From positions 150,104,001 through 150,168,000 of the forward strand of contig NC_086097.1 of NCBI RefSeq assembly GCF_963921235.1: 64,000 nucleotides of DNA, read 5' to 3'. Positions within the stretch are counted from its first letter, which is position 1. The number at the start of each line of letters is the position of its first letter. The translations under genes were made by a program, and so were the position numbers. This document shows positions 1 to 64,000 of this stretch, piece by piece. Under the pieces are notes generated by a model. The model was not told where the DNA came from. It did not search any database and worked only from the letters and a program-made list of their open reading frames with translations. The stretch comes from Mobula hypostoma (taxonomy: Eukaryota).

Positions 1-1658
1 AGCTTTGAAAACCTACTTCATTATCCACAACTCCACCTATCTTAGTATCATCTGCATACTTACTAATCCAATTTACCACCCCATCATCCAGATCATTAAT
101 ATATATGACAAACAACATTGGACCCAGTACAGATCCCTGAGGCACACCACTAGACACTGTCCTCCAATCTGACACACAGTTATCCACCACTACTCTCTGG
201 CGTCTCCCATCCAGCCACTGCTGAATCCATTTTACTACTTCGAAATTAATACCTAACGATTGAACCTTCCTAACTAACCTTTCGTGTGGAACCTTGTCAA
301 AGGCCTTACTGAAGTCCATATAGACAACATCCACCACTCTACCCTCGTCAACTTTCCTAGTAACCTCATCAAAAATTCAATAAGATTTGTCAAACATGAC
401 CTTCCACGCACAAATCCATGTTGACTGTTCCTAATCAGACCCTGTCTATCCAGATAATTATATATACCATCTCTAAGAATACTTTCCATCAATTTACTCA
501 CCACTGACATCAAACTCACAGGCCGATAATTGCTAGGTTTACTCTTAGAACCCTTTTTAAACAATGGAACAACATGAGCAATATGCCAATCCTCCGGCAC
601 CATCCCCGTTTCTAACGACGTTTGAAGTATTTCTGTCAGAGCCCCTGCTATTTCCACACTAACTTCCCTCAAGGTCCTAGGGAATATCCTGTCTGGACCC
701 AGAGACTTATCCACTTTTATATTCCTTAAAAGTGCCAGTACTTCCACTTCTTTAATCGTCATACTTTCCATAACTACCCTTCTTGTTTGCCTTACCATAC
801 ACAATTCAATATCCTTCTCCTTAGTGAATACCGAAGAAAAGAAATTGTTCAAAATCTCCCCAACTCTTTTGGCTCCACACATAGCCGTCCACTCTGATTC
901 TCTAAGGGACCAATTTTATCCCTCACTATCCTTTTGCTATTAATATAACTGTAGAAACCCTTTGGATTTATTTTCACCTTACTTGCCAAAACAGCCTCAT
1001 ATCTTCTTTTAGCTTTTCTAATTTCTTTCTTAAGATTCTTTATACATTCTTTATATTCCTTGAGTACCTCATTTACTCCTAGCTGCCTATATTTATTGAA
1101 GATCCCTCTCTTTTTCCAAATCAAGTTTCCTATATCCCTTGAAAACCATGGCTCTCTCAAACTTTTAACCTTTCCTTTCAACCTAACAGGAACATAAAGA
1201 TCCTGTACCCTTAAAATTTCACCTTTAAATGACCTCCATTTCTCTACTACACCCTTCCCATAAAACAAATTGTCCCAATCCACTCCTTCTAAATCCTTTT
1301 GCATCTCCTCAAAGTTAGCCTTTCTCTAATCAAAAATCTCAACCCTGGGTCCAGTCCTATCCTTCTCCATAATTATACTGAAACTAAAGGTATTGTGATC
1401 ACTGGACCCAAAGTGCTCCCCAACACATACCTCTGTCACCTGCCCTATCTCATTCCCTAACAGGAGATCCAACACTGCCCCTTCTCTAGTTGGTACCTCT
1501 ATGTATTGCTGCAAAAAACTATCTTGCACACATTTTACAAACTCCAAACCATCCAGCCCCTTTGCAAAATGAGCTTCCCAGTCAGTGTGTGGAAAATTAA
1601 AATCTCCCACAATCACAACCTTGTGCTTACTACAAATATCTGCTATCTCCTTACAAAT
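1..1658 (-). mobile_element. CR1-clade LINE, ORF2 fragment (APE + RT N-terminal part), frameshifted; runs off the window start
   Basis: Consecutive minus-strand ORFs 1326-1706, 849-1304 and 274-882 carry VVIVGDFNFP, LDLLL, SDHN (APE) and KSLGPD, NYRPVSL, QHGFVRGRSCLTNL (RT). Confidence 0.93.
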
Positions 1659-2179
1659 ACTTCTTGAAGAAGTATATCTCTGCAAGCCACGTTCTTCCAG
1701 TTCCAAGAGAGTGTTGCTACTGAGTGAAATGTTACTGTAATGTCAGGAATAGGAGGGATGGTGCTTCCAGTGGGTCTGAGGGAACAGTACCTCAGTCTTC
1801 AGAAGCTACATTGTTCAAGTCCGTGGAGGTCTAATTTGCAAGGGAGTTCCTGTGAAGACCTGAGCCCAGCCTATGAATGCTTCACTTTGCAGAAGCTAGC
1901 AATGCAGGCATAGTCCCATGCTTGCTTTGCCTTCTCTTTTGGGATGAAAAATAAGTAAATACAGTCTACTATTCATAAGTAGAGATTCTGACCTAAATGC
2001 AGCAGTGAGCAGCAAGCAATGATAGAAGGGATTCCCATCTGCAGCTTGGAATTAGATTATGAGGACACTCAGTCCTCGTTTAGTGTCATTTAGAAATGCA
2101 TGCATTAAGAAATGATACAATGTTCCTCCAGTATGATATCACAGAAACACAAGACAGACCAAGACTAAAACTGACAGAA

Positions 2180-3130
2180 ACCACAGAAACTACAGCACAG
2201 AAACAGGCCTTTTGGCCCTTCTTAGCTGTGCTGAACCATTTTCTGCCTAGTCCCACTGACCTGCACACGGACCATATCCCTCCATACACCTCCCATCCAT
2301 GTATCCGTCCAATTTATTCTTAAATGTTAAAAAAGAACCCGCATTTACCACCTCGTCTGGCAGCTCATTCCATACTCCCACCACTCTCTGTGTGAAGAAG
2401 CCCCCACTAATGTTCCCTTTAAACTTTTCCCCCCTCACCCTAAACCCATGTCCTCTGGTTTTTTTCTCCCCTTGCCTCAGTGGAAAAAGCCTGCTTGCAT
2501 TCACTCTGTCTATACCCATCATAATTTTATATACCTCTATCAAATCTCCCCTCATTCTTCTACGCTCCAGGGAATGAAGTCCTAACCTATTCAACCTTTC
2601 TCTGTAACTGTGTTTCTCAAGTCCCGGCAACATCCTTGTAAACCTTTTCTGCACTCTTTCAACCTTATTTATATCCTTCCTGTAATTTGGTGACCAAAAC
2701 TGAACACAATACTCCAGATTGGGCCTCACCAATGCCTTATACAACCTCATCATAACATTCCAGCTCTTATACTCAATACTTTGATTAATAAAGGTCAATG
2801 TACCAAAAGCTCTCTTTACGACCCTATCTACCTGTGACGCCACTTTTAGAGAATTTTGTATCTGTATTCCCAGATCCTTGTGTTCCACTGCACTCCTCAG
2901 TGCCTTACCATTAACCCTATATGTTCTACCTTGGTTTGTCCTTCCAACGTGCAATACCTCACACTTGTCTGTATTAAACTCCATCTGCCATTTTTCAGCC
3001 CATTTTTCCAGCTGGTCCAAGTCCCTCTGCAGGCTCTGAAAACCTTCCTCACTGTCTACTACACCTCCAATCTTTGTATCATCAGCAAATTTGCTGATCC
3101 AATTTACCACATTATCATCCAGATCATTGA
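2180..3130 (-). mobile_element. 5'-truncated CR1 LINE (RT C-terminus and 3' UTR), nested in another LINE-like 3' region (about 2055-2180 and 3130-3660)
   Basis: 287-aa ORF with KFADDTKIGG, RPNLEYCVQFWSP, TRGH and FFTQRVV..WNEL; short tandem tail near 2180. Confidence 0.92.
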
Positions 3131-3759
3131 TTGATTATAACATATAGTTACAACAGTGCAAAGCAATATCATAATCTGATAAAGAGCAGACCATGGGCAC
3201 GGTAAAAAAAAAGTTTCAAAGTCCCGATAGCCCCATCATCACACGCAGACGGTAGAAGGGAGAAACTCTCCCTGCCATGAACCTCCAGCACCGCAAACTT
3301 GCCGATGCAGCACCCTGGAAGCACCCAACTACAGCTGACTCTGTGTCCATCCGAAAATTTCGAGCCTCCAACCAGCCCTCCAACACTGAGCACCATTTCT
3401 GCCGAGCGCTTCGACCCCACCCCGGCTGCTGAGCAACAAGCAAAGCCGAGGACTCGGGGCCTTCCCCTCTGGAGATTCTGGATCGCACAGTAGCAGCGGC
3501 AGTGAAACAGGCATTTCAGAAGTTTCACCAGATGTTCCTCCATGCTCCTCACGTCTGCCTCCATCAAATCAGAATTGTGCATGGCATCCTACTTGACAAA
3601 TAACAGATATTCATTACCAGGGTGGCCGCTGCGCGCTGCGTTGCGCTGCCATCCGCTGCATCGTTATCTTGACGTTAAGGAAACTGAAAATAACTGTGGC
3701 CATGAGCAGAAACAGCCAAAGCACATTGTGTGGTTGCAATTGTTGAAGGAGATTACAAG

Positions 3760-5770
3760 TTCAATGTTCAAAGTAAATTTATTAGCGAAGTACATATATG
3801 TCACCATATACAACCCTGAGCTTTATTTTCTTGTGAGCATACTCAATAAATCCATAATAGAATAATAACCAGAATAGATCAATAAAAGACCACAGCAACT
3901 TGGGTGTTCAACCAGTGTGCGAAAGACACAAAACTGCAAATGCAAAGTGAAAGAAAGAATAACAATAAATAAAGAAACAATAAATATCTTCTATAAGTGT
4001 AATACAAAGCACTACACTTTGAAGGATTGTTTTTTGCATGATTTTGATCTATTCAATATACATATACTGTATAAAGTATACTGAATAAGATTTACTTATT
4101 TATTTATTAGTATAATTTTATTTTTTTCTTCTATATTATGTATTGCATTGAACTGCTGCTACTAAGTTAACAAATTTCACATCACATGCCATTGATATTA
4201 AACCTGATTCTGATTCTGATTCAAGAACATGAGATGAAGAGTCCTTTAATGTGAGTCCATAGGTTGTGGGAACATTTTAATGATGGGGCAAGAAAAGTTG
4301 AGTGAATTTATCCCCTTTGGTTCAAGATCCTGATAGTTGAGGGGTAATAACTGTTCCTGAACCTAGTGGTGTCAGTCCTGTACCTTGATCCTGATGGCAG
4401 CAGCAAGAAGAGAGCACGGCCTGGGTGGTGGGGGTCCCTAATAATGGAAGCTGCTTCCCTGCAATAACGCTTAATGTAGATGTACTTAATGACAGGGAGG
4501 GCTTTAGCCATGATGGACTGTGACGTTAGCACTACACTTTGAAGGATTGCCTGTTTCAAGGACATTGGTACACATTATAGATGCACATCTATGGAAATTT
4601 GTCAAGGTTTTAGATGTCATGCCAAATCTTCGCAAACTCTTAAGGAAATAGAGGCACTGCCATGCTTTCTTTGTAATTGCGCTTACATGCTAGGCCCGGG
4701 ACTGGTCCTTGAAAAGGAATTGAAAGTTGCTGACACTCTCCATCTCTGATCCTCTGAAGAGAACTGGTTTCCTTCTGACAATAATCAGTTCTTCAGTCTT
4801 GCTGATTGTGCAGATGGAGATTGTGAAGGAGATATTGTTGCCAATCTGAACTGACTGAGGTTTGCAAGTGAGGAAACGGAGGACCCAATTGCTCGAAGAG
4901 GTATTGAGGCTAAGGTCTTGAAGTTTATTGATTAGTTTTGAAGGGATAATGGCATTGATTGCGAAGCTGCAGTCGATAAGGTACATCCTGATGTATGTAT
5001 CTTTGCTGTCCAGATGTTCCAGGGTGAGTGAATAGGCAATGAGATGGCATCTGCTGTGGACCTGTTGTGCCGGTAGGCAAAATGGAGTGGATCCAAGTCA
5101 TTTCTCAGGCAGGAGTTGATATGTTTCATCACCAATCTCTCGAGACACTTCATCACAGTGGATGTAAGTGCTACTGGGCAATAGTCATTGGGGCAGATCA
5201 CCACGCTCTTCTTGGGCACCAGTAAAATTGAAACCTGCTTGTGTAACTCAGACTGCTGCAGCAAGAGGTTAAAGATCTCAGTGAACGCTCCAGCCAGTTG
5301 ATCAGCAGGTCTTTAGTACTTGGCCAGCTATCCCGACTCAGCCGGATGCTTTTCATGGGATCACCTGGTGAAGGCTGCTCACACATTGGCCTCAGAGACT
5401 GAAGTGACAGGATCATCAGGGACTGTGTGAGCTTGTGATGGTTCCTCCATGCTTTGACAGTCAAAACAAGCATAGAAGGCATCGAGCTCATCTGGAAGCA
5501 AAGCTCGGTTGTTGCCTATGTCGCTTGATTTAACCTTATAAGAGGAGATAGCATTTAAGCCCCGCCACAACTGTCGAGCATCTTTTGTAGATTCTAATGT
5601 AGTCCAGAATTGCCCCTTTGCCCATGCGATGGCTTTCCAGAGATCGTGCCTGGAACTCTTGTAACTTTCCTGGTTACCAGACTTGACTGCCTCTGATCTG
5701 GGCCTCAGCAGATTGCAGACCTCATGGTTCATTCATTGCTTCTGGTTGGGGAAAACTCTGAATGATTTTG
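3760..5770 (-). mobile_element. Degenerate Rex1/Babar-type LINE (RT fragments and 3' tails)
   Basis: ORF fragments NDYCPVALTSTVMKCLERLV, LDPLHFAYRHNRSTADAI, IIRDPHHPG..LLPSGSRYR..RFRNSYYP, typical of Rex1/Babar ORF2. Confidence 0.85.
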
Positions 5771-5993
5771 TGGGGACTCACTGATACAAGTGCCCATGAA
5801 GTCTCACCTGAATGTTGACAGCATAGGTTTGAGAGAAATGGGTTATTAGAACTTAATTGTTCTTTGAATACATATGGTCTGTTTTGCAGATCAGAATTAT
5901 TCTGCATTCTGTTATTGTTTTTCCTTTTGTTCTACATTACTGTATTTATATTTGGAATGATGTCAGGATGGAATGCAAAATAAAGCTTATCAT

Positions 5994-6395
5994 TGTCACC
6001 AGGTTTGGATATGGCCCAAGTGCGGAGTGAGAGACACTGAAGCAGGTCGATAGATCACAGACTTTAATGCAAATAGTGTTAAAGGGAAAAGAAAACAATA
6101 AACACTAGGTCAAACAGGGCCGTTAACTAAAACTCCCAAATGGAAAATGAAGCCTACACTGTGGCTGAAAAGAACAACTAAGAATTAAACGAATACCGCC
6201 AGTCTCCAGAGTCAGTTGACTCAACAGTCCAATTTCTCAGGCAAGGTGGAATGCAGGCAGCAAAGTGTTGCTGTGTCCAAGTCTCGACAAGCACCACGAC
6301 AGAATGAATGGAGTTAATACTATCACAACGAAGTAGTAATTGCTGACATGTGCACTTGCTGAATCTGATGCGCTGCCGAATCCGTGGTTGTGACA
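5994..6395 (-). mobile_element. Probable solo LTR (about 402 bp)
   Basis: Termini TGTCAC...GTGACA form a perfect 6-bp inverted repeat; degenerate 5-bp flanks ATCAT/ATCGC; ATTAAA on the minus strand near 6063; no coding capacity. Confidence 0.6.
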
Positions 6396-6840
6396 ATCGC
6401 TGTCCATGTGAATCAGAAGCCACTCACCAATTTTGCATGAGTACCGTTGCTGATGTCATACGCAGCAGCTTTACGACAGAATGAAAATGCTAAACTGAAA
6501 GAAAATCCTGTGAAAAAGTTGGGAGTTGGATTTCTTAAGACACCTGGAAATGCTTGCAAAGTTGCTCCGCTTTGCGGTAAGTGAATTCCCAAATGCAAAG
6601 GACTTTTTCTGGACATTTCTAGGCCCAGCTCTGCACCAACTGTTGCCCAACTCCATTCCCTTTTCCTATGATTCTCTGCTAGAAGCTTTCTTTCCTTACT
6701 TTTGTCTGGCCCACAAGAAGCACCGTTGATCAAAATCACCGCTCATATTGTTGTTACTTTGGAATTGATCTGCACCAACCAGGAAAGCCACAGCTCAGTG
6801 TCTGGTTTGCTCTGAGTTACTTCATACAGCTGGATTTCTT

Positions 6841-7624
6841 ATCCCAGTAAGCGTAAGTGCTACACCTGTCCCTACACCTCCTCTCTTGCCACCATTCAGG
6901 GCCCCAAACAGTCCTTCCAGATGAGGCAACACCTCACTTGTGAGTCTGTTGGGGTCATCTATTGCATCCGGTGCTCCCGGTGTGGTCTCCTCTACATTGG
7001 TGAAACCCGACACAGATTGGGGGACCGCTTCGTCCGCTAAAACAGACAGGATCTCCCAGTAGCCACCCACTTCAACTCTGCTTCCCACTCCCATTCAGAT
7101 ATGTCCATACATGGCCTCCTCTACTGCCATGATGAGGCTAAACTCAGGTTGGAGGAGCAACACCTCATATACCGTCTAGGTAGTCTCCAGTCCCTTGGTA
7201 TGAACATAGAGTTCTCCAATTTCCGGTAATTCTCTTCCCCTCCCTTTCCCTATCCCTATGTCACTCTGCCCCCTCCCCCAGCTGCCTACCACCTCCCTCT
7301 TGGTTCCACCTCCTTCTACTACCCATTGTGTTTTCCCCGATTCCTGCTTCATCTTTCCTGCCTATCACCTTCCTGCTTCCTCTCTCCCACCCCTTTATCT
7401 TTCCCCTTACTGGTTTTTCACCTGGAACCTCCCAGCCTTCTCCTTCCCGCCCTCCCCCCACCTTCTTTATAGGGCCTCTGCCCCTTCCCTCTACAGTCCT
7501 GACGAAGGGTTCCGGCCTGAAACGCCGACCGATCTTTTCCACGGATGCTGCCCGACCTGCTGAGTTCCTCCAGCATGTTGTGAGTGTTGCTTTGACCCCA
7601 GCATCTGCAGATTATTTTGTGTTT
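6841..7624 (+). mobile_element. Penelope-like element 3' fragment (GIY-YIG region and terminus) with 10-bp TSD
   Basis: Encodes GVIYCIRCSRCGLLYIGET; pyrimidine-rich 3' region; degenerate hammerhead motif at 7495-7530; TGGATTTCTT at 6831-6840 and 7625-7634. Confidence 0.88.
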
Positions 7625-8419
7625 TGGATTTCTTCTTCTTTTCCTCAGTCAGTCCCATGGGACAGTGGAGGACTTCCTTCCAGTCATTTCTATGGGTTGT
7701 GAAGCAACGGAAGAGGCCAGTGTGGGATCTGTACATTCTGCCACAGAAGATGTCTGCTAGGGGGACTGAATGGTTCGTGAGGTAATAAACTCTTCGATTG
7801 TTTTCACTGGCCTGCTGTATGGTCTTGATGTAGAGATTCGACATTACCTGCTGCATTGCAGCTGCTTGAACACACAAACATATCAGCTATATCATGAAGG
7901 ATCCCAACCACTCTGTTCATGGACTGTTTGTCCCACCCTGATCAGGGGAGAAACTGTGCAGCATTCACACCAGGACCATGGGACTCCAAAACAGTTACTT
8001 CCCCTAAACCATCAGGCTGATCAACACCGCCCCCTCCCAACTAATCATCCCACCGCTACATATACATCATCTAGCATCACTTTGTGTGCATACAATCAGT
8101 CTATGTATATAACAGTAATGTGTATATTTTAGAGGATTTTTTAAAATATTTATGTGTTATTTTTTGTTTTTTAATTGTGTTCTTTATGCTTGTTGTTTTT
8201 TTTTTGTTATGCTGCATTGGACCCAGAGTAACATCCTTTTGTTCCCCCTTTACACTCACGTACAGAAGAATGACAATAAATAAACTTGGATCTGGAATCT
8301 AGGGTCAAGAGTACGCCTCATGTTAGCTCCTCAATTCGATAGGATCATGGCTAATCTCAGCCTCTGTATCCCCATCACCTTTGATCAGTTTTAATGGTCT
8401 TCTTTTTAAAAGTCTATCC

Positions 8420-10955
8420 ACCACTGGTGGTGGCATCCATTAGTCTCGCGAGACCATGGATCTGCACCTGGAAAGTCTTGCTTCAGTCTATGTTAGAGCA
8501 GCGTCTGTTGTGGCTGTAGAGGCCCTCACAGGAGTGACAGTCTCGGCTGCAGCGACTGCACTTGAAGGCGCTGTCCTCCAGTATTGTCTTGGTGTTGTTT
8601 TTCCGATGAGTGCGCTTTTCTTCAGCAGCAAGCCTCAGCTTCTCTTCTCCTCTTTTTAGACCTCTGCGTAGTTCCAGCCTCCAGGGAGAGTGATCACTTG
8701 CGATGTCCTCCCACCTCTCGACGTTCACTTTCAGTGACTTCATGTCTCTCTTGCAAACATCTTTGAAAGGAAGATGGGGCCACCCTTGTGCTCTCTTGCC
8801 AGAGGCCAGTACCCTGTACAACAGGTCTTTCGGGATCCTCCCGTCTGACATGCGGTGTACGTGGCCCAGCCAGTGGAGACGGCGTTGTTGGAGCAGGGTG
8901 AAGAGGTTGGGTATCTGGGCGCAGGCCAGGACCTCATTGTTGGTGACTCGGTCAGTCCACGTGATGTCCAGGATGCATCTCAGGCTGCAAAGGTGGAAGG
9001 CGTTGAGACGCCGCTCTTGACTGTAGTAGAGGCTCCAGGTCTCACTGCCATAAAGCAGTGTGCTGAGGACGCAGGCCCTGTAATTGCAACTTTGGTGTGC
9101 GTCGTCAGCTTTCTGTTCTCCCAGACTCTCTTTGTCAACCTGGCGAATGTTGAGGCTGCTCGTCCGATCCGTCTGTTAATCTCGGGGTCTAGGGAGAGGC
9201 TGTCCGTGATGGTGGAGCCAAGGTATGTAAACTCGTGAACTACCTCCAGCTTGTAGTTGTTGATGGTAATGGCAGGGAGGTGCTCAACGCCTTGGCCCAA
9301 CATATTGGTTTTCTTCAGGCTGATGGTCAAGCTGACGTCCTGGCAGGCTCTTGAGAAGCTGTCCATGAGGCGTTGCAGTTGCTCTTCAGAGTGTGTTGCC
9401 AGTGCCGCGTCATCTGCGAAAACATGTCCCTAATGAGTACTTCTCGAACCTTGGTTTTTGCCCTCAGCCGGGACAGACTGAATAGCCTTCTGTCCGATCT
9501 GGTGTGGAGGTAGATACCATCAGTTGATTTTCCAAAGGCGTGCTTCAGCATGACTGCGAAGAAGATGCCAAACAGGGTGGGGGCAAGCACACAGCTCTGC
9601 TTCACACTGCTGCGGATGTTGAAGGCCTCTGAAGAAGAGCCGTCGAACTGAACGACGCCCTTGATGTCTGTGTGGAATGACTGAACTATCCTGAGGAGCC
9701 TCGGGGGACAACCAATTCTGGCGAGGATTTTGAACAGGCCGTCTCTGCTCACAAGGTCGAAGGCCTTTGTGAGGTCAATGAAAGCGACGTAGAGTGGTTG
9801 TCTTTGCTCTCTGCGTTTCTCTTGTAGCTGTCGAAGGGAGAAGATCATGTTGGTTGTGGAGCGTTCTGACTTGAAACCGCACTGAGACTCGGTATATACC
9901 CTTTCAGCTATCTTCTGCAGTCTGTTCAGGACCACGTGGGTGAAGACCTTCCCAACGATGCTCAGCAAGGAGATTCCCCTGTAGGTGTTACAGTCCCTTC
10001 TGTCCCCTTTGTTCTTATATATGGTGATAATGTTGCAGTCTCTCATGTCTTGCGGCACTGCTCCCTCTGTCCAGCACTGGCACAGTAGTTCATGCAGGTG
10101 GTTTAGCAGGACGCCTTTTGCGCATTTGATGGCCACTAGCAGAATGCCATCCAATCCTGGTGCCTTCCCAGTGGGCAGGCTGTCGATGGCTTTACTCAGC
10201 TCTTCGGCAGTCGGCAATGCATCAAGTTCCTCCATGACAGGCAGGCATTCCACAGCGTCTAGCGCGCTGTTTAAGATGCTGTTTTCTCTGGAGAAGAGTT
10301 CAGAGTAATACTCCACCCATCTCTCCATCTGCTTGCCTTTGTCATTGATGGTCTCGCCTGTTACGGTTTTCAGTGGTGCTGTCTTGCTCTGGGTTGGCCT
10401 GTGCCTTTCTTGATCCCCTTGTACACTCCACAGATGTTGCCTGTGTCAAATGATGACTGAATGCTTTCGCATAGTTGTAGCCAGTAGTCATTTGCACAGC
10501 GTCTGGCTGTTTCCTGGGCCTTGCTTCTTGCTGTCCTTAGCGCTTGCAGTGTTGCCTGGGTGGGGTGGTGTTTGTGCTCTAGTAGTGCAACATGCTTCAC
10601 CTCGATGACAGCGGTGAGCTTACTTGAGCTCGCTTCAAACCAGTCCTGTGTCTTGCCCCGTTTCTTCCCGAAGGCCTTGAGTGCAGTGCTGTGGATAGTG
10701 TCCCTGAGAGAGTCCCATCTCTGCTGAGCATCTCCTTCTGGTGGGTCTGCAAGGAGAGCATCCTCCAGTGAATTGATGAACTCTGCAGCTTTGTCTGGGT
10801 GTTGTGTCTTACTGGCATCGATGCGCTGCTTGTCTGGAGGCTTGTCGTAGTGCATCTTCTTCAGCCGAAGTCTGATCTTGCAGCAAACCAGAGAGTGTTC
10901 CGTGTCGCAGTCAGCACTCTGAAAGGAGCGAGTCATGAGCATGTTTCTCAGGTGA
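8420..10955 (-). mobile_element. RTE-clade LINE, 5'-truncated and frameshifted
   Basis: ORFs with DCDTEHSLV (end of APE), KAPGLDG, YRGISLLSIVGKV, AFIDLTKAFD, MSDGRIPKDLLY and a C-terminal CxxC...H..H..C motif; short (CCA)-type tail on the element strand. Confidence 0.92.
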
Positions 10956-11029
10956 CGTGCTCATCACTGGCTTAAAATTATTCAAAGAATTGTTTTTACT
11001 TACTTTGATGAAGAACGTTTCAAAGACAG

Positions 11030-13100
11030 ACAACCCCGTGAAAGGAAAAGATTCACTTTATCTCTGCCTCCACTTAACCCAGTCAAAGCCTCTCAGGATC
11101 TTAGGTCTCAGTCAGGCTACCTTTCACTCTTCTAAACTCACCTAGAAACAAGCCTAGCCTGTTCATTCTTATCTCCTGAGTCAACCTGCCCATTCCAGTT
11201 ACAAGTCAAGTAATTCTCTGCATTTTTTCCAGTCCATTTATACCTTTCCTTAAATAAATGCTCCAGCTGTAGTCTCATCAATGCCATATACAACAGAAGT
11301 ATAAACTTCCTGCTCCTGTATTTAATTCCCTCTCAATAAATTATGAATAAAAATTAATATTTTCTTTTTACTTGCTGGACCTGTGATCTACCCTTTTTAA
11401 GACATGAAGATCATCACCTAGATCAGGGGTTCCCAACTTTTTTATGCCAAGGGCCCCTATCATTAACTGAGGGCTCTCTGGACCCCAAGCTGGGAACCCC
11501 GGATAGATTCCTCTCCATCTCAAATCTCTATTTCCTACCATCTAAATAATAGGTTCCCTTTTTATCATTTCTATCAAAATAGACAACTGCACTTCATGCT
11601 CCATTTGCCAGATCTTTGCTTTCTCATTTAACCTATCTATATCCCACATTACAAGTATTTTTCCACCTACCTTTATCATCAATAAATTCAAATACTGTGG
11701 TTTCAGACTCTTCATCCAAGTTATTTACATAGATAGTAAAATGTTGAGGTACCTACCTGATTGTGCTGACCTTCACTTGTTCTACCTTGCCAACAAGAAA
11801 AAGTCCAGCTTTTGCTTCCAGCAAAACCTGCTAACCTTCTATTCATGCCAATATGTTACTTCCTAAACATAATCTTTTATGTTCTGCGATAGCCTTTGAT
11901 GTTGCAAATTATCATATACCTTCTGGAAATCTAAGTATATATTTATCTTACAGCACATGTTAATTCTTCAAAGAACTACATTAGATTGTTCAAACATGAT
12001 CTCCTTTCACAGAAACATATTGACTTTTCTTGGTTACCTTGAATTTTTCTAAGTACCCTGGCTTAACATCTCTAGTAATAATTTCTAACATTTTTACTAT
12101 GACAGATATTAAATTAACTGGTTTATTGCTTTCTGTTTTATGTTGTCATCTGTTTTTGAATAAAGGAGTTACATTTGATATTTTCCAATCAAATTAAATT
12201 TTCCCCATTTCTAGGGAATTTTAGAAAATTGAAACTAATGCAACAACTATCTCACCAGCCACTGCTTATAAGACACTTGGATGAAGTACATCAGGGACTG
12301 AGGATTCGTCAACCTGCCGCTCCAGCAATTTTCTCCGTTTCACCTCCCTGCTGTTTGTAATTTTCCTAGCTCTCTCCATCTTCCAGTTCCAGATAAACAA
12401 CTACTGTTTGGGAATTTGCTTGCATCCCTGATAGTGAAGATGTAGGCACTAATCTACTTATCATTCTCTTGTTTTTTTCCATTATGAAATATCCCCGTTC
12501 CACTTTATATAGGACCATTGGGGGCACAAGAGACTGCAGATGCTGGAATGTGGAGCAGAAGATAAACTGTTGAGGGAGCAGTGTCAGGGGATGGACAACA
12601 TTTCAAGATGAGATTCTGCATCAGTACTGAGTGTAGAGGAAGATATTCATCTGGTAGAAGTGAGACAGAGTGTGATAGGTGGAAACATAAGGAAAAAAAT
12701 TGGAAAGTTGTGGCAGGCTTGGGGGGGAAAGGGGCAAGGAATAGAAAGTGGCCGGTAGGTTATAGGCAAAACCAAATAAAAGAAGGGTGATGGGCAGAAG
12801 GAACCAAATTTGGAGGGGAAGGAGTTTTAGTAACAACCGTATGCTGTCATCTGCAGAAATTATATGCTGGTTCTTTTTAGGTGTTACTACTTTTAACATT
12901 TTTAGTTAAGCTGTTATAATGGGACCTCTTTTGGGATTTCCCTATTGGAATGTAGCTCTTCTATGTATTTTGAAGTATCCCCATGAATATCAGCCACTGC
13001 ATTTCAGCTCTTCAAATTGTTCTCAGTTAATACGTAATCTTTAATTTCGATTGCTGGTCTTCGAACCATTCTTCTCTCCCTTCAACTGAATATAAAAATT
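11030..13100 (-). mobile_element. Highly decayed old CR1 LINE with nested inserts
   Basis: Eroded CR1 motifs in the same order as the young copies, e.g. ctccatttgcca (WQME), gcctttgatgttgcaaattatcatataccttctggaaatctaag (LDFQK..D) and cctttcacagaaacatattgact (QxxFVKG). Confidence 0.6.
11424..11501. mobile_element. hAT-Charlie-type MITE (about 78 bp)
   Basis: TIRs CAGGGGTTCCCAA / CTGGGAACCCCG; same family as 56429-56507; TSD eroded. Confidence 0.7.
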
Positions 13101-13116
13101 CAGTCATATTATGTGT

Positions 13117-13299
13117 CCAATCACAAACAAAGAAAATCTGCAGATGCTGTAAATCCAAGCAACACACACAAAATGCTGGAGGAACTCAGCAGGCCAGGCA
13201 GCATCTATAGAAAAGAGTAAACAGTTGGCGTTTCGGGTCCAAGACCCTTCGATAGATGTCGCCTGGCCTGCAGAGTTCCTCCAGCATTTTGTGTGTGCT
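13117..13299. mobile_element. Short inverted-repeat Penelope-like insertion
   Basis: PLE terminus on the minus strand followed by its inverted copy; flanks GTCATATTATGTGT (13103-13116) and GTCATGTTATGCGT (13300-13313). Confidence 0.75.
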
Positions 13300-13361
13300 G
13301 TCATGTTATGCGTGTTGCTTTTTGATTTCCAGCATCTGCAGAATTTCGCATGTTTTTATTA

Positions 13362-14690
13362 TAGAAACACAGACATAGAAACATAGAAAATAGGTGCAGG
13401 AGTAGGCCATTCGGCCCTTCGAGCCTGCACTGCCATTTATTATGATCATGGCTGATCATCCAACTCAGAACCCCGCCCCAGCCTTCCCTCCATACCCCCT
13501 GACCCCCGTAGCCACAAGGGCCATATCTAACTCCCTCTTAAATATAGCCAATGAACTGGCCTCAACTGTTTCCTGTGGCAGAGAATTCCACAGATTCACC
13601 ACTCACTGTGTGAAGAAGTTTTTCCTAATCTCGGTCCTAAAAGGCTTCCCCTCTATCCTCAAACTGTGACCCCTCGTTCTGGACTTCCCCAACATCGGGA
13701 ACAATCTTCCTGCATCTAGCCTGTCCAATCCCTTTAGGATCTTATACGTTTCAATCAGATCCCCCCTCAATCTTCTAAATTCCAGCGAGTACAAGCCCAA
13801 TTCATCCAGTCTTTCTTCATATGAAAGTCCTGCCATCCCAGGAATCAATCTGGTGAACCTTCTTTGTACTCCCTCTATGGCAAAGATGTCTTTCCTCAGA
13901 TTAGGGGACCAAAACTGCACACAATACTCCAGGTGTGGTCTCACCAAGGCCTTGTACAACTGCAGTAGTACCTCCCTGCTCCTGTACTCGAATCCTCTCG
14001 CTATAAATGCCAGCATACCATTCGCCTTTTTCACCGCCTGCTGTACCTGCACGCCCACTTTCAATGACTGGTGTATAATGACACCCAGGTCTCATTGCTC
14101 CTCCCCTTTTCCTAATCGGCCACCATTCAGATAATAATCTGTTTTCCTATTTTTGCCACCAAAGTGGATAACTTCACATTTATTCACATTAAATTGCATC
14201 TGCCATGAATTTGCCCACTCACCCAACCTATCCAAGTCACCCTGCATCCTCTTAGCATCCTCCTCACTGCTAACACTGCCACCCAGCTTCGTGTCATCCG
14301 CAAACTTGGAGATGCTGCATTTAATTCCCTCATCCAAGTCATTAATATATATTGTAAACAACTGGGGTCCCAGCACTGAGCCTTGCGGTACCCCACTAGT
14401 CACCGCCTGCCATTCTGAAAAGGTCCTGTTTATTCCCACTCTTTGCTTCCTGTCTGCTAACCAATTCTCCACCCACACCAATACCGTACCCCCGTGTGCT
14501 TTAAGTTTGCACACTAATCTCCTGTGTGGGACCTTGTCAAAAGCCTTTTGAAAATCCAAATATACCACATCCACTGGTTCTCCCCTATCCACTCTCCTAG
14601 TTACATCCTCAAAAAATTCTATGAGATTCGTCAGACATGATTTTCCTTTCACAAATCCATGCTGACTTTGTCCGATCATTTCACCGCTTT
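13362..14690 (-). mobile_element. Young 5'-truncated CR1 LINE, near-identical to 31772-33105
   Basis: RT ORFs 14092-14934 and 13603-14064 match the 849-aa ORF almost residue for residue; (GAAACATA)n-type tail at about 13362-13390. Confidence 0.95.
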
Positions 14691-14908
14691 TATGATCGCT
14701 GTTGCTTAACATGGTTAATACCAGACTGCTTGCTGTTGCCTTCAGAACATGCCACTCTAAAAAAAATTCCCAAAACTGACATAAAGTCAAATTATACATA
14801 GTAGAAGGTGCTGCAGTCCAACATCGCCGTGGCAACCAGTTTGCCAAACTGAGCCAGTCTATTTGCCTGCATATGTCATAACCCTTCAGATCATTCCCAT
14901 CCGATGTA

Positions 14909-15303
14909 GAGTCCAGTGCAAAAGTCTTAGGCACCCTAGATTTTTTATATGGTTTCAGATGGCATAGCCTTCAGAGAGCCTGATCTCAACATCATCGAGG
15001 CTCTCTGGGATTACCTGGAGAGACAGAAGCAAGTGAGGTGCCCAAAGTCTGCAGAAGAGCTGTGGCAAGATGCCCAAGATGCTTGGAACAACTTACCAGC
15101 TATTTTTCTTATAAAACTGCACGACAGTGTATCTAAGAGAACTGATGCAGTGTTAAGTGCAAAGGGTGGTCACACCAAATATTGATTTACTTACCTTGTA
15201 CTGTTTACTGTTCATTATAGTAATCTTTTTATACTTAGAAACTTTTTGTTACTTTTGAATGCATCTTTGCTTTACAGAATTATTTTACATGTGCACAGTA
15301 CTG
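14909..15303 (+). mobile_element. Internally deleted Tc1-like DNA transposon
   Basis: Transposase C-terminus PDLNIIEALW...AKGGHTKY (14949-15185); degenerate TIRs GAGTCCAGTGCAAAAG / GTGCACAGTACTG flanked by TA. Confidence 0.85.
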
Positions 15304-15819
15304 TATTTGTCGAAATGCCTTTTAAATTTCATAATTATACCCACCTCTCCTGCTTCCACTGTCACCTCATTCCATAAACCCACCACCCTCTGTGTGAAAA
15401 ACTTACCCCTCAGTTCTCCTTTCAGTCCTTCCCCTCTCACCTTAAACCTACCATTTATATGAATGGTTTTCCATACATTTGTGGATTCACTCCACCTGAT
15501 GGGAATTTTTTTATTTGTAAGGTGGAATATTGCAGTGGTAAAACTTGAGAAGGGAGTTCAGGCAACAACATGGCCCTGTTTGATCCCTGTTTGACCTAGG
15601 GTTATATCTGAGGTGAACCCATTGTTTAGAATCACACTCTGCATGCTTTCATGCAATTGTGTGGCTACGGGTGTAGACTTTAATGGCTGTAGTTTAAAAA
15701 GACATAAAATCAATATGTAAGTTTAATGATTAACTTGCGAACGCGAAAAATGCAGGACCATTAAAAGTGCACAGTTTTCTATTTAATGAAGGGTCAAAGA
15801 CACACTGATCTCTGCCACA

Positions 15820-16400
15820 GATAACACACACAAAATGCTGACGGAACTGAACCAGCATCTATGGAAAAAAGTACCGTCGATGTTTTAGGCAGAGACCCTT
15901 CAGCAGGACTGGAGAAAAAAAAGATGAGGAGTAGATTTAAAAGGTGGGGGCATGGGAGAGTGAAACACAAGGTGATAGGTGAAAACTGGAGGGGGGGGAG
16001 TAAAGGATTGGGAAGTTGATTAGTGGAAGAGATACAGGGCTGGAGAAGGGGGAATCTGATAGGAGAGGACAGAAGGCCTTGGAAGAAAGAAAGTGGGGAG
16101 GAGCACCAGAGGGCGACGATGGGCAGGCAAGGAGAAAAGGTGAGAGAGGGAAAAGGGGAAGGGGAATGGTGAAGGGGAAGGGGGTTTTACTGGAAGTTTG
16201 AGAAATCGGTGTTAATGCCATCAGGTTGGAGGCTACCCAGGCGGAATTTTAAGGTGTTGCTCCTCCAACCTGAGCGTGGCCTCATCGCGACAGTAGAGGA
16301 GGCCATGGATTGACATATCGGAATGGGAATGGGAAGTGGAATTAAAATGCATGGCCACTGGGAAATCCAGCTTCTTCTGGTAGACAGAGCGTAGGTGCTG
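15820..16400 (-). mobile_element. Penelope-like element 3' fragment
   Basis: Reverse complement of the PLE endonuclease C-terminus (FRLGSLQPDGINTDFSNF) and terminus; degenerate hammerhead motif at about 15875-15910. Confidence 0.85.
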
Positions 16401-16699
16401 CCCGACTGAAGAGTTTTTTCCAGCATTTTATGTTTCTGTTTTAGATGTCTACCATCGGAAGATTTTTTTGATCCTCTATCGTTGAATATATAGATTGTAA
16501 CAAGATATTTTTAGATTGTTAAGCTTTAAAGAAGAATATATATAACTTTTGCAATCTCTATTTCTGCCTTTTTCATTATTTCTCTTATTGTGCCTGTTAG
16601 CAATTTAATTCACTCACTCTTCTGTGAGTCGTCCCCCTCTTTATTTCTTAGTCCGCCTTATTCAATGCTGAGGGAGTTAACTCTCAGATCTTTTTTAAA

Positions 16700-18630
16700 T
16701 CTCTTCCTTCATGCCTTGTACCTGTGCCCTCTGCAGCCTGGAAAAAAGACCAACCACTATACCCCTCATGATTTCATGATTTTAGTAATTTCTAAGCAGT
16801 CACCCCTCATTCTCCTGCCCTCCAGGGAGTAAAGAACTAGTGTCCCACTATAACTCAGGCCGGGTAGTCCAGGCAGTATCTCAGTAAATGTCTTCTGCAC
16901 CCTGGCTACCTTGACAATGCCTTTCCAATAACAGTGTGATCAAACCTGTGCACAATACTCCCATGCAGCCTCGTCAGTGACTTATATATCTGAAACATTA
17001 TGTCCCTACCCTGAAGCTCCATGTCCTGACTGGTGAAGGCCAACATGCTAAATGCCTTCTTCATCACTCTCTCCATTGACTCAGCTTCTTTCAGTGAACT
17101 ATGCACTTATACTCCCAGGTCCCTCTGTTTCACATCACATGTCAGAGCCCTGCCATTCATAAATCCCACCCTGGTTTGACTGTCCAAAGTGCATCATATC
17201 ACACTTATCTAGAATGAAATTTGTTTGCCATTTCTCAGTGCATCTCCCTAACTGATCCAAATCTATGGAGGGGAATAAACAATCAATATTTTGGGTGAGA
17301 CCCTTCATCAGGACAGGAAAGGAATGGGGAAGAAGCCAGAATAAGAAGGGGATTAAGCAGAACGATAAGAGATAGATGGTGGTTAGGGGACCCGGAATGA
17401 AGTAAGAAGCTAGGATTTGACACCCTCCGCCCCACCCACCTACCTTTCACCTCATCTGGTTTCACCTATCCCCTGTCAGCTTGTACTCCTCCCCCTCCCC
17501 CCACCTTCTTGTCAGGCATAGCACTGCAGAGTGCAGTAGAGTAGAGAAGTCTGGGAATACAGGTCCATCGTCCCTTGAAAATGGCCTCACAGGTAAATAG
17601 AATCATAAAGACAACTTCAGGCTCATTGCCAAAATGTCAAAGTATTGAATACAGGGGTTGGAATGTTATGCTAAAGTTGCGTAAGATGTTGATGAGGCCT
17701 AATTCGGAGTACTGTGTGCAGTTTTGGTCACCTGCCTACAGGAAGGATATGAATAAGATTGAGAGAGCGGGGAAAATTTCCAAGGATGTTGCCGGAACTT
17801 GAGGACCTGGGTTACAGGGAAGGGCTGAATAGGTTAGGATGCTATTCCCTAGAGTGTAGGAGAACGAGCGGAGATCTGATAGATCAAGAGGCATAGAAAG
17901 GGAAAGTGCTAGCAGGCGTTTTCCAGTCGCGCTCAACTAGAGGTCGAGGGTTAAGGGCGAAAAGTGAAATGATTAAGGGGAACAAGAGGGGAAACTTCTT
18001 CACTCAGAGGGTGTGGAAGTGGTGGATGTGGGTTCGATTTCAACATTTAAGGGAAGTTTGGATAGGTACATGGATGGGAGGGGTATGGAGGGGTATGGTC
18101 TGGGTGATGGTCGATGGGACTAGGCAGAATAATAGTTCCACATGGACTAATTGTGATGAAGAACCTGTACCTGTGCTGTAGTATTCTATGACTCTATGAC
18201 TCTATTTCTGGTATCTGCAGAATCTCCTGTATATGATCAAAATCCATTTTCAATTTATTATAAAAACTGCTTCACTATCAACAAGACACCTTAATTTATT
18301 ATCTTCAGCAAACCTACTGATCGTGCTATGTATCCTATCTAGTAACTGACATAATTAATGAAAAACAGAAGGCCCAACGCTGATCCTGGAGCATGTCACT
18401 AGTCACAGGCCTCTAGAGAATCAATCTTTGCCCTCTGCTTCCTAGCATCGAACCAATTGTGAATTGACATTGCTATCTCCCACAGAATCTACAGCAGGGT
18501 AAACTTCCAGATGTGGCTGCCATGCAGGACCTTATCAAAGACCTTACTAAAGTCCAAACAGACAACATCCACTGTCCTAAACTCCAAAAGATTTATCAGA
18601 CATGACTCCCAGCACAAGTCATGCTGACTA
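16700..18630. mobile_element. Cluster of decayed CR1 fragments (about 16700-17260 minus, 17520-18200 plus, 18240-18630 minus) and a PLE end (about 17270-17510)
   Basis: ORF fragments RPNSEYCVQFWSP, GNFFTQRVW, VDVVCLDFSKVFDKV; (CTATGACT) tail at about 18186-18205. Confidence 0.75.
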
Positions 18631-18639
18631 TTGCTGTTC

Positions 18640-19500
18640 AGGCCGTGACTCCTCAGATACTGAAGCACTTCATACCCAAATGCAGCTGGACCTGGACAAT
18701 ATCCAGGCTTGGGCTGACGAGTGGCAAGTAACATTTGAGCCACGTAAGTGCCAGGCAATGACCATCTCCAACGAGAGAGGCTCTAACTATCGTCCCTTGA
18801 CATTTAGTGGGATCACCATCATTGAATGCCCTACTATCAACATCATGGGAGTTACCATTGACAGGAAATTGAACTGGTCTAGCCATATAAACACCGTGGC
18901 TACCAGAGAAGGTCAAAGACTAGGAGTCTTGTGGTGTTTAACTCACCTCCTGACTCTCCAAAGCCTGTCCACCATCTACAAGGCACAAATCAGGAGTGTA
19001 ATGGAATACTTGCCACTTGCCTGAATGAGTACAGCTCCATCAACACTCAAGAAGCTTAACTCCGTCGAGTGCAAGGCAGCTCACTCGATTGGTACCCCTT
19101 CCACAAGCGTCCAATCCCTCCACCATCGGCGAATAATTGAGGCAGTGTGTACTATCTACAAGATACACTACATCAACACAGCAAAGTTCCTAAGGCAGCA
19201 CCTTCCAGACCCACAACCACTACCATCTAGGTGGACAAGAACAGCAGATACCTGGGAACACCACCACTTGGAAATCCCTCTCCAAGTCAATCATCATCCT
19301 GACTTGGAAACATATCACCATTCCTTCACTGTCGCTGGGTCAGAGTCATGGAATTCCCTCCCTATCAGCACTGTGGGTGTACCTACATCTCAGGGACTGC
19401 AGTGGTTCATCACCACCTTCTCAAGGGCAACTAGGGATGGACAATAAATGCTGGCTTAGCTGGGGACGCCCACATCCCCTAAATGAATAAACACAAAAAA
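18640..19500 (+). mobile_element. LINE 3' fragment of the CR1/L2 superfamily, distinct from the HER1-type CR1s
   Basis: DLDNIQAWADEWQVTFEPRKC, GVTIDRKLNWSSHI, IYKAQIRSVMEY and SWNSLP; AATAAA and A-rich end. Confidence 0.8.
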
Positions 19501-20295
19501 ATGTAAGTTTGTTTGGTCCGGGGGATTGGAGGGGTTTGATGTTTCTCTTTGAATTACTTCCATGGTTTGCTTTGTTTCATGGCTATCTGCAGAAGACAAG
19601 TCTTAGAGCTGTACACTGCATACATACCTTTATAATAAAAGAACCTTTGAACCTGTGAACTTTTTGAACTTTTGAACAAAATGCAAAAGATCTCTGATGT
19701 TCCGGTTGCCTACAGATTTTGACACAATGGAAGGAGCCTTACCCCCTCTTGTGGCCCTTTGCTGCAAGTGGAACAAATGAATTAAATTGGCAGTGAGGCC
19801 AAAAAAACTAACTCTGCAAATAACTAACTAAAGGAAATGCAAACAGAAAACACTGGGGGAAATCTCAGCAAACCAGACAGCATCTGTGAGGAGAAAATGC
19901 CAAACTTTTGAGTTTCCGATCCTTCATCACAGTCCAAGGAGTTGATGAGTTGTCTACCCCAGATGTCACCTGACCTGTTTTTTTTTGTATTATTTCAGAT
20001 TTACAGCAGATATAGTTTATTTTTATTTCCTTGTGACTAAAGCAAAAGCTTCTTCAAAGAGTCAGCACCAACCTGGCATCTCTCTGTGGTTTAATGTTAT
20101 CAAAAGGTACCTTTTACTTCTCAGTACAGATGATATGGATGCATTAAGATTTCAAAAAATGGAAATCAACAGAACCTGCAAAATATGTCAGCACTGATGT
20201 TGCTGCCTGCAGAAGTATAGAGCCCAGAAGTAGCATTTACCCAGTTTTCATTTTCTACTGACTTACCTCAGTCCTCTTTTTCCCTCCTTGCTCAT

Positions 20296-20852
20296 CTCTA
20301 TGAAACTCTGGTTAGGCCACACTTGGAGTTCTGTGTCCATTTCTGGTCGCCTCACTATAGGAAGGATGTGGAAGCATTGGAAAGGGTACAGAGAAGATTT
20401 ACCAGGATGCTGCCTGGTTTAGAGAGTATGCATTATGATCAGAGATTAAGGGAGCTAGGGCTTTACTCTTTGGAGAGAAGGAGGATGAGAGGAGACATGA
20501 TAGAGGTGTACAAGATAATAAGAGGAATAGATAGAGTGGATAGTCAGCGCCTCTTCTCCAGGGCACCACTGCTCAATACAAGAGGACATGGCTTTAAGGT
20601 AAGGGGTGGGAAGTTCAAGGGGGATATTAGAGGGAGGTTTTTTACTCAGAGAGTGGTTGGTGTGTGGAATGCACTGCCTGAGTCAGTGGTGGAGGCAGAT
20701 ACACTAGTGAAATTTAAGAGACTACTAGACAGGTATATGAAGGAATTTAAGGTGGAGGGATTATATGGGAGGCAGGGTTCGAGGGTCGGCACAACATTGT
20801 GGGCCGAAGGGCCTGTACTGTGCTGTACTATTTTACGGTCTATGTTCGATGT
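20296..20852 (+). mobile_element. CR1 LINE 3' fragment (same family as 28707-30543)
   Basis: 182-aa ORF EFCVHFWSPHYRKDV...FFTQRVVGVWNALP; TCTATGT-type tail. Confidence 0.92.
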
Positions 20853-21076
20853 TCTTCTGCCTCTATCTTAGGGGACAGGTGAGTGGCCAGTACCATAGTT
20901 CAATGTTCAAAGTAAATTTACTATCAACATAAGCATATGTTACCATATCCTACCTTGAGATTCATTTTTGTACAGGAAAATGAATACAGTAGAATTTATG
21001 AAAAACTATACGTAACAAAGACTGACAAACATCCAATGTGCAAAAGACAAAGTGTGCAAATAATAAATACATAAAT

Positions 21077-23086
21077 GGGGGGGTGTCACATGATGACGTG
21101 GGATTGAGACGTGTAAATCCAGCTCTCCCATAAAAAATCAGCAAAGTACCGTTTAAACAAAGTAAAGTTAATAAATACTTTCTGAAAACTATTTATAAAC
21201 TTCGTAAGACTACTCTACGATATGCCTCGTAAACCGCAACAGAAGAAGTCTGTTGTTGTGAAGTCGCCGCGAGATGGGAAGAAAAATGGGCCTACTGCAG
21301 CAATGGAGCCTCGGATTCAGGTTGAATCTCCTTCAGAGGAGACGCATTTTATCTCTGGCGTAGAAGAACAGGGAGCAATGGTGGCGGTAGCGGTCTCTCA
21401 GAAGAAGATGCCGGAATTGCGCATGCGCAAATCGACACAATTTAACCTACAAGAACCAATGGTCACTGCAACTGAAAGTGACTCAGAGTCAGAATTGGAT
21501 ATCGCAGAGAATACAGAGGAAGAAGAGGAGGAAGAACTGGAAGAGACTGGAAGTAAAGGAGACGACGGAGACATAAGAGAGGCTTTATTGCAATCAACGG
21601 CTGAACTAAGAAAATTAAGAACAGAGCTTAGAGACGTGAAGATGTGCTATGATAAAGCTATGAAAAGACAGGATAAAATGGATAAGAAACTTCAGAAGAT
21701 GGAAAGAACAATGGAGCATATTAATGATAGAGTGGAAAAAACAGAAAATGATGTGCTTGTCTGGAACACGGAAAGAAATCAACTCTTGGAGAAGGTGGAC
21801 GTGTTGGAAAATTTTAGTAGACATAATAACATTAAAATTGTTGGTCTTAAAGAAGGTATAGAGGGAGATAATCCAATAGAATTTTTTCAAAGATGGATCA
21901 CGAAAACCTTGCAAATGAAAGAGGAAGACCGATCAATTGAAATTGAACGGGTACATAGAGCTCTAAGACCAAAACCACAAGATGACCAATATCCACGATC
22001 AATTTTAATAAAATTCTTAAGATTTCAAGACAAAGAAAGGATTCTACAGGCGGCTGCCCAAGCTGCCAAGAAGAGAAAAGGGCCACTGATGATAGAAGGG
22101 AAGAAAAATTTTTTCTACCCTGACATAAATTATGAACTTTTGAAAAGAAGGAAGAAGTTTAATCCAGTGAAAAAAGCCCTATAGGATCACGGTTATCAAT
22201 TTATATTGCGTTATCCTGCAACCTTGAAGATTTTTTTGCCTGGTGGAGAAAAAAGATTTTTTGACAATTACAGGAAAGCGGAGGAGTTTGTGCGAGATTC
22301 TTTGAATATTCACCAGCTACAAGAACAAACTTAGGGGAGCGAGATGGATTGAAGATGAAGACTGGGTCAAGGATTAGGCCTGTTGAATTTTTAGGCGGAT
22401 GAATATATAAATATATTATTAATTATATGAGGGAGGGGAAGAAAGGTTAAAATTTGAGGAATATTAGCTGGGAATAATAACATTAATTTTTTTCTATATA
22501 TATATAATTTTTTGTTAAGGGGGAGCTGGAAGAAACACTGTCCAATCGCTACGTTATTCATGTGTGCAAGAGCGGCAATAGCCACGACCTGCACAATGGA
22601 GGGGGGTAGTGTTGTGTATCTTTTCATTCACAAAATTAGTGGGGGGGTATTTTGTTTTTTTCTTTTTTTGTATCTTATCTATCTTTTTTTTCTTTTTGCC
22701 CAGATGATTGGGAGGGAAACACATAGCAACATGGTGAAGTTCAAAGAGATTCCCCAGGGAACTATGAGAGTTGAGAAGTTAAGTAATGTTTTAGATTTTA
22801 AGAGATAAATATGTAACAGTTTTGAATATTTGGAGCCCTTATTTATAGCTCCGATGATGAAGATCTTGGTTCCTTGGGGGAAAGTAACAAATATATATAA
22901 AATTTATTTTTATCCTATGGAGCATGTGCAAACCTTCCAATATTCAGGCGGTTCTTTTTTTCCTTTTTCTCCTTTCTTTTTAAGTAGGAGTATATATTGG
23001 GAGGGGGAGGGTTAAGGGGAGGGGGGAGGGTAGATATTATTTTCTCATGTTTCACTTTGAAAACTCAATAAAAATTATATTTTAAA
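21077..23086 (+). mobile_element. L1-clade element retaining ORF1 but lacking almost all of ORF2 (HAL1-like)
   Basis: G-rich 5' end, ORF1, spacer, short ORF2 remnants, AATAAA near 23067 and A-tail; flanks AAATACATAAAT (21065-21076) and AAATACAAAAAT (23087-23098). Confidence 0.8.
21222..22334 (+). pseudogene. L1 ORF1p (coiled coil + RRM + CTD), 370 codons with one in-frame TAG at 22182-22184
   Basis: LENFSRHNNIKIVGLKEG, IERVHR, PRSILIKFLRFQDKERIL and FYPD motifs; the frame continues past the stop with YQFILRYPATLKI...AEEF to TAG at 22334. Confidence 0.9.
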
Positions 23087-24829
23087 AAATACAAAAATAA
23101 ATAAACAAAACAAATATTAAGAACATGTGCTGTAGAGTTCTTGAAAGTGAGTCTTACAGGCCCAAGGATTCCCACAGCTGTCGTGACTACTGCCTCACAT
23201 CCAGATTGCTGTTTAAAACCTACTCCACTCTTCTATTTGCTCTATCTCCGTTGAAACTTTTCTGATGATGACACCTTCCACCACTGTTCACAAGGCTCTC
23301 AGCTATGTCTGTTCAATTTTCTGCACCAGTTCTAAGCCTGAAAAGGGATTGGATTCCATTTTGAATTTTCTATCCACCTATCAGCATATTTAATGTTATT
23401 CTTCACTACTCCCGGTAGATACAGTCACCATTCAGATCAACCCTTGCTTTCACTTTTTCAGCATTTCAAAGACACTTTTTTGCTTTGTGGTGACCTGGTC
23501 CCATCTCCCATTTATCCTTCTCACCACCACGCAGCTGGGTGAGATGAAATAGATGCCCTTTAACCATCTCTCTTCCCACCTGTCAGATGAAGCAGTAATG
23601 TAATAATTTTATTTCCTTTCAATTGACAGTTCAGAATGGAGTCTCTTCAACATAGAGGAAAATGGACACAGAGTTGGCATCAATTGTGCAGGATAGCACC
23701 ATTTAGTTCACAAGGTTAGCTACCTAACTCTTTAATTCTCCAAACTGCCTTTTCTGTCATGTCCTGCAAGATTCCAAGAAATTCAACATGAGCTTAATGT
23801 TTCTTCTTCCAAATTTGCACCTGACAGCCTTTGGGATACAATATTGAATTAGTTACCTTCTGTTAATTACTCTGAACCTCCCCTTTCCTCCAGTCAGTTA
23901 TTTTTTTCTCTCGCTCATGTTTCATTTAAACTTCTCCACATAGATCTTTATCCTTTCTTCTAGCTGATATCACCACTTGTGTCATTTACTCTCTTCTCTC
24001 CTAGGAGTGAAGGAGGATGAGGAGGTGACTTGATGGACATGTACAAGAAGATAGAGTGGATAGCCAGGGGAGGTGTTAGACACATACATTTGGAGCTTTA
24101 AACAAACTCTTAGATAGGAACATGAATGATAGAAAAATAGAGGATTATATAAAAGGGAAGGGATACCTTGATCTTAGAATAGGTCAAAAGTTGGCTGAGC
24201 ATCATGGGTAAAAGGGCCTGTACTGTGCTCTTATAATCTAGTCTCCACTCTATAAAAGCCCTTCCCTTTGTTTCTCTCTGCTTCCCCACATTTTTCCTTT
24301 GCAACTTGTTTGAATAACTCTTCTCAGATCTAGCGAAAAGTCCATCAACCAGGAATATTAACTCGTATTTCTCATTCTATAGCTGCTGCCTGCCTTGAGG
24401 ACATACAGATTTCCATTTCTTGAAAGTGAGAAGAATTAAAGGAAATGCAAGAACAAGATCACTCAGACGAAGCAGGGTTGTGATGGAGGGTTAATGATTG
24501 GGCCTCTGTTCAGGCCCGAGCCTTTCCTAGTAAACTATGGATGAAGTTATAGCTGTATTGTATGTCCAAGGTGAAAATTAGTCAGATGGACCAGCAAACT
24601 GGAACTGTCAAAGGAGCAGAGAGTGTCAAAGCTGTTGTAGCTGTAGATGGGATGAGTAAAAAAGGAATAAATTCTAGGTAAGAAGTAATGCATCCTACAG
24701 GCCTAAATGAATGGGTTCCCTAGGAGAGGGTAAACTTTCCCTGTGAGTGAATCATTCAATAAATAATTCCTTCCCCTCACCTTTCTTAAACGGTTTCCAA
24801 AATCAGGCCTAATGGCCAATAGATCCACT

Positions 24830-25740
24830 TAGACAATTATTTGATAATAATTTTGACACTTTGACAATAGATCCACTCTTATTAATTGACCATAACTCCA
24901 TCTTCAAGACCATAAATTCCAAAAAAAACTAATCTCCGGACTCCTAGACCTGGGACTCAGTACTTCTTTGAACAACTGGATGCTGGACTTCCTGACCAAC
25001 AGACTGGAATCAGTAATGTTAGGCAGCAACACTTCTGCCACAATTATTCTCAACACCCCACAAGATTGTATCCTCAATGTTCCTCCAAAACAAAAGAGCC
25101 CATTGAATCATTGACTTAGAAAGCTGGGTGGAGCATAGTCCCCAGTTTATATCAATGAAGCTGAGATAGAGATGGTTGAGAGCTTCAAGTTCCTATATGT
25201 AAACATCACCCCCAGCCTGACCTGCACACCAGCACCTCTGCTTTCTCAAACAGCTAAGGAGATTCAGTACATCCTTGTTAATCCTTGCCAGTATTTATTG
25301 ATGCACCACTTAGATATGCCACAGCCTGTTATGGCAACTACTTTGCCCAAGTTCGCAAGAAATTGCAGGGTTATCATCCCATCACAAAAACATCCTCCCC
25401 TCCCCTTCATGGACTTTGTCCACACTTCTCGCTGCCTCAGTAAAGGCAGCCTCCTCCTATTGGCCAAAAGATACAAAACCTGAAAACATGTACCTCCAGG
25501 CTTCAGGACAGCTTCTATCCCACTGTTATAAGGCTCTTGAACAGATCTATTGTATGATAAAGATGAAATCTTGACTTCTCAATCTACCTCATTGTGTCCC
25601 TTGCACCCTATTATCTACCTGCGATGCACTCTCTGTAACTGTAACACTATATTCTCTATAGTTACTGATTTCCCCTTTGTACAACACTGAAATACTTAAT
25701 TTTCTGAATGTCAGGAGATGTCACAATAATAAACCAGTTA
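24830..25740 (+). mobile_element. Decayed Rex1/Babar LINE 3' part
   Basis: Eroded NWMLDFLTNR, VESFKFL and FRDSFYP motifs; 3' tail ending ...caataataaacc. Confidence 0.7.
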
Positions 25741-25889
25741 CTACTTTCCTCCAGAAGGTAACAGGAAACAATGGACCCTCTCCTGCAAATGCACCATGAA
25801 ATGGCCGTCTTTCTGTGCTGGGATCCTATGGTCACCTGAACCTCCTCCTCATGATAGAGCTACATACCTTGCACAAAATATTCCGATTA

Positions 25890-26400
25890 CTTATACCATA
25901 AACCATAAGAACATAAGCCATTGGAGCAGAATTAGACCAATCGGCCCATTGAGTCTGCTCCGCCATTCCATCATGACTGAATTATTATTCCTCTCTACTC
26001 CATTCTCCTACCTTCTCCCTGTAATCTTTGTCCCCCCTTACTAATTAAGAACCTATCAACCTCCACTTTAAATATACCCAATGACTTGGCCTCCACAGCC
26101 ACCAGTGACAATGAATTCCACATTTTCACTACCACCTGGCTAAAGAAATTCCTCTTCATCTCAGATCTAAAGGTACGTGCTTCTATTCTGAGGCTGTGCC
26201 CTCTGGTCCTAGACTCCCCCACTATAGGAAACATCCTCACCATATCCACAATATATAGGCCTTTCAATATTCAACAGCTTTCAATGAGATCTCCCACATT
26301 CTTCTAAATCCCTGTGAGTATAATCCCAGAGCCATCAAATGCTCTTCTTGCACCAATCCTTTCATTCCCAAGGTAATTCTTGTAAGCCTCCTCTGGATAT
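25890..26400 (-). mobile_element. CR1 3' fragment
   Basis: GESRTRGHSLRI...NFFSQVVVKMWNSL; (CCATAA) tail. Confidence 0.88.
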
Positions 26401-26419
26401 TCTCTCATGGCAGCTGATG

Positions 26420-27885
26420 CTATCTTAGTCCATGTTCCAAACCTACACTGGTATCCGTCCCCCACTCTTCCTATGTTATATCAATGACCGCATTGGTGCT
26501 GCTTCCTGCATCCATGCCGAGCTTGATGACTTCATCAAATTTCTGACACCTCCCTCCCCTTTCTCGACCTCACCTTTTATTGTCTCTGGAGACAGCTTGT
26601 CTACTCGTGTCTATTATAAACTCATGGACTCTCGTAGCTACCTGGACCATACCTCTTCTCATCCTGTTACTTGTTAAAAATGCCATCCCCTTCTCTCAGT
26701 TCCTCCGTCTCCACCGCATCTGCTCTCAGGATGAGGCTTTTCATTCTAGAATGAAGGAGATGTCCTCCTTTTTCAAAGAAAGGAGCTTCCCTTCCTCCAC
26801 CATCAACACTGTTCTCAACCGCATCTCTTCCATTTCACACACGTATGCTCTTACCCCAACCTCCTGCCACTCTACCCTCTTGTGCACACCTACCACCCCG
26901 CCAGCCTCCGTGTCCAGCACGTAATTCTCCACAAAATCCGCCATCTCCAATAGGATCCCACCACCATACACACCTTTCCCTCCCCCCGCCCACATTCTGC
27001 TTTCCGCAGGGATTGCTCCCTATGCGACTCCGTTGTCCGTTCGTCCCTCCCCACTGATCTCCCTCCTGTCACTTATCTTTGCAAGTGGAACAAGTGCTAC
27101 ACCTGCCCCTACACCTCCTCCTCACTACCATACAGAGCCCCAAACAATGCTTCCAGGTGAGGTGACCCTTCACTTGTGAGTCATTTGGGGTCATATACTC
27201 TATCTAGTGCTCTCAGTGTAGCCTCCTGTATATCGCTGAGACCCGTCGTAGATTGGGAGACTGTTTTGCTGAGTACCTACACTCTGTCCACCAGAAGAAG
27301 TGGGATTTCCCAGTGGCCACCCATTTTAATTCTACTTCCCATTCCCATTCTGATATGTCAATTCATGGCCTCCTTTACTGTCGCAATGAGGTCACACTCA
27401 GGTTGGAGGAACAACACCTTATATTCCATCTGGGTAGCCTCTAAGCTGATGGCATGAACATTGATTTCCTGAACTTCCGGTAATGGCCCCCACCCCACCC
27501 TCATCCCTTCACCATTCCCCATCCCCTTTTCCCTCTCTCACCTTATCTCCTTGCCTGATCATCGCCTCCCTCTGGTGCTCTTACCACCCCCCCCCCGTTC
27601 TTTCTTCCATGGCCTTCTGTCCTCTCCTATCAGACTCCCCCTTCTCCAGCCCTGTATCTCTTTCACCAATCAACTTCCCAGCTATTTACTTCATCCCTCC
27701 CACTCCTGGTTTCACCCATCACTTTGTGTTTCTCTCTCCCCCTCCCTCACATTTTTATATCTACAGCTCATCTTTTTTTGTCCAATCCTGCCGAACGGTC
27801 CCGGCCCGAAACGTCAACTGTACTCTTTTCCATAGATGCTGCCTGTCCTGCAGAGTTCCTCCAGCATTTTGTGTGTGTTGCTCAA
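26420..27885 (+). mobile_element. Penelope-like element (RT fragment, Cys linker, GIY-YIG, terminus), degenerate
   Basis: YIND (YIDD-like), YYKLMDS..YLD..SSHP, AIPFSQFLRLHRICS, LEEQHLIFHLGSL; degenerate hammerhead motif at about 27785-27820. Confidence 0.88.
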
Positions 27886-28706
27886 GTTTATTGTCATCTG
27901 ACTGTGTATATATACTACCAAACAAAACAAAGTTTCTCCGGACTACAGTGCACCCACAAAATATATATCACACATAGCAGATAAAACAAAATATAACCAC
28001 AAATATGTTAATAAATATAATTCAAAAATGCATCCAGCATGCAGCACAGGCAGTCAATAAATACTCAACAGTACAGTAAATAATAAACTGCTTGACGGCC
28101 TTATAAATACACCTTGGTCTCACAGCCTGAGGGAAGAAGCTCTTACCCAGTCTGACAGTCCTAGTCCTGATGCTACTGTACCTCCTTCCTGATGGTAGTG
28201 GGTCAAAGAGATTGTGGGATGGGTGGTAGGGATACTCAACAATGCCTTGGACCCTTCCTCAACACTACCTGCCCCTCCACCTATCTTCAAAACATCTGCA
28301 AACTTGGCCGCAAAGCCATCCATTGTGTTATCAAAATGATGGACATACAGTATAACATGCAAAGGAGTGGTCCCAACACCGATCCCTATGGAACACCACT
28401 AGTCACAGCAGCCAACCAGAGAAGGATCCCACTTCTTACCATTAAATTAAATATGACTTCTGGTATCTATGCACAACATTTATTCTTGCATCAAACCTAC
28501 AGAAACAAACTGTATATCATTATTGAGAGTTTGCTATTCATAAAATGGCTTCTGTGCTTCCAACCTTACATAGAACATAGAAATCTGCAGTACATATTGC
28601 CATATAAATCCTGTCTGTGACAGATGTAATTCTGAGGTAGCTTCCTTGACACATATGTTCTGATCTTGCCCTCTTTTGGAAAAATATTGGAAAGACATTT
28701 TTGATA

Positions 28707-31700
28707 TTAGAACATAGAACCTAGAATAGTACAGCACAGTACAGGCCCTTCGGCCCACAATGTTGTGCCGACCCTCAAACCCTGCCTCCCATATAACCCC
28801 CCCACCTTAAATTCCTCCATATACCTGTCTAGTAGTCTCTTAAATTTCACGAGTGTATCTGCCTCCACCACTGACTCAGATAGTGCATTCCACGCACAAA
28901 CCACTCTCTGAGTAAAAAACCTTCCTCTAATATCCCCCTTGAACTTCCCACCCCTTACCTTAAAGCTATGTCCTCTTGTACTGAGCTGTGCTGCCCTGGG
29001 GAAGAGGTGCTGGCTATCCACTCTATCTATTCCTCTTAATATCTTGTACACCTCTATCATGTCCCCTCTCATTCTCCTTCTCTCCAAAGATTAAAGCCCT
29101 AGCTCCCTTAATCTTTGATCATAAAGCATACTTTCTAAACCAGGCAGCATCCTGGTAAATCTCCTCTGTACCCTTTCCAATGCTTCCACATCCTTCCTAT
29201 AGTGAGGCGACCAGAACTGGACACAGTACTCCAAGTGTGGCCTAACCAGAGTTTTATAGAGTTGCATCATTACCCCGCGACTCTTAAACTCTGTCCCTTG
29301 ACTTATGAAAGCTAACACCACATAAGCTTTCTTAACTACCCTATCTAGCTGTGAGGCAACTTTCAGGGATCTGTGGACATGTACCCCCAGATCCCTCTGC
29401 TCCTCCACACTACCAAGTATCCTGCCATTTACTTTGTACTCTACCTTGAAGTTTGTCCTTCCAAAGTGTACCATCTCACACTTCTCCGGGTTGAACTCCA
29501 TCTGCCACTTCTCAGCCCACTTCTGCAACCTATCAATGTCTCTCTGCAATCTTCGACGATCCTCTACATTATCTATAACACCACCAACCCTTGTGTCGTC
29601 TGCAAACTTGCCAACCCACCATTCTACCCCCACGTCCAGGTCGCTAATAAAGATCATGAAAAGCCAAGGTCCCAGAACCGATCCTTGTGGGACACCACTA
29701 GTCAAAACCCTCCAATCTGAATGTACTCCCTCCACCACGACCCTCTGCTTTCTGCAAGCAAGCCATTCTGAATCCACTTGGCCAAACTCCCCTGGATCCC
29801 ATGCCTTCTGACTTTCTGAATAAGCCTACCGTGTGAAACCTTGTCAAATGCCTTACTAAAATCCATGTAGATCACATCCACTGCACTACCCTCATCTATA
29901 TGCCTGGTCACCTCCTCAAAGAACTCTATTAGGCTTGTCAGACACGGTCTGCCCTTCACAAAGCCATGCTGTCTGTCCTTGATCAGACCATGATTCTCTA
30001 AATGCCCATAGATCCTATCTCTAAGAATCTTTTCCAACAGCTTTCCCACCACAGACGTAAGGCTCACTGGTTTATAATTACCCGGACTATCCCTACTACC
30101 TTTTTTGAACAAGGGGACAACATTCACCTCCCTCCAATCCTCCGGAACCATTCCCGTGGACAACGAGGACATAAAGATCCTAGCCAGAGGCTCAGCAATC
30201 TCTTCCCTCGCCTCATGGAGCAGCCTGGGGAATATTCCATCAGGCCCCAGGGACTTATCCATCCTAATGTATTTTAGCAACTCCAACACCTCCTCTGCCT
30301 TGATATCAACATGCTCTAGAACATCAACCTCTCTCATATTGTCCTCACCTTCATCAAGTTCCCTCTCATTGGTGAATACCGAAGAGAGGTATTCATTGAG
30401 GACCTCGCTCACTTCCATAGCCTTCAGGCTCATCTTCCCACCTTTATCTCTAATTGGTCCTACCTTCACTCCTGTCATCCTTTTTTCTTCACATAATTGA
30501 AGAATGCCTTGGGGTTTTCCTTTACCCTACTGACCAAGGCCTTGGTGATGGTATTAAACAGGAAATTAGAAATGTGTGCAATAAAGGAACAGCAGTTATA
30601 ATGGGTGACTTCAATCTACATATAGATTGGGTGAACCAAATTGGTAAAGGTGCTGAGGAAGAGGATTTCTTGGAATGTATGCGGGATGGTTTTTTGAACC
30701 AACATGTCGAGGAACCAACTAGAGAGCAGGCTATTCTGGACTGGGTTTTGAGCAATGAGGAAGCGTTAATTAGCAATCTTGTCGTGAGAGGCCCCTTGGG
30801 TAAGAGTGACCATAATATGGTGGAATTCTTCATTAAGATGGAGAGTGACATAGTTAATTCAGAAACAAAGGTTCTGAACTTAAAGAGGGGTAACTTTGAA
30901 GGTATGAGACGTGAATTAGCTAAGATAGACTGGCAAATGACACTTAAAGGATTGACGGTGGATATGCAATGGCAAGCATTTAAAGGTTGCATGGATGAAC
31001 TACAACAATTGTTCGTCCCAGTTTGGCAAAAGAATAAATCAAGGAAGGTAGTGCACCCGTGGCTGACAAGAGAAATTAGGGATAGTATCAATTCCAAAGA
31101 AGAAGCATACAAATTAGCCACAGAAAGTGGCTCACCTGAGGACTGGGAGAAATTCAGAGTTCAGCAGAGGAGGACAAAGGGCTTAATTAGGAAGGGGGAA
31201 AAAGATTATGAGAGAAAACTGGCAGGGAACATAAAAACGGACTGTAAAAGCTTTTATAGATATGTAAAAAGGAAAAGACTGGTAAAGACAAATGTAGGTC
31301 CCCTGCAGACAGAAACAGGTGAATTGATTATGGGGAGCAAGGACATGGCAGACCAATTGAATAATTACTTTGGTTCTGTCTTCACTAAGGAGGACATAAA
31401 TAATCTTCCAGAAATAGTAGGGGACAGAGGGTCCAGTGAGATGGAGGAACTGAGTGAAATACATGTTAGTAGGGAAGTGGTGTTAGGTAAATTGAAGGGA
31501 TTGAAGGCAGATAAATCCCAAGGGCCAGATGGTCTGCATCCTAGAGTGCTTAAGGAAGTAGCCCAAGAAATAGTGGATGCATTAGTGATAATTTTTCAAA
31601 ACTCGTTAGATTCTGGACTAGTTCCTGAGGATTGGAGGGTGGCTAATTTAACTCCACTTTTTAAAAAAGGAGGGAGAGAGAAACCGGGGAATTATAGACC

Positions 31701-33790
31701 GGTTAGCCTAATGTCGATGGTGAGGAAACTGCAGGGGTCAGTTATCAAAGATGTGATAACAGCACATTTGGAAAGCGGTGAAATCATCGGACAAAGTCAG
31801 CATGGATTTGTGAAAGGAAAATCATGTCTGACGAATCTCATAGAATTTTTTGAGGATGTAACTAGTAGAGTGAATAGGGGAGAACCAGTGGATGTGGTAT
31901 ATTTGGATTTTCAAAAGGCTTTTGACAAGGTCCCACACAGGAGATTAGTGTGCAAACTTAAAGCACACGGTATTGGGGGTACGGTATTGGTGTGGGTGGA
32001 GAATTGGTTAGCATACAGGAAGCAAAGAGTGGGAATAAACGGGACCTTTTCAGAATGGCAGGCGGTGACTAGTGGGGTACCGCAAGGCTCAGTGCTGGGA
32101 CCCCAGTTGTTTACAATATATATTAATGACTTGGATGAGGGAATTAAATGCAGCATCTCCAAGTTTGCGGATGACACGAAGCTGGGTGGCAGTGTTAGCA
32201 GTGAGGAGGATGCTAAGAGGATGCAGGGTGACTTGGATAGGTTGGGTGAGTGGGAAAATTCATGGCAGATGCAATTTAATGTGGATAAATGTGAAGTTAT
32301 CCACTTTGGTGGCAAAAATAGGAAAACAGATTATTATCTGAATGGTGGCCGATTAGGAAAAGGGGAGGTGCAACGAGACCTGGGTGTCATTATACACCAG
32401 TCATTGAAAGTGGGCGTGCAGGTACAGCAGGCGGTGAAAAAGGCGAATGGTATGCTGGCATTTATAGCGAGAGGATTCGAGTACAGGAGCAGGGAGGTAC
32501 TACTGCAGTTGTACAAGGCCTTGGTGAGACCACACCTGGAGTATTGTGTGCAGTTTTGGTCCCCTAATCTGAGGAAAGACATCCTTGCCTTAGAGGGAGT
32601 ACAAAGAAGGTTCACCAGATTGATTCCTGGGATGGCAGGACTTTCATATGAAGAAAGACTGGATGAACTAGGCTTGTACTCGTTGGAATTTAGAAGATTG
32701 AGGGGGGATCTGATTGAAATGTATAAGATCCTAAAGGGATTGGACAGGCTAGATGCAGGAAGATTGTTCCCAATGTTGGGGAAGTCCAGAACGAGGGGCC
32801 ACAGTTTGAGGATAGAGGGGAAGCCTTTTAGGACCGAGATTAGGAAAAACTTCTTCACACAGAGAGTGGTGAATCTGTGGAATTCTCTGCCACAGGAAAC
32901 TGTTGAGGCCAGTTCATTGGCTATATTTAAGAGGGAGTTAGATATGGCCCTTGTGGCTACGGGGGTCAGGGGGTATGGAGGGAAGGCTGGGGCGGGGTTC
33001 TGAGTTGGATGATCAGCCATGATCATAATAAATGGCGGTGCAGGCTCGAAGGGCCGAATGGCCTATCTCCTGCACCTATTTTCTATGTTTCTATGTTTCT
33101 ATGTTTCTCATGCGCCTCCTTGCTCTTCTCAGCCCCTTCTTAAGCTCCTTTCTTGCTACCCTATATTCCTCAATAGACCCATCTGATCCTTGCTTCCTAA
33201 TCCTCATGTATGCTGCCTTCTTCCACCTGACTAGATTTTCCACCTCACTTGTCACCCATGGTTCCTTCACCCAACCATTCTTTATCTTCCTCACCGGGAC
33301 AAATTTATCCCTAACATCCTGCAAGGGATCCCTAAACATCGACCACATGTCCATAGTACATTTCCCTGCAAAATCATCATCCCAATTCACACCAGTAAGT
33401 TCCAGCCTTGTAGCCTCATAATTTGCCCTTCCCCAATTAAAAATTTTCCTGTCCTCTCTGATTCTATCCTTTTCCATGATATTGCTAAAGGCCAGGGAGC
33501 GGTGGTCACTGTCCCCCAGATGCTCACCCACTGAGAGATCTGTGACCTGACCTGGTTCGTTACCTATTACTAGATCTAGTATGGCATTCCCCCAGTCGGC
33601 CTGTTAACATACTGTGACAGGAATCCGTCCTGGACAAATTTAACAATCTCTGCCCCATCTAAACCATTGGAACTAATCAGGTGCCAATCAGTATTAGGGA
33701 AGTTAAAGTCACCCATGATGACAACCCTGTTATTTTTACACCTTTCCAAAATCTGCCTCCCAATCTGTTCCTCAGTATCTCTGCTTCTAC
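28707..33790 (-). mobile_element. CR1 LINE split in two (28707-30543 and about 33106-33790) by a younger CR1 insertion
   Basis: RT ORFs 29702-30478, 29091-29777 and 28707-29087, plus APE ORF 33091-33531 (EHLGDSDH); the host sequence rejoins as ...ggcctt|ctcatg... Confidence 0.9.
30544..33105 (+). mobile_element. Young 5'-truncated CR1 LINE with about 820 uninterrupted ORF2 codons (partial APE + complete RT)
   Basis: ORF ending 33003: IMGDFN, SDHN, YLDFQKAFD, GVPQGSVLGP, KFADD; (TTTCTATG)n tail at about 33080-33105. The first ~29 aa of the ORF-track protein are read-through from the antisense host element. Confidence 0.96.
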
Positions 33791-33794
33791 CAGT

Positions 33795-34430
33795 AGTTTT
33801 GCGTATTGATTTACAACCTCATCCTATTACTGCAATTTTTGGACTATCAGTGATGGACTCTAGTCATTTATCCCCTTCAGCTTGCCATTTGATTGCTTTT
33901 GTTACAGTAATAACCAGAAGATCCATTTTACTTAAATAGAAAGATTCAAATCCCCTTACTACATTTCAATGGTTTTACCAAACCATAACATGTTTAAAGT
34001 AGGAAAAAATTAGGAGTGGTACTATGGATCCTTCGGTTAAATTTGAAGAAACTTGGAGGCCATTTATTCAACATTTTCATATGATGTAAACTGACCTTTT
34101 CCGAATCCTTTTCAATCACTTTTTGTTTGTGTATAGAGGAGCGGAGTTCATGATAAATAACGATTTTAACTGATGAAACATGGCAGCCCAGCCTTTGTTT
34201 TGTTTTGTTTTTTTTTGTTTTTTCTAGTGTAGGGGGACTTTTACTTTGTATAAAATTTTTGAATCTTTTTCATGTTCAGTTATTAAGAGATTGGGAGCCT
34301 TAAATTACATATGTTACTGGGAGTCTGTGTCTGTATATGTTAACCATTATTAATGTAATCCCGATTTCTTTGTATCATTATCATTGTCATGTTTATCAAT
34401 TCGAAACTTGATAAAAAAAAGATTGAGAAA
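33795..34430 (+). mobile_element. L1-clade ORF2 3' fragment with 3' UTR and A-tail
   Basis: DLQPHPITAIFG...ITRRSILLK and KFEETWRPFI, typical of the fish-type L1 ORF2 C-terminus; A-rich end at 34411-34430. Confidence 0.8.
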
Positions 34431-34580
34431 GAAACCTACAGCACATTACAGGCCCTTCAGCCCACAATGTTGTGCCGACCATGTAACCTACTCTAGAAAT
34501 TGCCTATAATTTCCCTACCGCATAGCCCTCTATTTTTCTAAGCTTCATGTACCTATCTAAGAGTCTCTTAAAAGACATTA

Positions 34581-34866
34581 TGTAGCGGTGTGCTACACAC
34601 AGCGCTAAAATAACCACACCTAGTCGGTGAGTTGGAGTTGCGATGAAAGAGATTTATTCAAACTTTGCGGCCTGCTTTAAAGCCTTCCCGTTCCCGCCCT
34701 TTCTGGGGCGGGACTACTGTGGGGAATGCATATTCCCAGACCCTTTTCGCGCGCGGGATTTTCCCCCTGCTGGTGAAGATGGCCTGGTGCCCTTTTTGGG
34801 GCTGGCCCTCTGCCTGCGCGCGCTGTTGTGAGCCGGTTCGTGGGTGCCAGAAAGTGGGTCGCCACA
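34581..34866 (-). mobile_element. Solo LTR (Gypsy-like, 286 bp) with 4-bp TSD
   Basis: TGTAGCG...CGCCACA termini; ATTA at 34577-34580 and 34867-34870; AATAAA and TTTAAA on the minus strand; GC/CpG-rich. Confidence 0.85.
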
Positions 34867-35204
34867 ATTACACCACCTGAAAAATAACCAGTGTTCCAAA
34901 ATGGATAAAATCCCTGCTGAAGTGCTTTAAAAATACCTCTGGAATTACATTTTAAGATTTGAGAGTTTCTTTTGCAGTGATTGAAGAGAAAGTCACTGCA
35001 ATTTACCTCCTACTTGTGGCTGACGAGTGCCCCCTAGTGTCAGGATTCCACTCATCGGGAAGCACAAAGTGAAACTGCACAAAGAATCCAAGAAAGACTA
35101 TGCTGGGACAGGTTAGTGCTGGTTATGTTAAAAGAATGGAAATTTTATTCAGTACATAAAATTATGAGAGGCCTAAAGAGGAAAGACCTATTTCCAGAAG
35201 CAGA

Positions 35205-36752
35205 AACATGGAGAGGATATTGATGGGCTCACAGAGTGCATCACTGGTTACATCACCTTCTGTGTGGACTGCAATGTTCTGACAAGAACTGTCCTTTGTT
35301 ATTCAAATAACAAGTCATGGGTGACAAAGGACATTAAGGACATCCTGAACGCTAAAAAGAGGGTGTTTAGAGATGGAAATAGGGAGGAGCCGAGGGCAAT
35401 ACAGAGGGACCTGAAAGCCAGGATCAGGGAGGCTAAAGACAGGTACAGGAGGAAGCTTGAGTGGAAACTCCAGCAGAACAACATGAGAGAGGTCTGGAGG
35501 GGGATGAGGACCATCACTGGGTTCCGGCAAACTTGCAACAGAGGAGCTGAAGGCATTGCGGACAGGGCCAACGAACTTAACCTGTTCTTTAACAGATTTG
35601 ACATTGTGGCCCTTACCCATCCCCCACATGATTCATCTGTTGTCGGCCCCCAACGAACACATATTCCACTCTCTCCTCCTACCCCTCCTCACAGTCCCCC
35701 ACCCTGCTCTCATGACTATACCCCTCCCCCACACAAAAAAAACCACAGTGGGCTTCACGGCTGAACAGGTGAGAAGACAGCTGAAACGTCTCAACCCAAG
35801 CAAGACGGCAGGACCGGATGGTGTCAGTACCAGGGTGCTCAAAGCCTGTGCCCCTCAGCTATGCAGAGTACTTCACCATGTATTCAACCTGAGCCTGGGG
35901 CTCCGGAGGGTTCCTGTACTGTGGAAAACGTCCTGCCTCGTCCCTGTGCCGAAGACGCCGGGCCCCAGTGGCCTAAATGACTACAGACCGGTGGCATTGA
36001 CCTCCCACATCATGAAGACCCTGGAGAGACTTGTTCTGGAGTTGCTCTGGCCTATGGTCAGGCCACACTTAGATCCCCTCCAGTTCGCCTGCCAGCCCCG
36101 ACTAGGAGTTGAGGATGCCATCGTCTACCTGCTGAACCGTGTCTATGCCCACCTGGACAAGCCAGCCAGCACTGTGAGGGTCATGTTTTTTGACTTCTCC
36201 AGTGCGTTCAACACCATCTGCCCTGCTCTGCTGGGGGAGAAGCTGACAGCGATGCAGGTGGATACTTTCCTGGTGTCATGGATTATTGATTACCTGACGG
36301 GCAGACCATAGTACGTGTGCTGGCAACTCTGGGTGTCAGACAGAGTGATCAGCAACACTGGTGCTCCACAGGGGACTGTCCTGTCTCCCTTTCTCTTCAC
36401 CATTTACACCTCGGACTTCAACTACTGCACAGTCTTGTCATCTTCAGAAGTTTTCTGATGACTCTGCCATAGTTGGATGCATCAGCAAGGGAGATGAGGC
36501 TGAGTACAGGGCTACGGTAGGAAACTTTGTCACATGGTGTGAGCAGAATTATCTGCAGCTCAATGTGAAAAAGACTAAGGAGCTGGTGGTAGACCTGAGG
36601 AGAGCTAAGGTACCGGTGACCCCTGTTTCCATCCAGGGGGTCAGTGTGGACATGGTGGAGGATTACAAATACCTGGGGATACGAATTGACAATAAACTGG
36701 ACTGATCAAAGAACACTGAGGCTGTCTACAAGAAGGGTCAGAGCCGTCTCTA
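35205..36752 (+). mobile_element. Rex1/Babar LINE ORF2 fragment, 3' end missing
   Basis: NNKSWVTKD, AGPDGVS, NDYRPVALTSHIMKTLERLV, MFFDFSSAFNTI, KFSDDSAIVG, KTKELVVD. Confidence 0.92.
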
Positions 36753-39137
36753 TTTTAGAACAGCTTGTTGTTGAGCCTACTAGGGGATCGGCTGTACTGG
36801 ATTGGGTATTGTGTAACGAACCGGAGGTGATTAGAGAGATTGAGGTGAAGGAACCCTTAGGAGACAGTGATAATAACATGATTGAGTTCACTGTGTAATT
36901 AGAAAAAGAGAAGCCGAAATCTGATGTGTCGGTATTTCAGTGGAGTAAAGGAAATTACAGTGGCATGAGAGAGGAACTGGCCAAAGTTGACTGGAAAGAG
37001 ACACTGGCGGGAAAGACAGCAGAGCAGCAGTGGCTGGAGTTTATGCGAGAAGTGAGGAAGGTACAAGACAGGTATATTCCAAAAAAGAAGAAATTTTCGA
37101 GTGGAAAAAGGATGCAACCGTGGTTGACAAGAGAAGTCAAAGCCAAAGTTAAAGCAAAAGAGAGGGCATACAAGGAAGCAAAAATTAGTGGGAAGAGAGA
37201 GGATTGGGAAGCTTTTAAAACCTTACAAAAGGAAACCAAGAAGGTCATTAAGAGAGAAAAGATTAACTATGAAAGGAAGCTAGCAAATAATATCGAAGAG
37301 GATACTAAAAGCTTTTTCAAGTATATAAAGAGTAAAAGACAGGTGAGAGTAGATATAGGACCGATAGAAAATGATGCTGGAGAAATTGTAATGGGAGATG
37401 AGGAGATGGCAGAGGAACTGAACAAGTATTTTGCATCAGTCTTCACTGAGGAAGACAGCAGTGTACCGGACACTCAAGGGTGGCAGGGAAGAGAAGTGTG
37501 CGCAGTCACAATTACGACAGAGAAAGTACTCAGGAAGCTGAATAGGCTAAAGGTAGATAAGTCTCCTGGACCAGATGGAATGCACCCTCGTGTTCTGAAG
37601 GAAGTAGCTGTGGAGATTGCGGAGGCATTAGCGATGATCTTTCAAAAGTCGATAGATTCTGGCATGGTTCCGGAGGACTGGAAGATTGCAAATGTCACTC
37701 CGCTATTTAAGAAAGGGGCAAGGAAGCAAAAAGGAAATTATAGACCTGTTAGCTTGACATCGGTGGTTGGGAAGTTGTTGGAGTCGATTGTCAAGGATGA
37801 GGTTACAGAGTACCTGGAGGCATATGACAAGATAGGCAGAACTCAGCATGGATTCCTTAAAGGAAAATCCTGCCTGACAAACCTATTACAATTTTTTGAG
37901 GAAATTACCAGTAGGCTAGACAAGGGAGATGCAGTGGATGTTGTATATTTGGATTTTCAGAAGGCCTTTGACAAGGTGCCACACATGAGGCTACTTAACA
38001 AGATAAGAGCCCATGGAATTACAGGAAAGTTACATACGTGGATAGAGCGTTGGCTGATTGGCAGGAAACAGAGTGGGAATAAAGGGATCCTATTCTGGTT
38101 GGCTGCCGGTTACCAGTGGTGTTCCACAGGGGTCCATGTTGGGGCCGCTTCTTTTTACATTGTACATCAACGATTTGGATTATGGAATAGATGGCTTTGT
38201 GTCTAAGTTTGCAGACGATATGAAGATAGGTGGAGGGGCTGGTAGTGCTGAGGAAACAGAGTCTGCAGAGAGACTTGGATAGATTGGAAGAATGGGCAGA
38301 GAAGTGGCAATTAAGTACAATGTTGGAAAGTGTATGGTTATGCACTTTGGCAGAAAAAATAAACAGGCAGACTATTATTTAAATGGGGAAAGAATTCAAA
38401 GTTCTGAGATGCAACGGGACTTGGGAGTCCTCATATAGGATACCCTTAAAGTTAACCTCCAGGTTGAGTCAGTAGTGAAGAAGGCGAATGCAATGTTGGC
38501 ATTCATTTCTAGAGGAATAGAGTATAGGAGCAGGGATGTGATGTTGAGGCTCTATAAGGCGCTGGTGAGACCTCACTTGGAGTACTGTGGGCAGTTTTGG
38601 TCTCCTTATTTAAGAAAAGATGTGCTGACGTTGGAGAGGGTACAGAGAAGATTCACTAGAATGATTCCGGGAATGAGAAGGTTAACATATGAGGAACGTT
38701 TGTCCGCTCTTGGACTGTATTCCTTGGAGTTCAGAAGAATGAGGGGAGACCTCATAGAAACATTTCGAATGTTGAAAGGCATGGACAGAGTGGATGTGGC
38801 AAAGTTGTTTCCCGTGATGGGGGAATCTAGTATGAGAGGGCATGACTTAAGGATTGAAGGGCGCCCTTTCAGAACAGAAATGCGAAGAAATTTTTTTAGT
38901 CAGAGGGTGGTGAATCTATGGAATTTGTTGCCACGGGCAGCAGTGGAGGCCAAGTCATTGGGCGTATTTAAGGCAGAGATTGATAGGTATCTGAGTAGCC
39001 AGGGCATCAAAGGTTATGGTGAGAAGGCAGGGGAGTGGAACTAAATAGGAGAAAATGGATCAGCTCAAGAGAAAATGGCGGAGCAGACTCCCTGGGCCGA
39101 ATGGCCTACTTCTGCTCCTTGGTCTTATGGTCTTATG
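36753..39137 (+). mobile_element. 5'-truncated CR1 LINE with a few frameshifts
   Basis: ORFs of 426 aa, 74 aa and 189 aa with APE end and RT motifs; (TCTTATGG)n tail at about 39123-39138. Confidence 0.95.
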
Positions 39138-39138
39138 G

Positions 39139-39201
39139 CAGGAATTGAACCCAAGTCACTGGTACTGTAAAGCATTGTGCTAACCACTATGCTACCATGC
39201 C
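39139..39201 (-). mobile_element. tRNA-derived SINE head
   Basis: Minus strand reads GGCATGGTAGCATAGTGGTTAGCAC...GGGTTCAATTCCTGCC, with A-box- and B-box-like motifs. Confidence 0.7.
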
Positions 39202-39552
39202 AACCCAACTCTTGACCCCTCCCCCACCAAACATACGTCAATGACATGAAATTTGTTGTTTTGTGGCTGAAGTACAGTGCAATAAAAATATAAAAAAATA
39301 AACAAGTCGTGCAGAGAGAACAAAGTGTGAGATAGTATTCATGGGTTCCTGGCACATTCAGAAATCTGAGGTTGGAGGGAATAGAAGGGAGTGGGATAGA
39401 AGCTGTCTTTGAGCCTGGTAGTAACAGCTTTCTGTTTCTTCTGTACGTTGAGAGAGGAGAGGGGGGTGAGGAGGGGAAAAAGGGAGGGGAAAAGGGAGGG
39501 TGGGAGGAGGGGAAGAGAGAGGGAGGGAGGAGCAAGGGGGTAGTGGAAAGTA

Positions 39553-41304
39553 AACACGAGGAATTCTGCAGATGCTGGAAATTCAAGCAACACACATCAA
39601 AGTTGCTGGTGAATGCAGCAGGCCAGGCAGCATCTCTAGGAAGAGGTACAGTCGACATTTCGGGCCGAGACCCTTCGTCAGGACTAACTGAAGGAAGAGC
39701 TAGTAAGAGATCCAAAATGACAGGAGAAGACAGGATGGGGAGGGATGGAGCCAAGAGCTGGACAGGTGATTGGCAAAAGGGATATGAGAGGACCATGGGA
39801 CAGGAGGCCCAGGGAGAAGGAAAAGGGGGACGGGGGGAAAAACCCAGAGGATGAGCAAGGGGTATAGCGAGAGGGACAGAGGGAGAAAAAGGAGAGAGAG
39901 AGAAAGAATGTGTGTATATAAATAAATAACAGATGGGGTACGAGGGGGAGTGGGGCATTAGCGGAAGTTAGAGAAGTCAATGTTCATGCCATGAGGTTGG
40001 AGGCTACCCAGACGGAATATAAGGTGTTGTTCCTCCAACCTGAGTGTGGCTTCATCTTTACAGTAGAGGAGGCCGTGGATAAAAATGCCATCCCCTTCTC
40101 GCAATTCCTCCATCTCCGCCGCATCTGCTCTCAGGATGAGGCTTTTCATTCCAGGACGAGGGAGATATCCTCCTTCTTTAAAGAAAGGGGCTTCCCTTCC
40201 TCCACCATCAACTCTGCTCTCAAACGCATCTCCCCCATTTCACGCACATCTGCTCTCACTCCATCCTCCTGTCACCCCACGAGGAATAGTGTTCCCCTGG
40301 TCCTCACCTACCATCCCACCAGCCTCCGGATCCAACATATTATTCTCCGTAACTTCCGCCACCTCCAACAGGATCCCACCAGTAAGCACATCTTTCCCTC
40401 CCCGCCCCCGCTTTCTGCAGGGATCGCTCCCTACGCGACTCCCTTGTCCATTCGTCCTCCCCATCCCTCCCCACCCCTCCCCTCCCCTCCCCTCCCCACT
40501 GATCTCCCTCCTGGCACTTGTCCTTGTAAGCGGAACAAGTGCTACACATGCCCTTACACTTACTCCCTTGCCACCATTCAGGGCCCCAGACAGTCCTTCC
40601 AGGTGAGGCGACACTTCACCTGTGAGTCAGCTGGGGTGATATACTGCGTCCGGTGCTCCTGATGTGGCCTTCTATATACTGGCGAGACCCGACGCAGACT
40701 GGGAGATCGTTTCGCTGAACACCTACACTCTGTCTGCCAGAGAAAGCAGGATCTCCCAGTGGCCACACATTTTAATTCCACATCCCATTCCCATTCTGAT
40801 ATGTTTATCCACGGCCTCCTCTACTGTAAAGACGAAGCCACACTCAGGTTGGAGGAACAACACCTTATATTCCGTTTGGGTAGCCTCCAACCTGATAGCA
40901 TGAACATTGACTTCTCTAACTTCCGCTGGTGCCCCACCTCCCCCTCGTACCCCAGCCGTTATTTATTTATATACACACATTCTTTCTCTCTCTCTCCTTT
41001 TTCTCCCTCTGTCCCTCTGTCTATACCCCTTGCCCATCCTCTGGGTTTTCTCCCCCCCTCTCCCTTTTCCTTCTCCCTGGGCCTCCTGTCCCATGATCCT
41101 CTCATATCCCTTTTGCCAATCACCTGTCCAGCTCTTGGCTTCATCCTTCCCCCTCCTGTCTTCTCCTATCATTTTGGATCTCTTGCTAGCTCTTCCTTCG
41201 GTTAGTCCTGACGAAGGGTCTCGGCCCGAAACGTGGACTGTACCTCTTCCTAGAGATGCTACCTGGCCTGCTGTGTTCACCAGCAACGTTGGTGTGTGTT
41301 GCTT
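39553..41304. mobile_element. Penelope-like insertion with inverted structure (39553-40080 minus; 40081-41304 plus) and 15-bp TSD
   Basis: AIPFSQFLHLRRICS, Cys linker PCKRNKCYTC, GVIYCVRCS..LYTGET; flanks GGGTAGTGGAAAGTA (39538-39552) and GGGTCGTGGAAAGTA (41305-41319). Confidence 0.92.
39650..39685 (-). ncRNA. Minimal type I hammerhead ribozyme motif (helix III variant)
   Basis: Minus strand AGTC-CTGACGA-AGGGTCTCGGCCC-GAAA-TG-TC-GACT. Confidence 0.65.
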
Positions 41305-42157
41305 GGGTCGTGGAAAGTAGTAGGGGGAGGAGGGGGGAGGCTGGATTCCATGATATGCTGAGCGATACAATATATTAGTTAAAGTAACTGATAAAAGGAT
41401 TGGAGGAGAGGTGAAGAAAATCAGATTAATGCGGAGAGTGCCAGTAGGAGCCTAAACGTTCATCGGAGTTGGGTAGGGAGATGAAGTGGGGCAAAAAAAG
41501 CCTAATCAAGTCAGAAGAAAATAGTTCTCATTAAAAATAGTTCTGATTAAGGCAGTGTAATTATTTGAGATCATGGAGGTAGCCTTTGATGGAGTTTATA
41601 GTCAAAATTATTAACAAGTAAACTGAAGCCAAATTCTGGGAGTGGGGGTTGCATTTGAACAGATTATGAAGAAATAATGACAAGGAAAAAGAAGAAAAAA
41701 ATTGAGAGTAAGTAGATCAACTCTGTACCAACAAATAAGGGACTTTAACTCATGAGGGAAAGGAAGATGCTGAAGAACATGGTGGAAGAAAGATAAAACA
41801 GTGATCAGTGAAATTAGTTATCAGCAGTTTCAAAGGAAGAGCTCAGTGGAGTGAAATCACCTCCAAATACCCACTAAACAAAGACAAGATTTAAAGGGAT
41901 AGTCTCCTGGAGGGAGGAAAGTCAAAGAAGAAACAGTTGGGCAAAACTTTTACTTTTTTTCGTTGGAAGAACAGAAAGTTTCATCATTTTAGTTACTACT
42001 AGTGAAGCATGATACCTTTGTGTTTTTTAAGGAAAAAGAAGCAAATGACAAGAAACTTACTTTCCTTGATTTCTTTGCCCTTCTAAAATGTGGGAAACAA
42101 GATTCAGGTGAAAATCGTAAAGGATTCTGAAGTGGACTAATTCAAAACCACAATTAA

Positions 42158-42398
42158 GTTTGCATCATTTGGTACAAAAAGATTGAAGAGGGCAAAATTA
42201 TGTGAAGCTCATTAACTCTATTAGTTACTCAAACTTTCTGCAACCCTTTAAGATCCCACCCCTATATTCATTGACTAATCCCCTTGTGTTAAGACTGATA
42301 ACATTTAATCATCATGCAAATGTTGATTGTCTTCTGAGAAAACAACTCTGGCAGCAGTCTGTTGGTGTGGCTCCAGTACTATGCTCATTGATTAGCAT
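42158..42398 (+). promoter_or_regulatory. Putative foxh1 proximal promoter/5' region with octamer motifs
   Basis: Perfect ATGCAAAT at 42314-42321; GTTTGCAT at 42158-42165; ATTAGCAT at 42391-42398 next to Sox-like CATTG. Motif match only. Confidence 0.3.
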
Positions 42399-42834
42399 GA
42401 GAATGAGCTGGGAAGTTGAAGGATATGGGATGTTTCCAGCACCGTCTCCAGGAATAGACGAGGGTAATGTTCACCTACCGGAGCAAGACTGGGATAATGC
42501 AGCAGGTCCTTCTCTGCAACTGTGCTCTCCTGTTCAGAGTAATTCTTCAGCTCAAGTTCTGCACTTGCAAACTCTGATGGATGCTTCTAGGATGGAACAG
42601 ATCTCTGATGTTGCAACTGTTGATGTCAATGACAAGTTACAGATATCAAATCAGACACAAGATAAAATGGACCCTAACTCTGCAGAAGACTATGAAGAAA
42701 ATACAGGAAGTGGGTCTAAACAACGAGTGAAGAAAAAGAATTACCAAAGATACCCTAAACCACCTTATACTTATCTTGCTCTTATAACCATTGCAATCCT
42801 TAACTCTCCAGAGAAGAGACTGAAGTTATCCCAG
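42397..42834 (+). CDS. foxh1: Forkhead box H1 (FAST-1)-like, coding exon 1 (146 codons; start ATG 42397 or 42403)
   Basis: Ends [35 protein letters not shown], the FoxH1-specific start of the forkhead domain; phase-0 donor CAG|GTACTG at 42835. Confidence 0.9.
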
Positions 42835-42936
42835 GTACTGCTTTATATAACCATATTTCAGTCATTTTAAATGTTGAGGCAATCTGACTGGTTTCCAAAT
42901 ATAACAAACTGGTTAAGTGTACTTTATGTTTTACAG

Positions 42937-43041
42937 ATTCTCCATGAGATCAGTGTCATGTTTCCATTTTTCAAAGGGAATTACAAAGGCTGGAAAGATT
43001 CTGTCAGGCACAACTTGTCTCAAAATGACTGCTTTATCAAA
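42937..43041 (+). CDS. foxh1: Forkhead box H1-like, coding exon 2 (105 nt)
   Basis: Acceptor tgttttacag|; [35 protein letters not shown]; donor |GTAAGT; 102-nt intron 1. Intron positions match those I recall for vertebrate FOXH1. Confidence 0.93.
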
Positions 43042-44849
43042 GTAAGTCTGCTTCTATCTGTTGGTGGTAATTCCAACCATACTGTAAAACACACTGGAGG
43101 CCAGTGAGTAATTGAAAGGAATTTGTTTGTGTTTGTTCTTTGAGCACGGAACAGATTGGGAAGAGCTGGGCTTCATGTTGGTTGGAATTTTGTTTTTACT
43201 AGGAAAGATTTAACAGTGCCTATATGTGGCCTTTTGATTCTGAGACCACTGGAGGTGTGATTCTTTAAAAATCAGTGGAAAAGTCATGGAAAAATAATTA
43301 CTGTACATTTTTTAAGTGTTTGGTTGATGATTCTGGGACTGAATCGTTGGCAGTGAATGAACAAGGGGAGAATTTTGTGGTGCAGAGATGTGTAGAAGAA
43401 AGGGGTATATATTGCTTAGGAACCTCTGTAGCTGTTTAGAAAAATTACAATTGACTAGAGGAGAAACGTATACAAAAAATTTAGAAACTTAAATAACAAG
43501 AGGAATCTTCCACTCAGTGAATACAACATTCCTGCAGAATTTTTTTTGTTGTGGGAGGTAGAAGTTTCTGTGTTGTTTCATGAATTTCTTGGGTCTTGTT
43601 AATTTTTAAGTTGCCTGAAGCTTATTCAATAGATTTCATTGCATTGTGTAACATGCTATATGACTGAGTCTATATATATGTATTTTTAATTAAAAAAAGT
43701 TAGGAATTTACTGTTTAAATCATCAGCATCAGATTTATTATCACTAACATTATTCTGTGGCAGCAGTATATTGCAAAGACAAAAATTACAGAAGTAAACA
43801 ATGCAAAATGAAAGAAACAATGAGGTGGTATTCATGGACTAATAGTGGAGGGAAAGATAATCCTAAATTGTCTTCGGCCTCCTGTACTTCCTACCTGATG
43901 GCAGTAATAAGAAGTGGGCATGTACCAAATGGTGTATCTTTTTAGTGATGGATGCTGTCCTCCTTTCTGACTGTGTGAATGTGTTGGGCCCACGATAGAT
44001 CTTCAGAAGTGTTGATGCCCACAAACTTGAAGCTGATCCCTCTTTCCACCACTGACCTCTTAAGGACTTGTGTCTCAGTTTTCCTTCTGGGACTGCCATC
44101 TGTTTATTACATGAATACAGAGGTGTTCAGTCAGTAGTGAGGTTGTGGCATGCAATGCATGCTGGGATACTGAGTTTTGAACTGAGTTTTGAGCACAAAT
44201 GTTGCGGAACAATCATGTAGAAATGTAACATCTCAAACTAGTTTCAATGTGACAGTGAGGAGAGCTGTCTTGGAGAAAGATACCAGCTTAATTAAATTGT
44301 CAAACCTTGATCTTATGACAGATCTCCTTCAGGGCCTGCTGTCCTACCAACGTTAATCATTATCCTGGCCCTTTTCCTTCACCTAACCAATAAGTTCTGC
44401 AAACTCTGATGCTCTTAACACCTCCCCACCACCTCACTTCCCTTTCCACAGTCAACCTACTTTTCTTCACACATTCCATATAGAACAATGTTGTCTTTTG
44501 AGCTGCTGAATTTTGTGGAGATGAGAAAGGGTCTGGTGGCCGAGGACTGGTAGCCGAACATACACGGGCAATTTGATGCTCCAATTGGAGCATAAACCGC
44601 TTATCAAGAAAATGGATGACATGGGAGGTACTGCAGATGCTGGAAATCTGGAGCAGCACACATAATGAGCTGGAGGAGCTCAGCAGGACAAGCAGCATGG
44701 GAATAAACAGTCAACATTTCAAGCTGAGACCCCACCATCATACGCAGGCATCTTTTTTCTCTTTTTATTCCCCCCTTCACTCCGTACTGAGCAGGAGGTG
44801 TGCTTGAATATACGCCGGAGAGGTGCTGGAGGCAAGAACAGTTGCAACT

Positions 44850-44960
44850 TACTAACTTGTATGTCTTTGAAATGTGAAAGATAACCAGAGGACCTGGAGG
44901 AAACATATAGGAATGTGCAAACTCTGTACACATCGTGGCTGCAATCAATCCCTGGCCGCT
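44850..44960 (-). mobile_element. V-SINE (HE1-like) remnant
   Basis: ccagaggacctggaggaaac...gaatgtgcaaactc resembles the reverse complement of the V-SINE core domain. Confidence 0.6.
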
Positions 44961-45119
44961 GCAATCATAAAGTTGTATCTCTGTACTGTTCTGATTTCAA
45001 CAATGCTGAATTTTCCAGTGCTGTTTGGGCAACAAAAAGCAAAAAACAAAATTGTTTGTATAAAAACTGGGAAGAGAAGCAGAAATGTCAGCTGGCTGGC
45101 TCATTACTACAATCAGGGA

Positions 45120-45480
45120 GGAGGTACAAGATGAGAAGCATTGATTGTGTGGATAACCAGAGGCCTTTTCCCAGGGCTGAAATAGCTAACATGAGGGGAC
45201 CTAGTTTTAAGGTGCTTGGAAGTAGGTACCGAGGGGCTGTCAGGGGTAAGATTTTCACACAGAGTGGTGGGTGTGTGGAATGACCTGCTGGCGGCTGACA
45301 GTAGTAGAATTGGATTCAGTAGGGTCTTTCAGGAGCTTCTTGGATAGGTACATGGAGCTCAGGAAAATAGAGGGCTATGCGCTAGGGAAATTCTGATCTG
45401 TTTCTAGAGTAGTTTGCATGGTTGGCACAACATTGTGGGCCAAAAGGGCCTGTAATGTGCTGTAAATTTCTATGTTCTAT
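45120..45480 (+). mobile_element. CR1 3' fragment
   Basis: FPRAEIANMRGPSFKVLG..RGKIFTQ; TTCTATG tail. Confidence 0.8.
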
Positions 45481-45504
45481 GTACAGGAGTTTTAAAAACC
45501 CACT

Positions 45505-46389
45505 CAATGTCATCCCCTTCTCGCAATTCCTCTGTCTCCGCTGCATCTGCTCTCAGGATGAGGCTTTTCATTCCAGGACGAGGGAGATGTCCTTTTTTTA
45601 AAGAAACGGGCTTCCCTTCCTCTGCCATCAACCCTGCTCTCAAACTCATCTCCCCCATTTCAAGCACGTCTGCTCTCACTCCATCCTCCTGCCACCCCAC
45701 CAGGAATAGGGTTCCCCTGGTCCTCACCTATCACCCCACCAGCCTCTGGGTCCAACATATTATTCTCCGTAACTTCCGCCACCTCCAACGGGATCCCACA
45801 ACTAAGCATATCTTTCCCTCTTCCCCCCTCTCTGCTTTCCGCAGGGATCGCTCCCTACGCGACTCCCTTGTCCATACTTGCACCCCCCCCCCATCCCTCC
45901 CCACTGATCTCCCTCCTGGCACTTAGCCTTGTAGACGGAACAGGTGCTACACATGCCCTTACACTTCCTCCCTTACCACCATTCAGGGCCCCAGACAGTC
46001 CTTCCAGGTGAGGCAACACTTCACCTGTGAGTCGGCTGGGGTGATATACTGCGTCCGGTGCTCCCGATGTGGCCTTCTATATATTGGCGAGACCCGACGC
46101 AGACTGGGAGACCGCTTTGCTGAACACCTATGCTCTGTCCGCCAGAGAAAGCAGGATCTCCCAGTGGCCACACATTTTAATTCCACATCCCATTCCCATT
46201 CTGATATGTCTGTCCACGGCCTCCTCTACTGTAAAGATGAAGCCACACTCAGGTTGGAGGAACAACACCTTATATTCTGTCTGGGTAGCCTCCAACCTGA
46301 TGGCATGAACATTGACTTCTCAAACTTCCACTAATGCCCCACTTCCCCCTCATACCCCACCCGTTATATATTTATATACACACATTCTT

Positions 46390-46427
<38 letters not shown>

Positions 46428-46755
46428 TTTTCTCCCTCTGTCCCTCTCACTATACCCCTTGCCCATCCTCTGGATTTCCCCCCCCGGCTTGTCTTTCTCC
46501 CTGGGCCTCCTATCCCATGATCCTCTCATATCCCCTTTGCCAATCAACTGTCCAGCTCTTGGCTCCATCCCTCCCCCTCCTGTCTTCTCCTATCATTTTG
46601 GATCTCCCCCTCCCCCTCCCACTTGCAAATCTCTTACTAGCTCTTCTTTCAGTTAGTCCTGACGAAGGGTCTCGGCCCGAAACGTGGACTGTACCTCTTC
46701 CTGGAGATGCTGCCTGGCCTGCTGCGTTCACCGGCAACTTTGAGTTGTGTTGCTT
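45505..46755 (+). mobile_element. Penelope-like element with open GIY-YIG endonuclease domain
   Basis: 46008-46334: HFTCESAGVIYCVRCSRCGLLYIGETRRRLGDRFAEH...VATHF...LEEQHLIFCLGSLQPDGMN; (CT)n at about 46390-46425; hammerhead motif with a GUG triplet at 46655-46690. Confidence 0.93.
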
Positions 46756-47171
46756 CAATGTTTTAGGAACGGATTCTTCCCCTCTGCCATCAGATTTCTT
46801 CAAATGGAGTACTGCGCGGGGAGAACAGAAGTGTTCCCACGTAGGTCTGGTGAAGAATTTTAAAAAGCAGGAAGGTTTCAGCAGGAGTCTTTGATTGGAC
46901 TACTGCATAGATGCAACAGAAGCGTTCCTGTGCAGGTCCAGTTAAGAGCTTTTAAAAACCCGGTCTCTGTAAAAGAGAGGCACCAACTAGCGGTGTGTCT
47001 GTCATCAGTATAGTCTGAGTCATAGTAGTAAGGGTTTGGCTCAATAAGGCTTCAGTGAGAATAGGCAGAGGCAACGTAATTAGGTAAGTTCGTTCCTTAT
47101 TTCTTATTTTTTTCCTGAGTTAACTCGAGAGAATAGTGGGTATGTCTGAAGAGCCAGTGTTCTGTTCTGGG

Positions 47172-47270
47172 TGTCAGATGTCAGATGTCAGATGTCAGAT
47201 GTCAGATGTCAGATGTCAGATGTCAGATGTCAGATGTCAGATGTCAGATGTCAGATGTCAGATGTCAGAT
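47172..47270. repeat. (TGTCAGA)x14 perfect heptamer tandem repeat
   Basis: Directly visible; translates as repeated CQMSDVR. Confidence 0.97.
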
Positions 47271-47450
47271 TTCCAGATTTCCAGACTTCCAGCCCTGATT
47301 GCCACATCTCCACCAAGTGCATCGAAATGCAGCTCCTTGGAGACCGTGTTGCAGGTGTTGAAGCTACAGCTCGATGACCTTTGGCTTGTTAGGGAAAGTG
47401 AAGTGGTGATAGACACACCAGGGCTACAGGAGGCAGATTAATGGGTGACT

Positions 47451-47878
47451 CAAACACAAGGAAATCTGCAGATGCTGGAAATTTAAGCAACACACACACA
47501 CACAAAATGTTGGTGGAATGCAGCAGACCAGACTTTTTTTTTCTCTCTGTCCCTCTCACAATTGCTCCTTGCCTGCTCTCCATCTTCCTCTGGTGCTCCC
47601 CTCCCCCTTCCTCCCTAGGCCTCCCGTCCCATGATCCTCTCCCTTCTCCAGCCTTGTACCCCTTTTGCCAATGAACCTTCCAGCTCTTGGCTCTATCCCT
47701 CCCCCTCCTGTCTTCTCCTATCATTTCAGATCTCCCCCTTCCCCTTTCAAATCTCTTACTATCTCTGCTTTCAGTTAGTCCTGACGAAGGGTCTTGGCCC
47801 GAAACGTCGACTGTGCTTCTTCCTATGGATGCTGTCTGGCCTGCTGCGTTCCACCAGCATTTTGTGTGTGTTGCTTTG
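47451..47878. mobile_element. Inverted Penelope-like insertion with 10-bp TSD
   Basis: ATGGGTGACT at 47441-47450 and 47879-47888; minus-strand terminus followed by a plus-strand terminal fragment. Confidence 0.88.
47777..47812 (+). ncRNA. Minimal type I hammerhead ribozyme motif, intact core
   Basis: AGTC-CTGACGA-A-GGGTCTTGGCCC-GAAA-CG-TC^GACT: helix I AGTC/GACT, core CUGAnGA and GAAA, palindromic ACGT helix III, predicted cleavage after C47808. Confidence 0.8.
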
Positions 47879-50275
47879 ATGGGTGACTGTCAGGAGAGCG
47901 AAGGGAGAATGTCAGATAGTGGAAAGCCCCGTGTGACCATCCCCCTCAACAATAAGTTCTCCATTTTGAGTACTGTTTTGGGGGGGGGGGTGGAAGGGGG
48001 CAGAATCCTATCTGGGGGAGCCAACAGTGGCCATGCCTCTGGCACTGAGTCTGGCCCTGTGGTTCAGAACGGCAGATAACTGAAGGGAATGGCAGCAGTA
48101 ATGGAGGACTATAGTTAGGAGGAAAGACAGGTGATTCTGTGGATGCAAAAAGGAAACACGGATGGTAGTTATCTTCCCAGGTGCCAGGGTCTGCGGTGTT
48201 TCTGAATGCGTCCGCGATAACCTGAAAAGGGAGGGTGAACGGCCAGATGCTGCGGTACATATCGGCATCAATGACATGGGTAGAAAAAGGGAAGAGGTCC
48301 TGAAAACAGAATACTGGGATTTGGGAGGGAAGCTGAGAAGCAGGACCTCAAGGTTGGTAATCTGCCTGTGTCATACAACGTTGAGGATGGGGATAGACAG
48401 AGGGGGTAGATAGATGTGTGCCTGAAGAATAGGAGTGGGGTCAAGGATTCAGATTTATAGAACATAGAACAGTACAGGCCCTTCGGCCCACAATGTTGTG
48501 CTGACCCTTAATCCTTGCCTCCCATATAACCCCCCACCTTAAATTCCTCCGTAAACCTGTCTAGTAGTCTCTTAAATTTCTGGATCATTGGGACCACTTA
48601 TGGGGCAAATGTGACCTATACAAAAGGGATGGGCTGCATTTGAATCCAAGAGGGACCAATATTCTTGCGGGCAGGTTTACTAGAGCTGTGGGGAGTGGTT
48701 TAAACTAATATGGCAGGGGGATGGGAACCAGTATGATGGAGCTGAAAATGAACCAACAGGTTTACAAGTAGATGATGGATGTAATATGAATGTAAGGAAG
48801 GACAAGCCAATGATTGGGTACAAATGCAGACAGACCAAAGAGTTAAATTTGAGCATAGAGACAAAATTCCAAAAGAGCGAAGAATGCAGGACTGAAGGTG
48901 CTGTATTTAAATGCGCATAGCATTTGGAATAAGGTGGGTAAGCTTAGTAGCACAGTTAGAGAATGGTCCATATGTCGTTGTGGGCATCACAGTCGTGGCT
49001 GAAAGAAAGCCATAGTCGGGAGTGTTAACATCAAAGGATGTACTTTGTATAGAAAGGACAGGCAGGAAGGCATTGGCAGTGGTGTGGCTCTGTTGGTAAG
49101 AGATAGAATTACATCATTAGAAAGAGGTGACAGGGTCAGAGAATGTTGAATCTCTGAGGGTGGATTTAAGAAACTGCAAGGGTTTTTTAAAAAAAAAAGA
49201 AATACAATTATAGGATTCATATGGGCTTCCAAATAGAAACCAAGGTGTGGGTGAGGTTGAGATTGTAAAGGGAGCAGGAAAGGGCATGTAGTAAAGGTGA
49301 TGTCATAATAGTAATGGGGGACTTCAATATGCAAAGAGGTTGGGAAAATCAGGTTGGTGTCAGATTGCAAGAGGAAATTTGCTGAATGCACATGAAATGG
49401 CTTTTTAAGAGGAGCCTGTGCTCGACAATGGGAAAGGCTATATTAGTTTTGGTGTGGTGTAGTAACACAGATTTTATTAGCTTAATGTAAAGTAACCATT
49501 GGGAGGCAGTGATTCATACTGCAATTTGAGAGGGAGAAGCATCACACGTATCAGTATTGTAATGCAAGACAGAGCAGAGATTGAAGCTTTTGGGAAGATG
49601 TGGGTGGGGTTGAGATTGCAAAGGGAGCAGGATAGATATGTCCCACAGAGGAAGACGTTTTCAAATGGCAGGGATAGGCAACCATAAACTGACAAGGACT
49701 GCATAAAAGCCAAGGAAAGGAAGCAAAAGTGAGTGGGAAGTTGGATGATTAGGAAGCTTTTAAAATCCAACAAAAGGCAACTAAAAAAAGCTATAAGGGA
49801 AAAGATGAAATGAGGGAAAACTAACTGATGATATAACACAGGATACTTAAGACTTCCGTTATATAAAGAATAAAAGTGAGGGGTGAGTTGATATTGGACC
49901 ACTGGAAAATGATGCAGGTGAGGTAGTAATGGGGGACAAAGAAATGGCAGTTAAACTTAATGGGTACTTTGCATCTGTCTTCACTGTGGAAGACACTAGC
50001 AGTGTTTCAGAGGTCATGAGTAGCAGGAGTGAGTGCTATTGCTATTACAAAGGAAAAAGTGCTAGGCGAACTGAAAGGTCTTAAGGTGGATAAATCACCT
50101 GGATCAGATGGACTACATCCCAGAGTACTGAAAAGGATTGCTGAAGAGATGATGGGTGCATTGGTCATGTTTTTTTAAGAGTCACTTGATTCTGGTATGG
50201 TCCTGGGGTACTGGAAAATTGCAAATGTCACTCCATTCTAAGAAGGGAGGAAGACAAAAGAGGTACTTGTAGGCC

Positions 50276-50763
50276 TTGTATTCCGTCTGGGCAGCCTCCA
50301 ACCTGATGGCATGAACATTGACTTCTCTAACTTCCACTAATGCCCCACCTCACCCTCGTACCCCACCCGTTATTTATTTATATACACACATTCTCCCTCC
50401 CTCCCCCTCCCTCCCCGCCTCTGACTATACCCCTTGTCCATCCTCTGGGCTTCCCCCCTCCCCCTTTTCTTTCTCCCTGGGCCTCCTATCCCATGATCCT
50501 CTCATATCCCCTTTGCCAATCAACTGTCCAGCTCTTGGCTCCATTCCTCCCCCTCCTGTCTCTTATCATTTTGGATCTCCCCCTCCCCCTCCCACTTTCA
50601 AATCTCTTACTAGCTCTTCTTTCAGTTAGTCCTGATGAAAGGTCTCGGCCCAAAACGTCGACTGTACCTCTTCCTAGAGATGCTGCCTGGCCTGCTGCGT
50701 TCACCAGCAACTTTGATGTGTGTTGCTTGAAATTCCAGCATCTGCAGATTTCCTGGTGTTTGC
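50276..50763 (+). mobile_element. Penelope-like 3' fragment with 11-bp TSD, inside CR1
   Basis: ACTTGTAGGCC at 50265-50275 and 50764-50774; hammerhead motif with GAAA changed to AAAA at 50628-50663. Confidence 0.9.
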
Positions 50764-51454
50764 ACTTGTAGGCCATGAGCCTAACCTCAGTGGTTGGGAA
50801 AGTGTTGGAATCCATTAGTAAAGATGAGATTTCAGGGTACTTGGAGACTAATGATAAAACCAGTCAAAGTCAGCATAGTTTCTGTAAAGGGAAATTTTGC
50901 CTGGAAAAATCTGTTAGAATTCTTCGAGGAAGTAATTAGCTGGGAGGACAATAGATGTCATTTACTTAAATTTTCAGAAGGCATTTGATAAGGTGCCTCA
51001 CATGAGGCTGCTTAACACCATAGGATTTTATTTTGTTACAGGAAAGATATTGGCCCGAATAGAGGAATGGCTGGCAGTGAGTGTGAATAAAGGGGTCCTT
51101 TCCTGGTTGGCTGCTAGTAACTAGTGATGTTCCTCGGGAGTCAGTATTAGGACTGCTACTTTACACATTGTTTGTCAATGAATTAGATGGTTGAATTGAT
51201 GGCTTTGTGGCAAAATTTGCAGATGATATGAAGATAGGTGGAGGGGTAGTGCTGAGGAAGCAATGTGATTGCAACAGGACTTGGTCAAATTGGGGAAAAT
51301 GAGCAAAAAATGACAAATGGAATACAGTGTTGGGAAACGTATGATGCATTTTGGTAAAAGGACTATCTAAATGGGAGAAGATTCAAGCATCAGAGGGGCA
51401 AAGGGACTTGTGCAAGGTTGAGTCTGTGGTAAAGAAGGTAATTGAAATAAATGC

Positions 51455-51678
51455 AACACACATCAAAGTTGCTGGTGAATGCAGCAGGCCAGGCAGCATC
51501 TCTAGGAAGAGGTACAGTCTAGTATTAGCTCTTCCTTCAGTTAGTCCTGACGAAGGGTCTCGGCCTGAAACGTCGACTGTACCTCTTCCTAGAGATGCTG
51601 CCTGGCCTGCTGCGTTCACCAGCAACTTTGATGTGCGTTGCTTGAATTCCAGCATCTGCAGAATTCCTCGTGTTTGCG
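51455..51678. mobile_element. Short inverted Penelope-like insertion with 15-bp TSD
   Basis: AATTGAAATAAATGC at 51440-51454 and 51679-51693; inverted arms of about 65 bp. Confidence 0.9.
51543..51578 (+). ncRNA. Minimal type I hammerhead ribozyme motif, intact core
   Basis: AGTC-CTGACGA-AGGGTCTCGGCCT-GAAA-CG-TC^GACT. Confidence 0.75.
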
Positions 51679-52439
51679 AATTGAAATAAATGCCAACATT
51701 GCAAGGGGAATAGAATATATAAAAGATAAGATAATGCTGAAGCTTTAAGACACCAGTCAGGCAGTGCTTGGATTATTGTCGACAGTTTTAGGCCGCCTAT
51801 CTCAGAAAGGATGTATTGTCATTGGAGAGAGTCCAGAGGAGGGTCTCAGGGCTAATTCTGGAAATGAAGTGGTTAACCCCTGAGGAGCATTTGGCAGCTT
51901 TGGGCCCGTACTCACTGGAATTTAGAAGAATGATTGGGAATCTCATTGAAAACTACTAAATGCTGAAAGGACTAGATAAGATGGATGTGGAGAGGCTGTT
52001 TCCTATGGTGGGGCTGTCCAGAACTAGAGGGTACAGCCTCAAAATTGAGGGGTGATCTTTTAGAACAGAAGGAGGAACTTTTTTTTGCCAAAGAGTGGTG
52101 AATCTGTGGAATGCTCTGCCACAGACGCAATGGAGGCCAAGTCTGTGGGTATATTCAAAGCAGAAGTTTTATAGATTCCAGATTGGTCAGGACGTCAAGG
52201 GATCTGGTGAGAGGGCAGGTGTAAATCCAGATCTTGGATCAGCTATGATGAAATGCTGGAGAGCACTCAATGGGCTGAATGGCCTAATTCTGCTCCTATG
52301 TCTTATGGTCTTCTGAATGGCCTATGAACACCACCTTACTATTGTGCTGTTTTTGTACTGGTTATTTCTGTATAATTTTGTAATTTGTTTATTATGCTGC
52401 TGCAAAACAACAAATGTCATGGTCTCTGTCGGTGATAGT

Positions 52440-53029
52440 TAGACATCCCACCCTGCAAAAACTCATTTCAGGGAGGTAGCACCATCAATTTGCTAGAGAC
52501 TTCTGGGAGAGGTGGGATGTCTGCAATAGAGTAGCTCCTTAGCAGCCAGCCAGCTAGTTTAAATAACGTTAGCTATGCTGATGAACGAATGACACCTGTT
52601 AAACTCACCTCAGCATGTCTTTTACAGTCTTAACCCACCATGGGCAATAGAAAAGTCACTGTTGCAAACAGTGCAGCGAGCAACACTCATTATTTTGACC
52701 CCTGTTAGGCAGGGGTACACTTTAGTGTAGTCTGGGGTGACGTACGTTTCATATATTTTTTGGAATACTCTGCCATGGCGGGCTCTCGCTCTCGCTCGCG
52801 CTCTCTTTCTTGTGGTTGCTTGTGCGCTCTCAAGTGCTCCTGCTTGCTTTCACTCCCGCTTTCTCTCTGTCTTGGCACGCACGCTCTCGCTCGCGCGCGC
52901 CCTCTGTTGCTTTCTCTCGCTCTCCAAAAAAATTGATTTCTGTGATATTGTATATAATTTGCGGGCATCAGGAAGCCACTATTAATATGCGGGAGACTCC
53001 CGGAACTTCCGGGAGAGGTGGGATATCTG
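52440..53029. mobile_element. Non-autonomous DNA transposon (hAT-like MITE) with apparent 6-bp TSD
   Basis: TIRs TAGACATCCCACC / GGTGGGATATCTG; flanks GATAGT / GGTAGT; CpG-rich (CTCG)-type interior. Confidence 0.75.
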
Positions 53030-53089
53030 GGTAGTAAACCTGATTCTGAATGTTGCCTTAGCTGAACGATTTCAGCATTGCTGCAAGGA

Positions 53090-54200
53090 GAAGTGTTAGA
53101 TCTGCCCATTCACCACCTCCTTACCCTTATTCAGGGCTCCAAAAGTCCTTTCCATTGAGGCAACACTTCATCTGTACATCTGTTGGAGTTGTCTACTATA
53201 TCCATGTTCCTGATGTAGATTGGGGGGCTGCTTTGTTGAGTGCCTTTGCTTCATCCACAAAAAGCAAAATTTCCCAGTGGCCAGCCATTTCATTTCCAGT
53301 CCCCATTCCCATTCTGACGTTGGTCTTGGCCACCTCAATGGCCACGATAAGGCCACTCTCAGGTGAGAGGAGAAACATATGAGATGTATGTAATTATTAT
53401 TGATGTGGACTTTAGCTTATATTGGTCTCCAGTTTTCTTGTTGCTGATTAGCGAATGAGCAGTCTGTTTTTTGGGTGAGGGAGGGGTTCTCTGTTTGATG
53501 TTACTGTTGCTGTTTTTGTTTGAGGCGCTTAGGGGTTAGAGCTTTGATGTTTTGGCTGCTGGGTCTGGGTGGGCAATCTGTTAGTTTTTGTGTGCAACTG
53601 AGTTTGGGGTTTGTGAATCTTGTTTCTTTTTACTTTGTGTGGGAGAGGGACCTCACAACTTCCATGGTTTCTCTGTATTTCATGGCGATCTGAAGAGGAC
53701 ATCTCAGTTGTATTCTGTGTGCATACTTTGATAATAAAATGAACCTTTGCAACACCTCATACTCTGGGTAGCCTCCAACCTGTTGGCATGAGCATTGATT
53801 TCTCGAACATCCTTCCCTTCCCTCATCAATTCTGCACTCTTACTACTTGCCATTTCTCTTCTCACATTTCTATCTTCACTCCTGATGCTCCCCTCTCTCC
53901 CATGGTTCACTCTCCTATTAGATTCCTTCTTCTCTAGCCCTTAACTTTTCCACCTATCACCTCCCAGCTTCTTACTACTTCTCCCCCTTTCCCCACCCAC
54001 CTGGCTTCACCTATCACCTTGTATTCCTTCCTCTCCCATCCTATTCTGGTTTCTCCCCTGCCCCCCCCCGCTTCCTTTTCAGTCATGCAGGAGGGTCTCA
54101 ACCCAAAATCTCAACTGTTTATTCCTCTTCCTAGATGATGCCTGAGATTTTGGGTGTTGCTTTGGATTTTCAGCATATACAGAATTTCTCGTGTTTATAT
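53090..54200 (+). mobile_element. Decayed Penelope-like element, interrupted at about 53380-53745
   Basis: RQHFICTSVGVVYYI and caacacctcatactctgggtagcctccaacc; eroded terminus. Confidence 0.75.
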
Positions 54201-55639
54201 TTCATAATTTTCTGTTTTTTTGTTTGCTGTGGATGGTTCCTTTAGCATGTTTGTGTGTGTCATACTAAACTGAAAAACAGAATTTATCAAAAATCTTTTC
54301 TCCCAAAATAAAACTAAGATTACAAAGTGAAGTGTTTTTTGGACTTAATTGATTGGTGCTGTCATTTATCCTTCATTCCTTAAATGTTCAAATCTTCAAA
54401 CTGCATTAATCCTCTCATTTCCCTATGCAGGAGGTTCCTGCAGGGTTGAGTAGTAAGAAGTTTGATAGGCTGAGGCTTGCCATCTTGGGGCAAGAGGTAG
54501 GGGAGCGTGACATTGTAGATATCTACAAGTCATGAGGTGCCGGTATTGTAGACATACTTACCCTTTTATACTCTATTGTCGCCAAACAATTGATACTAGA
54601 GGGTACAATCATCACAGCGATATTTGATTCTGTGCTTCGCACTCCCTGGAGTACAAATCGATAGTAAATAATAAAAAGTTAAATTATAAATCATAAATAG
54701 AAAATAGAAAAGGGAAAGTAAGGTAGTGCAAAAAAACCGAGAGGCAGGTCCGGATATTTGGAGGTTACGGCCCAGATCCGGGTTAGGATCCGTTCAGCAG
54801 TCTAAACACAGTTGGAAAGAAGCTGTTCCCAAATCTGGCCGTAATTTTGAGGTGTGAAGAGAAGTACTTAATACAAGTTGCATTAAACATTGACTAGTTG
54901 GAGTTTATTTTAAAAGCCGCCTGCACTAATGCTTGCATAACAACTTCCAATGTTCCCTCTGTAAAAGGAAGCCACAGCTTAATCCCTTTCAGGCCATGCC
55001 AATGAGGAAACGAGAATTTATAATTCTGTGAATTTTTTTTCTGTCCTTGGTCCATACACACATTTACCATACTCTAACTTTTGTATATAATCATTTGCTA
55101 CTTGAGTCATGGAATGATTTTTTAAAAAGTTAATGGGTAACCAGTAATGTGCAAATCATGATTAGTGTGAAATAAAACAATATTTTTCACTCTTACCACA
55201 CAAATGAAAAATTAGTTGTCTGAAGAATTTTAATCCGCTCGTGAGTGTGCTAGACTTGGGTTAGCTAAATTTTAAGGGGTCCCATTCCCGTGTTGCAGTC
55301 CCAGGAATTACCTATTTATAATCACCTAGTTTGGTGCAGGATCCACTGGTTTGCTCCAGGAAAATTCATGGGGATTGACAATGTCCTTTCTGTAACTGAG
55401 ATACAAGGGATTTTTCAGAGCGACAGTGTTTCTCTGTGGAGTAGAGGGAGGTGGTGGTGGGTGGGAGACTGTGTCAGTTAAAGCAAAGGTTCTGAGAAAA
55501 TTCCGCATCAATACTGAGTGTTGCATTGTTAACAATACTTGAGATGTTTGAGGTCCATCTGCCTCTGGATGCAAGTGAGGCAACTAGTTCAGAGCCTCAG
55601 TAAATCATCTCTACCTACACTGTCTGTGTTATGCGTTAA

Positions 55640-55768
55640 TTGACTGTTACATTTCCTATGGCACATAAAGAATGGTTGCACTTCAAAAAGATGTAATTGG
55701 CTGTAAAGAGCTTCGGGATGACCTGGGGCTATGAGAGGTGTTCTATAAATTCAAGTCTTTCATTCTTT
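55640..55768 (+). mobile_element. Deu-SINE (SacSINE1/AmnSINE1-like) 3' tail remnant
   Basis: cacttcaaaaag..aattggctgtaaagagcttcgggatg...tataaattcaagtctttc matches the tail consensus I recall for this family. Confidence 0.7.
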
Positions 55769-55894
55769 TTCACACAGATTACCAGAATTCTGAAACCTCT
55801 TCTCACTTCAACCCCCTGCTCTCACGGAAAGCCATCTTTGTTTTCAAGGCAATTTAATTTTGAATTTTTTTAAGAATGGTATCTTGTGTAGTTT

Positions 55895-55975
55895 CAAACA
55901 AGAGAAAATCTTCAGTTGCTGGAAATCCAAGATGCACACACAAAATGCTGAGTTCCTCCAGCATTTTGTGTGTGC
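55895..55975. mobile_element. 81-bp miniature inverted Penelope-like insertion with 12-bp TSD
   Basis: CTTGTGTAGTTT at 55883-55894 and 55976-55987; 17-bp hairpin GCACACACAAAATGCTG / CAGCATTTTGTGTGTGC. Confidence 0.85.
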
Positions 55976-56428
55976 CTTGTGTAGTTTTGTTTGTAACATG
56001 TACTACATGTTTTGATAATTTACTTAGAATTGACTATATTTCTAAATAGTAAAGAATTAATCACTAAACATGCCAGGCTCCTCTGCATATATAATAGTCA
56101 GAATTGTGTTTCATATCCCTGACACGTTGTGAAACTTGTAGTTTTGCTGCAGCAGTACAGTGCAATATATTAAAAAATGCTAAATTACAATAAGAAATAT
56201 TTTAAAATTAATTAGTAGTCATAGAATCATTGAGCATGTTTAGTGATTAGCACAGTAACCAGCCTTTCAGTCTTCATTAACAATACTACCTGTTATACCC
56301 ACCTATAACAATCTTACTGACTCGCATTGGATCCGTAGCCTTCCTTGCTGATTCAGATGTTTGCTTAAACTTGTTAAATGCTGTGAGACAATTTGCAGCT
56401 CAAATTTCTCCTCGGATTCCTTCTAAAC

Positions 56429-56507
56429 CAGGGGTTCCCAACCTGCTTTACGCCTTGGACCGCTGCCATTACTGAGGGGCCCGTTCACCCCTGGTTGGGC
56501 ACCCCTG
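56429..56507. mobile_element. hAT-Charlie-type MITE (79 bp) with 8-bp TSD
   Basis: CAGGGGTTCCCAACC / GGTTGGGCACCCCTG; flanks TTCTAAAC / CTCTAAAC. Confidence 0.85.
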
Positions 56508-57278
56508 CTCTAAACGTGACCTCTCACGTTAAGCCCATGCCACCCCATGCGTGTGATGGTAGGCAGGGATATACTGCAGACTTCGACTCTCTGTGCCATA
56601 TGCCTTCCTCGTAATTTTTGATACCTCTATTAGACCATCCCTTGGCCTCTGCATTCCAGGAAAGCAAAACAAAACCTCTTCTATCCAGTCTCCTTCTAAC
56701 TGAAGTGCTACATTCCAGGCAAAGTCTCAATGACTGAAGCCTCGGGTAAGTCTGTTTTGAGTTGGAGCACTGAACTACTGAGTTCCTCCAGCATTTTGTG
56801 TGTTGCTGTGTGTTTCCAGCATCTGCAGATGTTCTCATGTTTGTTGCCCTAACCAGGTCTCTTACCAAATATCAGGGTATGTATCTTGTAGGCTCGGAGA
56901 TGCAAGAGACGACAAATGTCAGAACCTGGAACAAAAACAAGCTGTTGGAGGAACTCAACATATTCAGCAGAATCTTTGTGGGTGGCGGGTAAGAATTGTC
57001 AGTGTTTTGGGTCAAGACCCAACACCCTGACTGAAAGTGCACATTTGTGAAACAATTATTCCACCACACCCACCCCTCTTAACCCCAACAGATGCTGCTT
57101 GATTTAGTGAGTTCCTTCTGCAATTGTAGTCTTGTTCTTTAATCTGCCTCATCCCTATTGGGGTCATTGTGCTTTCCTTTCTCTGCCACTGATCACCTTG
57201 TCCTTCCGTCCCCAATTTGCAATACTTGGCCATTTTCCATTCTTTCTGAAATTGTTGGTAGAACATAGAAAATATATT

Positions 57279-57763
57279 CACTAAGTGGCCACTTTATTTG
57301 GCATGCCTGTACAGCTGCTTGTTAATGCAAATATCCAATCGTCCCCTCATGTGGTAGCAAGTCAATGGATGCAGATGTGGTCAAGAGGCTCAGTTCTTGT
57401 TCAGACCAAACATCTGAATGGATTTAAAATGCGATATATGGGACTTTGAGCATGGATTGATTGACTGTTGGTGTCAGTCAGGGTAGTTTCAGTGTCTCAA
57501 ACTGCTGACCACCTGGGAATTTCATGCACAATACAGTTTACAGAGAATGGTATAAAAAACACATTCGGAGACTGGTTCAAGCCTATAAGAAGGCAACAGT
57601 AATTTAAATAACTAAGCATTGCAACAGTAGTGTGCAGAAGAGCATCTCTGAATGCACAGCATGTTAAGCCTTGAGGGGATAGACTACAGCAATGGAAGAC
57701 CATGAAAATATATTGTCTACCTTATTAGGTACAGGACATAACTAATAAAGGGGCCACCAAGTG
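57279..57763. mobile_element. Non-autonomous Tc1-like element
   Basis: TIRs CACTAAGTGGCCACTTTATT / AATAAAGGGGCCACCAAGTG followed by TA; eroded transposase N-terminal-like interior. Confidence 0.75.
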
Positions 57764-58864
57764 TACATGTATGCAATTCTGCACATATATGCACTGTTGA
57801 ATGTTATGTCCTGCAAGTGCTGCAGGCACACACTACCTCCTAAACAGAACTGCTTAATTGATGTTTCTTGGGTTTATTAGTATTCCAAGTTTGTGTCAAA
57901 TGTCTGGGTTCCCATGTCTGATTTTAACAGTGTGCTGAAAATGCTGTTAGGCAGGAAATGTAGATTTTCATCTGGCAATAATTGTAATATCAAACTGCTT
58001 TGCGAATTTTTTTCCTGAGCCAAGAACTGGGTGTTGACTGCCAACATGAAATCCATCTTTGTTTGGAAACGAAATAGTACACCCTAAGTGGTGTACGTAC
58101 TTTTTCTGAAGTTGGTATGACTTAATCCACTGAAGTAATCAATAAAGTCCTTTAGAAGCTTGAATGTTGTATAGTGAAATGAACAAAAATAACACAACAG
58201 CATTATTCAGCACGGTTGTCTGTAGGTGGAGCCAAAGTAAATGGGTGACATTTTTAATGAGAATTTTTCTTCAATTTTTACTGTGGGGGAGGGAATAATG
58301 GAAGCTAATGAAAAAAGGAAATGAATGTTTTCTTGGATCACACAAATTAGCAGAGTGGATGTATTGGAGACTTGTGCAACCAGGTGACTGTTGAAGATCA
58401 TATTTTTCTTGTTCACTTGTGTATTCACCTTGGTAATGCTAAAATAGCTGTCTGTGCCTTTAAGAGAAAATGCTGATGTCATTTTGCATGGGTGGAGTAG
58501 AATAAAGAGCTGCCATGTTCTAGAAAGGACGACATTCGAATGCTTTTCCCAGGTTTGGTGAGGACAGATTTTCGGGAGTAAAATTGATCGACACTGGAAT
58601 AGTGTGATTGTGAAGTTCCTTAATCAGCCTACTAGTGTGAGCGAGGAGAACTCCTTTCAATGTCTAGCCTGCGTGTGTTTGGAAGTTAAGCACATGTGCC
58701 AAATAATTGCCACTACCATATTGGATTTGTACGTATATTTTGTTTTAGTTGCATACATAATAAGGGTGTGGTTCAAAGTTAAACTGTGATCGTAATAGCG
58801 GGCAACACACATCAAAGTTGCTGGTGAACGCAGCAGGCCAGGCAGCATCTATAGGAAGAGGCGC

Positions 58865-58900
58865 AGTCGACGTTTCCGGCCGAGACCCTTCGTCAGGACT
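58865..58900 (-). ncRNA. Minimal hammerhead ribozyme motif (left arm of palindrome)
   Basis: Reverse complement of 58985-59020. Confidence 0.7.
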
Positions 58901-58984
58901 AACTGAAGGAAGAGTGAGTAAGGGATTTGAAAGCTGGAGGGGCTCCTCCAGCTTTCAAATCCCTTACTCACTCTTCCTTCAGTT

Positions 58985-59020
58985 AGTCCTGACGAAGGGT
59001 CTCGGCCGGAAACGTCGACT
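58985..59020 (+). ncRNA. Minimal hammerhead ribozyme motif (right arm of palindrome)
   Basis: AGTC-CTGACGA-AGGGTCTCGGCCG-GAAA-CG-TC^GACT; core intact, mismatch at the base of helix II. Confidence 0.7.
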
Positions 59021-59294
59021 GCGCCTCTTCCTATAGATGCTGCCTGGCCTGCTGCGTTCACCAGCAACTTTGATGTGTGTTGCTTGAATTTCCAGCATCT
59101 GCAGAATTCCTGTTGTTATCGTAATAGCGGGAACTGTTTTTTTAACTTGCCCTTTTTATCTTGACACCCTCTTCCTGCAATAAACAGACAAAGGAATTTA
59201 AGACCTGAAAAAGTATTTGTTGTCTTGCATGTGTGTTTTTCCCGAGGCTACATATATGAAGATGGATCAAACAACGTGGCCTGACCTGGTGCAT

Positions 59295-61020
59295 CAGTCA
59301 TAGACAAGTACAGTGCAGGAACAGGCCCTTTGTCACAGCTAGTCTGTACCAAACCATTTAGATTGTCTACTCCCTTCAACCTGCACCAGAACCATAGCTC
59401 TCTATACCCTACCACCCATGCACTTATCCAAACTTCTCTCAAACGTGGAAATCGAGCTTGCTTGCAGTACTTGTGCTGACAGCTGATTCCACACTCTCGT
59501 GACCCTTTGAGTGAAGAAGCTTCTGCCACTTAAGCTTTTCACCTTCCACCCTCAACCCATGACCTCTGGTTTCAAATATTTAAACTACATTTATCATCAC
59601 AAAGTATGTATAAATTATACAGCATTGATTTGTCTGCTTACGGGCAGCCATCCCACAAGAAACCTGAAAGAATCCAATTTTAAAAAAAACACCCAATGCA
59701 CAGAGAATGGAAAAAAACACAAATCGTGCAAACAATAGAAGACAGCAATAGCATTCCAAACCAAATTGAGTCCTTGGATCCAAATCCCCAAGCAGGCCCA
59801 AAGCCTCGGACTCAATTCATCATATTAGTGGGGCAGTATTCTGCAAAGCTCACAGACATGAAGCACAGCAGCCAGGGCAGTCTCGCAGCCTCAGTGCGAA
59901 ATCAGCCTGACCCTTGCCTCAGTGTGTCTTGCCTGATATTGCTGAGACCAAATTTGGAGTATTGTGTGCAGGCAACGACACACTGCAACAGCAGGTTGTG
60001 CCCTGCATTAGGACTGGGTCCCTGCCTCAGCCTTAAGCTCTGGGCCTAGACCTTGCCGCCTGACCTGAAGCAGTTCCCAAGCTCTCCTAATCGACTTGGT
60101 GCTTAGAACGATCCAACCTCACACCCAGTTAGTTGGAGGGGCATGGAAACTCATCTGCCTTGACACTTCTCCAAATCGCTCACTCTAACTCCATCTGCAA
60201 ACCCATCCTGAACACGTTGCACTTCAGTTTTGTAACACCACCACCACAGCTCATCCCTCCAATCAGACCCAGCAACCTCTTGTAAATTTTCTCTGCAATC
60301 TTCCAACCTTATTCACAACTTTCCTGCAGGCAGATGACCAAACTGCACACAATACTCCAAATTTGGCCTCAGCAATGTCTTAAACTTCAACATAACATCC
60401 CATCTTGTATGCTCACAGTTTGATTTGTGCAGGCAAATGTGCCAAACGCTTTCTTTACAACCCTATCTACCTGAGATGCTACTTTCAATGAATTATGGAT
60501 CTGTATTCCTATATCACTTTGTTCTTCCACATCCTCAGTGCCCTATCATTTACTGTGTAAGACCTACCCTGGTTGGTCCTTCCAAAGTGCAAAGTCTCGC
60601 ACTTGTCTGCGTTAAATTCCATCTGCCGTTCTCCAGCCTATTTACCCATCTGCTCCGGATCCTGCTACAAGCCTTGATAACGTTCCTCAGTGTCCACTAC
60701 AATACCAATTGTGTCATCTGCAAATTTGCTGATCCAGTCAACCAGATTATCATCCAGGTCGTTGATATAGTTGACAAACAACAACAGACACAGCACTGAT
60801 CCCCACTGTGCTCCACTAGTCGCAGGCCTCTACTGCCACTCTCTTGCTTCTCCCACAAAGCCAATGTCTAATCCAATTTACTATCTTGAATGCTGAGTGA
60901 CTGAACCTTCTTGACAAACCTCCATGTGGGACCTTGCTAAAGTCCATGTAGACAATGACGCCTTCATCAACTTTCCTGGTAACTTCCTCAAAAAACATTC
61001 GGATTGGATGGACATGACCT
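59295..61020 (-). mobile_element. Decayed CR1 (about 59295-59570 and 60270-61020) split by another LINE-like tail
   Basis: FFEEVTRKVDEG..VYMDFSKVPH; tgcaaatttgctgatcc (ISKFA); 3' tail near 59300. Confidence 0.75.
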
Positions 61021-61067
61021 GGTTAGCTATGAAAATTTGCAGGGACTCAGCTAGCCATGTGGATTGA

Positions 61068-61163
61068 CTGTACTTTTTTTCATAGATGCTACCTGGCCTG
61101 CTGAGTTCCTCCAGCATTTTGTATGTGTTGCTCAGATTTCCAGCATCTGCAGACTTTCTCTTG
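61068..61163 (+). mobile_element. 96-bp PLE terminal fragment with 12-bp TSD
   Basis: CATGTGGATTGA at 61056-61067 and 61164-61175. Confidence 0.85.
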
Positions 61164-62001
61164 CATGTGGATTGAGGACTGGCAAATGGTTTTTTTATTC
61201 GAATAAATGCGTTGTATTTTGTATGCCAAAGTATTGCATTGTGGGTACAGCTTGTTTAGCAAGTGATAGGGCCCCTGAGGAGTGTTGTGGAACAGAGGGA
61301 CCTATGAGAGCAAGAGCATGGCTCAGTGACAGTGGTGTCACAGGTAGATAGGGTGGTGAATAAGGGTTTTGGCATGCTGGCTTTCATCAGTCATAAGGCT
61401 AAGTATATGAGCTAGAAAAAATGCAGTAATGACTTACCAAGATGTTGACTGAACTTGACAGCCTGAGTTGCACAGGTTTGATTAATTTAAGACTTTATTT
61501 CCTGGAGGTAGAGAATAAAGGGTGACATGATAAAAGGCCACAGACAAGGCAACATTACATACAGTAGTCTTCCTCCTGGGGGGGGGGTGGTAATTAAAAA
61601 TGAGGGCATGGATTTAAGAGCAGAGACAAGAGATTCATTTAAAAAAAAAGAACATTAGGAGCTGCTGCTTCATGCAATAAATTATTCCTTTTTTCTTTTG
61701 AGCTGCCAGGAATAGTGGTTGAGACAAATAGCAACATTTAAAAGCAATAACCCTATGTATCCTCTTGCAGTCCTATGCATTGTTAGTGAATGACGCATAT
61801 TCTTCAGTACACAAGAACGAGTAGCATATGAAAAAATTTTGTACCATTGTACCTGTTGCACTGTTGAATCATTAGGTTCCACATGAAAGGTTTGACTAGG
61901 TCACTTCGGTGATTAAACTATAAATATTCAGCACCTTCTATGGTAAACTGAAACAACTGGGTCAATATGTGGCTTCAAAGCCAAATATTTATCTTCACTT
62001 T

Positions 62002-63702
62002 AAAAACAAACACGAGGAAATCTGCAGGTGCTGGAAATTCAAGCAACACACACAAAATGCTGGTGAATGCAGCAGGCGAGGCAGCACCTATTGGAAGAGG
62101 TACAGTCAACGCTTCGGGCTGAGACCCTTCATCAGGACTAACAAAGAAGAGATAGTAAGAGATTTGAAAGTGGGAGGGGAGGGATGGAGCTAAGAACTGG
62201 AAAGTTGATTGGCAAAAGGGATACAAGGCTGGAGAAGGGAGAGGATCATGGGATGGGAGGAGAGGAACACCAGAGGAAGATGGAGAGCAGGCAAGGAGTT
62301 GTAGTGAGAGGGACAGAGGGAGAAAAATAAGAAATAGGAAAAAAATAATAAAGAAGGAATGGGGTAAGAAGGGGAGGAGGGGCATTAACAAGTCAATGTT
62401 CATGCCATCAGGTTGGAAGCTACCCAGACAGAATACAAGGTGTTGTTCCTCCAACCTGGGTGTGGCTTCATCTTGACAGTAGAGGAGGCCATGGATAGAC
62501 GTATCAGAAAGGGAATGGGACGTGTGACCACTGGGAGATCCTGCTTTCTCTGGTGGACAGAGCGTAGGTGTTCAGCAAAACGGTCTCCCAGTCTGCGTCG
62601 GGTCTCGTCAATATACTGAAGGCCGCACTGGGAGCACCGGACGCAGTATATCACCCCAGCCGACTCCCGACTCACAGGTGAAGTGTCGCCTCACTTGGAA
62701 GGACTGTCTGGGGCCCTGATTGGTGGTGAGGGAGGAAGTGTAAGGGCATGTGTAGCACTTGTTCTGCTTACAAGGATAAGTGCTGAGAGGGAGATCGGTG
62801 GAAAGGGATGTGGGGGGGGGGGGAATTCGCTGAACACCTACGCTCTGTCCACCAGACTTTCATCTCTCTTCCCCCCCCCCATCCCTTCCCACCGATCTCC
62901 CGCCCAGCACTTATCCTTGTAAGCAGAACAAGTGCTACACATGCCCTTATACTTCCTCCCTCACCACCATTCAGGGTCCCAGACAGTCCTTCCAGGTGAG
63001 GCGACACTTCACCTGTGAGTCGGCTGGCATGATGTACTGCGTCTGGTGCTCCCGGTGCGACCTTCGATATATTGGCAAGACCTGAAGCAGACTGGGAGAC
63101 TGTTTCGCTGAACACCTACCTTCTGTTCACCAGAGAAAGCAGGATCTCCCAGTGGCCACACATTTTAATTCCACATCCCATTCCCATTCTGACATGTCTA
63201 TCCACGGCCTCCTCTACTGTCAAGATGAAGCCACACTCAGGTTAGAGGAACAACACCTTATATTCTGTCTGGGTAGCCTCCAACCTGATGGCATGAACAT
63301 TGACTTCTCTAACTTCTGCTAATGCCCTTCCTCCCCTTCTTGCCCTATCTCTTATTTATTTTCCCTTTTTCTCTTTTTTTCTCCTGTCCCCCTCTCACTA
63401 ACTCCTTGACTGCTCTCCATCTTCCTCTGGTGTTCCTCTCCTCCTATCCCATGATCCTCTCCCTTCTCCAGCCTTGTATCCCTTTTGCCAATCAACTTTC
63501 CAGCTCTTAGCTTCATCCCTCCCCCTCCTGTCTTCTCCTATCATTTCGGATCTCCCTCTCCCCCTCCCCCTTTCAAATCTCTTACTATCTCTTCTTTCAG
63601 TTAGTCCTGACAAAGGGTCTCGCCCCAAAACGTCGACTGTGCCTCTTCCTATAGATGCTGCCTGACCTCTTGCGTTCCACCAGCATTTTGTGTGTGTTGC
63701 TT
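62002..63702. mobile_element. Large inverted-repeat Penelope-like insertion (about 62005-62822 minus; 62860-63700 plus) with 16-bp TSD
   Basis: GIY-YIG region on both arms; TATTTATCTTCACTTT (61986-62001) and TATTTATCTTTACTTT (63703-63718); degenerate hammerhead motifs at 62104-62139 (minus) and 63603-63638 (plus). Confidence 0.92.
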
Positions 63703-63829
63703 TATTTATCTTTACTTTGTCATTGTTACCATCTTCAGTTGCTTTCTTAAGAGATTTTCCAAATTTAGCATAGGGTTTGCAACTGTAATTTTGTAGCTCA
63801 TTAAAATGTATGAACAGTAGATAGAAGCT

Positions 63830-63970
63830 TTTACTGGATAGTGAAGCTTCCTTCACTATGCTATCAGAAATTGGAACAGCCTTCCAGATGTTGTGATTGG
63901 AAACATCTGTGACGATGGGGTCCAAGCCTTCAAGAGTCAAGTGCACAAACACCTATCATCTCTGGGAGGG
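63830..63970 (+). mobile_element. Possible old LINE RT C-terminal remnant
   Basis: One frame reads RNWNSLPDVVI...VQAFKSQVHKHL, like the WNxLP...FK end of CR1/L2-superfamily ORF2. Confidence 0.5.
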
Positions 63971-64000
63971 AAGTCGCATGCCTCTTCATAAGCTATCGTG

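Follow-up and report, generated by a model that had tools for sequence, protein, structure and literature searches.

The 36-nt motif that recurs in the window, meaning the whole 64-kb stretch of ray DNA analysed here, is very probably the minimal hammerhead of a Neptune-type Penelope-like retrotransposon, carried by twelve 5′-truncated and decaying insertions, and cutting of the parent RNA is predicted. A preliminary description of this DNA had proposed fifteen dispersed motifs. The repeat family was found at 15/15 of these sites, and recurrence of the 36-nt pattern was borne out by 10 sites with three mismatches or fewer, compared with 0 in 100 shuffles. By using a gapless scan of the window, 13 of the 15 sites were recovered where they had been placed, except that the copy put at 27785 really starts at 27784. 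The minus-strand sites near 13225 and 17285 gave E values of 4e-32 and 7e-07, respectively, with a profile built from the window copies, the best of 10 shuffled windows reaching 0.009. The first of these belongs to the family but is not a full motif, as it begins inside the core without CUGA. Likewise, the copies are real but are not fifteen separate insertions; there are twelve, as three inverted pairs hold two motifs each. The profile search also found four further degraded motif copies and several end pieces without the motif, all absent from the preliminary description. The hammerhead numbering and the effects of single core changes used below are general background, except for C3, G8 and G12. 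The motif copies are as follows.

7495-7530, plus strand: motif copy with U16.1 lost, in the 5′-truncated element 6837-7624, long end
13223-13251, minus strand: motif remnant starting inside the core, no CUGA; arm of the inverted insertion 13119-13359
15875-15910, minus strand: motif copy with A6 and G12 changed, in the element piece 15823-16403
17281-17315, minus strand: degenerate motif copy with G12 changed
27784-27819, plus strand: motif copy with A6 and G10.1 changed, short end
39650-39685, minus strand: motif copy with intact core, C15.2 changed to U
41204-41239, plus strand: motif copy with GUG at the cleavage triplet
46655-46690, plus strand: motif copy with GUG at the cleavage triplet, short end
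47777-47812, plus strand: flawless motif copy, predicted cut after C47808; plus arm of the inverted insertion 47448-47876
50628-50663, plus strand: motif copy with G12 and G10.1 changed, in the solo piece 50274-50763, long end, with duplication
51543-51578, plus strand: motif copy with intact core and G-U at 10.1-11.1, long end
54081-54116, plus strand: degraded copy of an older subfamily, not in the preliminary description
58865-58900, minus strand: motif copy with intact core and G-G at 10.1-11.1, short-end arm of the inverted insertion 58802-59117
58985-59020, plus strand: motif copy identical to 58865, long-end arm of the inverted insertion 58802-59117
62104-62139, minus strand: motif copy with A15.1 changed, long-end arm of the inverted insertion 62005-63702
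63603-63638, plus strand: motif copy with G8 and G12 changed, short-end arm of the inverted insertion 62005-63702

All core letters, together with U16.1 and H17, are kept in 5 of the 15 copies (39650, 47777, 51543, 58865 and 58985). At pair 10.1-11.1 the copy at 51543 has G-U and the pair at 58.9 kb has G-G, which leaves 47777 alone as flawless. The GUG triplets at 41204 and 46655 and the identity of C47808 as residue 17 had been described correctly. When a descriptor that also demands the helices was applied, 3 window copies passed (47777, 51543 and 39650) and 0 in 20 shuffled windows. In the majority sequence of the 13 in-register copies, the CUGANGA, GAAA and UH core is complete and in order.

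Minimal hammerheads in the pseudo-LTRs of metazoan Penelope-like elements were described in 2014, with the consensus CUGANGAH-G..C-GAAA-palindrome-UH (Cervera and De la Pena, 2014, PMC4209133, supplement Fig. S3). The window motif fits this consensus: it has the palindromic helix III without a loop, the extra base after A9 and the G10.1-C11.1 pair, and it shares with the metazoan motifs the core, the palindromic 15.2-16.2, a short helix I, a U-rich 5′ side and an occurrence mostly as single copies in truncated elements, while its helix II of 4 bp lies at the short end of their range (PMC4209133). Its earlier assignment as a minimal type I hammerhead of a Penelope-like element, whose ACGU helix III can pair only between two copies, is supported. 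Unlike that published set, whose Fig. S3 alignment holds no shark or ray entry (PMC4209133), the present motif comes from a ray; a literature search returned no paper devoted to the motif in rays or sharks, and Luense et al. (2016) may list them. The Rfam check suggested in the preliminary description returned no hammerhead family in the window, either at the gathering score or at E values up to 10; this silence is expected because the motif lacks helix III, and it gives no support either. The microRNA-like Rfam matches at 58.9 and 62.8 kb were rejected as inverted junctions.

An independent test was carried out with metagenome loci, namely the best 80 of 515 that encode a related endonuclease, and with 2 loci from prokaryote assemblies, one of which (L081) was used and the other (L082) dropped as a weak match. 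A strict descriptor found the motif in 15 of the 64 loci with enough downstream DNA, but nowhere on the opposite strand and in none of 1280 shuffles. Of 66 related loci, 41 have a core-like motif no further than 330 nt from the endonuclease; the opposite strand gave 1 of 66 and shuffled sequences gave 10 of 660. As many of the 41 loci form one family, they are not 41 independent cases. Pairing was not asked for in this search, and helix I is paired in 33 of the 41 motifs, helix II in 39 and both helices in 32, compared with 0 of 11 control hits. In an alignment of 13 motifs chosen by hand (2 from the window and 11 from related loci), 91.5% of cells were paired and 32 two-sided changes were counted, and 0 of 500 shuffles reached either value; the count of pairs with a two-sided change was reached by 86 of 500 shuffles, and slid registers of the alignment paired at most 36.7%. 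The preliminary description had made its reading depend on helix covariation across related elements; the helices do covary, and the motif survives. Across lineages the helix letters change together with their partners, and the catalytic letters do not change.

A frame that encodes a Cys linker and a GIY-YIG endonuclease is followed, about 290 nt past its stop codon and in the sense orientation, by the motif. Two pieces of the element carry the coding evidence.

45927-46334, plus strand: open frame with Cys linker and GIY-YIG endonuclease, in the element piece 45506-46754
26430-27885, plus strand: longest element piece, with the reverse transcriptase end, thumb, Cys linker, GIY-YIG and 3′ repeat, containing frameshifts and stops

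The GIY-YIG domain scores above the Pfam cut-off. The closest named proteins are ray proteins with 95% and 87% identity, which extend into reverse-transcriptase and thumb motifs; these map to 26430-27885, and of the reverse transcriptase the window has only the end. A reverse transcriptase followed by a C-terminal GIY-YIG with a CCHH motif is the arrangement of endonuclease-bearing Penelope-like elements, and the 3′ repeat copies place the motif in the terminal repeat, on the sense strand, after the endonuclease gene. A search of the viral collection found no relative. Between both domains the window element has a zinc-finger-like CX2-5CxxC linker, which occurs in 104 of the 116 stored proteins carrying the endonuclease motif, and the linker cysteines and CCHH residues are invariant across 19 aligned related proteins. 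Craig and others described this linker as a mark of Neptune and Nematis that is also present in Naiad endonucleases (Craig et al., 2021, PMC8557442). One related locus (L017), with an endonuclease 46% identical to that of the window, has a motif with exactly the letters of the Acropora digitifera motif labelled Neptune in Table S1 of Cervera and De la Pena (PMC4209133). The Neptune-type affiliation proposed earlier is therefore supported by the linker motif and by the relatives, including this match, as a classification made from sequence.

A further point of comparison is the Poseidon element PAc of Anolis carolinensis, in which the hammerhead is likewise near the element end, with the cut site inside that end, and which also has two end points, there separated by a tail of 30-40 nt (Frangieh et al., 2024, PMC11167929). 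PAc belongs to the Penelope/Poseidon clade and its gene starts in ribozyme stem II (PMC11167929), whereas the window linker is Neptune-type; a gene start after the motif was considered for the window element and rejected, as this region does not resemble the N-terminus of related proteins. The ray family divides into at least four subfamilies, whose 3′ regions differ by about 19%, 31% and 42%, and makes up about 17% of the window by hand-set intervals. The 70-100 nt following the motif are conserved between subfamilies too. In the 64-kb window no piece extends upstream of position 520 of the 886-position profile, so all window copies are 5′-truncated; no full-length element and no same-strand repeat pair of one element was seen within the window, and the dimer context is hence assumed.

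The anatomy of the insertions was evaluated on seven inverted pairs, 6 of which are bracketed by shared words of 12-18 letters, the pair at 13.2 kb being without them. The duplication scores of the bracketed pairs were reached by 2 of 296 random pairs. In 6 of the 7, one arm has a short end and the other arm a long end. Three insertions bear on what follows.

39553-41305, no single strand: one inverted insertion flanked by a target-site duplication, its minus arm having the long end and its plus arm the short one
51445-51519, minus strand: inverted arm without core, whose 5′ end falls exactly at the predicted cut site
61066-61167, plus strand: solo end piece flanked by a 12-bp duplication, its start at the predicted cut ± 2 nt

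Counted from the predicted cut, the element end, set by eye from duplications and loss of similarity, lies at 67-70 nt in 6 of 14 copies and at 98-104 nt in another 6, and 2 of 14 have deletions. The distance of about 100 nt stated in the preliminary description is thus correct for six of the measured copies and not for the other eight. With 67-70 or 98-104 nt of element still to follow after the predicted cut, the element end is not a product of the ribozyme. As in endonuclease-bearing Penelope-like insertions described by others (Craig et al., 2021, PMC8557442; Arkhipova et al., 2013, PMC3846280), there is 5′ truncation, an inverted 5′-truncated partner, a tail at one end and a target-site duplication; the duplications are about 11-15 bp in the window versus 8-10 bp in rotifers, and the window shows no partial tandem, unlike the canonical insertions of these reports.

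It is very unlikely that the short copies form a separate non-autonomous family, of the retrozyme or SINE-like kind, instead of being truncated element ends. Several insertions are just 70-320 nt long, and non-LTR retrozymes, which have a type I hammerhead derived from Penelope-like end repeats, as here, are reported from one cartilaginous fish (bioRxiv 10.64898/2026.07.22.740005). However, the insertions grade continuously in length up to 1.45 kb, their 5′ ends are scattered, and short and long copies have the same two 3′ ends. Window self-comparisons revealed no head-to-tail array of hammerhead-bearing units; unlike the tandem arrays of the retrozymes (bioRxiv 10.64898/2026.07.22.740005), the window copies are dispersed and inverted and continue into the endonuclease gene.

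The two short arms at 51519(-) and 61066(+) raise the question of whether the ribozyme cuts efficiently in vivo, with cut RNA as a regular template and cleavage shaping a share of the insertions. They begin at the predicted cut site, the former exactly and the latter within 2 nt, and distant lineages retain both core and helices. Yet they account for 2 breakpoints out of the 11 to 14 that the short arms show across about 130 nt (p about 0.03-0.10, post hoc), and the remaining ones are scattered from -74 to +45. Published activity also speaks against efficient cutting. Self-cleavage has been shown for other Penelope-like hammerheads, with low dimer activity (PMC4209133). For the anole PAc, the one Penelope-like element tested together with its protein, it was reported that the ribozyme needs the protein of the element and is dispensable for insertion in vitro, dead mutants still being inserted, and the RNA data presented gave no read starting or ending at the cut site (PMC11167929). 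Of nine frog dimers, one was reported to cut and eight did not (bioRxiv 10.64898/2026.07.22.740005). Efficient cutting is accordingly judged unlikely, and it is similarly doubtful that the two short arms are DNA copies of ribozyme-cut RNA.

The preferred reading, a weakly cutting hammerhead carried by truncated insertions, was examined further through the decay and folding of the window copies. Relative to the majority sequence of the 13 in-register copies, CpG positions are changed in 21 of 130 cases versus 13 of 338 elsewhere (p 2.7e-5), whereas core and non-core changes occur at an equal rate (11 of 156 and 23 of 312, respectively; p 1.0). Together, these figures lead to the conclusion that the window copies decay neutrally after insertion and that the core is not spared. 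At the CpG sites of the motif, C-to-T and G-to-A letters are also frequent in contigs of four public runs. By nearest-neighbour energies, an inactive duplex (-33.9 kcal/mol) is far more stable than the active double-hammerhead fold (-14.7 kcal/mol), and the monomer is more stable as a rod in which the core is paired to the cleavage triplet (-11.9 kcal/mol) than with the core open (-7.9 kcal/mol); folding z-scores range from -1.3 to +1.0. An unfavoured active fold agrees with the low dimer activity, protein need and dispensability of the published elements. The window copies are best viewed as relics, and any cutting of their RNA is a prediction.

The same energies bear on another reading, in which the motif is a non-cutting cis element, such as a protein-binding, promoter or splice signal, that owes its hammerhead shape to descent. 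The favoured inactive rod would suit it, as would the conservation of the 70-100 nt past the motif and a core A6 change found in two copies that belong to one subfamily, a hint that a source element whose core was damaged had spread; Naiad elements, in addition, are described as having spread widely without canonical hammerheads (PMC8557442). It is nonetheless considered quite improbable, as catalytic letters that stay fixed while helix letters swap in pairs are what selection on catalysis predicts, and cleavage has been shown for other members (PMC4209133; PMC11167929). Co-option by the host of some copies, for instance to cut the pre-mRNA of a neighbouring FoxH1-like gene, appears extremely improbable. 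The plus strand has two forkhead exons at about 42.7-43.0 kb, and a short-motif search did not find the next exon, so that 47777 and 51543 may share an intron; against this, the core is not spared among the window copies, 47777 and 51543 are 3.8 kb apart, one has a wobble at 10.1-11.1, and the FoxH1-like gene structure is putative.

A pyrimidine tract followed by AG abuts helix I in 15 of the 17 copies listed. A comparable splice acceptor occurs in a Drosophila virilis intron. A reading as a splice acceptor was rejected for the window: the AG belongs to helix I, the entire 3′ region is pyrimidine-rich, the tract with AG is not a rule in the motifs of related loci, and among 15 of 44 contig joints there was no clean GT..AG, one joint landing on AG with its inner letters unread. 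In the four public runs, 4,673, 8,420, 4,608 and 36,655 contigs match 50250-50800, numbers that are not a copy number and that reveal no RNA ends.

For the hammerhead of the Neptune-type element, the following course may be proposed. A full-length parent would likely have a repeat at each end, and two motifs on one transcript would pair through their ACGU palindromes. The paired motifs would then cut weakly after GUC, probably helped by the protein of the element. By analogy with the literature, reverse transcription would start inside the RNA at two nearby sites and give short and long ends, as two internal start sites explain the optional tail of the anole element (PMC11167929); priming on both target strands would produce the inverted pairs. 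As judged from the geometry, copying would start 70 or 100 nt beyond the cut, and nearly every truncated insertion would carry the motif as a passenger; the window copies would have been kept because the motif is so close to this start.

Earlier papers already describe the class, the dimer model and the structure of the insertions, and what is added here is a host lineage. Three descriptor-passing copies per 64 kb would, if typical, exceed the 4,000 and 9,000 copies per genome given for coelacanth and Xenopus, respectively (PMC4209133), and the very large genomic copy number suggested in the preliminary description is plausible. For the in vivo role of Penelope hammerheads, the use of the ray family is statistical. 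Its density offers many dated insertions in which cut-site 5′ breakpoints and damaged-core subfamilies can be counted. If the two short arms were indeed copies of cut RNA, an abundant ray family would hold a genomic record of germ-line cutting by minimal Penelope hammerheads, which RNA data have so far not revealed.

Two insertions of the Penelope-like element, at 40084-41305 and 45506-46754, share the GUG triplet and have start points in the element that differ by no more than about 3 nt. Only one exclusive column, however, is common to both, and the 39650 arm, the sister of the 40084-41305 arm, carries GUC, not GUG. In the contigs of four public runs, no C-to-G change at a level of at least 3% was found.

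The two arms of an inverted insertion were also compared with each other. In the insertion at 58802-59117 they agree at all 139 of the 139 nt compared, which would reflect either a recent insertion or conversion from arm to arm, and the arms of the 62-63.7 kb insertion have diverged by about 10%.

Other repeats and a gene lie around these copies, including the following repeat features:

30454-33003, + strand, 849-residue frame that encodes endonuclease and reverse-transcriptase domains
56931-57035, - strand, degraded relative of the hammerhead motif

Much of the window is occupied by the 849-residue frame, by other long frames and by many similar LINE fragments. As for the degraded relative, its letters suggest a long rod and not a hammerhead; it adjoins another weak end piece on the opposite strand. 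Two forkhead exons are present at 42187-43042 (+), the first having FoxH1 as its best match, while the second, searched alone, gave no match. A short-motif search found no further exon downstream, and therefore the element copies between 46 and 63 kb may be intronic.

In older subfamilies, a donor-like GT is observed at the stop codon (at 27480 and 7226; compare 50334-50626), and a pyrimidine tract with an AG is located at helix I. One contig joint, placed without its inner letters, spans the places of this GT and this AG, and the ray gene model P0005 exits the element directly after the same residues.

An animal-type endonuclease of the element's kind was found at 564-956 of locus L081, and 99 nt downstream of it a minimal hammerhead is present. 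This contig is filed under a bacterial metagenome-assembled genome, and it is likely to be host contamination.

Finally, the same change at core position A6, outside CpG, is common to the motifs at 15875-15910 (-) and 27784-27819 (+), which belong to separate insertions of one subfamily. The element from which both derive may have spread while its core was damaged.
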